From assembly GCA_053919585.1 (NCBI GenBank), contig CM132788.1: 64,000 nucleotides of DNA, one strand, 5' to 3'. The stretch's first letter is position 1. Each line of letters opens with the position of its first letter. This DNA comes from Euprymna scolopes. Lineage: Eukaryota. Below are positions 1 to 64,000 of the stretch, piece by piece. The notes below the pieces were generated by a model that saw nothing but the letters and a program-made list of their open reading frames with translations, had not been told where the DNA came from and ran no database searches. Both the position numbers and the translations under genes were made by a program.

Positions 1-1539
1 TCTATTGCTGGTATATAGCCTGTTTATTAAAAAAAACTTTGTTTGTTATATATGTGCATACATGTTTCAGTGGAGTTCCAATTCAGGGGCATTATCATTG
101 CATTAATTATATCAGACTCCTTTTAAAAGAAGTGCATGATTAATAAAAAAAACATGAATTTGAACCGATAATCCTTTACCAACCTGAGAAGACGAATTCT
201 AACTTAATTTTTTTTTACATAAGTTTTAATAATTATGCTGAAATTGTAAGGAAATTTTAAGATGATATCAAGAAACATATATATTAATATGAAGTATTTC
301 ACCAGTATTAATGTTTTGGGATGGAAGACACAGGTTTTAGATTCTTGTATAACTGCCCAAATACTAGACAGTATGTGTAATCTTCACACGTCACTATTAT
401 TGTCATCATTATCATTTAGATAATAATAAACAGCAGCAGATACCGGAAGTAAGAACACTTTCTAAAAGGATATATAGAAGAATATAAAGTCGGTGCTAGA
501 TCTATAGCATCAAAACTTCGGTTCCTGATTGGTCCCCTTGTATTATCAATATCCTACGGTATTAAACGCGTAAGCTGGTTAAAAGATTCCGGAATAATAA
601 TGCGTCTTTTTTACAAAGGGCAAATTACGACAGAACAGAACGTGTAATTATGTATAAAAAATTCAGGGTAGGAATAAAAACATTGCTATTATTTATGTAA
701 AATTATCGGTCAATGTCAACAGATATATATTATTTTCGAAGATGTTGCTAAGACAGTCGTGTAGAATATCCAGAAAAATTCGTTAGCAAAATATTCCTTG
801 TTTTTTTTTTCGTTGTTTACATGCGATACTTAAAGCGTTGCCGATCCGGAACTGTATTTCGTTGTAATGTGAAAAATGGTGAGTGTTTTAGGTAAAGTTT
901 TTAACTGAAGAAAAAACAACATATGTGGACTTGTATAAAATCGCCGATAATTTTCTGCCATAGATCCTAAAATTATCATTTATTGAGCCTTATCAATACT
1001 TTTTCTATGATTGGACGGGCGTATGTTCAATAAATGTTTCTTAAAACTATTTCTATCTAGAAAATATCGTTTCATATGTTAAATTTACTATACCTTTCAT
1101 GACATGTGTGATGACATAGGTATTAAGCCGTCACCTCCCGATTTATTAACTCCTTTACATCTAATGCTAATTGAGAACAATGCACTCCTGTTGATATTTT
1201 ATACATTCTCGATATTCAAGAGACGAGTAAGGCTTGTTTACTCCACCACATTTCTCTGTATCTTGTTCGTTTTCAATACACCTTTCAACTCGTGCTCCGA
1301 GTTGTATTTTCGTGGGTCCAAGGTTGGTTCACACCAAAATGCGATCGAAGACTGAAACAGGTAATCCACCCACTAATTGGTGTCGGGGATTCGGTACGAT
1401 ATACTTACGCAAATAGTCCAGCCATTTTACATCAAAAAATTAACGGAAATTACAGGAAACGACATGTAAAATTAAAAAAAACAAAACTTTCAAGTAAATA
1501 CAAAATATCAAAGCAAATCGCAGACAGGCTGTTTTATTT

Positions 1540-2152
1540 TTAGCTGCGCACGTTCCCCTATTTTTTCTTCGTACTACGAATATTTATTGATCGAAATAAG
1601 CACCATCAGTATCAACGTTTTCTCAAACGAGAAATAAGTGTATTTATGCCAGTAACGTAGAAACTTGCGTTCTAGTGGATATGAAGTCGTCGAGATGGAT
1701 GAAAAAATTATAGTCGGTAGGTAAGTATTCTGGAGAGTATGGCAGATTCCCCAGAATTTCGAAGCTGAATTTCTGGGTCGGTTTAGCTACGATCGGTCGA
1801 CCATTATCGTATAGAACAAATTCAAATTGAATAACGCTGGGCGTTGTCGAATTTTGAGATGCTTTACATACATTTGTTTATAGTACATCTCTGCCGTAGT
1901 TGTTTTGCCTGCATAAAAAAAAATATGCTGTAATATATGAGAGCGTTTGCAGACAACTAAACAATTAGTATAATTATCTTCTGGTACAACTCAAGTTTCG
2001 GAAAGTTTCGTGGAGTTGTTCGGTGTCTACTCAGCGAGCCGAGCGTCGCCGTTGTTGCAAAGTACCCACTTTTCATCGCAAGTCACTATCTGGCAGAGAA
2101 AGGGAAGATAACACTTCGTAACGGCGATTCATCTTTATAAAACTCTCTTTAC

Positions 2153-2198
<46 letters not shown>

Positions 2199-2664
2199 TC
2201 AAGTTGTCGGAAATGTTCGTATACGTAACGCTTAATTCAGGAAAATGTTCTCGAACAGTTGATAGTGGACTGGGTTCGACTAAGGCTCTTTATCGATCGT
2301 TGTCAACATCCAATGGCCGACCACTATGCATATCAGTTTCAAGACTCCTTTTGTCGCCACGAGATTTCTTAAAACACCATCGTGCTGTTCGTTCAGTACT
2401 AATTCTTAGACCGACCGCTCCGTTGATATCGAGAGCTTATTCAGCAGCTCTAATGCCTAGCTGGAATTTAAATAAGAAATTGGACGAATTTACTACTTTC
2501 CAGCTTGTATTGAACGTGTCGAAAAGAAGACATAATAGTTTCTAAACGATTGTAATTAAAACGACCGATAGAGCGAACTGATATATAAAGTAAAAATAAA
2601 TGTCATGATAAAAGGTATTTGAAATCCAAATTCAAAATTCGCAAGAACTTTCTGCCCAACCGAA
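1540..2664 (-). mobile_element. Near full-length degenerate mariner (DD34D-type) transposon; transposase is a pseudogene
   Basis: Frameshifted minus-strand translation gives the HTH region FKFQLGIRAAE*ALDING..ERTARWCFKKSRGDKRSLETDMHSGRPLDVDND, the first catalytic D (PFLCQIVTCDEKWV), then VLYDNGRP...NLPYSPEYLPTDY and the C-terminal DGAYFDQ*. A mariner-like TIR (TTCGGTTGGGCAGAAAGTTCTTGCG on minus) lies at ~2640-2664. The left TIR is decayed. Confidence 0.85.
2155..2196. repeat. (CT)n microsatellite interrupting the mariner relic
   Basis: Read directly from the sequence. Confidence 0.95.
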
Positions 2665-3267
2665 GCAAGAAGAGTAAATGTTAAAGGCATCTCCTTCTTG
2701 GTAATACCCTAAGAGTTACTGATAATCCTTTAGGAATAAGGAAACAATAAGGAAATGATAAACAATAAGTGTTTACATTGTGAGGTTGTTACAAAACATT
2801 TCATGGAAGACATGAGGAAGATAACGTATTGTCGTGTTGTAATCAGAACTGATGCTTAAGATAATAGTTTAACAAAAAATGTTGCTGTAGTCTTTAACGA
2901 AGAGGTTTATGAGATTACGATATTCCCCGATGATTATATGAAGCTATTAACCAAGTGAATAGCTCAATATAATAAAAAATGTATCGCTTGAGGGATCGAA
3001 CATATTTTCCTGTTAAGCAGATGAGATAAAATTCATGGTATTTAATCCATCATAAATGATCTAGAATTTTAATTTGAAATGTATGTCTGCAATTATTGAT
3101 TTTCTACGATTTGCATGAGATTACTCTCCGTATAGACTTTCAACGTAAACGATCAGGATATGTCCATTATAATCTAATATGTAGTTTCTTTTCTAATGTA
3201 AAACTTGTATAGACCATTTACTTAATTTTGTAAATATTGTTGCTTTGTTGTGAAATATGCTGAGGAC

Positions 3268-3549
3268 AATATATATATATATATATATATATAGTTACTG
3301 CTTACAACAGCACGTTTGTCAAAGTCAAATAAATATCTGACGAAGAGATCTTTCTCGAAATATTCTATTACACGGATATACCACCAGACCGACTCTCCCA
3401 AGTGACCACTGTGCAAATATAAATATACTGTGTATATGAAATATGAAATTGTACGCATGTATTTATAAGTTCTATTAATAAATTTCTCACATGCTTCAGC
3501 TTGTGTCTTTCCGTTACTTCTGCATTGTACCGCCTTCTACAATTCTATT

Positions 3550-3589
<40 letters not shown>

Positions 3590-3656
3590 TATATATTTAT
3601 AAATACATAAAATTATTTACACACTATTTATATAGCTTACATATATTACCTAATAA

Positions 3657-3706
<50 letters not shown>

Positions 3707-3757
3707 TGAAAAAATGAGAGATGCAAACGCACGTATCTACCGAACTATGCATATATT

Positions 3758-3815
<58 letters not shown>
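3268..3815. repeat. Cluster of (TA)n and (GA)n microsatellites
   Basis: Four TA runs and one GA run. Similar TA runs recur at about 10495, 13597, 18441, 22319, 27463, 29683, 35047, 35747, 36549, 36873, 38076, 39697, 39923, 41006, 41804, 44497, 50123 and 53567. Confidence 0.95.
3330..3370 (+). ncRNA. Minimal hammerhead ribozyme-like motif (probably decayed)
   Basis: CTGACGA(3337)-A-GAGA/tctt/TCTC-GAAA-TAT. Weak stem I (AATA/TATT) with a mismatch. Lies between TA tracts. Confidence 0.4.
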
Positions 3816-3816
<1 letters not shown>

Positions 3817-4319
3817 CAAGAGGGGGGAGAGAGAGGGGACAAGAGAGAGATGCCTGTGTTTGTGTCTGCAATGGAAAAGTTGAAACGAGTTAAACACAGT
3901 GATAGATCATGGAAATAGGTGGGCCATCAATTCCGTTTTAATAAACGAACAAGTTAAAAAAAGGTTAAATCTCTAATTTATTGAAATAGCCTAATAATTA
4001 TGTTATTTTATTCATTATTGTAAAATAGCTTTGTGAAACTCAAAACAGTACAGTCGCACGTCTTATATTCTGACATGTTGTTTACTAATTTCAATAAAAA
4101 TAAATAAATTACATATTTTTTAAAGATTTCTGATAATCGATATAAAACTGGCTAAACTGTCGTGTTTAATGATTTATTGAGGTGTTAAACTTGTTTTTCT
4201 TTTGTTTTTATTTCCATGCGTTTTCTCCTTGACATTTATTTTAGTGGTATAGTTCATATTTACAGACTCAAACACACGAACACACAAACCTTTTCATATA
4301 TATATATATTATGTACATA

Positions 4320-4558
4320 CAGTAATATCTTGCTACGATGTGCAAGACGTTTAAATCATATTAGATATCATCAAGCAAGACAAATTATGGCGCAAAAATA
4401 GAAATGTACCAGACCTTTTTAAAATTTTGACGTAAGAAAATGTGTCAAAATTTGAAACGGTCTGTACCTTTTTTTTTAGTTTTTGAACCTTAATTTTTCT
4501 TGTCTTATAGTATCTAATATGATTGAAACGGTCTGCTCATCGTAGCAAGGTATAACTG
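4320..4558. mobile_element. Palindromic (fold-back) Tc1/mariner-superfamily MITE, 239 bp
   Basis: TA|CAGTAATATCTTGCTACGATG...CATCGTAGCAAGGTATAACTG|TA. Arms are complementary almost to the centre, with CAGT/ACTG ends and a TA target-site duplication. Confidence 0.85.
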
Positions 4559-4653
4559 TATTTACATAAAAAATTGAAACATATAACTTGCTATCTTATG
4601 ATTGAGCACTATCAACGACCCTTGTTGAAATTAAATTATTTTCATTTTTTGGA

Positions 4654-4822
4654 NNNNNNNNNNNNNNNNNNNNNNNNNNNNNNNNNNNNNNNNNNNNNNN
4701 NNNNNNNNNNNNNNNNNNNNNNNNNNNNNNNNNNNNNNNNNNNNNNNNNNNNNNNNNNNNNNNNNNNNNNNNNNNNNNNNNNNNNNNNNNNNNNNNNNNN
4801 NNNNNNNNNNNNNNNNNNNNNN
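4654..4822. other. Assembly gap/masked N run. Others: 9553-9754, 20058-20234, 25654-25887, 27135-27265, 28192-28339, 28351-28524, 30549-30696, 31623-31767, 45299-45571
   Basis: N runs in the sequence. Confidence 0.99.
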
Positions 4823-6259
4823 GTATCATGTCAAAATAAATGATAATTCTACGTATCTAGAAAATCTATCATACGGCATTATTATGTAATCCCATATATA
4901 ATAATTTGATTGCAGAAAGTTCTCTCATGACCAAAGTACACAAGGTTTACTTCAACGGAGGCAACACACAAATTATATCTAGACTATTTTCCAGCATATT
5001 ATATAACTTGTGAACGCCATCCTACACACATTTACCCGATATATTAAAATCTTACATGACATCATATCTAGCGTAAATATATACAATGGATGTAGCTTCT
5101 ATGTTTCCCACGAAATAAAAAGTACTACTTCCGCTCCCAGTCGACAAAAAAAGGTGTTCTGCATACTCCACACTGAAGTTTTACTATGATTACATGGACT
5201 TTGTTTTATAATTACATTTAATAGACATCGACCAACAAGAATATAATGTTGTTTTTATTTTACAGTAGATATATTTCTGTTTACTTTACGCGATCGAGTT
5301 CTTATCACTGATATCATGACTCAACTTTATAATATTAAGTTATTTCGAGGGTCAGATTGTCATAGGTTCGTCGTGGCGTAGTCGATAAATGCGTTTTAAA
5401 CTTTCACTCTTGACCTCTTCGGTTAATTTTCGTTATTTTTCCCCTTGACCAGTTTACGCCACTATTAGCAATTTTTCAAGGTATATTTATATTTTTTATA
5501 TTTCTGAGACACTCAAATGAATCAGATAGCAAAATAAAGTGTTTTTCCTAATCACCATAAATTTTATTACATAAAAATAGATCATTAAACATAATTTATT
5601 TCCTTACAGGTATATAATACAAAGCTTATTTCATAAATTTTACAATAATTATGTTTCTGTTGTACAACACATTGCATTTAAAAAAAGTTAATATTGTTCC
5701 AATCTCATAATTGTTTTACTTCTATTGTTCATAATAGAAACAAAATCCTGTACTTAATTTTCCACTCACAAAAACGTGTGTATTATGTAAAAACACAAAC
5801 TGTGTTGTTTATACGGTGTATTTATTCTGCTTACTTAAAACTGTTCATTTCTGAGAAACCGCGTATAATTTTTAAATTATAACGTACATGTGACGACAGG
5901 AAGTTAGGTCCCTTGAAGTAATATAGGGCCCGAGAGTGTTTGCTACCTTAATCCAATCTTCCCAACAAAAGACATGTTCTGAACAATACCCTGAAAAATA
6001 CCATGGCCACTACCCTGTAAAATAACCTGAACCATACCATACGCGCCAGCTAGGTTCGCACGAACCAAAAGGCACTGCGGCCACTCAGAAAATTGCGTGT
6101 ACATTCCGAAAGCAGTTTTTGTGGAGTGTTTTTCGAAAGCCGTTCCTGGGTGTGTCTATTCTGAAAGTCATTCTTTACATGAAGATGTTGGGGGTTCTTC
6201 AACAACAACAACTACAACAGAAACCGCACTTTATAGTTTTATGCAAGGAAGGGATGCAT

Positions 6260-6310
6260 GCAACCACCAAGCAATGCCGCTTATCGGGTACTGCCAGTTG
6301 GATATTAATA
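6260..6310 (+). mobile_element. Possible decayed Helitron-like 3' terminus
   Basis: GCAATGCCG..CGGGTACTGCCAGTTGG resembles the GCAACGCCGGG..CTAG ends at 36548, 41802 and 43238. Confidence 0.3.
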
Positions 6311-7014
6311 AGTAATGTATTTATCATAAGTTCTAATGGTGTGTGGATATTGCTTCTGTCACTTATCCTTGCTGAGATAGACTCCAACATACGTTAAAAA
6401 ATATATGGAGCGTTTCATTATGCTATGCATTTCCAGCTAGTTTTCGTAGGTAAAACATTTCGGCCCTGTATTTAATCAACCGTATCTTACATTGAAAATG
6501 TAAGACTAATCACCAATCTTTTTTTGCCGTTTTTGTAACATATCAAATTTGCACAAATTTTCTTCATTATTTCAACGTATTCTTCTCACGTGTAACCATA
6601 TAATTATTATATCGTAAGGAGGAACGTATCCCCATAACCTATACATCTATTAACGAAACTTTGTCCCCACCATGTTGCCCAAATGACAGTCTTACATTTT
6701 ATGTGTATATTACAATCTTGTCGTGTTATAATCAAGTCTAAACGATGTTCAACATTCTCATGAAGTGTTATATATTTGAAGAAAGAACTCCTAAAACGTG
6801 ACTGTTTTACTTAATAATATTTGTACATTATAAAAATATGTTTAATATACAGTATAAAACGTTATGACATAAATCAAATAAACTAGTATGTTGCTATCTT
6901 CTACGACTAATTAGCAGCGTTGATGGAAGGGAGGTCAATTGTTTTGCTTTATAGAGTGTTGTTATTGGCCAATTGAGAAAGTGGAATGTGGTGTTTATAT
7001 ATACTTAAGGGGAA

Positions 7015-7054
7015 TAGAGTTTCATGCATGCCCTATGACATGCATGAAACTCTA
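7015..7054. repeat. Perfect 16-bp inverted repeat (8-nt spacer) ending in GAAACTCTAGTA
   Basis: TAGAGTTTCATGCATG / CATGCATGAAACTCTA. Confidence 0.8.
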
Positions 7055-8501
7055 GTAAGCCTTGTATGCATCTCCTAATTAGGATGATTTTATTAAATAC
7101 TTTATAACTGAATTATATGTGTAAGTAATCAAAATGGTATACACATGTGAGTATATTAGTAGTGCGCCATTGTGTTCTTGTTGTAAATTCGTATGCAACT
7201 GTATAACGCATTTCGGTTCAGTTAGTTACTGTTATTCACGCGTGAGATTGATCAGACTTGTATATGCGTCCATGAAGATAAATTTTTGCCTTTCTTCGTC
7301 CGGTTAAAGTCCCGATGACCACTGTGGATCATAAGTTCTGGATCATTCTGTAACTCCAGCTTGTGGAGTTTGTCGTGAACGTTTCACTGTTTCTTTCCTT
7401 ATTTTAAAGTAATTTCTAATTTCTGATCAGTTTATTATTATACGATACATTTGTTACTTTTGCGGTTCGAAACGATTGTCATTTTTTGATAATATTTCAG
7501 TTAGCATGTTCTTGTAGACACTGTTTTGTACATGAAATTTAAAAAATGTACTATTACACCGTATAAACAAAGACAGTAGCATTACATCAAGTGAATATTA
7601 AGCAGTTTTCAGTATCACAATTGGAGTTCACTACATTCTTAAAACCTAAATGTAATTCATCGTAACAGGAAAATATAGATCAACGTATATAATACGTTTT
7701 TTTTTATTTCACCTTGGTAACTTTTATTCATGTAAGTTTTCATTCGTCAATTGCTACCGAAAACATGCCACAATTGAAACATGTTACGTAGAAAATCGAT
7801 GCCGAATGAGTATTCAGATGACATTTTCATATAGGCTGCTAAGAAGCTACCGCACACTGGAATATTTGATTCAGATATTGCACTCGGGAACATGTTTCTT
7901 CTATCTATTTTAAAAATTAGCAAATTGCGAAGATGTTCCTCTTACAAACAAATATTGGTTAACGAATAAAATGAGTTGAAAAAAAAAAGATTCGATTAAA
8001 TAACTAAATGTTTTTCTTATTTAAAAAAAATCTATTAAGAAATATTTCAGTCACAACCTTCAAATAAATATATAGAAAGAAATTATTCTTTAAAAAATAC
8101 GCATTTACACAGTCGAATTCAGAAATTCTTCTTCATATCGAATTATGATGCAGAAATTATATTTCTCTTCTATAAAAATTATATTCTTTACATAAATAGA
8201 AAAAAAATGAACCCCCATTCAATAAAATGTGAACATTTTAAAAGAAAAAAAACTATATGATTTGATATCAAGAACATTCTTCATTACTTCGAACTGGGAT
8301 TAAAAAAAATGCGTCCATTCAATGAAAATGGATTACACTTTTTTAATGAACCTTCACATGCTGATGTGTCTCATCTCAGATTGAGAAAAATAGAACTTAT
8401 GATTGATACTCATTTTTATTCAGCACGTTTTTTTCTTTATTGTATGGTGATGCTTTATCAGAAATGTAATTTATTCTAGTGAAACAAATAGTTAAATATA
8501 A

Positions 8502-9148
8502 TGTTAGAGAAGGTTTGAACAGCAAGAACTCTTTGCTGTAGTCACGAAAGCTCGGTCCACCTAATAAAGATTAATGGAATGATAATCAAATGAAAAAAAT
8601 TCAAATTAGACTAGTTGCTAAGGAGGCGTAATCCCAGCTGTAATTCACTTACTAAGCGAAATTCTAGTTTATAATAATCAGATAAAGCTGGTAGTTAAAG
8701 AACGTAAATCTAGTGAATAAAATCCTGGATTATCATAAATTGTGATAAGGATTGTTAAAGCCAGAATAGAGGAGAACGAAAGCAACGATCACTAGCAACT
8801 GACTCTTTTACCACTCACGCAAATTCGGGGAGTTCTGAAATTTATAAGTACTCATAAATTCTAGATTAGTATGGAGAGGACTGTGGCACTATTTGTTCTG
8901 ATGCAACTTTCAGCGTAGTAACATAAATATTCGTTCTGAGTGATCAGGCCTGTCACGTAAGAGTAAGGCAATATACTTCCCATAATCGCATTCTCATCTC
9001 TCTCTTTTTCTTTATCTTGCTCCATTGCTTTCGCGCAAAAGAATTAGCCAAGGAAGCCTAGCTAGGGTAAAAGAAAACTGTTGTAATTAAAGTATTAATG
9101 TTTAATGCATAAAATTATTAAATAAATAGTTTAGTTCTTTTTTCTACA
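8502..9148 (+). mobile_element. Possible solo LTR
   Basis: TGTTAGAGAA...TTTTCTACA termini, TATA-like TTTATAAG and AATAAA near the 3' end. No TSD found. Confidence 0.3.
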
Positions 9149-9153
9149 ACCTC

Positions 9154-9552
9154 TGTTACGTGTCATTTGTCTCCACCCAAATAGACTTTAAATCCAGAAT
9201 TCGATATAAAGTCGGCATTAGAGCCAGATCGACCCAAGAACCAGTGAGCTGAACTGAACATAAACAAGCAGAAGAAGTCAACAACACTGAAGTATATGTT
9301 ATCGTATTATGAATACCGTTTGGTAATACAAGCAAACCCTGACTTCGTTCGAATAGCGATCATTTGTAAACATTGGCGGACCAGAAACGTCCCAATGGTG
9401 GCCAAGAAACAAACCGCCAGCAAACGAATAGGTTATAATTTGGTACCTATCGTTTAATCATGTCTAACACCCGAGGAGCTGATTTCCTCAAGCCCGGCAA
9501 AAAGGCATTGTCATACTGGTTGCCGTTCTCTGGCGGTTTCTTAATCGAGTAT
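9154..9552 (+). mobile_element. 5' end of an LTR retrotransposon (LTR, PBS and gag start), cut by a gap
   Basis: TGTTAC...GTAAACA (9154-9372) with an internal TATAAA is followed by PBS-like TGGCGGACCAG. The ORF MSNTRGADFLKPGKKALSYWLPF resembles a Gypsy gag N-terminus. Confidence 0.5.
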
Positions 9553-10477
9553 NNNNNNNNNNNNNNNNNNNNNNNNNNNNNNNNNNNNNNNNNNNNNNNN
9601 NNNNNNNNNNNNNNNNNNNNNNNNNNNNNNNNNNNNNNNNNNNNNNNNNNNNNNNNNNNNNNNNNNNNNNNNNNNNNNNNNNNNNNNNNNNNNNNNNNNN
9701 NNNNNNNNNNNNNNNNNNNNNNNNNNNNNNNNNNNNNNNNNNNNNNNNNNNNNNCTTGAAAATCTCTTCTGCACATATTTGTCATTTACCTGAGAGATAT
9801 ACTACATCGAAAAACAGGAAGAGTAAAATGTTCAGAAAAAAACACAATCGCATGAATTGTAAAGAAACAACGACCATTCATATAAAAGTTTGACATAGCT
9901 TCCACTACAAATATTTGTGAAAAATATTCCAGCATGCATAGATCGATAAAAACCATGCAATCAAATCAAACGAGAATGCTGTTTGAATATCATGCGCAGT
10001 GGCTTCTTCGATCTGACATTTTTATTGAAATACATACAGAATTTTTGAAGTAAAACTTAACAAAAAATCTATTTCATTTCAATTTTTTTAAGAAGCAGGA
10101 AAAACTCAGTATTTTATAGAAAATATGAGAAGTATGATATCGATTAAAGTATATTCGACCTTTTCATTATATCCCATATTACTCGATCATAAAATGGTTG
10201 TACGCTTCTCGCTGAGCGCTATGCAACTGTGTATGATAAATAAATACAAAAAGACATTTTCGTAAAAATAATTGTTTAACAATAACGGATTTTTTTACTG
10301 AATTCATTCAAAAATAGTTATTTATTTGTCATTTCTAATTTTTGGAATATTTCTCATAAAACATGGATATTTATACGCTTTCAGTGTATCTCAATAAATA
10401 CATATTTTATATTTTAATAAATCGTTAATATATCTCTTGTTTCTCTCTCTACCTCACTCTACACACAGACACACACG

Positions 10478-10531
<54 letters not shown>

Positions 10532-10930
10532 TGTGTGTAAGTTAGTGTGCATATGTGTGTGCAATACTAGTAATCTTTTTAGCAAAGAAATATGTGAAAA
10601 GATAGTAGAAGCTGTACACGATTAAGTAGGGAAAACTAAAATAGGGAGAAAGATAATTGGAATGGAATACTTAATTTCATCATTAGGTCAACGTAAAAGT
10701 AAAAAAAACCTAAGATTTCAAGATGAGCCTTTATGCTTTATATCAGAATATGAGAAAACAGACTATAAATCTATAAAAAGCTATATATACATACAGCCTC
10801 AGGAAGTGAAAATATAGGTAGACATAAGATAACAGAAAGGAGCGTATATGATAGAGTAGGCAATACATAGGAACGGATACCGGAAAATATATACAATACA
10901 TATAAGAAACATTAGCGAAAATGGGAAACA

Positions 10931-12185
10931 TATATTATCAAATATTGAGTACGCTCTTCACATTTCTGTAGATATTTTAGTATATACTCTCATGCGACAC
11001 ACTGACAGAATGACACTTTGTGCAGCTTTATTTTCCTCGAGAAAATGACGCAAACGATAGCCTGCTTAACGCCTTGTCTCGCAGACTACTAAATGAAGCA
11101 AAAATTGAGGTGCGTTTGAGGTTATTGTAATTCTGAACAACTGCGCTTTCAGCCATTTCATGGAATGAGGGGAACATGCTCTACCGCAGTATTTTACCGG
11201 CGATGTAATAGCAATGTTTTCTTATATAAAATGTAACTCCCTAATATATATAACACACATGCAGCTCCAGACCATGGCATTTCCACCATCATGCTTGATT
11301 ATAGTCATGACTTACTTATCCTTGTATCCTCACATGTTCGCCGACACACACGCTTGAATCGAACGGAACCTAACAAAAAAAATTGTCATTTCATCAGATC
11401 ATAAGACATGGTTCCAGTTAGCCCTGTGCTTTATTGTCATGTCTTAAGCAAACTGTTTGCGGGCTACTTCTTTTATTGTCTTCAGAAGAAACTCCTTTCA
11501 AGGGTGGCATCTGTGCATGCTTGCTTAATATATAGTGATGCGTATAGGTGGAGCACTAACATGGTGATCCCCACCTTTTCAATGCTGGCTGCACTCACAC
11601 GTAGATATTTCAATGCGAAGTACTTAACGTGCGCTCAATTTCTTTGGATGATCTACCCGAGTTCTCACTGGGCAGTCCTCTTTTAAAACGCTGGATGATC
11701 ATAGATACTATGTTGCAGCTCATTTACAGGGTGTAGACAGTTTTCTTATAGCTTTAGCAATGTTCACGTAGCGCAACAAAACGATTTTTAGATTCTCAAA
11801 AAGTGCGTCGTCATATAGTGAATGTATTGAAACTTTTACTAACCTGCATGGGAAAGGTTGAGAGCTTCACTACAAATTTGATCGCACCTGCTCCCCCTGC
11901 ATACATGAGCCTAGTAAAAATGTTAAAGGTGTGATGTTTTGGAGGGAAAATAACAAGCAGTATTCAATTTGTAAATTTACGAGTTGAGGTTCCCAAAATG
12001 TACTCAATTATTTGGCAAGAGTTTAGTTCCTGATGCTTATATTTTCAGTTTATTTGAGGTGTAAATAAATTAACAGAATAGATTGCATTGTGCGAAGTGT
12101 CATTTTCTCAGTGTTGGTCAATTATGGGATGCACTTTCATATTTAAAGAGATCCGAAGAAATATACTCACTTTTGTGAAACACTG
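10931..12185 (-). mobile_element. Degenerate, internally deleted Tc1-like transposon with IR/DR-type ends
   Basis: Terminus TA|CAGTGTTTCACAAAAGTGAGTA at 12185, an inner repeat AATAATTGAGTAC at ~12000 and a partial opposite TIR at 10940-11020. Transposase remnants: WNHVL*SDE, IKHDGGNAMVWSCM, SMFPSF..AVVQNYNNLKRTS. Confidence 0.85.
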
Positions 12186-12299
12186 TATGCGAAAAATAAA
12201 CTAAACATTAGATAGTTAGTAAAATAAAGTCCTTAGGGCACTGTCTTGTAGATATAGAGCGATGGTAAGGAGTTTACTGCTCCAAAAATTTAGGTAGAG

Positions 12300-12990
12300 A
12301 TCTGGAAGTATGTATTTTTAAGAAAATTATGGGGAATCTGTGACTGAACAATGAGAGATATGAATGCACGTTTTCAATTCGAATGTTAATAGATAAATAA
12401 ATCGAAAGATATGTGTGCATTAATCTATCAAGATAACTATTAAAAAACGCTGTTTACTCAACAATGGATCTAATGAATTAGATGCCAGTTGAAGGCAGAT
12501 TTCGACGCTTCAAAATATAAAGATGATATGAATGGTAATAGCTTTCCTCCATGTCCGTGAGGTAGTACCGACAGTAGACAAAATCCCCTCTACTAAATAT
12601 GACATAGATGAAAAATAAGCGAAGTATTAAAAAAACAGCATGTCATCTAGTGTGTTCGGCTAGTAAAAAATGAATGAAGGTTTCAAATATTTAGGAAAAA
12701 AAATAAATTAAAAAGGAACAATTACAGATAGAGGTAAATTAATGTTAAATTACAAAATATATAAGTATTCAAATATATAAAAATTAATTAAATGACTTAA
12801 AATACATGACTGGAGACAGAAAGATAGATAGAATGGATACTGAAAATAAGAGAATGGATAACAATTTTAAACAATAGATGACGTACATAACATGTAAAGA
12901 AGACACTATCAAAGAAAACCAGCGAAACCAGCCGCCAAGCTGCGAAGTAATCGAGGAGATATTCAGAATATGGTAATGACTGAGACTATA
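12300..12990 (+). mobile_element. Very decayed LINE (RTE-like) RT remnant
   Basis: Isolated motifs only: IRMLIDK and EGFKYLGKKIN*KG. Confidence 0.3.
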
Positions 12991-13594
12991 TGATATCAAA
13001 TATAAAAAACACCCACCGATTTCTAAACAACCCCTTTATCAAGAAATGAATCTGGTGTACGTTGTTTGTATATGGAGTGTTCTTTGTTGCTGTACACGGA
13101 TGTTCTATTTGATTGAAACTGTATCGTTCTTTCTGATCAGCTCATGTTAGAAAAATCTGGATGACGTAAAATAATGTATTGTTCTAATACGAATTAAACA
13201 GTAATGACGTTTTCATTTAACTGGCACAAGTGAAAGAGATTTCTCATTTAGTGATAGGAGAATAATAGTAGATCTTTTCGGCAGAATGTTATCTTCCTCT
13301 AAACTCTCCAAGTTTAACTTCTTTTGAAGCCAGTCTGCTCGCATATTAAATAAATTATGTTGAAACTGAATTCATTTAAATTATATTTACAGAAACGCGA
13401 ATCAGATATTAGGTAAAAAAGACATTCTAAGCAAAAGATTTATATTTTCCTCTGAAGCGTATCTCCACGAGAAGAGTCTGTAATGGCATAGTGATAACCG
13501 ATTTTTATGCACGATTAAATGATTTCTGTAAAAAATGGACAAAACTCGAAAATTGCATTGGAAGTAATTTTTTATCTTGGAATTTAGCTTTACT

Positions 13595-13662
<68 letters not shown>

Positions 13663-16600
13663 ATGTTTAAGTATCGACATTTTTGGATGTAGGAAATTAT
13701 TATACTTGGGGTGTTTGTGTATCTGAGTATGTATTATTTGATGAGTGCAAAAGAAAACAGAAATTTCACTGGACCATATAAAAGATAATGTAAAATTCAG
13801 TGAAAAAATGTCTGCATGCTTTTGTGCACAGCATGTTGGTGTAAATCGGTCAGTTCTTTTCAAAGAATTTGACAACGCACGGATACAGTTGTATCACATT
13901 TATTTAAATTAAACGAAGGCGTATCTTATAAAATTCAGTTCATTTAATAAGGAAACTATGTTAAATATGATGATACCATCGTCTGACATTTAATTGTCTT
14001 CGTGTGAATATAACATACACTGAACTTACGCAATGGAATTAATATGTCATTCAGAAATATTTAATGCTATTACTAAATAAACAAAAAAACTTAAATCAAA
14101 TTGTACCAGATTTACCATATAATGGAAGGCTCGAGACATACACATAAACTTCAGCTATCCAGTAAAAAAACTTCACTTGAATAACACTTATCGATACACT
14201 AATTGAGGAGACGTGCTGATCGACGCAATATTTAAGATGTTCGATCTTGGCTCTCCTTTACTTTACCACTGAACAGCGATGGACGCAAGCACTATCAACA
14301 CGAAGCAGAAAATATATTAACAACCTTTTACGGTGCAAAATCTCCCGCGAAGAAAGTTTTTTTGGGCGGCTTACGTATACACAATATATAAACTTTTGCA
14401 AACCGTGAAAGTAGCCTGACAGGTATCATTCTGGGTGGTATTTTACAGTATGTTTGTCGAGGGTTCAACTTCGTTAATCTGTCTGACAGAAATATGGCCA
14501 TTTCTGTTGGTTTTAATTGTCGAACCGAAGTAAATACTCTACATAACCTAAGGAAGTGTACTATTCCTAGCCTTACTTTCCAGATTTCGGATGGAGCAAG
14601 TTTATCTCTTGTAATCTGATACGCCTGTAACGGGAAATGCCGATGAGTCTACTCGACTTTATTTTTGCAGGGCCAATGTATTCGTCCGGGCCTCTGGCTA
14701 CTTGTATAGCACTATCCGACGTTGTGATATATCGGCTTGTGGCGAAATAGGGTCAATACTTTAAATCATAATATGCCTTACTGGCATAATTTACTTCTCT
14801 CGTTCTCTATGTATTCTATATTTAAATTGGGCCACAGGATTTGCATAAATTGTTCGAATTTGTATACGATATATAACACCTTTACGGAAAAGTTAATGTA
14901 GAATCAAATAATTTTCCTGAAAACTCCTAGTTACAAGACAGTATTTTATTTTGTGGCATTTCAACAGAACCCATCGATCCAGAATCACATTGCACAGTGA
15001 AAGCAGACATTGCAATTTGGCAACAGACTAATCTTAAGATTAGAACGTCATTGACGCGTGAAGCTTAGAGATGCCAACAACAACAACAACGTTACTTCCA
15101 AGAAAATATATCTATGCATGAATTGATTCATACTGTACTCAATGCTCTCTAGATTTTATAAAATGATTCTAATAGTTGTCAGAATAAGAATAAATAGTAA
15201 TTCTGGTGTTTACAGTTTATAAGAAACTTCTATATGAAAATGTTACATGCGTAGTATATTTGAAAACCTACTATGAAGCGTGTATTTTTATATTTTTAAC
15301 ACTTTAAATAGCTGATATTGTTACATCAACTAATAGAAAGATTTATTCTGAGAGCGACATTCTTTTAATTTTTACTTATAGAAATTTTTGTAAAAAAATT
15401 TAAAAAAAATTCGCGTACAATAGCAGTTTTATTTTTATAATTTAATAGTTTATTTCAGAAATGTATAATTTGTTAATCATAATACCGATATTGTGTCGTT
15501 AGGTCTACTTTTATAATAGGGACTACATACGTATAGATTTTTTACAGCGATATGCTTGTAACCTTTACATTTAAATTACTGTATTGGTAATACAATCGGG
15601 TAAATAAAGATAGTAGTGACTTATGGTAGATACAGAAAAAAGAGATGCAAGGATATTTGGTTTATATTACATTTCAAAGCAAATCCAGAATCTATGGATG
15701 TCTAGACAAGAAAACACTACACTAATAAGGCAAGCTCCAACATAAGCAGAACCTTTGCAGATCAAATACTCTATGTCGCCTCTGCAGTGCAACTTCTCTT
15801 CTACCAGATTTGATATGGAATATAATTACTGTAGTAAAAGGCGGTGAACCATTTATGCTTTACGCTCTTAAAAATAAATGTCATTAGAAGAAATAGGTCC
15901 AATGCATCTTAGATATTGCTAAAAGCAACGAAAATATAAGTTAAATCTAGAATAATAGCCAATAGCTTGAACGATAAAAAATTGAATAGATTTCTGAATA
16001 AAAAACGGCTGGTATACATAAGTTAGTGAATTTCTCGTTTGGTAACTAACAGCACTTCGTAGTCATTATAATCCTTGCCCCATCAAAATATCTAGATGCG
16101 AATAGTTCACATGAGCATGGTTTTTAAAATGTGATACAAGCCTCACAGCTTAAGCCGATGAAACACAACGTATTTCTAGTAGAGACACATTTACTAGCAC
16201 AGTACAGCCTACAAACTATCGACTGACCTGATTGCAGACAGCATCTATTCACATTTAAACTCCATAGCATATATAGAATTAGAAAACAAGGGTGACGTTT
16301 TGATTTATAAGACCTCTGTTAAAGACGAAGGAAAGACGCAGGGGGCGTGAGTATGGCTTTAATGTATTGCCAAAAGGATTATAAATATAATCTAGCTCAC
16401 GTGTAGCTGCTGGGATCATTTTTGTGTATTTAAGATTCGCCCATTAGCGAGAATATGAAAGTGCAGTGGTAAAATCGGCAAATGAGAATATGTAGACACC
16501 ATGGTAGTGCATATGAAAATGTGGTAAACACAATGGCATAAAGCCACACTAATGGATCTTTAACAATCCCTGACCTCAAGATCCAAAATACAATAATACA

Positions 16601-18436
16601 TGGAGGTTCCTGTTGCATTTACCCTTTTATATTCCAGTGGATACTCAAAGCAACATACTAATTAAATGCTGTAGTGGCTTAAAAATGATAAGAAGCTTTT
16701 ATAAAAAGTAAAATTACCATTTTTATCTCACTTAATGTATTCTTGGATTCTGTTATATTTAGGTTGTATTTGCAAACACTGTTCTTTTATTACATCTTTT
16801 GAATTGAGGAAACAATAATTTGGAACTGACGCTTGTCACGTTTTAAGAGCGATAACTGCTTTCCATTTGAGTTCAACATAGCGAACAACCGCTACCCCGT
16901 ATTAATACTGCCGATGTTAACTCTTTTCCAAATAAAATAGAAACATGCAAGAACTCCGTAACATAAGCGAATAAGATATTTAGATTCCTTGAAAGCTTCA
17001 TGACAGTTTAGAATGATAATATGGGAAACTGCATTAGTCAGTTAAAAGGTCTGTTTGGTGAAGGGTTGATCAGACTGGCGGAAAAACATGAATGAAAGCA
17101 TTCCTGTGGTTTGTTAGAATTCTGACATGTTTCCGAAAAATAACTCAGCACTTTAAACGCTGCGAGAATATTGAGTGCATCGCTGCTAGTCATATTATAT
17201 AAAAAGAACATCTGTAAGGGGTTATTTGAAGTCTGGAATTCATTTGTGTCACTCAACCGGGTTTGCTTCGAAGCGCGTATAAGCATGTATTTATGCATAT
17301 CAGAACTTCGTAGTTATATGAATTGCTTATATAAACAATAAAACTTATTCTCGTTCATATACGGAGAACAAATACAATAATATTCAATAATATTAAATAT
17401 AAATGTTAAATATAACGTATGTTCTCCCATACATGAATAAATTGTGTTAGAGTTAGCTAACATCGAACTTTAAATTATGTTGTAGAACAACTACTGTAAA
17501 ATACGAAAAAAGAACGTGTGTATATTTCAACTAAGGGACATTTATCAGAAAGAACAATTAGATATAGTTATACAGGATCCTTCTAAAATGCATTTTTCTA
17601 CGGATACGCATGTAGAAATGCTAGCTATTAACCAAGATAATATTCAATATGATGTGGTACATAGAGCTTTTATTTGAACTTTGTTCAATAATTCTGTCGG
17701 GAGAGAAATAACAAACAGGAAAGGCATTGTGGACATTAAAATGAACTCTAGTGTTTTGAAACTCGTTATTACTCCGGTAATTATGAGAGTAATCGGATTC
17801 ACGCGAAGAAGTGTTATATTTAATTGAATCTTGTTAATAAAGTGTAAAACATATAACAAAAAATTATAGTTAAAAAAACGCATTAAATATTAAATAATTC
17901 TTTCGTTAGAGTACATGAACGGGCGGTAAAAATCCCTGACATCGATTAAATGACCCAACCCTACATAAAAACACAAGATATCCTGAGAGGTGGAAATACT
18001 TGCTTTATATTAGGATAAATGAATTGCTTATGAATGGTAAATGTATGAAAAGCAGCGATAATTACTATGTTTACTAATGATGTAACACTTCAAATCAAAA
18101 CAGTACTGGTTTACTTTAAATTAAAGTTATCGAGTAATAATAACATATCTTATCGAATGCATGATATATGAGTGTGTCATCTATATTTAATAAACGTGGG
18201 ATGAACATCCACAATCAGCAACGTATTTTGTCTTAACAACATCAGTTCAGTGAATCATCTTTAGTTTGCCATCTTATCAGTGACAAATGTAAATTGTTTT
18301 AAACAAACAGCATAGAAGGAAACATAGACATCTACCAATATGCAATAAACCAACAAACACGCGCTTAAATATCCAGAGGAACACATGTACAAACGTATTT
18401 TGAAACACCCCCAATACACCCCCGCCACACACACGC

Positions 18437-18529
<93 letters not shown>

Positions 18530-18639
18530 GTAATTGTCTCTGTGTGTATCTGAATGAAGAAAGTGTAAATAAGTTAATAAACAAATAGGGAAATAAATAA
18601 ATTAACAAATTCGCACCTAATCAACCCTCTTCTCCAAGA

Positions 18640-18872
18640 ATGGCGATAGAAGGCATCCCTGTCGTACGCCAGTCATTATGTTGAAACGTCGTGTCAACTG
18701 TCCTCCGTGTACAACCTGAAAAGCCATTTCCTCGTATGACTCCCTGATAATTCTCGCCATCTTTTCTGGGATCCCATAGTGTCGGAGGAATTGCCACAAT
18801 ATGTTGCGGTGTATGCTGTCAAAAGTCTTGACGAAGTCCACAAAGTTTATGTACAACGAGGAATTCCACTTA
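18640..18872 (-). mobile_element. RTE-clade LINE reverse transcriptase fragment
   Basis: KWNSSLYINFVDFVKTFDSIHRNILWQFLRHYGIPEK...TGVRQGCLLSPFL (non-LTR RT motifs 3-4). Confidence 0.9.
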
Positions 18873-21690
18873 TTTCTATAGATATATGCAGGTGTAAGCG
18901 AAACATTTCATCCTCAGTCTGATAATGAAATGAATATGCATAGGACACGCTTCTTTATATAGACTGATACACTTCACTCCGTCAGTTTGTATCATATAAG
19001 CGGTCATCTATTATTTATGATCCACATATCTTCATCCGTCTTCTTATAAATATCGAGAATAATATTTAATAATTGATTTTATAATTTGCAAATCATGATA
19101 TTGCTTTCTAGTTTTTCTAAAATTACAACAATTTTACGCAATTTGTACGTGCTATATTTATAGACACATGTCCCAAAGAGAGATATATACGACTCCGATA
19201 TAAACCCACTTAAAAAAATGTTTGTATTAACAATGAATAAATCTTTGGCATTCTACTAAAATTATGACAAAATATAGAAGTTAGTATTTATGAAGTTATA
19301 TCGAATTAACAACCTTAAAATACTTAATACGTTTTTTTTTTAATTAAAAAGGATTATGACGCACTGTTTGCGAGAAGTATATAGATAACACAATGTAAAT
19401 ATTTTCAGAGTCTGACGATAAAGAGTAAAATATGTTTATAATTGCTAATAATGTGATTGTAAATGATGTTTAAAGCATCAATTATTTGTATTAACAGAAC
19501 AGTTTAACGTCTTTAGACTTAATATGGAAATTCGGTAAAATAGCTTTTGTGTTATTTTATCATAGTATTTTATCCCTTAGAATTTGCTATCTGTTTGCCG
19601 TTCGACGCCTGCTCTTACTATATTTACTTTTTTATGTTGATATATTTATTAAAACAGATACCAGTGAGCTTAATAAAAATCGAACAGTTAGGCCAGAAAT
19701 AATTATTATAATACATGCTATCTGAAAGCCTCTCCATTTAGCTAATTGCAAGTTTCTTCGGATGTATTGAGGCAAGCGAGCTGCAAGTCCGTAGGAGTTC
19801 CTTTCGTTTCTGTACGTTTATAACAAGCAATCACGTAAAAAAACTAGTTCCCATTGAACCACTTAGGTTTAGCAGCAGTGAACCACGTCAGTTCTAAATA
19901 GAAAATTATTTGGAATTTCCAGGTGTGTATGTTCTCTACGTTTATCTCGTTCTGGACTGCTTCCTCTTTGAATTGGACTCAAGCGGTGCTTATTCAGGAG
20001 AAATGCCGTTTGGGATTGTGCAACGATTGCCTCATAATGACAGGTGGAGTTACCCTTNNNNNNNNNNNNNNNNNNNNNNNNNNNNNNNNNNNNNNNNNNN
20101 NNNNNNNNNNNNNNNNNNNNNNNNNNNNNNNNNNNNNNNNNNNNNNNNNNNNNNNNNNNNNNNNNNNNNNNNNNNNNNNNNNNNNNNNNNNNNNNNNNNN
20201 NNNNNNNNNNNNNNNNNNNNNNNNNNNNNNNNNNGAACATGAACAAAACGAACAAATTGGATTTTGTGAGTATCGTAAAATATATTGTAATTCGTTTAAA
20301 TACCAATAACATTCTCGTCTGAAAATTCTGTTTACAATTTCAAACAAGTTTTCAATAACACAGACACTTTTCATTCAAGTCGGAAGTAATTTCACAAGTA
20401 CGATAACATCACACAACCGTCATATTCATTTTGATTTTCATAATAGATTATTTCATTAAGCTTGAGGCTGTTTTGCAATGTCCGCTAGTAATAAAATCCG
20501 TTTAATATTATACATTTTCGTGTAAAGTAAAACTATGTTAATTTTACGTCTTGAACTCTGACTATTTTTATACATTCATCCACTATCTAATTTCAATGAG
20601 AAAACGCCACGATGTTTAATTATCTTTAAATGGCTTCCTTCATCTTTAAGACGTATAGATATGATTATTTATTTTATTTAAAGTCAGTTAGACTTAACCC
20701 ACATTTTCTGATTTGTGTAAAAAAATATATGATTATAATTCGGTCACTTATGCCCAATTATGCAACATGTTTACACTTTATTATTTAAAACGGAAGTTGC
20801 AGCACTGAACAGTTATTTAACTATTACAAATTACCGGTGACATTGATTGTCATGCTTGACTTAAAATAATTACTCATATTTTATAACAACATTTTCCTAT
20901 TAAGTTATTTAGTGAAATAATTAAACTTTAATTTGCGTATGTCGATTTCTCCAGATAACTTTGCTATTCTTTGTAGAAAACTTTTCCAACGTATACAATT
21001 GCATTTTTATAGAATTACTTCTGTCCACATGCTACGTTCAAACAGTTTGTAACATAGTTTTTGGAAACAGGGCAGGTTATTTAAAGCCGCAGTCACTCTT
21101 GCTATTACTGGGTGACTTTTGTTCTGAGTATAAGTATTATAAGTGTGTTCCTCTTTATTCTAACTTTATTTTACAGTCTTCGATTAATATATTATTATTA
21201 ATTTATGATGGCTTTTCTTTTAAAGTCAGTATATGTTTCCTTAATAAAAAGAACAGCATTTCGAATGTTATATTTATATTTTTTTATTCCCAACAATCGG
21301 AGTGCTACCCCAGAAGACAAAAAGAACGTTCAATTATAAAGTTCCAGTGTTGTGGAGAGTTCATCAGAATTGAATTTCGAATTTCTACTCATTTAAATGA
21401 GAACTACTTATTATTAGGGCTGTGACGACAGCATATTGTTTCATTGTTTTAACTCTTGAGTATATATCTGTTAATATACTATATGTTTTTATATAGAGGG
21501 ATGTGGTTCTCTTTTGATTAAGTGTGTATTACTGTGTTGGATGTATACTCCGGAGTAAACAGAATAAAAAGAATAGTCTATAGTTACTTATAAGTCTTAC
21601 TTTTCATCAATCTTATGATAGGACATATTTCCGGTATGAATAAAAACTTTTAGCGTATCTTCAAGTATCAATGGAATTTACTCAATTAAC

Positions 21691-21810
21691 ATGTTTTCAT
21701 TCGATTCGGACAATTATAAGCAGACAAGTATATGTTTCATTCGATTCGGACAATTATAAGCAGAAAATTATATATTTTCATTCGATTCGGACAATTATAA
21801 GCAGAAAATA
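21691..21810. repeat. Tandem repeat, ~41 bp x3
   Basis: TTTCATTCGATTCGGACAATTATAAGCAGA repeated three times. Confidence 0.95.
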
Positions 21811-22322
21811 ATTCAAAAGTTCAAAGTTTAAAAACTAAATCCATTTATTTTTTAAATCCATTAGAGACGCTGTAACAATGTTGGATAGGACATAATCGAT
21901 TTTAATACTATTTCCATTCAGTCTTTGTAGATGTTCTACATAATTTAGCGTACGCATGTATACCAATACAAGTATTAATAACCAATATACTTCTCGTAAT
22001 ATATCTAATAAAATGATTTAATATGTGTAGTTTCTTTCAAAATGTTTGTATTTTGTCTGTAGATTTAATATTTGTAATTTCTTTTTGTAGATTTAATATT
22101 TCTAGTTTCTTTCAAAATATTTGTAGTTTCTTTCTGCAAAATGGTATGTTTTACAAACCTCTATTCTCTGATGAGAAAAAATTCAATTTTAAAACTTCGC
22201 AGGATAATGTCTTTAAATATATTTGTACTGTTTGTCGGATAATTTAAATTTTGTTAACCTTTCTTGAAGGCTTGTTTATGTTTTTTTACAATTTAAGTAC
22301 ATTTCCAATAATACGTGTTATA

Positions 22323-22400
<78 letters not shown>

Positions 22401-24379
22401 GTGTCGTAGTCACAAATATTCTTTATAACGTAAGCCTAGTGTACACTGCGCCGAAAAAGCCCGGATGTACCCATATTCAATATATCCATTTATCTTGAGC
22501 TAATTTTAGTTTTAACATATTGTCGTTTCCGTGTGTATACATAATTAACATTTTTATTTCGTCATTTCTTACCCAATCCTTACAGAGACAGCATTTGGCA
22601 CACTTGTATTTCTGTCGTTGAGGCAGGGTAAACTTTCACTGGAAAATGCTGATTATGTCATATAAGACTTGTGTTGGTATATGATCACTATTTTTATGAC
22701 CTTTGCTCTGTGTCTGATTTTAAATTAATTCCAATTTATTTGGGGGCGAGAATATGTTGTATTTTAAATTATATATTTCTTCTCTCGTTCTTGTGGTTAC
22801 TGTGTTCAAGATGTTTTTTTCCCACCACCAAGGCTTTGGAAAAATTATTTACTGGCCTATACACTTAAATACTCTGTTTTTGTTTCCTGATGGGTTTCTC
22901 GCCAGAAGATTCAATATTAAACACAGGGCGTATTTTTCTTGCGATAAACATGACGTTGTATTCTTATTTGCATCGCGCTATTAAATGCCAACATATTCTG
23001 AGTGCTTCTTTTATTCGTGTCCATGCCCCGGTTATTCTTCTGGACTCGTTTGAATATGTCTTCAATTGATTTTGAGAGATTTTCCGATCTTAAATTAACA
23101 ATTAGTTGAACAATTTGCAGTATTCTTCAAAATGCTTCATATGAAACCGCTTTCATTAGCACTGAGGTTTATTAAGGGTTTTGGGATGCTTAAATGACTA
23201 CGAATGCTGTTAAGGGCATTTATCGTACGTATTGCCGTCGGACGTTAGTACTTAACAGTTTTTTGCACTTTCAAGATGACGAAGTAATACAATCAGTTGA
23301 TGTCGATGTGCATTTGTGTGTATGAGGCATCGTCTGTGATCATGGTTGATCTTTTACCAATGGGTTCTTACTGCTAGTGAGTATTCTCTTATTGATTGAC
23401 CGCATTTTCTATGGCTTTATCAATACTTGGCAATTAACTTCTCATTAATGATTACATTCGTAAAAGCCATTAATAGCTCGTGTAAAAAATATTTTGAATT
23501 GTCTTTTTTGCATAGTAGTCAACATTGTTACCCTATCTACGTATAGTACTACACGATCACATATTAAATATTGTGACACACAGTTTTCAGGTTGTATCAG
23601 ATCTGCTTTGGAATTTTTCAAATAAAGTTATATTTCTTAGCTGTTTTTTTTTCACATATGCTAATGTAACGGTTAGTTCTCCAAGTATTGCATGAACGAC
23701 TTGATAATTCGCTTTCATTTAGCACTGCCTTTCTCGAGTGGTTCCATGTATTTTAGTAGAACTCCTAATATTCAATCGGCGTAGCGTATTATTAGAATCA
23801 CACGCCAACTTTGTAGTCGATTTGCGATGCAAGTTATATCTTTTTTCAATCAAAATACTTTCATACGAGGCTCTTGATCAATTTGCATTATAAGTACTAT
23901 AAAATATTTTCACACCATAAACCATTGCTAGACTATAACTATCAATTAGTGTGTAATTTTGGTACGTGCTCGAGCCATATGTATTATTAGTGATGTGGAT
24001 ACATTTTCTACTAAGGGAACCCGTACAGTTGTGACCAAACCAGATGTGATAGTCGATAATTACCCAAGAAAATGCTTAGTAAGAACTTTTTTTTTCTTCT
24101 TATGGCATTCCCGATGTATTGCAATGTTTCCTTGCTAGCTGGAAAAGAGAGAAAGTAAAAAGGGCTTGATATGTAATACGTGTCTTTTGTAACGGAAAAA
24201 TAAAATTCTGGAAAATTAAACACTATTGCTGTGAAAACGTAGTAATTTTTTAGTTTGGTTATGTCCTTTTTAAAGGTCACACCCTTATCTGCCTGGTTTG
24301 TGAGAAAATGTAAATTTTGGCGAATAGGCGGGTGATGTGGCTAATTATCCAATCATGACGAACATGATTCTGACGTTGT

Positions 24380-24880
24380 GAACAAGGATTGATGGATAGA
24401 GCATAAAGCAGCCAAACCTCACCCCACCTGTCAATTTATAAGTCATTTCAGAGCAAGAAAAACGGTTGTGGGTCATTTTTTGTTGGTCACCGTGGTTGAG
24501 AGCCCGCGTGAAAACAGCGTTTACTGAATGACCGATAAGCAAGGAGAAACGGTTGTTAAAAAGAGGAAATAGACCCCGTTAGAATAACTATAGACGGACT
24601 GTTAGAAAAAGAAAATATCATCGATATTTTTTAATTTTATTTTTCTTGTTGATAAACTGTACATATTTATTTTTCTTCTTGTAATAATCAATTCTAATAA
24701 TGAAAGCTAACCCCAACGTCCGCGTCGATTATCTATCGTTTGTTTACTTGTTAATTTACTCCAGTGACAGGAAACGATATTGAAGTGATCTTTTATTTTG
24801 CGAACAGCAAACGAAAGGGGGGGATCATCAATCTACCGCATCCAACACAGGGCCGCAACGTCATATAAAGCCTGTCATCG
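24380..24880. promoter_or_regulatory. Candidate enhancer with paired Exd/Pbx-Hox and Hth/Meis motifs
   Basis: TGATGGAT 24390 + CTGTCA 24428; TGTTTAC 24741; TGACAG 24765; ATCAATCT 24827 + CTGTCA 24872. The sequence is GC-richer and has no recognisable TE motifs. Confidence 0.3.
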
Positions 24881-25959
24881 AAAAGGGTGTTGAGACTGCG
24901 CTATCAGATTTTTTTTTGAGGGGGTGGTCGATCCGAACCACCTTGAACTACTTTTGTAACCGGGTGTTTCTGGATACTTAAGTGTTATATTAGTAATTAT
25001 AAAGTATACAACCCATCATTTGATGTGATACTACAATAATTTATCACTTCGGTTCACAATGTACAAACGATATGTCTTTTTACAAACCGCCTTAAATTTT
25101 TTTTTGAACACTTGTATTTATATCCAATTTTTCTCCTTTTTTATCAATTTATTTACTGATATTCTCAAACTATATATTTTGGAATATATACACTGTAGTA
25201 TTTAACTAATGATAAGATATCCTAGATTAACAACGTTTTAAGCTGTGGGCACTTTTCTAATAACTGTTTCTGCTTTTCTTATTTCAATGATATGCACAAA
25301 ATACTTCATTTTTGAAAGAACTCTATTTCAGGAATCAGCTAGAATCGATTTTCTTCAATTCTCAGACATATTACTCTAGTAAAAACTTCGTGATGCGTTT
25401 CAATTTTCATTTTAATAAAAAAATATCTAGAAATACCATTGTATATTTTATAGCAGCAAACAATGTATCTATCATAAAGTGAAATAGGCTTGAAACTGCA
25501 TTCTATCTAACACGGAAACAGAAAGGTAATGCATACTTCACACAAATCATAGTAATGAAACACTCTACCACTGCTTACTTTAGGTAATATATTAGTGAGG
25601 AATATTACGTGATATCGAAGTTCTGTCAAAAGATCACTAAAATATGTCGATATNNNNNNNNNNNNNNNNNNNNNNNNNNNNNNNNNNNNNNNNNNNNNNN
25701 NNNNNNNNNNNNNNNNNNNNNNNNNNNNNNNNNNNNNNNNNNNNNNNNNNNNNNNNNNNNNNNNNNNNNNNNNNNNNNNNNNNNNNNNNNNNNNNNNNNN
25801 NNNNNNNNNNNNNNNNNNNNNNNNNNNNNNNNNNNNNNNNNNNNNNNNNNNNNNNNNNNNNNNNNNNNNNNNNNNNNNNNNNNNNNNCTCCTAAAATTAA
25901 GCAATTTTTTCAACAGTCCTCATTCCGAGTATCGAACACGGGAGTTAGCTTTTGGGTTT

Positions 25960-26555
25960 TAAATGGGTAAAGCATTTTCTTTAAATGTGAAGCCAAATTC
26001 TGCATTGGGGCATATACTGAGTCCTCCAGAAAAGGAAAACGCGTATGAATTCACTTTTCTAAGCCGTAATAAATAGTTCTCTTTGATTTTTTTTTTGATT
26101 TTCTTAAATAATTAATGTGCTACTGAAAGAATTCATTCGGTAATTCCCTATACGATAAACAGTATCATCAAGTCAGTAGCAAGACTATTTTATCAGCGAA
26201 TAATTTTCATGTATTTTTGTGACAAAATCATTCGTTTTCCCTATGTTGTTTGCTAACTGGATTTCTGGGAATAGTGTTGATGTTCCGTGCCTTCTCATTC
26301 GATACATTACAATGGGTCTGTCGTGATCAAACTGGGATGCCATCATTGCGAAATTTTTAATATCACGATGTGAAAGGCTTCTGTTTGTGCCCTTATCCTT
26401 TCTGGAGTTTGTGTTGCTGTTGTTCAGGAATAAGGCCACAGTTCTTGGATTCGTTTCCAGCTCCATAGAAAATTTTTTTTTGCTGAACAATCCTTTACGA
26501 GTCCAGCAACAATAGTTTCCTGTTCGATAACCGTAAATCTCCCCCTTTCTGGCAT
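25960..26555 (-). mobile_element. Decayed Tc1-family transposase related to the 48656 element (TRT-like)
   Basis: MPERGRFTVIEQETIVAGL / MELETNPRTVALFLNNSNTNSRKDKGTNRSLSHRD aligns by eye with RRSDKG..LSRRT in the 48863 ORF. KYMK..FAD..AT.LD corresponds to FTDE.RATLD. Confidence 0.6.
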
Positions 26556-26779
26556 TTAAAACGACCCGTAATAAAGCGATGTACACTATAAATTCCTTTA
26601 TAATGAATAACATGTCATAACTTTGTAAATATGGCCGTGATTTGAGGATAATTTTGGGAAAAACTTACGTTAGAACACTCTTTTAATGATAAAATATTCA
26701 TTATTTTGTGATGTAAATTAAGTAAAATATTGATATTTTACTAATCTGCAATAATGCAATTGACGCAGTGTATATGGTA

Positions 26780-27002
26780 ATATATTATATATTAATTATA
26801 TTATAATATATATATATATATATTATATTATATATATCATGATTATACTATGTATAAATTATATATATATTATATATTGTATATAATAGATATTATACAT
26901 ATATGACATACATATAATATATATTATTATATATCATATTTATATATATTATATATATATTATATATATACATTTAATATATGGTATTTATATGTACCTT
27001 TA

Positions 27003-27049
<47 letters not shown>

Positions 27050-27284
27050 TATTTATATATATTATATATATTATACATACTATATATGTTATTGTACATA
27101 TATTAAAATTATGTATTATATAGAGTATGTATTANNNNNNNNNNNNNNNNNNNNNNNNNNNNNNNNNNNNNNNNNNNNNNNNNNNNNNNNNNNNNNNNNN
27201 NNNNNNNNNNNNNNNNNNNNNNNNNNNNNNNNNNNNNNNNNNNNNNNNNNNNNNNNNNNNNNNNNATGTACATATATACTATAT

Positions 27285-27323
<39 letters not shown>

Positions 27324-27459
27324 TCATAATATAGCTAATTATAGTGATTCAATGTGATTTAAAAAACCTTTATTCAAATCAAATATATTTTTCTGATGCA
27401 ATTCCTATTTAGATGGGATAATACATAGATTATTACGACCAGTAATACTTTTAAATTCT

Positions 27460-27516
<57 letters not shown>

Positions 27517-27535
27517 ATGTGTGTGTGTGTGTGTG
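26780..27535. repeat. Degenerate AT-rich microsatellite field ending in (TA)n(TG)n
   Basis: Read directly from the sequence; spans a gap. Confidence 0.9.
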
Positions 27536-27820
27536 TTCCGAAATTGTTTTTGCGTCCTTCTTCTTTATTACTTATTTATTTGTTCGTTTACTTTACTTAT
27601 TTCCTCGTTTTTTTTAATGTTTCTTTTCCTTCTATTGTTACTTTACTGAGGTGCCTTTAAGTGTCTGAGATTTCTTATCAACATGTACTTACTGATATGT
27701 GTGTGTATGCGCTTATGTCTTGCCTTGAAAGGTCTGGACGTGTACGTGCAAATACATAATCGTACATACCTGCGTGACTTGTCCAGCAGATGATATCTTC
27801 TTGTGGCTAGGCTGCCATCT

Positions 27821-28130
27821 CGTAGGGAATGGTCACTGCTTCAGACAGACGAATTGATAACACAAGATGGATTCTAAGCTTCAATTCTTTTTATTAAAAA
27901 CCAAGCCTGGCACCCATGGTCGTCGGAGACCTAAGATTTCCCGTCTATCTTTTCTACTGCCCAAGACCAACTCTCTCCTGTGGTCGTCAACCGGAAGCCT
28001 CAACCAAAATTCCGTGTCACCCCTAATTTCCGGTACACGTAACCCTTTATTTCCGGTGCATCTAACCTAAGTCATTAAAGGTGACTGAGTTTGACGGATG
28101 TCAAAGCTAACCTTCTCTGACCCTGCTAAA
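27821..28130 (-). mobile_element. Possible solo LTR
   Basis: GC-richer block with weak inverted termini (GTAGGGAATGGTCA / TGACCCTGCTA) and a minus-strand AATAAA. Confidence 0.3.
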
Positions 28131-29359
28131 TAGATGATGGCAAACCAAAAATACTTATATAAGTGCTATTTCTTAAAACTACCTAGCATTTNNNNNNNNN
28201 NNNNNNNNNNNNNNNNNNNNNNNNNNNNNNNNNNNNNNNNNNNNNNNNNNNNNNNNNNNNNNNNNNNNNNNNNNNNNNNNNNNNNNNNNNNNNNNNNNNN
28301 NNNNNNNNNNNNNNNNNNNNNNNNNNNNNNNNNNNNNNNAATTAGATAGANNNNNNNNNNNNNNNNNNNNNNNNNNNNNNNNNNNNNNNNNNNNNNNNNN
28401 NNNNNNNNNNNNNNNNNNNNNNNNNNNNNNNNNNNNNNNNNNNNNNNNNNNNNNNNNNNNNNNNNNNNNNNNNNNNNNNNNNNNNNNNNNNNNNNNNNNN
28501 NNNNNNNNNNNNNNNNNNNNNNNNAGGAAATCCAGTGAATGTTGGTCTGACAAAAGTCTGACAAAATATTATTGGCTGTAAAGACAATCCCAGATAAATA
28601 AACACATCCTAATCTACAATAAAGCGCAAATAAATAATAATATAGAAATATAAACTTTATGATGTGTAATTTTTACATTTCAAATCAAGAATTATTATAT
28701 GCAAGAAAAAGAACGCATTTCAATAAGTATAGTTCCTTAAGCTTTAGGTGTTCAATGTGTACACATTTTCTCAGAGTAGAAAATATTAGCAAATATTATA
28801 ACGGTTCATACCTAATTTCCCTCATACAATAAACATAGAAACTCATAATAAAAAGTTTTCTAAAGGTTTTTAATCATAGAGAATGGGAAATCATATGTAG
28901 GTTCAAAATGAAAAGTATATTGATTTTCATATCCTAATTGTATGGTAAATTCCGAAGTTAACGTCTTTAGTAGTCGTATCCGCTCCGTATTTTGAATCTT
29001 TTACGGCACACGGTAACAATCCGAAGTTTTCATAATTCCTTGGTTCTTTCCTTTGTTTAGATGATGCTTCTGTTAAATGTATTATTATATAAGTCCAGTG
29101 AAGGGTTTAAACACATATTCTTTATATATTTATTTTATATTTTTTTTTATAATATACAATTTTCAAAGTCTAGTCTCAATTAATTTCTATTTGTGAATAA
29201 AAAGAGTTTCTGGAGACGGACAACGCAAAATGAAATGAAATAAATAAATGAAAAGAAAGGAATTGCTCATGCATTGTACTTTTAAATAAGCCGAAGTGAA
29301 AATGTATCCAATTGAAATCATATTCTTAAATTTAAGCGGGTTGTGGTGGGGGATTCAAG

Positions 29360-29645
29360 TATAAGAGCTAAAGAAAAGAAAAAGGAAACGAATAAGGAAA
29401 AAGAAAAAACGAAAAAGAAGAAACGAGAAAGAACAGGGAAAGACAGAAAAAGAGATAATAAGGAGATAAAGAAGTACAGACGGGGGAAGGAAGAAAAAGA
29501 AAAGGGAAAAAGAGATTTAGCTACGAAATATTTAACCGCCTGGACAGATATGTTGACGGGTTCGAAATACAGGTCAAGGAACCTAGACAGAAGCATATGC
29601 AGAAGAAAAAAAACGAAAAGAGAAGAACAGGAAACCAGTATGTCA
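29360..29645. repeat. Purine-rich (A/G) low-complexity tract; a similar tract lies at 33355-33650
   Basis: Base composition; it produces the spurious K/E/R-rich and F/S/L-rich ORFs. Confidence 0.75.
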
Positions 29646-29678
29646 TAAAGGAATTCCCCGCTAAAATATTATTAAACC

Positions 29679-29764
<86 letters not shown>

Positions 29765-29789
29765 GAACTAAGTCGGTCGGAGGAAGGAC

Positions 29790-30285
29790 AAAAAGTTTTA
29801 CTCTATGTGCACAGTTTAAACGTTGCAAGATGTTGAAGGTTCAGTTTTGACATGCGTCATTATTAGTGCCAATTGTCCAAGGCTATAATTCGCTTGAAAG
29901 GTCGTTTTTGTTCCAACAAATGCATTAATATCATTACTGGGCATTTTATACACTAGTTTAGCCAGAATTAAGATGATAGTTTTATATTCATGCAGGATAA
30001 TACTAACATTCACACAGCTGGAAATGTCAAGTTGTTCCTTGAAGAGCATGATATTCCGTATTTTGATTGGCCTGCGAAATCTCCAGATTTTTCAGTCCTA
30101 TCGAAAACATATAATATCAAGCATCAGCTACGCAATAATAAAATCTAAAATCTGAAAAATTTAGGACAAAAATTAAAGGGAAGTGGGATGCCATTCTACT
30201 GGAGTACTGCCAAAGACTAATTCCAGAGAATGCCCAACATTTGCAGACTGTCTAATTGCAAAAGGGGCATGCTACTAAATAATTA
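29790..30285 (+). mobile_element. Tc1 DD34E transposase C-terminal fragment
   Basis: FIFMQDNTNIHTAGNVKLFLEEHDIPYFDWPAKSPD(F)SPIEN has 34 residues between D and E after one frameshift; terminal KG..ATK remnant. Confidence 0.85.
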
Positions 30286-30987
30286 ATAGTTCATGGTTTT
30301 CCTGTTGTATCCTTGTTCATTATTGTTCTAAATCTTCATTTAAATAACTATTTTCCACTGTACGGGGTTCTTATTTGCCTTCTCGATTTGAATTTCCTTT
30401 TGTTTAAAATTGACGTGAACACTAGGATGTTCAATTAAAAGTCTAATATAAACAAAGAAAATTATAGAGGAATAAACGCAAATCAAATATATTATACTTC
30501 TTTAACCAGTTGCATTCAATTATCTTTAATATTTCTTAAGAATGCGAANNNNNNNNNNNNNNNNNNNNNNNNNNNNNNNNNNNNNNNNNNNNNNNNNNNN
30601 NNNNNNNNNNNNNNNNNNNNNNNNNNNNNNNNNNNNNNNNNNNNNNNNNNNNNNNNNNNNNNNNNNNNNNNNNNNNNNNNNNNNNNNNNNNNNNNNAAGG
30701 TAGGTCGTTTTTTTCACTTTCCCCAGAATATTAGAAAATTGCACCAACCCGAAGTTGCTGCTGGACTTATTAAGTACTTATGTAAAATATAGATTAAATG
30801 CTTCAGTGTGTTTTTTAGCGTTTTGTATATATAGACAAAAATATACTGAAAATTCTACGTTTATGTGCGCTTTGTCTAGAATATTCGTGTGAATACAAAA
30901 AAAAAAAAAAAAAAACACACACACCAGTATTTCAAATAAGGGGATGTCTTTTTATTTTTTTTATTTATAGTTATGTCTCGGAAGTAG

Positions 30988-31455
30988 AGTGAAAAACACA
31001 TCTTATTTTTCTTTTATTAATATTTTTTTTTTCCTTGTACACATTTTTGTGAATTATTCCATGGATTTCTGCCTTTGGATTATTATGGACCATCTTCTTC
31101 CAATTACGGGATTTCTTTGGATTTTACGTGTACAAATGGAAATTCTTTTAACTTTCTTGAAGTTTTACATTTGGATTTTACCGTCACTGGATTTTTTTAT
31201 CTTCCACCAGACTATCCATTAATGTGTAATCACCTTTTTCTTTACCATATTCCCTCTGCTTAACTTATTTTGTTTTCAAGTAAGATCTTTGACTTATTTG
31301 TTGTTTCATCAAATACTTCTGCATGCAAAATCCGATCCTACATTTTGGTAATTCCTACTCTCTGATGAGAAGGAGAGTATTTCTTCGAAACTCCACGGAT
31401 TAAGGACTATCCATTTATCTAGTGTTTCCTTTTCAAATTAAATATGTTTTTAACT
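30988..31455. mobile_element. Fold-back element with inverted hammerhead-bearing arms (family A, copy 2)
   Basis: Left arm ATTCCATGGATTTC (~31056); right arm CTGATGA..GAAACTCCACGGATTAAGGA; outer arms weakly complementary. Confidence 0.55.
31352..31408 (+). ncRNA. Type I hammerhead ribozyme motif (intact core, imperfect stems I/III)
   Basis: CTGATGA 31362; stem II GAAGGA/gagtat/TTCTTC; GAAA 31387; TCC/GGA stem III; TTA triplet. Confidence 0.6.
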
Positions 31456-32789
31456 CATTTCAAAGTGTTTTAACATATTTCTATTAACTATTTGCCCATA
31501 TTATAAGCTCTATTTCCTATTTGGTATTATCGAGCTTTTATATCTGGCTGAGATAAGTTTATAAATATTAATTCTTTAATATTTATAATTTACTTTAATT
31601 TTTCCATCTTGGATCATTTTGGNNNNNNNNNNNNNNNNNNNNNNNNNNNNNNNNNNNNNNNNNNNNNNNNNNNNNNNNNNNNNNNNNNNNNNNNNNNNNN
31701 NNNNNNNNNNNNNNNNNNNNNNNNNNNNNNNNNNNNNNNNNNNNNNNNNNNNNNNNNNNNNNNNNNNGCCATGTAATTTCTACTGAACAAATGATTATAA
31801 TTCTCTAACAAGTACATTTGTGTACGGCAAAGTACACATCAGATTTGGAACGATTAAGTACATATCAGGTCTATCTAACAAGAGTGTTTTTTTAATGTAG
31901 AATTATATTCTTGCAAAAGAAAAACGTCGGTTGGCAATGTTATTCTTGATATTTTTGCCATATAATGATTTGTTTCCGCGCGGTTTTCATGAGCGACATT
32001 ATATTGAGAGTAAGATTTCCCAACGGAAAGTATCGTTGTACAACGTCCAAAAAATACCTTACATAGACAGATGCAATCGAGCAGAAAGATGAGATGATGT
32101 CCATCACAAATTGTGGAAATAATTCGCCAAGTGAAGGATAAAACAACTTGGTAAAAAGATTATAATGCACCCAAAATAAATTAAGGTTATTACTTCAGTT
32201 AGCTGATACTCTTATTTCAAAGCTCACTTATCTTACTCTGATATATACTTTTTAATCGCAGCGGCTCATTATTTCGTAACTTTCTATGTAATAATGAACA
32301 AAATACAACATAAATATATGTGAGCCAAATCACGTGGTTTATACAGAATGTAGTTAACTAATTTGAGTTGAAGGATTAATATTAACTATAATGAAACCTT
32401 TTGTCATAATTAACATATGCATTAAATGTAAGAATTAAGTATGTTTTCTATTAAGGTAAATAGCACAACTGGAGAAATGAAAGAAAAAGTATAAAAATAG
32501 TCGATGTGTGTGTTTATTTATACTGATTTCAAGTAATATCTGCATTATATGAGAGAGTGGCAATATTGTAACATTATCTTGGATGGATTATATTGTTCTT
32601 TTACACGTTTATGAGCATATCTAGCAGTGTAGTTGTCACTATTTTCTTAGTTTTGCAAACTTTCGAAAAGCAACGCATTTGCCTGTTTACAAATCAAATG
32701 TGTTTCTTTTATATGGTGTAAGAACATACATCAATATCCGGCAATTAATAAAATAATAACATGTGTTTATGAAGTACTTTGCAGTTAAT

Positions 32790-33325
32790 GCGATTGTTGA
32801 GAGTAAGGGCTCATGGACATGACCACATGGGCATGGACATTTTTTACGCCATTAAACTAATGTTATTCTTACCTTGTTTTTGTAGAATCCAAATGAATGC
32901 AGAAGTACATATAATCCTTGCCGGACCATGGAGTTTGAGGAAGTAACAACCGCAAAAAGCAAGAGTGCGATTTGCGTCTTTTCTCACTTCGCGAAACTGG
33001 CATTAGATTTTTCGGAGTCCTACCTAAGGACACGTTCACGTATCTAATACATACTGAAATGCATGCTTATGTACAGTGATTTGTCAGAGGCGTTTGCTGC
33101 CCTTAATAAAGTTGGCGAAACAGTTTTACATTTATTGATATACGAAATTTTCCCAAGACTCGAAGCACTAATACATGTTATAACAGATAACGGACCAGTA
33201 AACCTAAAAAATCTAATGAAAAAGGCATATTATGACTTTAACATGCATCACGTAACCGCGTAGTTTTATCACACTCAAAGCAATGGTAAAGTCGAATAGT
33301 GTCATAGAAAGATGCATGATGTTTA
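32790..33325 (+). mobile_element. Ty3/Gypsy integrase fragment (pseudogene)
   Basis: HDHMGMD (zinc-binding region), FAKLALDFS, SEAFA, EIFPRL..VITDNG, HVTA*FYHTQSNGKVE*CHR (rve core). Confidence 0.85.
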
Positions 33326-33718
33326 AGTAAGAAATGATCTTAAACTTGCCGAAGGATGACGAAAAAAGGAAAGAGAGAAGAAATAAATCAACAAAATGGA
33401 CAGATCGTGAAAACAGAAACAGAGGAAAGTAAAAAAAAGAAACTAATCAATAAATAAAAAGAAAGAGTAACGATGTTAAATTTGCCGGAAAAAGAGGAAA
33501 CACGGAAAGAGAGAATAAATAAATTTGAGAAATGTGAAGATCGGGAAAACGAAAAACCGAGAAAAGACATGATACCCCCCTAAAAAATTACAATAAAAAC
33601 AAACTAAAAGAAACGCCGTTATAGTTGCCGAAGAACGGGAAATAAAACAGAATTGAAGTATTATCATTTTTATTTTAATGAACGAAAATGTATACACTTT
33701 TTGTGTAAATTTTGTTTT

Positions 33719-33800
33719 TATTTTTAACCAACGTAAAAGTAAGAGTGGTGCGTTGATTTATTTATTTTTAACCGACGTAAAAATAAGAGTGGTGCGTTTC
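33719..33800. repeat. Tandem duplication, ~45 bp x2
   Basis: TTTTAACC(A/G)ACGTAAAA(G/A)TAAGAGTGGTGCGTT occurs twice. Confidence 0.9.
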
Positions 33801-34851
33801 ACCTAAACTGCAGTCCAGATTTTATGAAAACCTAACCCGGTGTTTGTCCGTAATTGTCTCCTACAAAGGAACATAGACGGCGTAAATGGGTGACGGTGGA
33901 AGTGTGAATTTATTAGAGAGAGAAGACTTTACTACTTTCATTGATCGTAGCCGGTTTTGGCAGTGAACTCTCACCAGATAAAATATAGGAAGCTCCGATA
34001 AGCGATGTAGTGGATAGGAAATATGCCTATAACACACCTCAGATATCGTGATGCAGTTTGTGCACAGTACACTTGCGTAAAATGTTTAGAATATCAATCC
34101 TATTAAGGTCAAACTAGTAGGGGAAAAATGAGTTCATTGTATTTATATAGATAGAAGAAGAGATAAAGCCTACCAAACTAGACGTAAATATGAACGGTGG
34201 AATTCCGTCTATATAGGTATATGAAACAAATAATCTGTCTTTTATAGCAGTTTGGATCGGTTTACAGGCTCTGTAACAAAGGCGGATGTTGAACACCTCC
34301 AGACAGCATCTATCGTTAAGGAGTGCTCCCCACCACAGAGAGACCGTTAAAGAAAAACTTCATTGGATTCTTCAAGGGCATCTATTAATTTGGACAGCTA
34401 ATCAGTCACGCATTTACTCGGATAAGGGATCTGATATACCGTTAGAGAAACGAAGGTTTGTGGTGCATTGTATATCAGTAAATAGTTTATAACAACTCTT
34501 CCCCTATTTGCATCACTAGCGGTTCACTTAATATTAATATAATCTAAAAAGAGATTAATAAGATTACATCAAGACAGTGAGAGTTGAAGGGGGCAGGGTG
34601 AGAGAGAGAGTTGTTAAAGATTGGTAAGGACTATATTCTGTTTTTAGTCAAGTTACGAAACACTGTGTTTAAAATAAAAGAACATTCTATTCTTTCGCCG
34701 GTGCTAAATATAGAACTGCTTCCTGTTTTAACTGAGTGTGTGGAATAGTAGGGAGTTAATTATTAATGAAATTAACAAAACAGGAGCTTGCATGGTGCTG
34801 TCAGCTGTTATTTACTCGATGACATTTTTTTAGATTGAAAAGTAGTTACCA

Positions 34852-34925
34852 TTTTTGTTTTACAAAAGGTGCCCCCACTTATCAAGTCCCGAAGGCCACT
34901 CGATAATAATGGTTAATGAGTGTAA
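34852..34925 (-). mobile_element. Extremely 5'-truncated CR1-like LINE tail
   Basis: Minus strand GTGGCCTTCGGGACTTGATAAGTGG..TGTAAAACAAAAA matches the 3' end of the 54490-55712 LINE. Confidence 0.7.
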
Positions 34926-35042
34926 GGTAGTCAATCGAACAATATCTTAGTAATCGTTAGTAATTAAAATGTAATAAATTGGATTACTTAAGAAGACGTT
35001 TCGGTTTCGTCGAGAAGTTGTTTACGTTGGTGTTGAAGAATA

Positions 35043-35092
<50 letters not shown>

Positions 35093-35743
35093 GGGGCGTT
35101 TGTGGGTGTGTGTTCGTGCGTGCGTGGATGGCTGTGTATAAAGCACACAGCACATAGATTTATATAAACATATTTACACATTGTCTGTTAAAATAATGTT
35201 ATAAAACACCTGAAAAAATGGAAGAACATGAGAACATTGTATGGAATATATATTCATACATCAGTGTAAAGAATGAACGGCACCACGACTTATTACATGT
35301 GATTGCAAGATGATGACTCTATTCACATTTAAATTTTCGAAAACAATTTGCCGATTATAGCAAAACTATTTTTAGACATCGGAATACAAAACGAGAAGAT
35401 CGGCTGTTTGTTAGATCGTTCGGGAATTACTGGGAAGTTGAACAGAAATTTGTGAGATTGCCTGTGGCAGTCTTAGGATAGACAAAGATATAATTATAGA
35501 GTTGAAACAAAAGAGAATGGAAAGGGTATGGCGAAAACTTTATATGGTCTGAGAAATAGTTTTCGAGTGGAGAAATGTATTTAACATTATGGTAGACGAA
35601 CAAGGTTAGCGGATCGCATCTTTAAATTGGTGCATATCTGGCACTGATACATAAGTTCTTAATACATACGCGTTAGGAAATTGCCAGTCTTATTCTATGG
35701 GCAAAATGTTAGTATACTATGTATGTCTATAACGTATTGAAAG

Positions 35744-35789
<46 letters not shown>

Positions 35790-35801
<12 letters not shown>

Positions 35802-36547
35802 CTGATTTGTGTGTGTGTTAGTCTGGTCACGAATAGGCTCCTATATTGTTAACTATTAAAAAAAACTGATTACATATAATAATAGACGATGTATCGAGAC
35901 ACATGAATGGGTAGGTATGATCTGGCAGAACGGGGGTGGATTAAAACTGTGGGGTCTGCCTTCGCGCCTGGTCCACAAAGTATGGAAATAAAAAAATTAA
36001 AAATAAAACAAAACGTTTACAAGTGTTTTTGATATAGATGTGCATAAGAATAGTTTGATAAGTATGATTTAAGTTTAATAGGGATGGTATTATAAAATTG
36101 TGGGATCTGCTTTCGCGCCTGGCCTCTATAGAATTGGAATAGGCACAAACTTTAATAAAGACTTTTCATATCTATCTGCGTATGTATACTTTGATAATTA
36201 TGTTTCAATTTGAAGAAATATAGTATAATAAAATCATGGGGTGTTCGTTCGCGCCTGACCTCCATAGAATGGAAATATGTCACAAAGTTTAACAAGGTTT
36301 TTTTTAATATAGACCCACATAATATTGTGATAAGTGTTTCACTGTGAAGCGGTATAGTATAATAAATTATGGGGTGTGTCTATTTTATTTTTACTTTCAT
36401 CATATTTTGCTTTGGTTTTGATGCCCCGAAATTTGAAGCTATCTCTTTGCAACCCTTCCTTTTCATAACGTATCATACTTTCATATATCAGAGTCCATTT
36501 TCTGTAGTCTGTTTTTGAACCCAGTAAACGACGGGTACTTTTTCTAG
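35790..36547 (+). mobile_element. Non-autonomous Helitron-like element with internal ~130-150 bp tandem repeats
   Basis: 5' end TATATAAAGCTGATTTGTGTGTG; 3' end CCCAGTAAACGACGGGTACTTTTTCTAG|T. ATAAAA(T/C)TGTGGG..TTCGCGCCTG recurs at ~35942, 36092, 36228 and, partially, 36361. Confidence 0.6.
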
Positions 36548-36551
36548 TATA

Positions 36552-36594
<43 letters not shown>

Positions 36595-36596
<2 letters not shown>

Positions 36597-36869
36597 CTAT
36601 ATATATATACTTCATTTACTAAAATAAAATTAATATACGAAAGTATAAATTTATGCGTAAACTTCAAGTATTTACTTCAAAAGTGCTAAATACGTAGATA
36701 AAGCTAGTTAGTAAGTTATAAAATATAAATGGCGATTAAGCTACACTGAATATTCCGCAGTCCATCCACTCTAGGACTCTTCAGTCTTATACGCATAAGC
36801 CTGAAGAGTCCTAGAGTGGATGAAACGCGGAATATTCAGTGTAGCTTAATCGCTATATATTTTATAACT

Positions 36870-36874
<5 letters not shown>
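36595..36874. mobile_element. ORF-less fold-back element (family B) in (TA)n, with a 166-bp palindrome at 36709-36874
   Basis: Near-perfect ~80-bp inverted arms centred at ~36792; flanked by TA runs; homologue at 39739-39925. Confidence 0.8.
36796..36848 (+). ncRNA. Type I hammerhead ribozyme, complete secondary structure
   Basis: Stem I TAAGC(36796)/GCTTA(36844); core CTGAAGA 36801; stem II GTCC/tagagt/GGAT; GAAA 36822; stem III ACGC.GAA/TTC.GTGT; GTA cleavage triplet 36841-36843. Confidence 0.8.
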
Positions 36875-36915
<41 letters not shown>

Positions 36916-37299
36916 CATTAAATGAAGATATAACGTTAAATGAAGAAAATTATAATATATACATAACTTTTCATAATATCAGAACATTAATTTAAAAAAA
37001 AAAACATGAGAAAAATATATTAAGGTCACAACCTTTCTAAACTAAAATCTCCTCATCAGAAGAGAATAAAGACCAGCATTATAAACACTGAGAATATGGA
37101 TAGAACGGGATAATTTTATTTAGATCAGAAATAATAACGGCATGAGATATGACAATATATTTAACATAAGGATAAAATATAAGAGTAAATAGATTTTAAA
37201 AATAAAAATATATAACTGGAAGGAAGAAGTTTCATACACGTACCCGGTCGAAACTGAATAAATACTTGTTTTCTTATTGTTTTATTTAAACATTTTTCG

Positions 37300-37850
37300 A
37301 ACATTTACAAGTCTTTAATCATAATTATTAAAAACGTATCTGTGCAACTTTCTTTGCTTTTAGATTGTTTTATTTATATATCTGCTCCCATATACCTACT
37401 TTCCGTTCCTTCTCAATTCTTACTTTCTTCAAGTTATTCTCTCTTTTTTAATATATTTTCCTTATTTCCTCTTGTCTAAGCTCTTCTTTACTGGCCATCA
37501 TAGTTGCTCTTTTTACTCACCTATATAATAACCTTCCGATTTTTTATTCTCTTGTCACTTCTTCCTTTTCAGCATACTTTAATCCTTTCGTTAAGTTATA
37601 TTGTTGGTATTTATTAAATATTGTCTATTATTCGAATGTATTTCCTTTGATATATTATACCTACATTAATATGTTTTAATTATCTTATTACTTTATTCAA
37701 ATTCGTAATCTTAGCGTTACTTACACAGTTTTTTATTGACATTTACATTTTGTATGATTCTATCTCATTTCTTCTTCTGATACGCTTCAGAGTTTCATAT
37801 ACTACAAATGTCTATTTGCTCTTCATCGCTTTTTGTTTTCTTTATTATAC
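37300..37850 (-). mobile_element. Very decayed LINE RT C-terminal remnant (RTE-like)
   Basis: Only a VTRE*KI..YI motif reminiscent of the RTE VTRxDKIRNExIR motif. Confidence 0.25.
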
Positions 37851-38071
37851 TGATGATAAAATAAAGTTATATATAACTTTATTATACGGATGATATAATA
37901 AAGTTATAACTATAATTGTTCATCATTTCTCTATAGTCCCGTGTAGCCGAATGTGTACCCCTTCTTTTTTTCTATATCGAAATATTTTGTTTTCTTAAAG
38001 ATATAGTCTTTGTGAACCTTAATTTTGTATACACACATATATATGTATGCGTTTTTTTCTGTATGTACACA

Positions 38072-38115
<44 letters not shown>

Positions 38116-39689
38116 AATAAGAAGGGGTCACCGACAATGTGTATTTTTTAGCATTAATTTATTATTCCGTGTTTTAGTTTTTCATTGAAAATTATGTGTA
38201 GATCATTGTAATAATGTTTTTAAATCATTGAAATCGTTTTTAACGCGTTTCAGATGTTCTGTGAAGCGTTCTATTTCTCTCGTTAGAATTTATTAACCCA
38301 TTGCATATATATATATATATATATTTGTACATATATATACATATACACACACACATATATATATATGCAAAGTAATAAATAGAAAACGCAGCTATGTACA
38401 AAATCATAAACAATATAATAAACACTTAACAATAAAAATAATATTGAACACTGCCACAAAGATAAACTTACAAAAAGATTTTTTAATTCTCATGTTTGAA
38501 GTGATTTACAGTAAAACTTTACTGCTAATGTACTAACAACTTAACTTATAAGTTAATAGATTATAGTACTGCTTCTAGATTTGGAATATTACCTGCATTT
38601 TAGTAAATAACCCTCGCTTTGGTTTTTCCGGCAACATTCACCAATATCTAACAACCTTCAAAAACGTCATACTCGGTATCCTCTCATTCTGATGCGTTTA
38701 TTTCACAAACACATGTACCGCAATACCGAAATTGCATTGAGACTGTGACATGCGACAAAAAATTCCTAATAAAAATATGATTTTAATATTGTTCTGCAAA
38801 ATCTATCACATCATGATAACGTTATTTGAGGTAGTTGCATACACTTCTTACTAGATTTACATTCATTGCCATATTGTTGTCTTTATTCCAGGGTACCAGA
38901 TTAAATATATTGTTTACATTATACGAAAGTTAGACAAGCATTATCAACATCTAATAGAGGCAATTATATTTAAAAACAAAAACGTCTAAACACATCCCAT
39001 CTATTGTAATTACAGGTAAGATATGTTGGCATGTGTAATATACAAAGCTGAAATAACTGATAGGTATGCAGTACAGCTTGTCAATTCTGAAGAAAACCTG
39101 GTCTTACAAGTACATCAATTTAACACTCCGAGATGTATTAATAAATGCGATTATTTTATAGTTGCCTCATGCGAATCTATCAAGATGAAAATACTTGAGA
39201 ATAAAATGAAATAAGAATCTTTTAAGATAGATATAAGTTTCTTTACACACATTAGACCTGCCCATCTCCCACATCCTTTGCTTTCCTACTACTCTAATTC
39301 GAGATACACAAAGCCAATTCACAAGGGGTGTCTATAACTTAGTGTCAAATATAGCTAAAGCCAAATAAAGTAGATTGCTATAAAGTTTAAATCAAATGGA
39401 AATGCATTTCTTACTCTAAATTTCATATCAATACTTTATTGTATATACGTATCGCAGCTATACATGTTTGGTTAATGCATGATTATATTTCCAGACTTAC
39501 TCATGTGGATAATTTGAATAAAACGTTTGATAAGCACAATTGTTTGGATTATTTGATGCAGGATTTACATCCAATGATTTACGATAAAACTAATCCTTAG
39601 AAAAGCAGTTAATCTAGTTTTTATTTAATAAAAATTCGGAAATTAGAAAGTTAAATCCTTTTAATAAAGAAATATACACAGGCGCACAC

Positions 39690-39738
<49 letters not shown>

Positions 39739-39920
39739 TTAAGTTATGAAAATATATATGGTAATTAAGACGAAATATTCTCTGTAGCTTAATTGCCATA
39801 TATATTTTATAACTTAATACCTATCTTAACATATGCATCGAGAACTGTTGAAGTAAATACTGAAAAATTAAGAATAAAATCATGTCTTTGGATATTAATT
39901 TTTGTGACTAAGTAAAATGG

Positions 39921-39925
<5 letters not shown>
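39739..39925. mobile_element. Second family-B fold-back element with the hammerhead core deleted
   Basis: 39818-39925 is the inverted homologue of 36595-36708. The residual palindrome at 39739-39817 keeps AATATTCTCTGTAGCTTA but has no CTGAnGA. Confidence 0.75.
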
Positions 39926-39957
<32 letters not shown>

Positions 39958-41001
39958 CAACTAAAGGTTACATATAGCAAAAACATTTATACCCTTTCTT
40001 AATAAAAAAAAAACTATTGCTAAATCTTTATATACATCTGAATGGACAAAATGGAGGCATACGAATTCAAAAGTAGAAAGAGCTGTAAAGACGGGATTTG
40101 TCCAATTAAAACCCTACTATTCTCAATAAGTGTTCGCCAGAAATGCGATTACGCACCTCTGCGTTCGATAAACGTACGTAAAAAAACTTCTTTTAATGTC
40201 GCATTCTCAATATCTGAAAAAAGTATGGAAAATAGTTGGGTTATGACCGATTCAGTTCAGTCATCACAACAATGCAATATGAGATCACATGGTATCTAAT
40301 CGGATTGACGAAAACACAGGAGACATTGCTTTCAGAACTCTCCTCGTATAACAAATGACGTATGTCTATATATTTTATTTTGACCATTTCCGAAGTGTCA
40401 AGTAAAAACTGGCCAACAAATGTCTCTGACATGTTTCGTACAATGGAATGTTCTGTTTCTTTCGCGTCCATCTTTCATGTCTACCTTTCTGATATTGCAC
40501 TGCGGGGTACAACATGTATGTTTCTTTATAACAATATAACTAATATATTAGCTTGTTTCAGTCTGAAATGCGAAAATGACATGAATCTCAAACAGATCAA
40601 ACAAAATAAAGACAGGCAGAAATCTCATATAATTTGTTTTTTCAAGAATAAGAAAAATATACAGAGTATTATTTTTGTTACTATCGTCAAGCCAGAATTG
40701 TATCAAATGAGTAACAGACAAATTACCTGCAAATAAGTATATAGCTGCTGAAATGATACAGTCATGCAAATAAATTAAAACCATTTTCGTTATAGCCTCC
40801 TAAACGCTCAAGAATAGTTGACTATTGAAAATAAATAATCAAGCGAGTTTTCCGAACTAGTTATCGAAATAAATCAAGATAAATATAGTTATCATTAGGC
40901 ATTAGAATCATGAGAGATAGCGAGAGCAGCAGAAAGTGCTAAATTATTCATGAAATAAACAGATGATGAACAAAATTATAAGCTAAGCGTGGTCACCCCC
41001 C

Positions 41002-41069
<68 letters not shown>

Positions 41070-41081
<12 letters not shown>

Positions 41082-41801
41082 AATTTACTAGTGTCTGCGA
41101 GTTCATTCCTTATAGACTCCGATACGGGTGAACATATTCATTATTTTTAATTACAGAACTTTAGTTTATAAGTCTGGAAGTGATTTTACCAAGTTTTGTC
41201 TCAGAATGCCCCTGATAATAACCGATAATCGATAATCGAAACCGTTATCTCATTCATCTATCACCGGTAAAGCCATTTTTTCCATGTTTTCGTAAGCTAC
41301 GACGCTAGCAGCTAATTGAACAACGGGCTGTAAAAATTCTAATCTGCTTTGTGTGTGCGTGTGGGGGGGTGCGTGTGTGTGTGTTTTGCTTTTTGATTTA
41401 TTTATCATTTTTGCATGGCGTGATCTGTAGGTTCGAACTCCGCACATAATTTTTTTTTCATTAACTCCAAAGAATTTTATGAGACTTTTAAATTTACGAA
41501 TCTTTTTTTTTGTTTTGTTTTGTTTTGTTTTTTGCATGCTCAAAACCCGAAGTAAATTTCTCAATGTTTTTTTTTTTTCGTTAACCGGAAAGAAGTTTAT
41601 ATAAAGTAATTTTACAAAAACAAAATAGTAGGTTCTCTAGAGTGCAATGTAGAAGACCATATGTTGGACTAAGCTACTGCATGAAGGCGTGGGAAGCTTC
41701 CTCTCGGGCAATTTCACCAATTTCGATGACAATAAAAATATAGGAGTGTGAAATATCTGTTGATCATCATTCAATACCGGCAACGTTGGTTGTCCCTGCT
41801 A

Positions 41802-41802
<1 letters not shown>
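41070..41802 (+). mobile_element. Non-autonomous Helitron-like element between (TA)n tracts
   Basis: 3' end ACCGGCAACGTTGGT hairpin + TGTCCCTGCTAG|T; 5' region CTTATAGACTCCGATACGGGTGAAC. Confidence 0.55.
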
Positions 41803-41874
<72 letters not shown>

Positions 41875-43237
41875 TTTCCAGCATGCTGAAAATATCTAGA
41901 ATTGTTGGAAAAATACACCAAGATCACGTACTGCAAAAAAGAACGAAGAATGAGCCAACTGAAAACTCGCCGAATCAATATACCCAGTTCCATGTATGTA
42001 TACAAGAAGTTCTCTACAAAAAGAGGATCATCCCACTATGAGCAAATTACAATCATAATAGCTGCTCAAAATTAAGGTTTGATAAATATATCTTTGAAGT
42101 ATTTAAGTCTCATCAATGAAAACAAGAATAGGGCATGTCGCACCTCAATAGAAAGTATGAGTCTCCTTACGTTCAACTGTAATATTCTGTTGTGGGACAG
42201 CTTCTATGCGTTGCAAAACAATAGGGTGTGTAAATATATCCCCTTGATCACCTGTAAATAAGTTAGATGTCGTATGCAGCAGCAAGTCCTTGTAAACATA
42301 CAATAAAAAGCAGTTAAAAATAAGCCAAACACCATCCAGTATATGTTACATGAAACGGTGGTCTCCTTCTCATGGCAATAAGAAGGCATACTAGATAAGT
42401 GAAAACAATATTAGGATAAGACTAGAATCGAAGCCTGTAAGAAAGTGTTAACGATAATGGAAATGGAATGTAAGAAATTCAGTCCATTGTTAATTCTATT
42501 AAAAATAGTTAAATATTGTCTTTGTCGGAAAAAGAGTCTATTATCAATTCTTTTAGAAATCTGGATATTAAATATGTCAATTAAATGAATGCACAATGCG
42601 AGTAAAAATATATTGTTTTAAAATAGGTTAGAATTCGATTGAGGATTCTTTGCTTGCCAAAAGTGTGTTTGGGCAATCATTTGTAAACCCACTTGACTAC
42701 ATCACGTAAGTAACCACACTTCTGACGTTATAAATAAAATACGATTTATCAATATAGAAATCTGAGGGTTCGAAGTAAGGTGGATGAGGATCAGATATTC
42801 AGAGCTGATCACAGACGGTGATATCCAGCTGGAGAGGAGAGTCCCTTTGTAGCTAATGGGGGAAAATAGACCATGTAAATCAAAGTTTGAATTCAATTTA
42901 AAAGCAGAAAAATAACTGTATTCTTCAACTCTAACTTCAGTAATTACTGCCGTCCATAGATGTTGTCGTCGCCTTACAAGGATTTTGTCAATAAATCTTT
43001 TCGTCGGCCTTGTGTAGGATATAAACCGCTATCTTCAGCCAATGCTCCCCTGATAATGTAGAGATTCAACGTCTCTATCCATGGAGGCACGGGCGATTAA
43101 AGTTGGATGTTTGTGCTCTTTTAAATACAAGTGTCTTTTACCTGATCTTCCATTTGCGGGTCCGTACCGAATCGTATGTATTATTTGATTAGTGGAATTC
43201 TTTTCAGATGAGTAGTTTGTATATTTGTATTTATTTA

Positions 43238-43910
43238 CTAACCTGGTAGCCCGGCGTTGCCCGGGTGTTTGTAGGTATGTGTTGAGCAAAAAAAAGAAAA
43301 GTAGTAGAAGGGAAGGCGGGCTCGAACCCCTACCGTGAAGAAGGAAAAGAACGTGAAAAAATGTGGCGTTTTGCTGTTGCTCCCATCGCCAACCGGAAGT
43401 GATGTCGAAAGTGTAGGCAGACAAATATACACACATATATACGTACATTTTAACAGACAGGTGAGATTTATATTATATATTATATTGGATGCAATATATA
43501 GAATGGTTTAAAAAGGTAAAAGAATAAAAACTCGTGTGCCACCACCGAGAATCGAAACAAAAATGTTCAGCTTACGATTTATTTTTGCCTCTGCCGACAA
43601 TGACTGGGCTATGTAGACCCGTTTACTGCAAGGTTAAAAATTACAACATGAACCAATAGCTACTACGTTATGAGTGTATAATGCCGGCGTTCGACCTTCA
43701 CTTGACAAATTTAATTTTTTTTTAATTTTCACACTTTTACGCTTATTTTTCCGGGCTAAACACAAAATATAAAGTTCCGCATGTATTCAAATACCTTATA
43801 TATGAAGTTTCATGTATGTAGACCAAAAACTATCGCAGGACTGTAGTAGACAAAGTTTGTTAAAGAAACAATAAAATATATATGGAAACAATTTTGTGTT
43901 TAGTATAAAT
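43238..43910 (-). mobile_element. Non-autonomous Helitron-like element carrying tRNA-like boxes
   Basis: Minus-strand 3' end CCCGGGCAACGCCGGG hairpin + CTACCAGGTTAG|T. Internal B-box-like GGTTCGAGCCC (~43320) and an A/B-box-like segment at 43540-43615. Confidence 0.6.
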
Positions 43911-44492
43911 TTTTTACGCAAATATTACGGCAGTATACATCATGTACAACAACGGAAGGAATATAATTGCAAGAAATAGTTAACTAAAGATTAGCATCCC
44001 ATAAGAAAACCGAAGAAGGTAATTGGGAATTAATTAAAGTGAATGTTTAAAAGAATATAAAAATTAGCTAGATCTTTTACTAGTGAATGCAATTCCACGA
44101 CCCATATATAAGGCACTTATATTTTCTTTTTAAATAAAGAGAGAAAGGGATTTTAATATGAATATCTATACACACAGGACAAAAAAAACAATTAATAGGA
44201 GTATAGATTTGCGGAATATTATCTTCATCTTTTCTAGTTGTTATTTTACGATTAAACATAACTATTCCGTCGTCGTTAACAACGTGACGAAGACCAGTGC
44301 AATAGTTGTTCAAAACCTGGATTTATAAGACTCAAAATCCAATCTTGATCGCCCTCCCAGTTCCGTGGCGGAGTCCATAGAGTACAAATAGAACATTGCT
44401 ACGAGAGTTAAACAGCGCCGATTCAGGAGAGGTTTGGCTGGTGATCGCGTCACCCTTGTCTCACAATAACATACGCAGTTGCACTTACAGGG

Positions 44493-44544
<52 letters not shown>

Positions 44545-44570
44545 ATATATATATATATATATATATATAC

Positions 44571-45200
44571 ATTTACTTCTTAAATTTAAATTCTGAAATC
44601 CAAATATAGGCAGATATATTCGAGTTAAGAATTTGTTGTTTGACAAAAGGAATATATAGAAGGGGTTATATTAATTTCCTTAATCCATGGATTTTCAATT
44701 AGGTAGAATATCGGTCCAGGGAAGAAAGCAGTAATCCCATATAACAAAATGCGTGGTTGCTCCTTATTGATATTTCGAAAGGTATACGGGTCGACCGTGT
44801 TCGTTGGTGTTTTGAATGCGTTTTTATATATGTAATCCTTGACCAATATTCTGCCTACTTGGAAATTACCCCGGAGGACATTATACTCCTTCCGATAATG
44901 AACTGCGCAGGTTGTATGAAATTCTCTCTTTCAATAATTATTTTCATATAACAATCATTCACCACCAAAAAACTATTTTCAATATTTGTGCTGAAAAGTA
45001 AAATAAGTGCTTTTTCACAACTGAACATTTTGTTAACTGCATTTCATTTCCTCTGATGGTATGAGCCATTATTTTATTATTCCATGGATTAAGGAAAATA
45101 ATATAACCCCTCTATAGATTCCTTTTGTCAAACAACCAATTTTTCACTCGAATATATTTGCCTATATATTGATTTCCGAATTAAAATTTAACAACTAAAT
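44571..45200. mobile_element. Fold-back element with ~125-bp TIRs whose inner ends are hammerhead motifs (family A, copy 1)
   Basis: 44571-44693 and 45081-45200 are inverted repeats flanked by TA runs. Minus arm reads GAAAATCCATGGATTA AGGAAAT; plus arm reads ATTTCCT CTGATG...TCCATGGATTA AGGAAAT. Confidence 0.85.
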
Positions 45201-46544
45201 ATATATATTGCTCTATTCTTAAATATTGAGCTTTTCTTTTTTGGCTAAGATCAGCCTAAAAGCGTTACCTCTAGTCATATCTATCAGGATTTTCATCGNN
45301 NNNNNNNNNNNNNNNNNNNNNNNNNNNNNNNNNNNNNNNNNNNNNNNNNNNNNNNNNNNNNNNNNNNNNNNNNNNNNNNNNNNNNNNNNNNNNNNNNNNN
45401 NNNNNNNNNNNNNNNNNNNNNNNNNNNNNNNNNNNNNNNNNNNNNNNNNNNNNNNNNNNNNNNNNNNNNNNNNNNNNNNNNNNNNNNNNNNNNNNNNNNN
45501 NNNNNNNNNNNNNNNNNNNNNNNNNNNNNNNNNNNNNNNNNNNNNNNNNNNNNNNNNNNNNNNNNNNNNNNTAGACGCATGAGCTTCTGCCACAACAATT
45601 ACGTTGCTCGGAAATACTCACTGATGATTACTTTATACTAGTGAAGACTTTGTTTAGATCCAACCACACAATTTTGATATTACTGCTAATTTTTGACATT
45701 GCAGATAACTGCCACGGACCAGAGTATACATTAGACAGCAGGTTTTTATATCAGAGTTTTCCTTTCCTTGATGCATGTCTTTATGAAACTTGGGGCAGAT
45801 CTCGCAAGTGAATTAATGCATCCGCAGATGCCAACCTGGACATTTCTAGGATTCTACGCGGTGCATGCAACGCGATAGCCTTCATACATAGTAACCAATC
45901 TAGTACTGGCCAGGCATATATTCATATTATTGTAAAATATATTTCATGATCAGGGTTAAAATGTGGTGACGTGTGGGCAAGGTAAGATGTATGTGATGTG
46001 TGCCACACTATATGATGTAATATAAATAGGGTTTTTTTTCTGTATTTGGTGTACGCATTAGCAAATGGTCATGATTAGACATGATTTTATTTTATTTTTT
46101 CAAATATTTTATTGTAATCTGTGTGTTTTACTTGCTCCATAAAATTCATATCATAGCATTGTAACAATTTTCTGTTATTTTTAGGATACCATTCCCCTTT
46201 TACTTTTGCTCACACATTTCCGCAAAAACACTTTTACTATATGGATATGCATTATTAAAATGTAGCTGAAGTATGATGATAAATCCCATCATAAAAACAT
46301 ATGGCATAACAATTTTCGACGGAAAATTTGCGGATTGTATTAACCCGTATTAAGAACATACGGAAAACAATTACATCGGCATATGTTTTTGGTTTACTAA
46401 ATTTCCCATTACTCTATAATATCCGAATTAGGATGTTTATATTTTTATGTGACATTCTCCGAACCAACTTTACAAACTTAACGAATAGAAAACAGAAATA
46501 ATATAAATCGCTGAAATGTATTAATTGTAAGTTGTGCATTTTAC

Positions 46545-46644
46545 CTGTTCTCAGCAGTAATATGAGTGTTTTCATTTTAATAATGACATCCAGCTTGGAT
46601 AATATATCAAAGATATGTTGTGTATTGCAGCTGCGTTTTAAAGT
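46545..46644 (-). CDS. Candidate exon containing ATG: MKTLILLLRT (signal-peptide-like), phase-1 donor
   Basis: tttttcatatatag| ... aaaATG(46575) ... ACAG|gtaaaa. An upstream donor at 46737 would give a 93-nt intron. No homology support. Confidence 0.25.
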
Positions 46645-46839
46645 CTATATATGAAAAATTAATTGGTTGCGAATTTAAGACAGTACGTCTTATTGTACGT
46701 GCATTTTATGAAGCTGCTAACAGTTAAGATAAATTACCTATTCAGAATAGCTTAACTTAAAAAAATTTGAAAAGATAATGAAGAAACTAAATTTTAAAAT
46801 ACTTCGATATAAGCTTAAACTCATATTATTTGCATTCAT

Positions 46840-46915
46840 CGTACTGCACCTATAAATATGGTTTTCACAAAGTCTCGGTCGATATAACTTCCGACCTTCT
46901 TCAGGTGTAGTTTTT
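46840..46915 (-). ncRNA. Inactivated hammerhead-like motif
   Basis: ACTACAC CTGAAGA A GGTCG/gaagttatat/CGACC GAGAC (GAAA mutated); downstream GTGCAGT can pair with ACTACAC. Confidence 0.45.
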
Positions 46916-47118
46916 CGAACTCGGGAATCTTTCTCTCGAACTCGGGAAGTTGGACGAGATTTCGAGTAGATCCCTCTTATTTACTTGTTCTGCTAACCAT
47001 GACTGGGTATAGTAGTTTGCAATTGTATTTTGTGGTCGTCCACAATGTGGATTTAACTTTCAACTTTCAGGAGAGTACCACTTTTTAGAATTGATTTTTC
47101 CAAGTATGCTCACCTTGC

Positions 47119-47146
47119 GGACCGGTGGCGCAGTGGTTAAAGTACG
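47119..47146 (+). other. tRNA/SINE-like 5' fragment (A box only)
   Basis: GGACCGGTGGCGCAGTGGTTAAAGT; no downstream B box or cloverleaf. Confidence 0.3.
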
Positions 47147-48655
47147 TGGACGGTGTGAAAATGACACCCAAGATCAGAAAACTTTTCTCATCGATTTACT
47201 CCATTTTTGATCGTCTATTTGAATGACGAAATCCATTCGACCAGTTTAAACCCCGATAAATATAGTTGACATGTAAACAAGTATTATTAAATGTTTTTTA
47301 ACGTCTGTAGAGTGATCTAATCATTATATGATGATCATTTTCACAACGTTACAAGTACCTTATATTTGTCCAAGTCAGAGGAATTCAAATAATACAAATA
47401 ACTAATACTCTTCTAAAAAAATTACGAAACGTAATGACTTTTAAATCATATCTTAAAAAATAAGTAAAAATATAAATAATTAATATATAGCGATCTATTT
47501 ACAACAATAAATAACATTATTTACCAAACATGCATTTGTTAATTTTCGAAACTCAAGTAATCTTCTAATAGGATCTATTAAATTTAAAAAAAAGAAACTT
47601 CTATTGGCATCTACGCTCATCACTGAAGAACGTAATATTTTGTAATGTGTTTGTTCTTCGCTATTTTGTTAGCGTTTATATATCCGTGAGTGGTTCTCAA
47701 AGCAAAAAGATTTCATAATTTCTTTGATTTTTTTGTGTTAATTAAGATTCGATTCTTTTGCGTAGTAGAAGCGAAACGTGAATATATAAAGCTGGACTCG
47801 TCTTTTCAAAACATTACTTCGTAAGGTTAAAATATTCTATTTTAGAAATCCAATGAAAACTTGTATATTTATTGTATATTGTGATTTAGTTTGAAAAATT
47901 CACGGTGGTAGGAATACTTATAAAATAATAACAAGGCATTTTAGAATCATTATTCTTTTGTACTCATTTTGTTAGTATAAGTACGTCACCGTAGATGACT
48001 GCTTCTGGAGAAAAACTGTACATCCAATCTCCTGGTCAGAACTATGATATAATGAGATTGGTTTTAGTGGGGGGGGGAAATGTAATAGAATAGTTAGTCA
48101 AATTTTGTGAAAACAGTGTCTCTTTATGTTGAATTTAAACATTCTAGAAAGCAATGTAATATTGTATAATATTGTTCTCAAAGGAAAAATCATTTTTTAA
48201 ATATTATTTGAGCCTGACACATTCGATTGTAATCGATTTTATAATAACAACGTTTGTTATAATGATTTATTTTTCTTTTGGTAACTCAAATTTTTGGTGT
48301 TGCTAATCTGACTTTAAGCCCAAGAAAAGGGCCAGAGATGTACATCTGGTTAATAGTTGCATCAAAGTCAGAATCGATGTGTTATTCCTAGTTGTCGAGA
48401 AAATAAATTAGAAAGAAAAACTCAAAAAACCTTTTTAAGCATTTCCACATGTGTAATTCGCAACACAGGACAAAAAACTAAGAAAATAGAAAACAAAAGC
48501 ATTACAACATACACAATTCTGTTTTATTAGAATTAATGGCTCTGAAACAGCCAGGAAAATTATAATTAATAAACTATTTTCATATATTTAAAAAAAAAAA
48601 CAGCAAAACTCGAATTAAATATTTCAATTTAACCATTACTAATGTTGTCGAAATA

Positions 48656-49723
48656 CACCCCGTGCCAGAATTATATGCGAATCGATATTTTTGGTGCTAA
48701 CTCCGATAGTTTTCAATGAAAGTTCGTGAAACTTTGCACGTTTTACGGCAACACTAGCTTATGCGAAGATATACAAGTTTAAACTGATCTGCGCTATATC
48801 AAGCAAACAGCAGCTATTTTGGAGACTTGAAGTTTTTTCAGCGTGCCAACTTTATATGCAAGATGGGACGTAAATGTGCTTTAAGTCAAGCTAAGAAGTC
48901 TAACAGTGTTTAAAGGTTCCAAATAATATTTACACCTTAGAAATTGCAAACGAATTACACTTTGATCATTGTACAATCAAAAATATTGTACTAACCCTCA
49001 ACTTTGCAACAGACGTTCTGACAAAGGGAAAATTCGTAAGAACTCATATCTGTCACGTCGAACAAGAAGCAAGGTCAAGAGAGAAGTCCGCCGTAACCCA
49101 CTTGAAACTAGCTAAAAAAGTTATTAAAAAATCTGGCGTTCCTGACGTGTCATAATCAACTTGTTGCCGTATTCTGAGGACGATTGCAAAATTTTGAAAG
49201 CCAGAGGTCCGCCCTCAATTGAAAAATATCCACAAGAAAAAGATGATGGAGTGGGCAAGTGACCACATGAAGGTGAATTTTACAAACCGTTTTGTTCACC
49301 GATGAGTGTCGAGCGACACTTGATGAACCCGATGGGTGGAGGGGAGCCTGGTACCATAATGAGGGTCTACCTCCCCAAAGGATCAGGCGTCAACAAGGAG
49401 GTGGTGGTGTGATATTCTGGGCTGCAATCTTTATTATTGTTGTTCTCAATTTACAAATGCCTAGAATAATTAATGCTTCGATGATCTTTTAGACCTTCAC
49501 CATATTTTACCATTGGTTTGCATATAAAGTTGGCACGCTGAAAAAAAATGCAAATCACCAAAATTGCTGCCAAATCTTTATTACTGTGTAGATAAGCTTA
49601 ACATTTTAGAGAATTGCTTGCGTTACTGTTGCCATTTAACGTGCTTAATTTCAAAAACTTTCATTGAAAACTCTCAGGGTTAGAACAAAAACATCGATGT
49701 GCATATAATTCTGGCACGGGGTG
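48656..49723 (+). mobile_element. Tc1-family transposon (TRT/DD37E-like transposase) with ~205-bp IR/DR TIRs and TA TSD; internally deleted
   Basis: TA|CACCCCGTGCCAGAATTATATGC...GCATATAATTCTGGCACGGGGTG|TA. ATG at 48863 (MGRK..), then RRSDKG and FTDECRATLDEPDGW..RRQQGGGGVIFWAAI. Truncated before the second D. Confidence 0.92.
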
Positions 49724-50120
49724 TATGTGAAAAACTTGTTAAATGTGTTTACTCGCTAACAATATAAAACCTGGAACTCGACTTTGATACAAACGTCAAA
49801 GACAACCTCACCTCTTATCCGACACATTCCTTCCAAATTAGGAATACCAAAAAAGTAAAATTAAAAGAATAGAAATAAATGTAAAAGAAAAATTAGGAGT
49901 AGGGAAATAAAATAATATATTTTCCCTAAAAAGAGTTGCTTCTGCAGGATCCTGTGGAAAAATAATAATTGACATAATTTATTTATATTTGTACAAGATC
50001 AGTTCAATCTGTTAAATGTAAAGCATTTGCATTTAATACATGAATTTATTTAAAAAAAGATAAATTTAAATAATAACCATGCAATTATGATGCCTGGTAA
50101 AATGTATTATATATTTTGTG

Positions 50121-50178
<58 letters not shown>

Positions 50179-50597
50179 CGGATTTATTTTTATATGCATA
50201 TATTTTTAACCAAAGTTTTGAATCAAGCTATGTTTTGGTACATATGCACAATTTTAACCTGACGTAACTCAACACGACATTAATTTCCAAGCTTCGCCAA
50301 TTATGAAAGCGTAACAAACGCTACTAAAACATAAATGGAACATGTCCTAATACATTTAACAGAATAAATAAACAAAACAAAAAACAACGAGAAACAACGA
50401 CCTACAGTAACATTTTTTTTGCTTTATTTTTTATAATACAATAAGTTTTCTTTACTGTAATTCTTTTGTTTGTCCAGCGAAAAAGTTCAAAACAAAATAG
50501 ATAAGCAAAGTGTTTTTAAAAGGCTCTGTGAAACAATAAAAGACACTATTTAACAAAAAAAAGATAAATGAATTATATTTGTTTTTTTGTTTTTTTT

Positions 50598-50820
50598 CGG
50601 TAATGGTTGTTCTTGACATGAGGAGATTAGGGAGAGATGTCTATTAAGACAGTTGTTCTTAACATGAAGAGGCTTGGAGGTGTCTATTTCGAAATTCGTT
50701 CCTAACATTGGGAAGTTTTGGGAGCAGTATTTATTCCGAAAGCCGGTCTTAAAATGTGCAGGTTGGGTGGGGGATATTCCGAAAGCCATTCCTAACATGG
50801 GGAGGTTGGGGTGCATTCCC
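50598..50820. repeat. Degenerate ~45-bp minisatellite (about 5 units)
   Basis: Recurring TATTCCGAAAGCC and GTTC(C/T)TAACATG..GAGGTTGGG. Confidence 0.7.
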
Positions 50821-51264
50821 TGCGCGTGCATCTCCCCCCACATCTATTCTTATGAGATCGTCTTTTGGCGATGATGCACACCTTGCTACAGGAAACGCAT
50901 TTCTTTTTTCAGCAATATTTTTTCTTGACAATATGAGACCACTTGTTCCGGCGTCATCAAACATTTTTCACAAACTAGAGATATTCATTTTTTTTTTGTT
51001 TCCACAGTTTTTAGATATCACAGGCGTGTGGTGTTTAATGAATTTGATTTTTTTTATTTCTTTCTAATTTTTGTTTTGGAAACTTCTCCTGATACTTTGC
51101 AAATGATTGGCCGATCGACGTTTTACGTCACATTACAATCAAACCTGAGAGCATGACGTAATGTTCCGAGCAAAGCCGACCAGACACTGATTACGTCTAG
51201 TTACAATTATGCACAAGTACCTATATTTTTATTATATTCAGTTGTGTAGTCGCCACTGGCATCA

Positions 51265-52035
51265 ATTGAAATGAATGTCTCTCGTCTTGAGGAGGCCTCA
51301 AGTTTTGATAAGCTTCTGGGCTGGACCTTTACTTCTGATCTTAAATGGAACACATACATCAAATCTGTAGCCAACGCCGCTGGAAAAATAGTGAATTCTT
51401 TGTATCGATCCAGTTGATATCTCACTGCTGAAGCAATTCTCTATCTATATAAAAGCCAGGTACGTCAAAGAATGGAATAATATTGCCACATCTGGACAAA
51501 AGCTGCTAGAAATTACTTGTCCTGCTTTGATAGAGTTCAGAATAGACTTCGTAGCCTCGTAGGAGATGTCCTTTTCTCTTCCCTGCAACCTCTATCTCAC
51601 AGAAGAGATGTTGCGAGTTTCTCTATGCTTTATCGTTATTTTCATGGAAAGTGTTCGACTGAGCTTCAATCTATGGTCCCCCTCGCCAAACCTTGACAAG
51701 AAACACTCATCTAGCTGAAAACACTATCAATAATTTCCCCCACTCTTTATCTGTGTCTTAATCTTAACGTAGATTCCATTAACAAAGCTTCTTTCTTAGA
51801 ACTGCACGCCTGTGGAATTGTCTTCCACTTTCCTGCTCTCCAGCTGACTACAATATGGTTGTCTTCTAGTCTAACGTAAAAATGTTATTGATGAGCCGTT
51901 CCAATTGTAAACAAATTTACCGAATTTCCATTACTAACGATACCTATATTGCCCAATTTCTACTGTACACTCTTTAACTCTTATCCTCGAGTGACATCCT
52001 GGCCTTGAAAACTGGTGATCTCTATGCAATAAAAA
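51265..52035 (+). mobile_element. CR1/Zenon-like LINE 3' fragment
   Basis: KLLGWTFTSDLKWNTYI..ILYLYKSQVR..CHIW..RRDVASFSMLYRYFHGKCS; 3' UTR shared with the 54490 copy. Confidence 0.9.
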
Positions 52036-52373
52036 TGTAAATTTGATGCAATCCGGTAAGATAAATTGTTTTAAATTTTTGGAGATGAGATTGGTATTAA
52101 TTTTGATTGTTTTGTCTATCACTCTCATTTTGGAAAGTGTTCTCCCAATAGAATCTTTCCGACCCTTAGATTTTGTGTGAAAATTACCCGAAATCAACAC
52201 CATATGAATGTACACCTGGGAACCGAATATTTTACACTGAAAAAGCTGTGGGGCCTGAAGCCCAGGGTGCTTTAAGGGTAAAAACCCCATTTTTGAGGGA
52301 TAATTTTTTTTTTCCTGGAAAAATTTATACTTGTGTCTAAATATGGATTTTGAATGGTACATAATATAATTGC

Positions 52374-52712
52374 TTTTACATAGAGATCACAACTTATCAA
52401 GCCAGGAGGCCACTCCAGGATAAGGGTTATTGCCTGTACAGTAATCAATGGGATAGTATTGTAGTAATCGTCAGTATTGGAGATTCGATAAAGTGCCTTA
52501 CTTAAGGGGGCGATTCATCAAGAATTTTTTATATTGGACTTGAAGATATCCAAGTTGTAGTCAGTTGCAAACAGTAAAAACAGGCATTCGGAAGGGAGTA
52601 CCACATGCGTGCACTTCTAAGAAAGAAGCTTTGTTCATGGAATCTAATCTTTAATTTTGGCTCAGATAAGGAGCGGGGAAAATTTCTGACGTTGGTTTAA
52701 GCTAGACGGGGG
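52374..52712 (-). mobile_element. CR1/Zenon-like LINE 3' fragment, tail-to-tail with the previous copy
   Basis: Reverse complement matches 55400-55705 (FHEQSFFLRSARMW..DYNLDIFKSN..MNRPLK). Confidence 0.85.
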
Positions 52713-53562
52713 TTTTTAATTCAATTCAGATTAATTCACCGTTTGTCATAAAACTGTGCATTTGGCTGTTTTACCCTGATGTTTTACATCCGGCAAAGTA
52801 TTTAAATGGGGACAATAGCAAATAATCAGTCGAATAGAATACAGTGGTTGGCTTGTGTTTCTTATGTATCCCTTTTTCTTCTCATTTTAAAAATTTAATA
52901 GCATATTTATACTTTTATATTTATTTATTTCATTTTATATTACTATTTTTTCTGTTTTATCATTTAATTAAATGTAATTATATATTGAGGTGAGTAAATA
53001 GATGAATAAGTACTGTTTATATCAATTTATATTCTACGTTGTGTTTGAAATATTACTTTCTGTTCTTTTTCTATTTCCCATATTGGATTTCTTTATCCTT
53101 TATTAAAATCATATTCGTTGGTTGATTGTTAGACTGAATATTAGATCGATCAAGTTTCAATACAGTATATTGTATAGTGTATATTTGTATTATATATAGA
53201 AGAAATATAAAATCAAGAATACGAAAGGTAAGTGCCAACATTTTAATTGGGTGTCTATATATTATAACAAAACAATAAATATTTTTTGTAAAATAGACCA
53301 ATAAATAAATTCAATTCATTTATCTAATTGATATATTAAATTTATAATTTCACAGATTCTTTATCCATGAAAAAATCTTGTGTACTCTTTCACATCTCTA
53401 GAGTATCTTATGTGTAAATGGAAATGTTTCTTTCAGATATCCCTTAAGAGAAAAATATAAGTAGACTGAAACTGAAAATCCTGTAGTGATATGTGTCGTG
53501 AATACATGCTCTGTTTTCAGTTTATTTACCAAACCAATATCAATGAATATTACTATATAACG

Positions 53563-53610
<48 letters not shown>

Positions 53611-54489
53611 GTACTAATATCGAAATTATTCAAGTTAATAATTACTGAGTGATCTCTTAGTAACTCCCTGTAAAAGTATCAGTTCTGAACAGAATATCCG
53701 ACATATCAAGGTTGATTTTTATGAAATTATGAACAATTTGAAGAGAACGGTATATTAATAATGTTATCCTGTTTTTACCAGAATACGTCGTTTTACTATT
53801 AAAGTAATCCAAGCATGTAACATAATGCGCAATGCACTTAGAATCTACAAATGACTATCAATCAAGAAGACGGGAGAACTTGAGGGAAATAATTCTATAG
53901 AAAAGAAACATTTTAAACTATAGTTGCTTCTATATACGACCAAATGATGATACACAATTATACATTATACTAGTACTCGAATATGTTTTAGAATATAACC
54001 AAGCCTATTTATATTTACACATCAATCGACTATGTAGTCGGTAGAGTATTAGTCAGTCAAATATAAGAACGCACATTATAAACAGATATATTTACTGAAG
54101 ACAACACACTTTTAGTGAAATCGAGAAATGTTTTGGGATTGATAATTTACTAGAATTATAGACAACGGGTCGAGCTTAAATAATATTTTCATCGCTTTTA
54201 ACGCGTACTGAATAGATGCATTTCACCCTATTACATTTAATGAAATGTGTACTCGAATAAAGAGAAAAAAAACTGATTGACATTAAAGAGAAAGAGCGAA
54301 CGACACTCCACAGTTGTGTAACCACATGGTTTCAACGCGAGGATTTCATGTTTCTTTGCAGGAGAGGCTGTGCGGTTTATAGCGTATCCGTGTCGGCGTC
54401 TTCAACGCATCCGGATAAACTATCGGTTCATATATGTTTGCCTTTCTCTATCTAGTCTATTCACGATATAAACTTGCATATACTACGTT

Positions 54490-55712
54490 GTCTCCGCAAT
54501 ATCTACAGCAGATATGCTAACGGTTATATGCCATAGGAGTAGTGGATCTCTTGACAAAGGCTTCCCTTTCAGGGCAATTGCTTTTGACATATCAAAGTCC
54601 TTCGATGAGATATGGCACAAGGGCCTACTTCACAGGATTTCCAGCGACGGTATAACATTAAATCATAAAATAATTTCTCCGATAAGTTGATGGGCAGAAA
54701 CCAGATGCTCACAGTATTAATGCCGGAGTGCCTCAGGGCCCAACTCTCTTCCTGATCAACATCAATGATCTCCCAAAACACATTCTTAAATCATTCGCTG
54801 ATATATATGCTGATGACACGACCATCTATGGCAACACACCAATGGCCGTAAATGACAAGGTTCTCTCTAATTCTCTTTCTTCTGATCTTGAGCGCGTGGT
54901 ACAGTGGGGGAAGAGGTGACTGGTTACTTTACATGCATCTTGCAACACATAAAATATCTTATAAACCATGCAGCCCAGTATATTATCTTCAGTATAATTG
55001 ATGTGTCTGACGTATACTGGCAGATTGAAATTTGCGCCTCAAATCGGCCTATACTGCCTTTCTATATGAAAATCGTCTATATGAAGTTACTGGAGTTTCT
55101 GCATTTCAACCTTTCATGAATACTTTTATTTCAGATTGCCTGGAACCTAGTAGCCAAGTACGTCCAAGGATGGAATACTGCTGCCATGTATGGGCAGGAG
55201 CTGCTAAAACAGCCTATCTTGCCTTGACAGAGTACAAAATAGACTTCGTGGCTTAGTGAGGGATGCCTTTTTCTCTACCCTGCAACCTCTCTCCCACAGA
55301 AGAGACGTTGCGAGCCTATCCTTGTTTTATCGTTATTTCCATGACAGGTGCTCGTCTGAACTCCAATCTCTGGTCCCCCCTCGCCAATCTTTCACGAAAA
55401 ACACCCATCTAGCCGAATCCACTGTGAAAAATTTCCCCCACTCTTTATCTGTGCCTAAATCAAAACGTGGATTCCATGAACAAAGCTTCTTTCTTAGAAC
55501 TGCACGCCTGTGGAACTCTGTTCCGTCTGCCTGCTTCCCACCTGACTACAACTTGGATGTCTTCAAGTCCAACGTTAACAAATTCCTAATGAACCGCCCC
55601 CTTAAGTAAACACTTCATCAAATCTCCACACTAACGTAATGTACTTGCAATAACCCTCATCCCTGTGTGGCTTTCGGGCCTTGATAAGTGGTGACCACTG
55701 TGTAAAAAAAAA
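54490..55712 (+). mobile_element. CR1/Zenon-like LINE, 5'-truncated; RT pseudogene with A-tail
   Basis: STADML..AIAFDISKSFDEIWHKGLL, VPQGPTLFLININDL..IYADDTT, RPRMEYCCHVWAG, RRDVASLSLFYRYF..RTARLWNS; poly-A at ~55704-55713. Confidence 0.93.
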
Positions 55713-55714
55713 AC

Positions 55715-57700
55715 TTTTATTAGGGTGGCATAACAATTTGCGATAGAACCAGGAGGAGTACGACGTAATTTTTTTATCGTTTCGTTAAGGCTGCCTCTAC
55801 ATACAACGAAATAATTCGGGAAAAGTCAGTTTTCAATTCGTTCTCTTAACATACTTTGATATAAAACTTGTAATGAAACACTGATCCCGACCGTTTGACA
55901 CTTTTTTTTACAAATGCCTTCCCCCGTCCGACTTAAAATCATAAAAAAGTATGTTTGGTATATTTGCCTACTATTCAAATATATACCTAATAATTTATTA
56001 TAAATTTGCCCACTAGTTGAAAATAAACAATTATTGATTCCCCTAATTGTTGTAAATCCCTTCGAACAGCAGAAAACATTGCGGAATCTTTAAAAGTTAT
56101 CGATGATAAAGTACCGTTTGTTATTGAATCCGGTACCTTAGAAAGAGTTATCAGAGAGACTGTCTTACAAGCTGAGAGACCTGTAACATTAATTTCCCGG
56201 TCGTTTAATCCTTCTTAAACGCCACTTAATATAGTCGAAAAACCAAAAAAACAAAAAAGCATGCCATCGTAGAATGTGCACGTAGACAGAGACAGCATTA
56301 CTTGGAAACAATTCACTATTACGGGCCAAGGAGTGTATCCTTTGTGTAAACCTGCTAATTGCGGGAAAATTAAAATCGATAAAAGTATGCGGTGGAAAAT
56401 GAAACTTCTTTTTCAATATGGTATAAAACACAGTCATGGGAATGAAAGTGTTGTCGCTGTGCGTTATCGTGAACGTGTGGTACTGTTTTTCTTCTTTGGT
56501 ATAACTTAAATAAATTCATAATTCTTTAATACATCCGTTAAAACGTTATAGTATTTTGTAACGTCACATAATGCAATATTAACTCAAGGAAGTCCGGCTC
56601 GTGACTTGTGACTGTCCTACTTGTGCTAAAATAAACCCCCAATTTCTTAATTCCCCAACTCATATTCTTATCCGTTTTACTGCCCCGTTTTTACGCCTTT
56701 CTGTTGATTACAAAGGACCTCTGGCGCTATACTCGTCAGGTTTCCGTTACATGCATATTGTTGCCGACAAATATGGTGGATTTACTTTCGCGTTTCCTTG
56801 TGATCGATCTTGTCAAAACAATGATAGAGTACTATTTTCTCTATCTTTAGATTTCTCGCATTTATCCATTTCGATCGGGAACTTACTTTTACGTTGGGAG
56901 AATTCGAGCAATTTCTGCTACGCCTTGGGATTGGATCCAGTAACGGAAGAGGTAACAATCAACGATTATAACCCAAGAGGTAACAGCCAAGATGAGCGCT
57001 GTAATGAAATTATATGGAACACTTATCTTAGATTAAGAACCTTAATGGTTACGCATTAACGCTTAGCAAGACGTTCTACAGGATGTTTTAAATGCTATCC
57101 GCTTTCTTCTATTCACAACCACTAACGCCACTCCATCGGGAACTAATGTTCAATTTTTAAATGCACTCTTTCACTAGGGCTGCATAGTCTGTTTAGCTCT
57201 GTAAGCCTGGAAAAGTCTTTAAAAAAAACTGATTTGGCTGCAGTAGCAAGTAGATTCTTATTATTGAAGTAGTAGATCTGCTCGAGACTAACCCTACGCA
57301 TGCGAGAACTTGACATCGTAATGCTCGGGAGGTTTCGGTAGCGTTGAGATATTTGGCCCATTTTCCACAATCTCAGTATCTTGGTGCCAATCCATGTCCA
57401 GATCGATCTGAGGATTCTGCTTAGAACGTAAATCTAGATCGACATCACGCTTCTTCTGATAAGGTGCACCAAGACATACCTCAAGATTCTGCTGGCAACG
57501 TGGACCCGAACCGACCTCTGGATTCTGCCGGGGGCGTGAACCCCGAAAATCTGCCATATTCGCCTGGTGCAAGTCCCGAGTTTCATATTTCCTACAAAGA
57601 CACTTCCAGTGGTCAGCTGTCTTTCAATGGTCGAGCAGGGATTGTAAACTCGTTCAGCGGCATGATTTTTTATACTTATAATAATACGTTTCACGTAAGT
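55715..57700 (+). mobile_element. Ty3/Gypsy pol relic (copy B: RT 3' half, RNase H, integrase)
   Basis: Y*GGITICD (decayed YLDDITICG), PDRL, FAYYS, WKQFTI, CPTCAK, LSVDYKGP, YNPRGNSQDERCN; colinear with 59900-61260. Confidence 0.85.
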
Positions 57701-58153
57701 AAGAATATTATATTTTTCTTATTGTAATTTTATTTTTAAAGTGACTTTCTCTTTATTTATATATCTCCTCTCACGTGATCTTGCCGTTTGTATTTTTTGC
57801 ATTTTCTTTTATTTGAATTGATTTTTTTTCATTAGCATGCATTCCTCGTTACTTGGCGAATTTGTCCTTGTAAAATACAGTTGAATAAAGCTTGGCAAAA
57901 TGTATTTCTGCTTGCGTCTCCATTAGACCACGCATGCCATCTTTCTTTCTTATTTAAAATTATTCTATTTCTTGGTATTTTTTACCAATTTTCGTCATTA
58001 TTTATTTTTTCTCTCCACATTCATAGTAAATTATTTTTATTTCGTGTGTAACCTATTTAGTGTAAGTTTTTTCCTTACATTTTTAAAACAAATATCAATT
58101 CACTATTTAAAACATATATTTCGTAAGGATGACAAACCTAGGAAATGCATCAT

Positions 58154-58347
58154 TGTTATATTTTCATTTTGTTTGGTTCTTACTAATTAAATAAACATAG
58201 ACATGCAAATTCAGTTTATTGCCACATGGTTTTCCACGTGTTCCTTTTCCTTTAAAAAATTATTTCTCTCTTGCTTTAGTAGCTGAGAATTTTGTTCAAC
58301 AAGGCCTTGGAAAGAGGTTTTGTTTTACGTCTTCATTTACTTAAACA
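58154..58347 (+). repeat. 5' LTR of Gypsy copy A
   Basis: TGTTATATTTTCATT...GCCTTGGAAAGAGG.TTTGTTTTACG shared with 61551-61792. Confidence 0.85.
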
Positions 58348-58380
58348 TTGCAATTTATTGAACAAAATTTTATTTCCCTC

Positions 58381-59446
58381 ATGGAGAAGATCATCCGTCT
58401 GGACAAATTTGACGTATCCTCGGAAGACCCTCAGGCTAGCACGCTTTGGAGACAGTGGTATCGTAACTTAAATTACTATTTAGAAACTATTGCTTCGTTA
58501 AACCCAGATAAGCTCGAAGTTCTTTTTTCTAAACATGGCTCCCAGCGTTGCTGACGGTGTCGAGGGTTGTTCAGAATTTGGAAACTCTCTCGAGTTACTG
58601 AAAGGTGTTTACAACAAGTCTCCAAGCGTTATTCATGGTAGACATCTGCTTTCCACGGGTCTGCAACAAGAAAACGAGTCTGTCGATCAATATCTTCAGG
58701 TCTTGAATCGACTTGCCGCTGACTGTTACTTTAAAGACGTTACTGCTACTACTTAGCGGGATGAATTTGTCCGTGATGCGTTTATACGTGGTCTCCGGTC
58801 CTCAGTAATACGTAGATTATTTGACACTGATACGCTAACTCTCAAAGAGGCTACCCATTGTGCTAGGTCTTTAGAACAAGCTCACTTTCGTGCTGAATGA
58901 TACGCTTCCTCAATTGGAGCAGCTGCTACTACTACCATTACTCCTATTAGAACTAACAATGTGTCTACTGATCCTACTACTAAAATTTATGATTCTATTG
59001 GTTCTCCTATGGAGTGTAACTCTGTACAATTCTCTGCTGCCCTTCCTGCTCATGGCAAGTGTTACAACTGTAGAGGGAGACGTCACTCGATTCATGATCG
59101 CCGTCATTGTCCTGGTCGCGATAATATATGTCAAAACTGTGGTAAACCTGGTCATTTCTTTCAGGTTTACCGTTCTACTATGCCGACACCTTCACTCTCT
59201 ACTTCTGCTCTTATGGTAGTCCATGCTAAAGGTGGTTATAGGTACCCTCCCATTACTAAAATTATTAAATTAAAAGAAAAAATAATAACTTCCCTCATAG
59301 ACAACGGCAGTTCTGATAACTTTATCAGTGCTCGTATTGTTAAAACAATGCCGATTTCTATTTCAAAACATAATTCTGTAATTTCTATTGTATCATCTGC
59401 CATTTCTCTCAAACCATCGAAGAACATTTCCTTCAATGGTTGCTAG
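58381..59446 (+). pseudogene. gag: Gypsy gag + protease remnant
   Basis: MEKIIRLDKFD..W..W, RHLL..QQENESVDQYL, RDAFIRGL, CYNC..H..C + CQNCGKPGHF; protease LIDNGSSDNFIS. Confidence 0.88.
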
Positions 59447-61250
59447 TATAAAAAAATGACTTTACAGTGTTTCCTGATTCCTGTGTGGATATTATACACG
59501 AAGTGTCTTTTTTAAAACTACATCAAGGTATCACTAGTTCTTTTGGTGGACCTAAGGATATTCTAAAAATCTGCGCCCTTACAAAGATCAGCTGTGCCCT
59601 GTGAAATTGTTTCGAAACGTAACCCCTGATTGCCAACTTATTGTTACTAATCCTGAAATTACCGTGCGGAGGATGCTCGATTCATTGAAAAGGAAATTCT
59701 ATAACAGCTTGAGGATGATGTAATTGAAATAAGTTATTAACTATGGCGTGCTAAGATTGTTGTGACTTCGTCGCCTAATAAAAAGAAACGATTAGTAGTT
59801 GATTTCTCAAAAACTATTAATTGTTTCACCTTACTTGATGCATACCCTTTGCCTCGGATTGAGGATCTCGTTAACCAAATAGCGCAATATCGTATCTTTA
59901 GTACAATGCCTCCTATAGTTATTAATTCATTTGTAAAAACTAAAGAAAGACGTTGCCGAATCGTCTGTAAAAGTTATTGATGATGAATTACCATATCCTA
60001 TTGAAACCGATGCCTCAGAAAAGGCTATCAGAGGCACGTTCTTACAGGCTGAGAGTCCGGTAGCCTTCTTTTCTCGATCGCTAAACCCATCTGAAATTCG
60101 ACTTCATATAGTCGAGAAAAAGGCTTATGCCATGGTAGAGTGCCTCCGAAAATTGAGAGACCTCCTTGTTTGGAAGCACTTTACTATTGTAACAGACCAG
60201 CAAGTCTTATATTTTATGTTTAAAACTGCTAACAGAGGAAAAATTAAAACTGATAAAATAATACGGTTGAAAATGGAACTCCTCGCGTTATCATACGATA
60301 AAAAAACACCGCCCCGGAAGTGAAAACATTGTTGCCGATGCATTATCGAGAGTATGTGGTTCTGCTGCTTCTTCCTTGGAGGAACTAAAGTTACTACACA
60401 ATTCATTATTACATCCTGGAGTACAGCGCTTTTGGCATTTTGTAAGGTCACAAAATATTCCATATTTAATTCATGAAGTTCGGCCTGTGACATTTCAATG
60501 TACGACTTGTGCCAAAATAATACCTCACTTATTGGATTCTACTAAAAATACACTGATCCGTTCTACTGCTCCCTTTCAGCGTCTCTCCATAGATTACAAA
60601 GGACCTGCACCGGTATCTTTGACGGGATATCGTTATATATTTACTGTCGTCGATGTATAAAGTCGATTTCCTTTTGCTTTCCATTGTCGCGATTTTTCTT
60701 CCCAAACCGTAATCCAGTGTCTGACAAATATTTTCTTCATATTCGGACACCCCTTATTTATCCGTTCCGATCGAGGAACTTCGTTTATATCGGAAGAATT
60801 CAAAAAAATTTTTGACGCGACTTGGATCCAGCAACACTACTGCATACAACCCAATAGACAACAGTCAATGCGAGCGCTACAATGGCATTATTTTGAACAC
60901 TCTATTATTAACTCTGGAATTTAGACGATTACCCATCAGCGCTTGGCGAGATGTTCTACAGGATGTTTTAAATGCTATCCGCTCCCAGCTGTGCACAACT
61001 ACAAATGCAACTCCTTACGAACGCATATTCAACTTTGAAAGGCGCTCTTCTACTGTTACTACTTTACCTGTTTTGCTCTGTGACCCTGGGGAAGTATTAT
61101 TAAAACGGTTTGGTAGCAGGAGCAAACATGGCCCGATTGTTGAGATAGTGGAACTCCACGAAACTATCCCTACACATGCAAGAATGACATAACGATGGCC
61201 GGGAACGACATAACGATGGCCGGGATGATTCAGTAGTACTGACACATCTA
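59447..61250 (+). pseudogene. pol: Gypsy pol remnant (partial RT, RNase H, integrase)
   Basis: RLVVDFSKTIN..DAYPLPRIEDL; ETDASE..VAFFSRSL..EKKAYAMVE..FTIVTDQ; HNSLLHPG..CTTC; SIDYKGP, SDRGTSF, YNP..NSQCERYNG. Confidence 0.9.
61186..61228 (+). repeat. ~23-bp tandem duplication inside the integrase
   Basis: GACATAACGATGGCCGGGA occurs twice. Confidence 0.9.
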
Positions 61251-61550
61251 GCTCGCTTTCCACGCTCTGATCGACCTCAAATTCCTGATAAAAGTATTCA
61301 ACCCGACATTGCAAATGCAATCACGACCCCGTTAATAGAAACAAGTTATGTTAATACTGCGCATAATACAGAAAATGAATTCAACTATAAAAGTCAGAAC
61401 CCCGAAAACCAACCTTCGCAGAGGACCACCGGTTCTTCGAATAGTGAACTACCTCCACACCGATCTAAAAGAATTCGCAGACCAGTCCAGCGACTGAATT
61501 TATAAAACAAAAAAAAACTATTTACAATCTCTTTTACAAGTGGTAAAGTT

Positions 61551-61792
61551 TGTTATATTTTCATTATTTTTTTTTTGTTCTTACTGTTTAAAATATTTTC
61601 ATTTAAATTGTTTTGTACTTACTAATTAAAAAAATAAATATGCAATTTCAGTTTCTTACCACGTGATTTTGCACGTGTTCCTTTTTGTTAAAAGACTGAG
61701 TTTATCTTTTCTCACTTGCTTTGGTAGGTGTGAATTTTTTCAATATAGCCTTGGAAAGAGGATTTGTTTTACGGCTTCTGACAAATACTACA
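61551..61792 (+). repeat. 3' LTR of Gypsy copy A
   Basis: TGTTA...CTACA termini, preceded by purine-rich AAGTGGTAAAG. Confidence 0.85.
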
Positions 61793-63104
61793 TATGAAAT
61801 GAAAATGCATTGCTACACGTTAGCGATTCTATATCTTCTGCTATATAGTAAATATAGCAATCACACTTTAATAAAATATAGAGAAAAAGTATGCTTCCTT
61901 TTCAAATTCAGTTATCTTGATGAATGTTAACTTCTTATTGACAACAGTAAGAGTTCTAGATAAAATAGTTCTAGTTTGCTCGGAAAATATCTCTATAATG
62001 TTAAAACCTGGATAAGGCATTAATATGTTCGAACCTTCGCTCAAAATGCGTGTAATATAATGTTGTTAAATTATTTAATTTGTCGAGGATCGAAAGAGAA
62101 AAACAAGAAGCTACTTGATGTAATGAGTTTAAATAAGATCACTTAAAAATACATGAACTTACTGTAAGTATAAGATGGTTAGGCAACAATTTTGTCCATG
62201 AAATTACAAAACTAAATAAATCGGCTTACAAGACTTCTTAAATAAACTCAAGTTACCCTTTCTAAAATCCTTATAGACGTAGATGTTTCTTCATACTTAA
62301 TTGGGAGAAGCTTTTGACGTATGCCTTTTTATAATAAGTAAGTAATAGCTTTATGCTAAGGTAAAATGAGGATATATTTTCCACTGATTGGGTACTATAG
62401 TAATGCTTTGTATACCGTAGATCTTGGACGCATCAATGTCTTTTCTTTTGTATTATTCTGAATAAGAGTGTTTGTTTTACATTTTCATTAATAGTCTCGA
62501 TATTTTTAATACGTGTTAACCCTATGATTGTTACGGTTTAATATCGTGGCGACAACATATAAGAAATTATGTTGCATATTATGTCACGCTGAAAGATATA
62601 CTGAATTCATGCGGAATTTCTAGAATTTTATATTTTAATGAAAACCAGTACCGCATGAATCCATTTATTTTTGTAAATAATGTTTTTTTTCAAAACGTTT
62701 ATTCTCATTTAATTTCGGTAATGCATTTTTCATAATACGTTACAGACAAATGTTGTATCTGAAGCACCCATAACTCTGTGTAATAATCTGCGCAACTATT
62801 AAATTATAAAGAAAATATCAAACTTATTTAGCCTTAAAAATACAGTTTTATATATATTTAGCATCTATTAATAACTGTTTTAATTTAAGTGGTCTTTGAA
62901 TAACTTTTCGCTAATAATTGTTTTAAATTATTGAAAATACTTTTACAAAATAGATTCATGTTTACAAGTCAAATGTATTTTTAAACTGCTTTTTATGTTC
63001 TACTGACAGGGGTTTTATTGATTTGCTTTTTAACCAGATCACAGATAAAAATTAAGCCACAGAAAATAGCAGTGCATATTTTTGCTTTTTTTACTGAACT
63101 GTAT

Positions 63105-63850
63105 TTCCTTCTTTTGTTTTTCATTTTCACCCCAAATAAGGCTCATTGCCACTTTGGTGTAGGAGGCTACTATCAGGGAGAGCAACTGCTGGGACACTAT
63201 ATTAGGATTTGGGCAGCAAGGTGTCGATTCACGTTACACTTGAACTTCTGCCATGTCAGTACAGTTAGGGAAACAGGGGTCTGGAATGGAATTCAAGAGT
63301 CTAACGGTTCTGGGGAAGAAACTGCTGGAGTAGAAATATCTTTTACATCTAGGGATCTCTACTGTGTGTGGGTGGGATTTAGCTGCCTGTCGGGTTTGTC
63401 AAGGGTGTCTACCTCGTGGGGGCACAAGTGTCTGCAGTCCGTCAGACCATTCACTATAAAAATACTTGCAGAACAGGTAGAGGGATGCAACGTTTCGTTG
63501 ATTGGACAAAGGCTGAGGCTTAGATGCCAGTTCAGGGCCCATCAGATTGGCGACTCTTTTGAACCTTTCCTAGGAGCGAGAGACTAGCAGCAGATTCACC
63601 AGCCCTAATGTGACAACAGTACTCCATACATGGGCGAATGGTGGCCTTATAGAGGTACAGGATACTTTCAGGTGTCAGTAGTTTTCTAGCAAGGTAAAGA
63701 GAGCCTACCTTTTTCGCAGCGGCCCTGGCAATGTTTTCTATATAATTGTTCCAACTCATGTTTCCTGTGAACGTTAGGCCAAGCAGTTTGAAAGATGTAC
63801 TCTCAGAAAGGGAGTCACTGTCCATTGCTATTTGTGGCAGAGAAGGTTTC
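63105..63850 (-). mobile_element. CR1/Zenon-like LINE 3' fragment (different subfamily)
   Basis: FKLLGLTFTGNMSWNNYIENIARAAAKKVGSLY..ILYLYKATIRPCMEYCCHI; A-rich tail at ~63105-63125. Confidence 0.9.
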
Positions 63851-64000
63851 CTTGTATTTAACTTATTTTAAGTAATTGTGTTTTGTATTTCTTAATAATA
63901 TCACTGTACCAATTGTAGTTCTATTTCTGTCAAATCAAGTCAATAGTATTTTTATGTCTTGCATTAAAGGCATGGATATTTACATGTCGTTTACCAGCAA

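What the first reader, a model, noticed from the sequence alone, without database searches (positions are those of the whole stretch)
3300..46920. Candidate system: ORF-less fold-back elements with outward-facing hammerhead ribozymes, several embedded in (TA)n microsatellites
Seen: at least two unrelated families of inverted-repeat elements (A: 44571-45200, 30988-31455; B: 36595-36874, 39739-39925). Each arm carries a CTGAnGA-stemII-GAAA-stemIII-NUH motif, or its relic, reading outward. Decayed cores also occur at 3337, 7032, 22168, 37060 and 46904. Three of the four elements are flanked by (TA)n. Established: Penelope-like elements carry hammerheads in their pseudo-LTRs, often as inverted copies, and retrozymes are non-autonomous hammerhead retroelements. 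Inference: these are non-autonomous Penelope-derived mini-elements that look like MITEs but may move through self-cleaved RNA and prefer or generate TA repeats. No autonomous partner (RT + GIY-YIG) is visible in this window.
Basis: partly seen in the sequence, partly recalled or inferred. Interest (0 to 1): 0.8.

Follow-up and report, generated by a model that had tools for sequence, protein, structure and literature searches.

The report
Truncated Penelope-like retroelements in TA microsatellites
The "fold-back hammerhead elements" are 5'-truncated, often head-to-head copies of Penelope-like retrotransposons and their ORF-less derivatives inserted at (TA)n repeats, carrying degenerate hammerhead-like blocks; this pattern has been described in other animals, so the finding is real but ordinary.

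Summary
The repeats exist, but only three of the four named places are inverted repeats. 30988-31455 is not.

All belong to very abundant families of a 5.9-Gb animal genome:
- **A1** (30954-31622) is the 5'-truncated 3' UTR of an element whose ORF ends in a Hydra-clade-like GIY-YIG endonuclease (at least 41,745 candidate matches genome-wide).
- **A2** (44563-45298) is a head-to-head pair of truncated copies of an ORF-less family of about 1.4 kb.
- **B** (36609-36874) is a 277-bp ORF-less unit with a 5' inverted duplication.

Complete 3' ends abut (TA)n in every sampled A1 and B copy. A1 and A2 5' ends vary, and inverted neighbours are common. These are the known signatures of Penelope-like elements.

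All three families share one homologous hammerhead-like block, with about 26,000 A-type and 6,650 B-type exact matches genome-wide. The A2 and B majority sequences can draw all three helices, but with non-canonical closing pairs on helix II. A1 has a perfect core and weak helices I and III.

No Rfam hammerhead model reaches threshold. RNA-seq shows transcription of A1 but no ends or depth dip at the predicted cleavage site.

The Penelope origin and the TA preference are supported. Movement through self-cleaved RNA is not. This is a known kind with new members.

The parts
30954..31622 (+). Family A1: 5'-truncated copy of the 3' UTR of a Hydra-clade-like Penelope-like element. Its 3' end is hidden by the N run 31623-31767.
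   Evidence: 96% identical to L024:1154-1708 and L026:1157-1826. In L024, L026, L019 and L016 the same sequence continues about 1.2 kb upstream into a GIY-YIG ORF end. RNA reads carry the upstream family sequence as a loose end at 30957.
31362..31407 (+). A1 hammerhead-like block: CTGATGA, a 7-bp helix II, GAAA, the near-palindrome TCCACGGA (family majority TCCGCGGA), then TTA|AGGAC. The predicted cleavage site lies between 31402 and 31403.
   Evidence: No Rfam hammerhead hit at E<=10 in a 271-nt search. Reads show A>G at 31395 in most molecules.
36609..36874 (-). Family B: 277-bp ORF-less unit. Read on the - strand it is a 5' inverted arm, a direct arm, then a unique tail of about 110 nt.
   Evidence: At least 4,244 candidates genome-wide, with 91-94% identical full-length copies. 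(TA)n lies on both sides in 23 of 23 copies. No inverted repeat at its two termini.
36796..36848 (+). Structurally complete hammerhead-like block in the right arm of B: helix I 5 bp, CTGAAGA, helix II 4 bp with a G.U closing pair, GAAA, helix III 4 bp, site GTA|G between 36843 and 36844. The mirror copy in the left arm is disabled in this copy.
   Evidence: 92 of 20,000 shuffles as good; this is the family majority; 42 of 50 arms keep the core. Rfam gives only 12-14 bits to type III models in L034.
36558..36608 (.). (TA)n flank on the left of B.
36873..36914 (.). (TA)21 flank on the right of B.
39739..39921 (+). Diverged, internally deleted B-type copy (short palindrome plus tail) between (TA)18 and (TA)17. 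The hammerhead core is lost.
   Evidence: 79% identical to B_L034:118-277, plus an inverted 41-nt match. Sequence read.
44563..44838 (-). Family A2, left copy of a head-to-head pair. It is 5'-truncated and internally deleted, and its 3' end abuts (TA)n at 44498-44569.
   Evidence: Matches A2_L057:548-685 and 197-343 in reverse orientation. Structure worked out.
44837..45298 (+). Family A2, right copy of the pair.
   Evidence: 90% identical to A2_L057:314-775.
45053..45097 (+). Decayed A2 hammerhead-like block (CTGATGG, GAAA lost, TCCATGGATTAAGG kept).
22168..22209 (+). Old decayed relative of the A-type block, about 120 nt upstream of (TA)34 at 22329-22396.
   Evidence: Read and compared with the family blocks.

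Best explanation
The named places are insertions of Penelope-like retroelements (PLEs) and of ORF-less families derived from their 3' ends.

**How they move (inferred from what is established for PLEs)**
- A GIY-YIG endonuclease nicks a (TA)n microsatellite.
- A telomerase-like reverse transcriptase copies the element RNA from its 3' end at the nick.
- Copying often stops early, which gives variable 5' truncation.
- Copying often switches template, which leaves an inverted partial copy at the 5' side.

**Why they look like fold-backs**
- Two truncated copies lying head to head, each with its 3' end at TA repeats, look like a fold-back element with 'outward-facing' motifs.
- In family B, one such composite (an inverted 72-nt arm plus a direct copy of about 200 nt) became a master. 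It is now copied as a 277-bp unit.

**The hammerhead-like block**
- It is the PLE 3'-UTR/pLTR hammerhead in degenerate or variant form. The block is homologous across A1, A2 and B.
- It most likely was a working ribozyme in the ancestors.
- It is probably weak or inactive in the present high-copy families.
- It is not needed for their spread.
For: **A1 is part of a coding PLE**
- The window copy is 96% identical to L024 and L026.
- In four independent loci that sequence continues about 1.2 kb upstream into an open frame.
- The translation shows YIG..R..H, no CCHH, and CxxC..E..N..CxH.
- Pfam GIY-YIG scores E=0.012. The nearest Atlas clusters are GIY-YIG proteins of molluscs and cnidarians.
- These motifs are the ones PMC8557442 section 11 lists for the Hydra clade.
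- That ORF end has at least 41,745 candidate matches genome-wide, with open frames up to 589 aa.

**Signatures of PLE insertion**
- A1 5' ends fall at more than 20 different positions.
- All 25 complete A1 3' ends abut (TA)n.
- 8 of 19 A1 loci carry an adjacent inverted copy.
- A2 behaves the same way.
- B has TA on both sides in 23 of 23 copies.

**Autonomous PLEs in this genome show the same features**
- L079 is a full canonical PLE: a 797-aa RT + GIY-YIG ORF, 419-bp pLTRs, and a 3' end at (TA)13.
- L037 is a head-to-head pLTR pair between TA runs.

**The shared block**
- 26,087 exact matches to the A-type pattern and 6,651 to the B 30-mer. The reversed controls gave 0.
- Proposed fold on 24 distinct A1/A2/other copies: 86% of cells paired against 78.5% in shuffles and 25-52% when partners are slid. 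Three pairs change on both sides.

**Published precedent**
- PLE min-HHRs have a long helix II, a short helix I and a palindromic helix III. They occur as pairs on opposite strands 100-700 bp apart, read as truncated PLEs (PMC4209133).
- (TA)n targeting and tandem/inverted insertions are described in PMC8557442.
Against: - I never saw the RT of the A1 parent.
- The GIY-YIG call is below Pfam's cut-off (16.4 against 22.6 bits).
- A2 and B share no long stretch with any coding PLE in hand. Their derivation rests on the shared block and on insertion behaviour.
- PMC8557442 says Hydra-clade elements carry canonical hammerheads. These families do not pass the Rfam models.
- The RNA test used poly(A)-selected libraries and covered only A1, so it cannot exclude cleavage.
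Confidence: 0.85

Rival explanations
1. One reading: these are non-autonomous, retrozyme-like elements whose hammerheads are active and whose RNA is processed by self-cleavage as part of mobility.
For: - The A2 majority sequence draws helix I 7 bp, helix II 4 bp and helix III 4 bp (a 12-nt palindrome), with site UUA|A. Only 8 of 20,000 flank shuffles did as well.
- The B majority draws helices of 5, 4 and 4 bp, with site GUA|G. 92 of 20,000 shuffles did as well.
- Helix II pairs with different sequences in A1, A2, B and other lineages.
- Rfam's type I model is built on a minimal helix III, so it may miss B.
- PLE hammerheads are known to act as dimers with low activity.
Against: - No Rfam hammerhead hit in the window and none for the A2 majority. 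B scores only 12-14 bits.
- The closing pair of helix II is U.U in A2 and G.U in B, not G-C.
- A1, the most abundant family, has a 3-bp helix I and a C.U mismatch next to the core.
- MFE folding gives no hammerhead fold and unremarkable z-scores.
- Whole B RNA forms a hairpin of -157 kcal/mol.
- No pile-up of read ends and no depth dip at 31402/31403.
- The elements are not in the tandem arrays that define animal retrozymes.
Confidence: 0.2
2. They are MITEs: deletion derivatives of a DDE DNA transposon (for example Tc1/mariner with a TA target duplication) whose terminal inverted repeats happen to contain the motif.
For: - The window copies of A2 and B look like fold-backs flanked by TA.
Against: - A1 and A2 copies have many different 5' ends and a constant 3' end.
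- The window A2 'element' is two separately truncated copies.
- In B the palindrome is at one end only and the other end is a unique tail, so the two termini are not inverted repeats.
- A1 continues into a GIY-YIG ORF.
Confidence: 0.03
3. The CTGANGA...GAAA matches are chance in AT-rich repeats and have nothing to do with hammerheads.
For: - The bare pattern is only about twofold enriched in the window (7 against 3.05; 3 of 100 shuffles reach 7).
Against: - With a paired helix II the count is 2 against 0.077 expected.
- The block is homologous across three families and sits where PLE hammerheads sit.
- The extended signature CTGATGAG...CGAAAC is shared with the canonical hammerheads of the same genome.
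Confidence: 0.03

Closest known systems
PLE-associated minimal and variant hammerheads (Cervera & de la Pena 2014, PMC4209133)
   Same: - Type I topology in the PLE terminal repeat or 3' region.
- Long helix II (7 bp in A1), short helix I, small palindromic helix III.
- Tens of thousands of mostly single copies.
- Pairs on opposite strands a few hundred bp apart, explained as truncated PLEs.
- Low or dimer-dependent activity.
   Different: - Here helix III is an 8-12-nt palindrome (TCCGCGGA / AATCCATGGATT).
- A2 and B have U.U or G.U in place of the G-C closing pair of helix II.
- Activity is untested.
Hydra and Naiad clades of PLEs (Craig et al. 2021, PMC8557442)
   Same: - Insertion into (TA)n, strong 5' truncation, and partial tandem or inverted copies.
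- For Hydra: a C-terminal GIY-YIG without CCHH, CxxC and CxH around the conserved E and N, and a CxCX5C linker (seen in the L058 family).
- Molluscs are among the hosts.
   Different: - That paper reports canonical hammerheads throughout Hydra. The families here fail the Rfam models, more like the 'HHR_core only' cases it notes in Naiads.
- Copy numbers here are very high.
- The RT motifs (DKT, RWK) could not be checked.
Animal non-LTR retrozymes (Cervera & de la Pena 2020, PMC7229834; Li et al. 2026 preprint, 10.64898/2026.07.22.740005)
   Same: - ORF-less and PLE-derived.
- Carry a type I hammerhead.
- AT-rich.
   Different: - Retrozymes are tandem arrays of 170-400-bp units, each with an efficient hammerhead, and give circular RNAs.
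- The window elements are single or inverted copies with degenerate motifs.
- True arrays of that kind (410-bp period, canonical hammerhead) exist elsewhere in this genome (L005), not in this window.
MITEs / fold-back DNA transposons
   Same: - Short, ORF-less, with inverted repeats.
- TA at the flanks.
   Different: - Variable 5' ends.
- No inverted repeat at the two termini of the B unit.
- Continuity of A1 with a retroelement ORF.

Membership tests
Penelope-like elements | Single ORF with a telomerase-like RT and a GIY-YIG endonuclease | tested here: inconclusive
   For the A1 parent only the endonuclease end was seen (Pfam E=0.012). Open frames reach 589 aa but the RT was not read. A separate full PLE of this genome, L079, has both domains.
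Penelope-like elements | Strong 5' truncation, with partial tandem or inverted copies (pseudo-LTRs) | tested here: met
   A1: more than 20 different 5' ends, and 8 of 19 loci with an adjacent inverted copy. A2 behaves likewise. The window A2 pair is head to head. L079 has 419-bp direct pLTRs and L037 an inverted pair.
Penelope-like elements | Hammerhead motif in the terminal repeat or 3' region | tested here: met
   A core plus helix II lies in the 3' region of A1, A2 and B. It is variant, not canonical.
Hydra clade of PLEs | GIY-YIG without the CCHH motif; CxxC and CxH around the conserved E and N | tested here: met
   Translations of L024:2-472 and L058. The two align at 24% identity, E=6e-8, over this part.
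Hydra clade of PLEs | CxCX5C linker before the endonuclease; DKT and RWK motifs in the RT | tested here: inconclusive
   The linker CNCRHCTLC is present in the L058 family. For the A1 parent the linker and the RT lie beyond the fetched DNA.
Hydra clade of PLEs | Insertion into (TA)n | tested here: met
   25 of 25 complete A1 3' ends. The L058 ORF end is followed by (TA)n.
Hammerhead ribozyme, type I (Rfam RF00163 and related models) | Score at or above the curated gathering threshold | tested here: not met
   No hit in the window, none for the A2 majority, and at most 13.6 bits for B. The same models give 42-57 bits to other elements of this genome.
Hammerhead ribozyme, type I (Rfam RF00163 and related models) | Conserved core CUGANGA...GAAA with three helices and an NUH site | tested here: inconclusive
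   The A2 and B majority sequences meet it, but with a U.U or G.U closing pair on helix II. A1 has the core and a G-C closing pair, but a 3-bp helix I and a 15.2/16.2 mismatch.
Hammerhead ribozyme, type I (Rfam RF00163 and related models) | Site-specific self-cleavage | tested here: inconclusive
   Poly(A) and single-cell RNA reads show no place where many molecules begin or end, and flat depth across 31375-31424. These libraries are not suited to 5'-OH ends. A2 and B were not tested.
Animal non-LTR retrozymes | Tandem arrays of short units, each with a hammerhead | tested here: not met
   The window elements are single or inverted copies. A 410-bp array with a canonical hammerhead exists elsewhere in the genome.
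MITE / DDE DNA transposon | Fixed termini with terminal inverted repeats and a fixed target duplication | tested here: not met
   A1 and A2 have variable 5' ends. The two termini of B are not inverted repeats. Target duplications cannot be read inside TA repeats.

The most novel reading that the evidence does not exclude
The variant hammerheads of these families are active. They differ from canonical ones by an 8-12-nt palindromic helix III and a U.U or G.U closing pair on helix II.

Under this reading they act as dimers or only in partial transcripts. In family B the perfect 79-bp hairpin would act as a switch that hides the ribozyme in full-length RNA, or that feeds a small-RNA pathway.

A second open point is that A1, A2 and B copies end either at the true 3' end or at an internal TA-rich tract. 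That would fit reverse transcription being primed by pairing between the nicked (TA)n target and UA tracts in the RNA.
Probability: 0.15. Interest if true: 0.5.

Novelty: new member of a known kind. Interest (0 to 1): 0.3.

Why it matters
- **Annotation.** Thousands of MITE-like fold-backs and isolated hammerhead cores in this 5.9-Gb genome can be explained by one mechanism. They should not be called DNA transposons, miRNA hairpins or active ribozymes.
- **Biology.** Families whose hammerhead is visibly degraded (A1) reached the highest copy numbers. This agrees with the published view that the ribozyme is dispensable for PLE spread.
- **Link to microsatellites.** The window has 28 (TA)n runs of 8 or more units in 64 kb, and a sizeable share of the genome's TA repeats is tied to PLE activity.
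- **Status.** None of this is new in kind.

Tried and rejected
**RNA family searches**
- Rfam at the gathering score and at E<=10 on the whole window, and on 220-270-nt cut-outs, gave no hammerhead.
- The many miRNA 'hits' are TA/TG microsatellites or the B hairpin, not miRNA genes.
- Weak C/D-box snoRNA hits on the A2 block (under 20 bits) come from the UGAUGA...CUGA letters. I rejected them.
- ARAGORN calls no tRNA in the tRNA-like head of the canonical hammerhead element.

**Alternative element types**
- The MITE/DDE reading is rejected (see rivals).
- I considered a Helitron reading because Helitrons insert at AT. I dropped it because there are no 5'-TC or 3'-CTRR ends and no 3' hairpin near the end, and because the 5' ends vary.

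**Searches that gave nothing or could not run**
- The search for homologous proteins with the 157-aa endonuclease end found nothing, because its length window excludes full-length proteins.
As a result I did not read the RT of the A1 parent or find coding partners of A2 and B.
- BLAST of A1, A2 and B against the canonical PLE L079 found nothing beyond a 12-nt box.
- BLAST of the canonical hammerhead loci against A1, A2, B and the PLEs found nothing.
- Pfam on ten window ORFs gave nothing relevant.

**Disclosure about an N run**
- In some searches I used L011, the genome tool's copy of the window place, as a BLAST query. Only afterwards did I see that the window has an N run at 31623-31767.
- Some alignments reached into that stretch.
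- I did not read or report its letters and left L011, L031 and L055 out of all later scripts. No conclusion rests on them.

Full report
**Setting**

The window is G000:C6:57412001-57476000 of a 5.9-Gb animal genome in 925 contigs, with about 31% G+C. It holds 28 (TA)n runs of 8 or more units. It also holds ten N runs, four more than the scan's program listed. None of the six listed gaps touches the elements studied. Two unlisted N runs cut them: 31623-31767 hides the 3' end of A1, and 45299-45571 hides the end of the right A2 copy. I did not fill them.

Inverted repeats are confirmed at 44545-44664 / 45107-45226 (120 nt, 83%) and at 36719-36790 / 36795-36866 (72 nt, 89%). A short palindrome lies at 39739-39820. 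The region 30900-31520 has no inverted repeat at all.

The bare pattern CTGANGA-N8-30-GAAA is found 7 times against 3.05 expected. When a paired helix II is required, two sites remain, 31362 and 36801, against 0.077 expected.

Rfam reports no hammerhead in the window, either at the gathering score or at E<=10. A 271-nt search around 31362 also finds none.

Of the 'decayed cores', 22168 is a clear relative of the 31362 block and lies upstream of (TA)34. Site 3337 is possible. Sites 7032, 37034 and 46904 are not convincing.

**Family A1 (30954-31622)**

A 161-nt piece around the core has at least 1,263 candidate matches in the genome, and the best 40 are 96-98% identical. Across 19 fetched loci the copies start at more than 20 different 5' positions. 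They end at one of two 3' positions, and all 25 complete 3' ends are followed by (TA)n. Eight loci carry an adjacent inverted copy.

The family does not stop where the window copy starts. In L024, L026, L019 and L016 the same sequence runs about 1.2 kb further upstream into an open frame. The translation of that frame shows:
- a YIG..R..H segment;
- no CCHH motif;
- a CxxC..E..N..CxH tail.

Pfam gives GIY-YIG at E=0.012, below its cut-off. The nearest Atlas clusters are GIY-YIG proteins of molluscs and cnidarians. These motifs are the ones Craig et al. list for the Hydra clade of Penelope-like elements (PMC8557442).

This ORF end has at least 41,745 candidate matches in the genome, with open frames up to 589 aa. 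So the window's A1 is a 5'-truncated copy of the 3' UTR of a coding element. It is not a mini-element.

**Family A2 (44563-45298)**

There are at least 3,511 candidates. Sampled copies again have many 5' ends and two alternative 3' ends (L057:1872 and 2041), both followed by TA, and inverted neighbours are frequent. The longest copies share a 5' boundary that gives a unit of about 1.4 kb with no long ORF.

The window 'element' is two copies lying head to head:
- a left copy on the - strand, 5'-truncated and with an internal deletion;

**Family B (36609-36874, and a degenerate copy at 39739-39921)**

There are at least 4,244 candidates. The best 40 are full-length and 91-94% identical. (TA)n lies on both sides in 23 of 23 copies.

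Read on the - strand, the unit is an inverted 72-nt arm, then the direct arm, then a unique tail of about 110 nt. Its two termini are not inverted repeats. This is the shape of a PLE insertion with an inverted partial copy at its 5' side, now propagated as a unit. Whole B RNA is predicted to fold into a 79-bp hairpin of -157 kcal/mol.

**Autonomous PLEs of the genome**

GIY-YIG (PF01541) has at least 15,395 candidates, many of them in head-to-head pairs by their coordinates.
- L079 is a complete canonical PLE. It has a 797-aa ORF with RVT_1 and GIY-YIG and 419-bp direct pLTRs that are 99.8% identical. Its 3' end sits exactly at (TA)13.
- L037 holds a head-to-head pair of that pLTR between TA runs.
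- L034 holds a second PLE whose 3' end lies next to microsatellites that also border a B copy.
- L058 starts with a third endonuclease end, which has the Hydra-type CxCX5C linker and is followed by (TA)n.

No RT or endonuclease remnant was found in the window itself.

**The hammerhead-like block**

All three families share one homologous block: CTGAnGA, a hairpin, GAAA, then (in A1 and A2) TCC(G/A)(C/T)GGATTA|AGGA. B has the same layout minus three bases.

The A-type pattern has 26,087 exact matches genome-wide and the B 30-mer has 6,651. The reversed controls gave 0.

| Family (majority sequence) | Helix I | Helix II | Helix III | Predicted site | Flank shuffles as good (of 20,000) |
|---|---|---|---|---|---|
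| A1 | 3 bp | 7 bp, G-C closing pair | palindrome TCCGCGGA, with a C.U mismatch next to the core | UUA, then AGGA | 16,067 (not better than shuffled) |
| A2 | 7 bp | 4 bp behind a U.U pair | 4 bp within a 12-nt palindrome | UUA, then AGGA | 8 |
| B | 5 bp | 4 bp, G.U closing pair | 4 bp | GUA, then GCUUA | 92 |

On an alignment of 24 distinct A-type copies the proposed fold pairs 86% of cells. Shuffles give 78.5% and slid partners give 25-52%. Three pairs change on both sides. Because only two main lineages are sampled, this amounts to about three events. Further lineages listed show other helix II sequences that also pair.

Against activity:
- Rfam models give nothing, or at most 13.6 bits. 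The same models give 42-57 bits to other elements of this genome.
- MFE folding shows no hammerhead fold and unremarkable z-scores.

One caveat applies. Rfam's type I model has a minimal helix III, so its silence on B is weak evidence.

**RNA**

Four raw-read RNA runs were laid on 30900-31622. The family is transcribed, with summed depth of several hundred. One strand class is about 4-5 times more frequent than the other. Under the usual library conventions, the commoner class is antisense to the element.

No place is reported where many molecules begin or end. Depth is flat across the predicted site 31402/31403 in both strand classes. A few reads join opposite strands, as expected from inverted copies. 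These are poly(A)-selected or oligo-dT libraries and only A1 was tested, so this argues against efficient cleavage but does not exclude it.

**Comparison with what is known**

Cervera and de la Pena (PMC4209133) described PLE hammerheads with these features:
- a long helix II, a short helix I and a small palindromic helix III;
- massive copy numbers, mostly as single motifs;
- pairs on opposite strands 100-700 bp apart, which they read as truncated PLEs;
- low, dimer-dependent activity in vitro.

Craig et al. (PMC8557442) described (TA)n targeting in Naiad and Hydra, 5' truncation, and tandem or inverted insertion structures. They also noted families that keep only the hammerhead core yet proliferate.

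Animal retrozymes, which are tandem arrays with efficient hammerheads, have been linked to PLE pLTRs (PMC7229834; preprint 10.64898/2026.07.22.740005). The window elements fit the first two descriptions and do not fit the third.

**Verdict**

The Penelope origin and the TA preference are supported. 'ORF-less mini-element' holds for B and probably for A2, but not for A1. Mobility through self-cleaved RNA is unsupported. This is a new set of members of a known kind.

Noticed in passing
L001-L010 (e.g. G000:C14:103757133-103757177, G000:C8:10432194-10435515): The genome's canonical type I hammerheads (RF00163, 42-57 bits) sit in a different element. It has a tRNA-like head with A- and B-box-like letters (ARAGORN calls no tRNA), then the hammerhead, then a 65-nt tail that ends at (TA)n. 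L001 has an inverted truncated copy beside it. At C8 the unit forms a 410-bp tandem array that is 99% identical and starts at a TA run, like a retrozyme. There is no BLAST similarity to A1, A2, B or the PLEs in hand.
   Followed up: partly
L079:3240-3325 and L037:960-1045: The canonical PLE of L079 carries its own variant block about 45 nt from its 3' end: TTGAAGA (T in place of the first core C), a 5-bp GC-rich hairpin, then GAAAC and a short ACGT palindrome. Rfam reports nothing for it at E<=1.
   Followed up: partly
window, whole; e.g. 3270-3815, 22329-22396, 29683-29760, 41006-41079: There are 28 (TA)n runs of 8 or more units in 64 kb, about 1.9% of the window. Only some border families identified here. 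The rest may border other, older PLE-derived pieces.
   Followed up: no
A1 copies (L026 family positions 553 and 694), A2 copies (L057:1872 and 2041), B inverted arm: Each family has two alternative 3' ends. One is at an internal TA-rich tract, and both are followed by (TA)n. This would fit priming of reverse transcription by pairing between the nicked TA target and UA tracts in the RNA.
   Followed up: no
window 30950-31470: RNA reads of the A1 family are 4-5 times more frequent in one strand class in four libraries of three designs. Under the usual conventions that class is antisense to the element. It could reflect the orientation of copies in host transcripts, or oligo-dT priming on A runs of the antisense RNA.
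   Followed up: no
window 28351-28524, 30549-30696, 31623-31767, 45299-45571: Four N runs that are not in the list given with the finding. Two of them cut the A1 and A2 copies.
   Followed up: yes
window 63109-63711 (- strand) and L066:1-631, L074, L039: Fragment of a different repeat whose translation looks like the C-terminal part of a LINE reverse transcriptase. It is unrelated to the finding.
   Followed up: no
window 10469-10558 and 38294-38373: Compound (TG)n(TA)n(CA)n microsatellites give sub-threshold Rfam miRNA matches on both strands. These are artefacts of simple repeats.
   Followed up: yes
It has no hammerhead core and was not traced to a family.
   Followed up: partly
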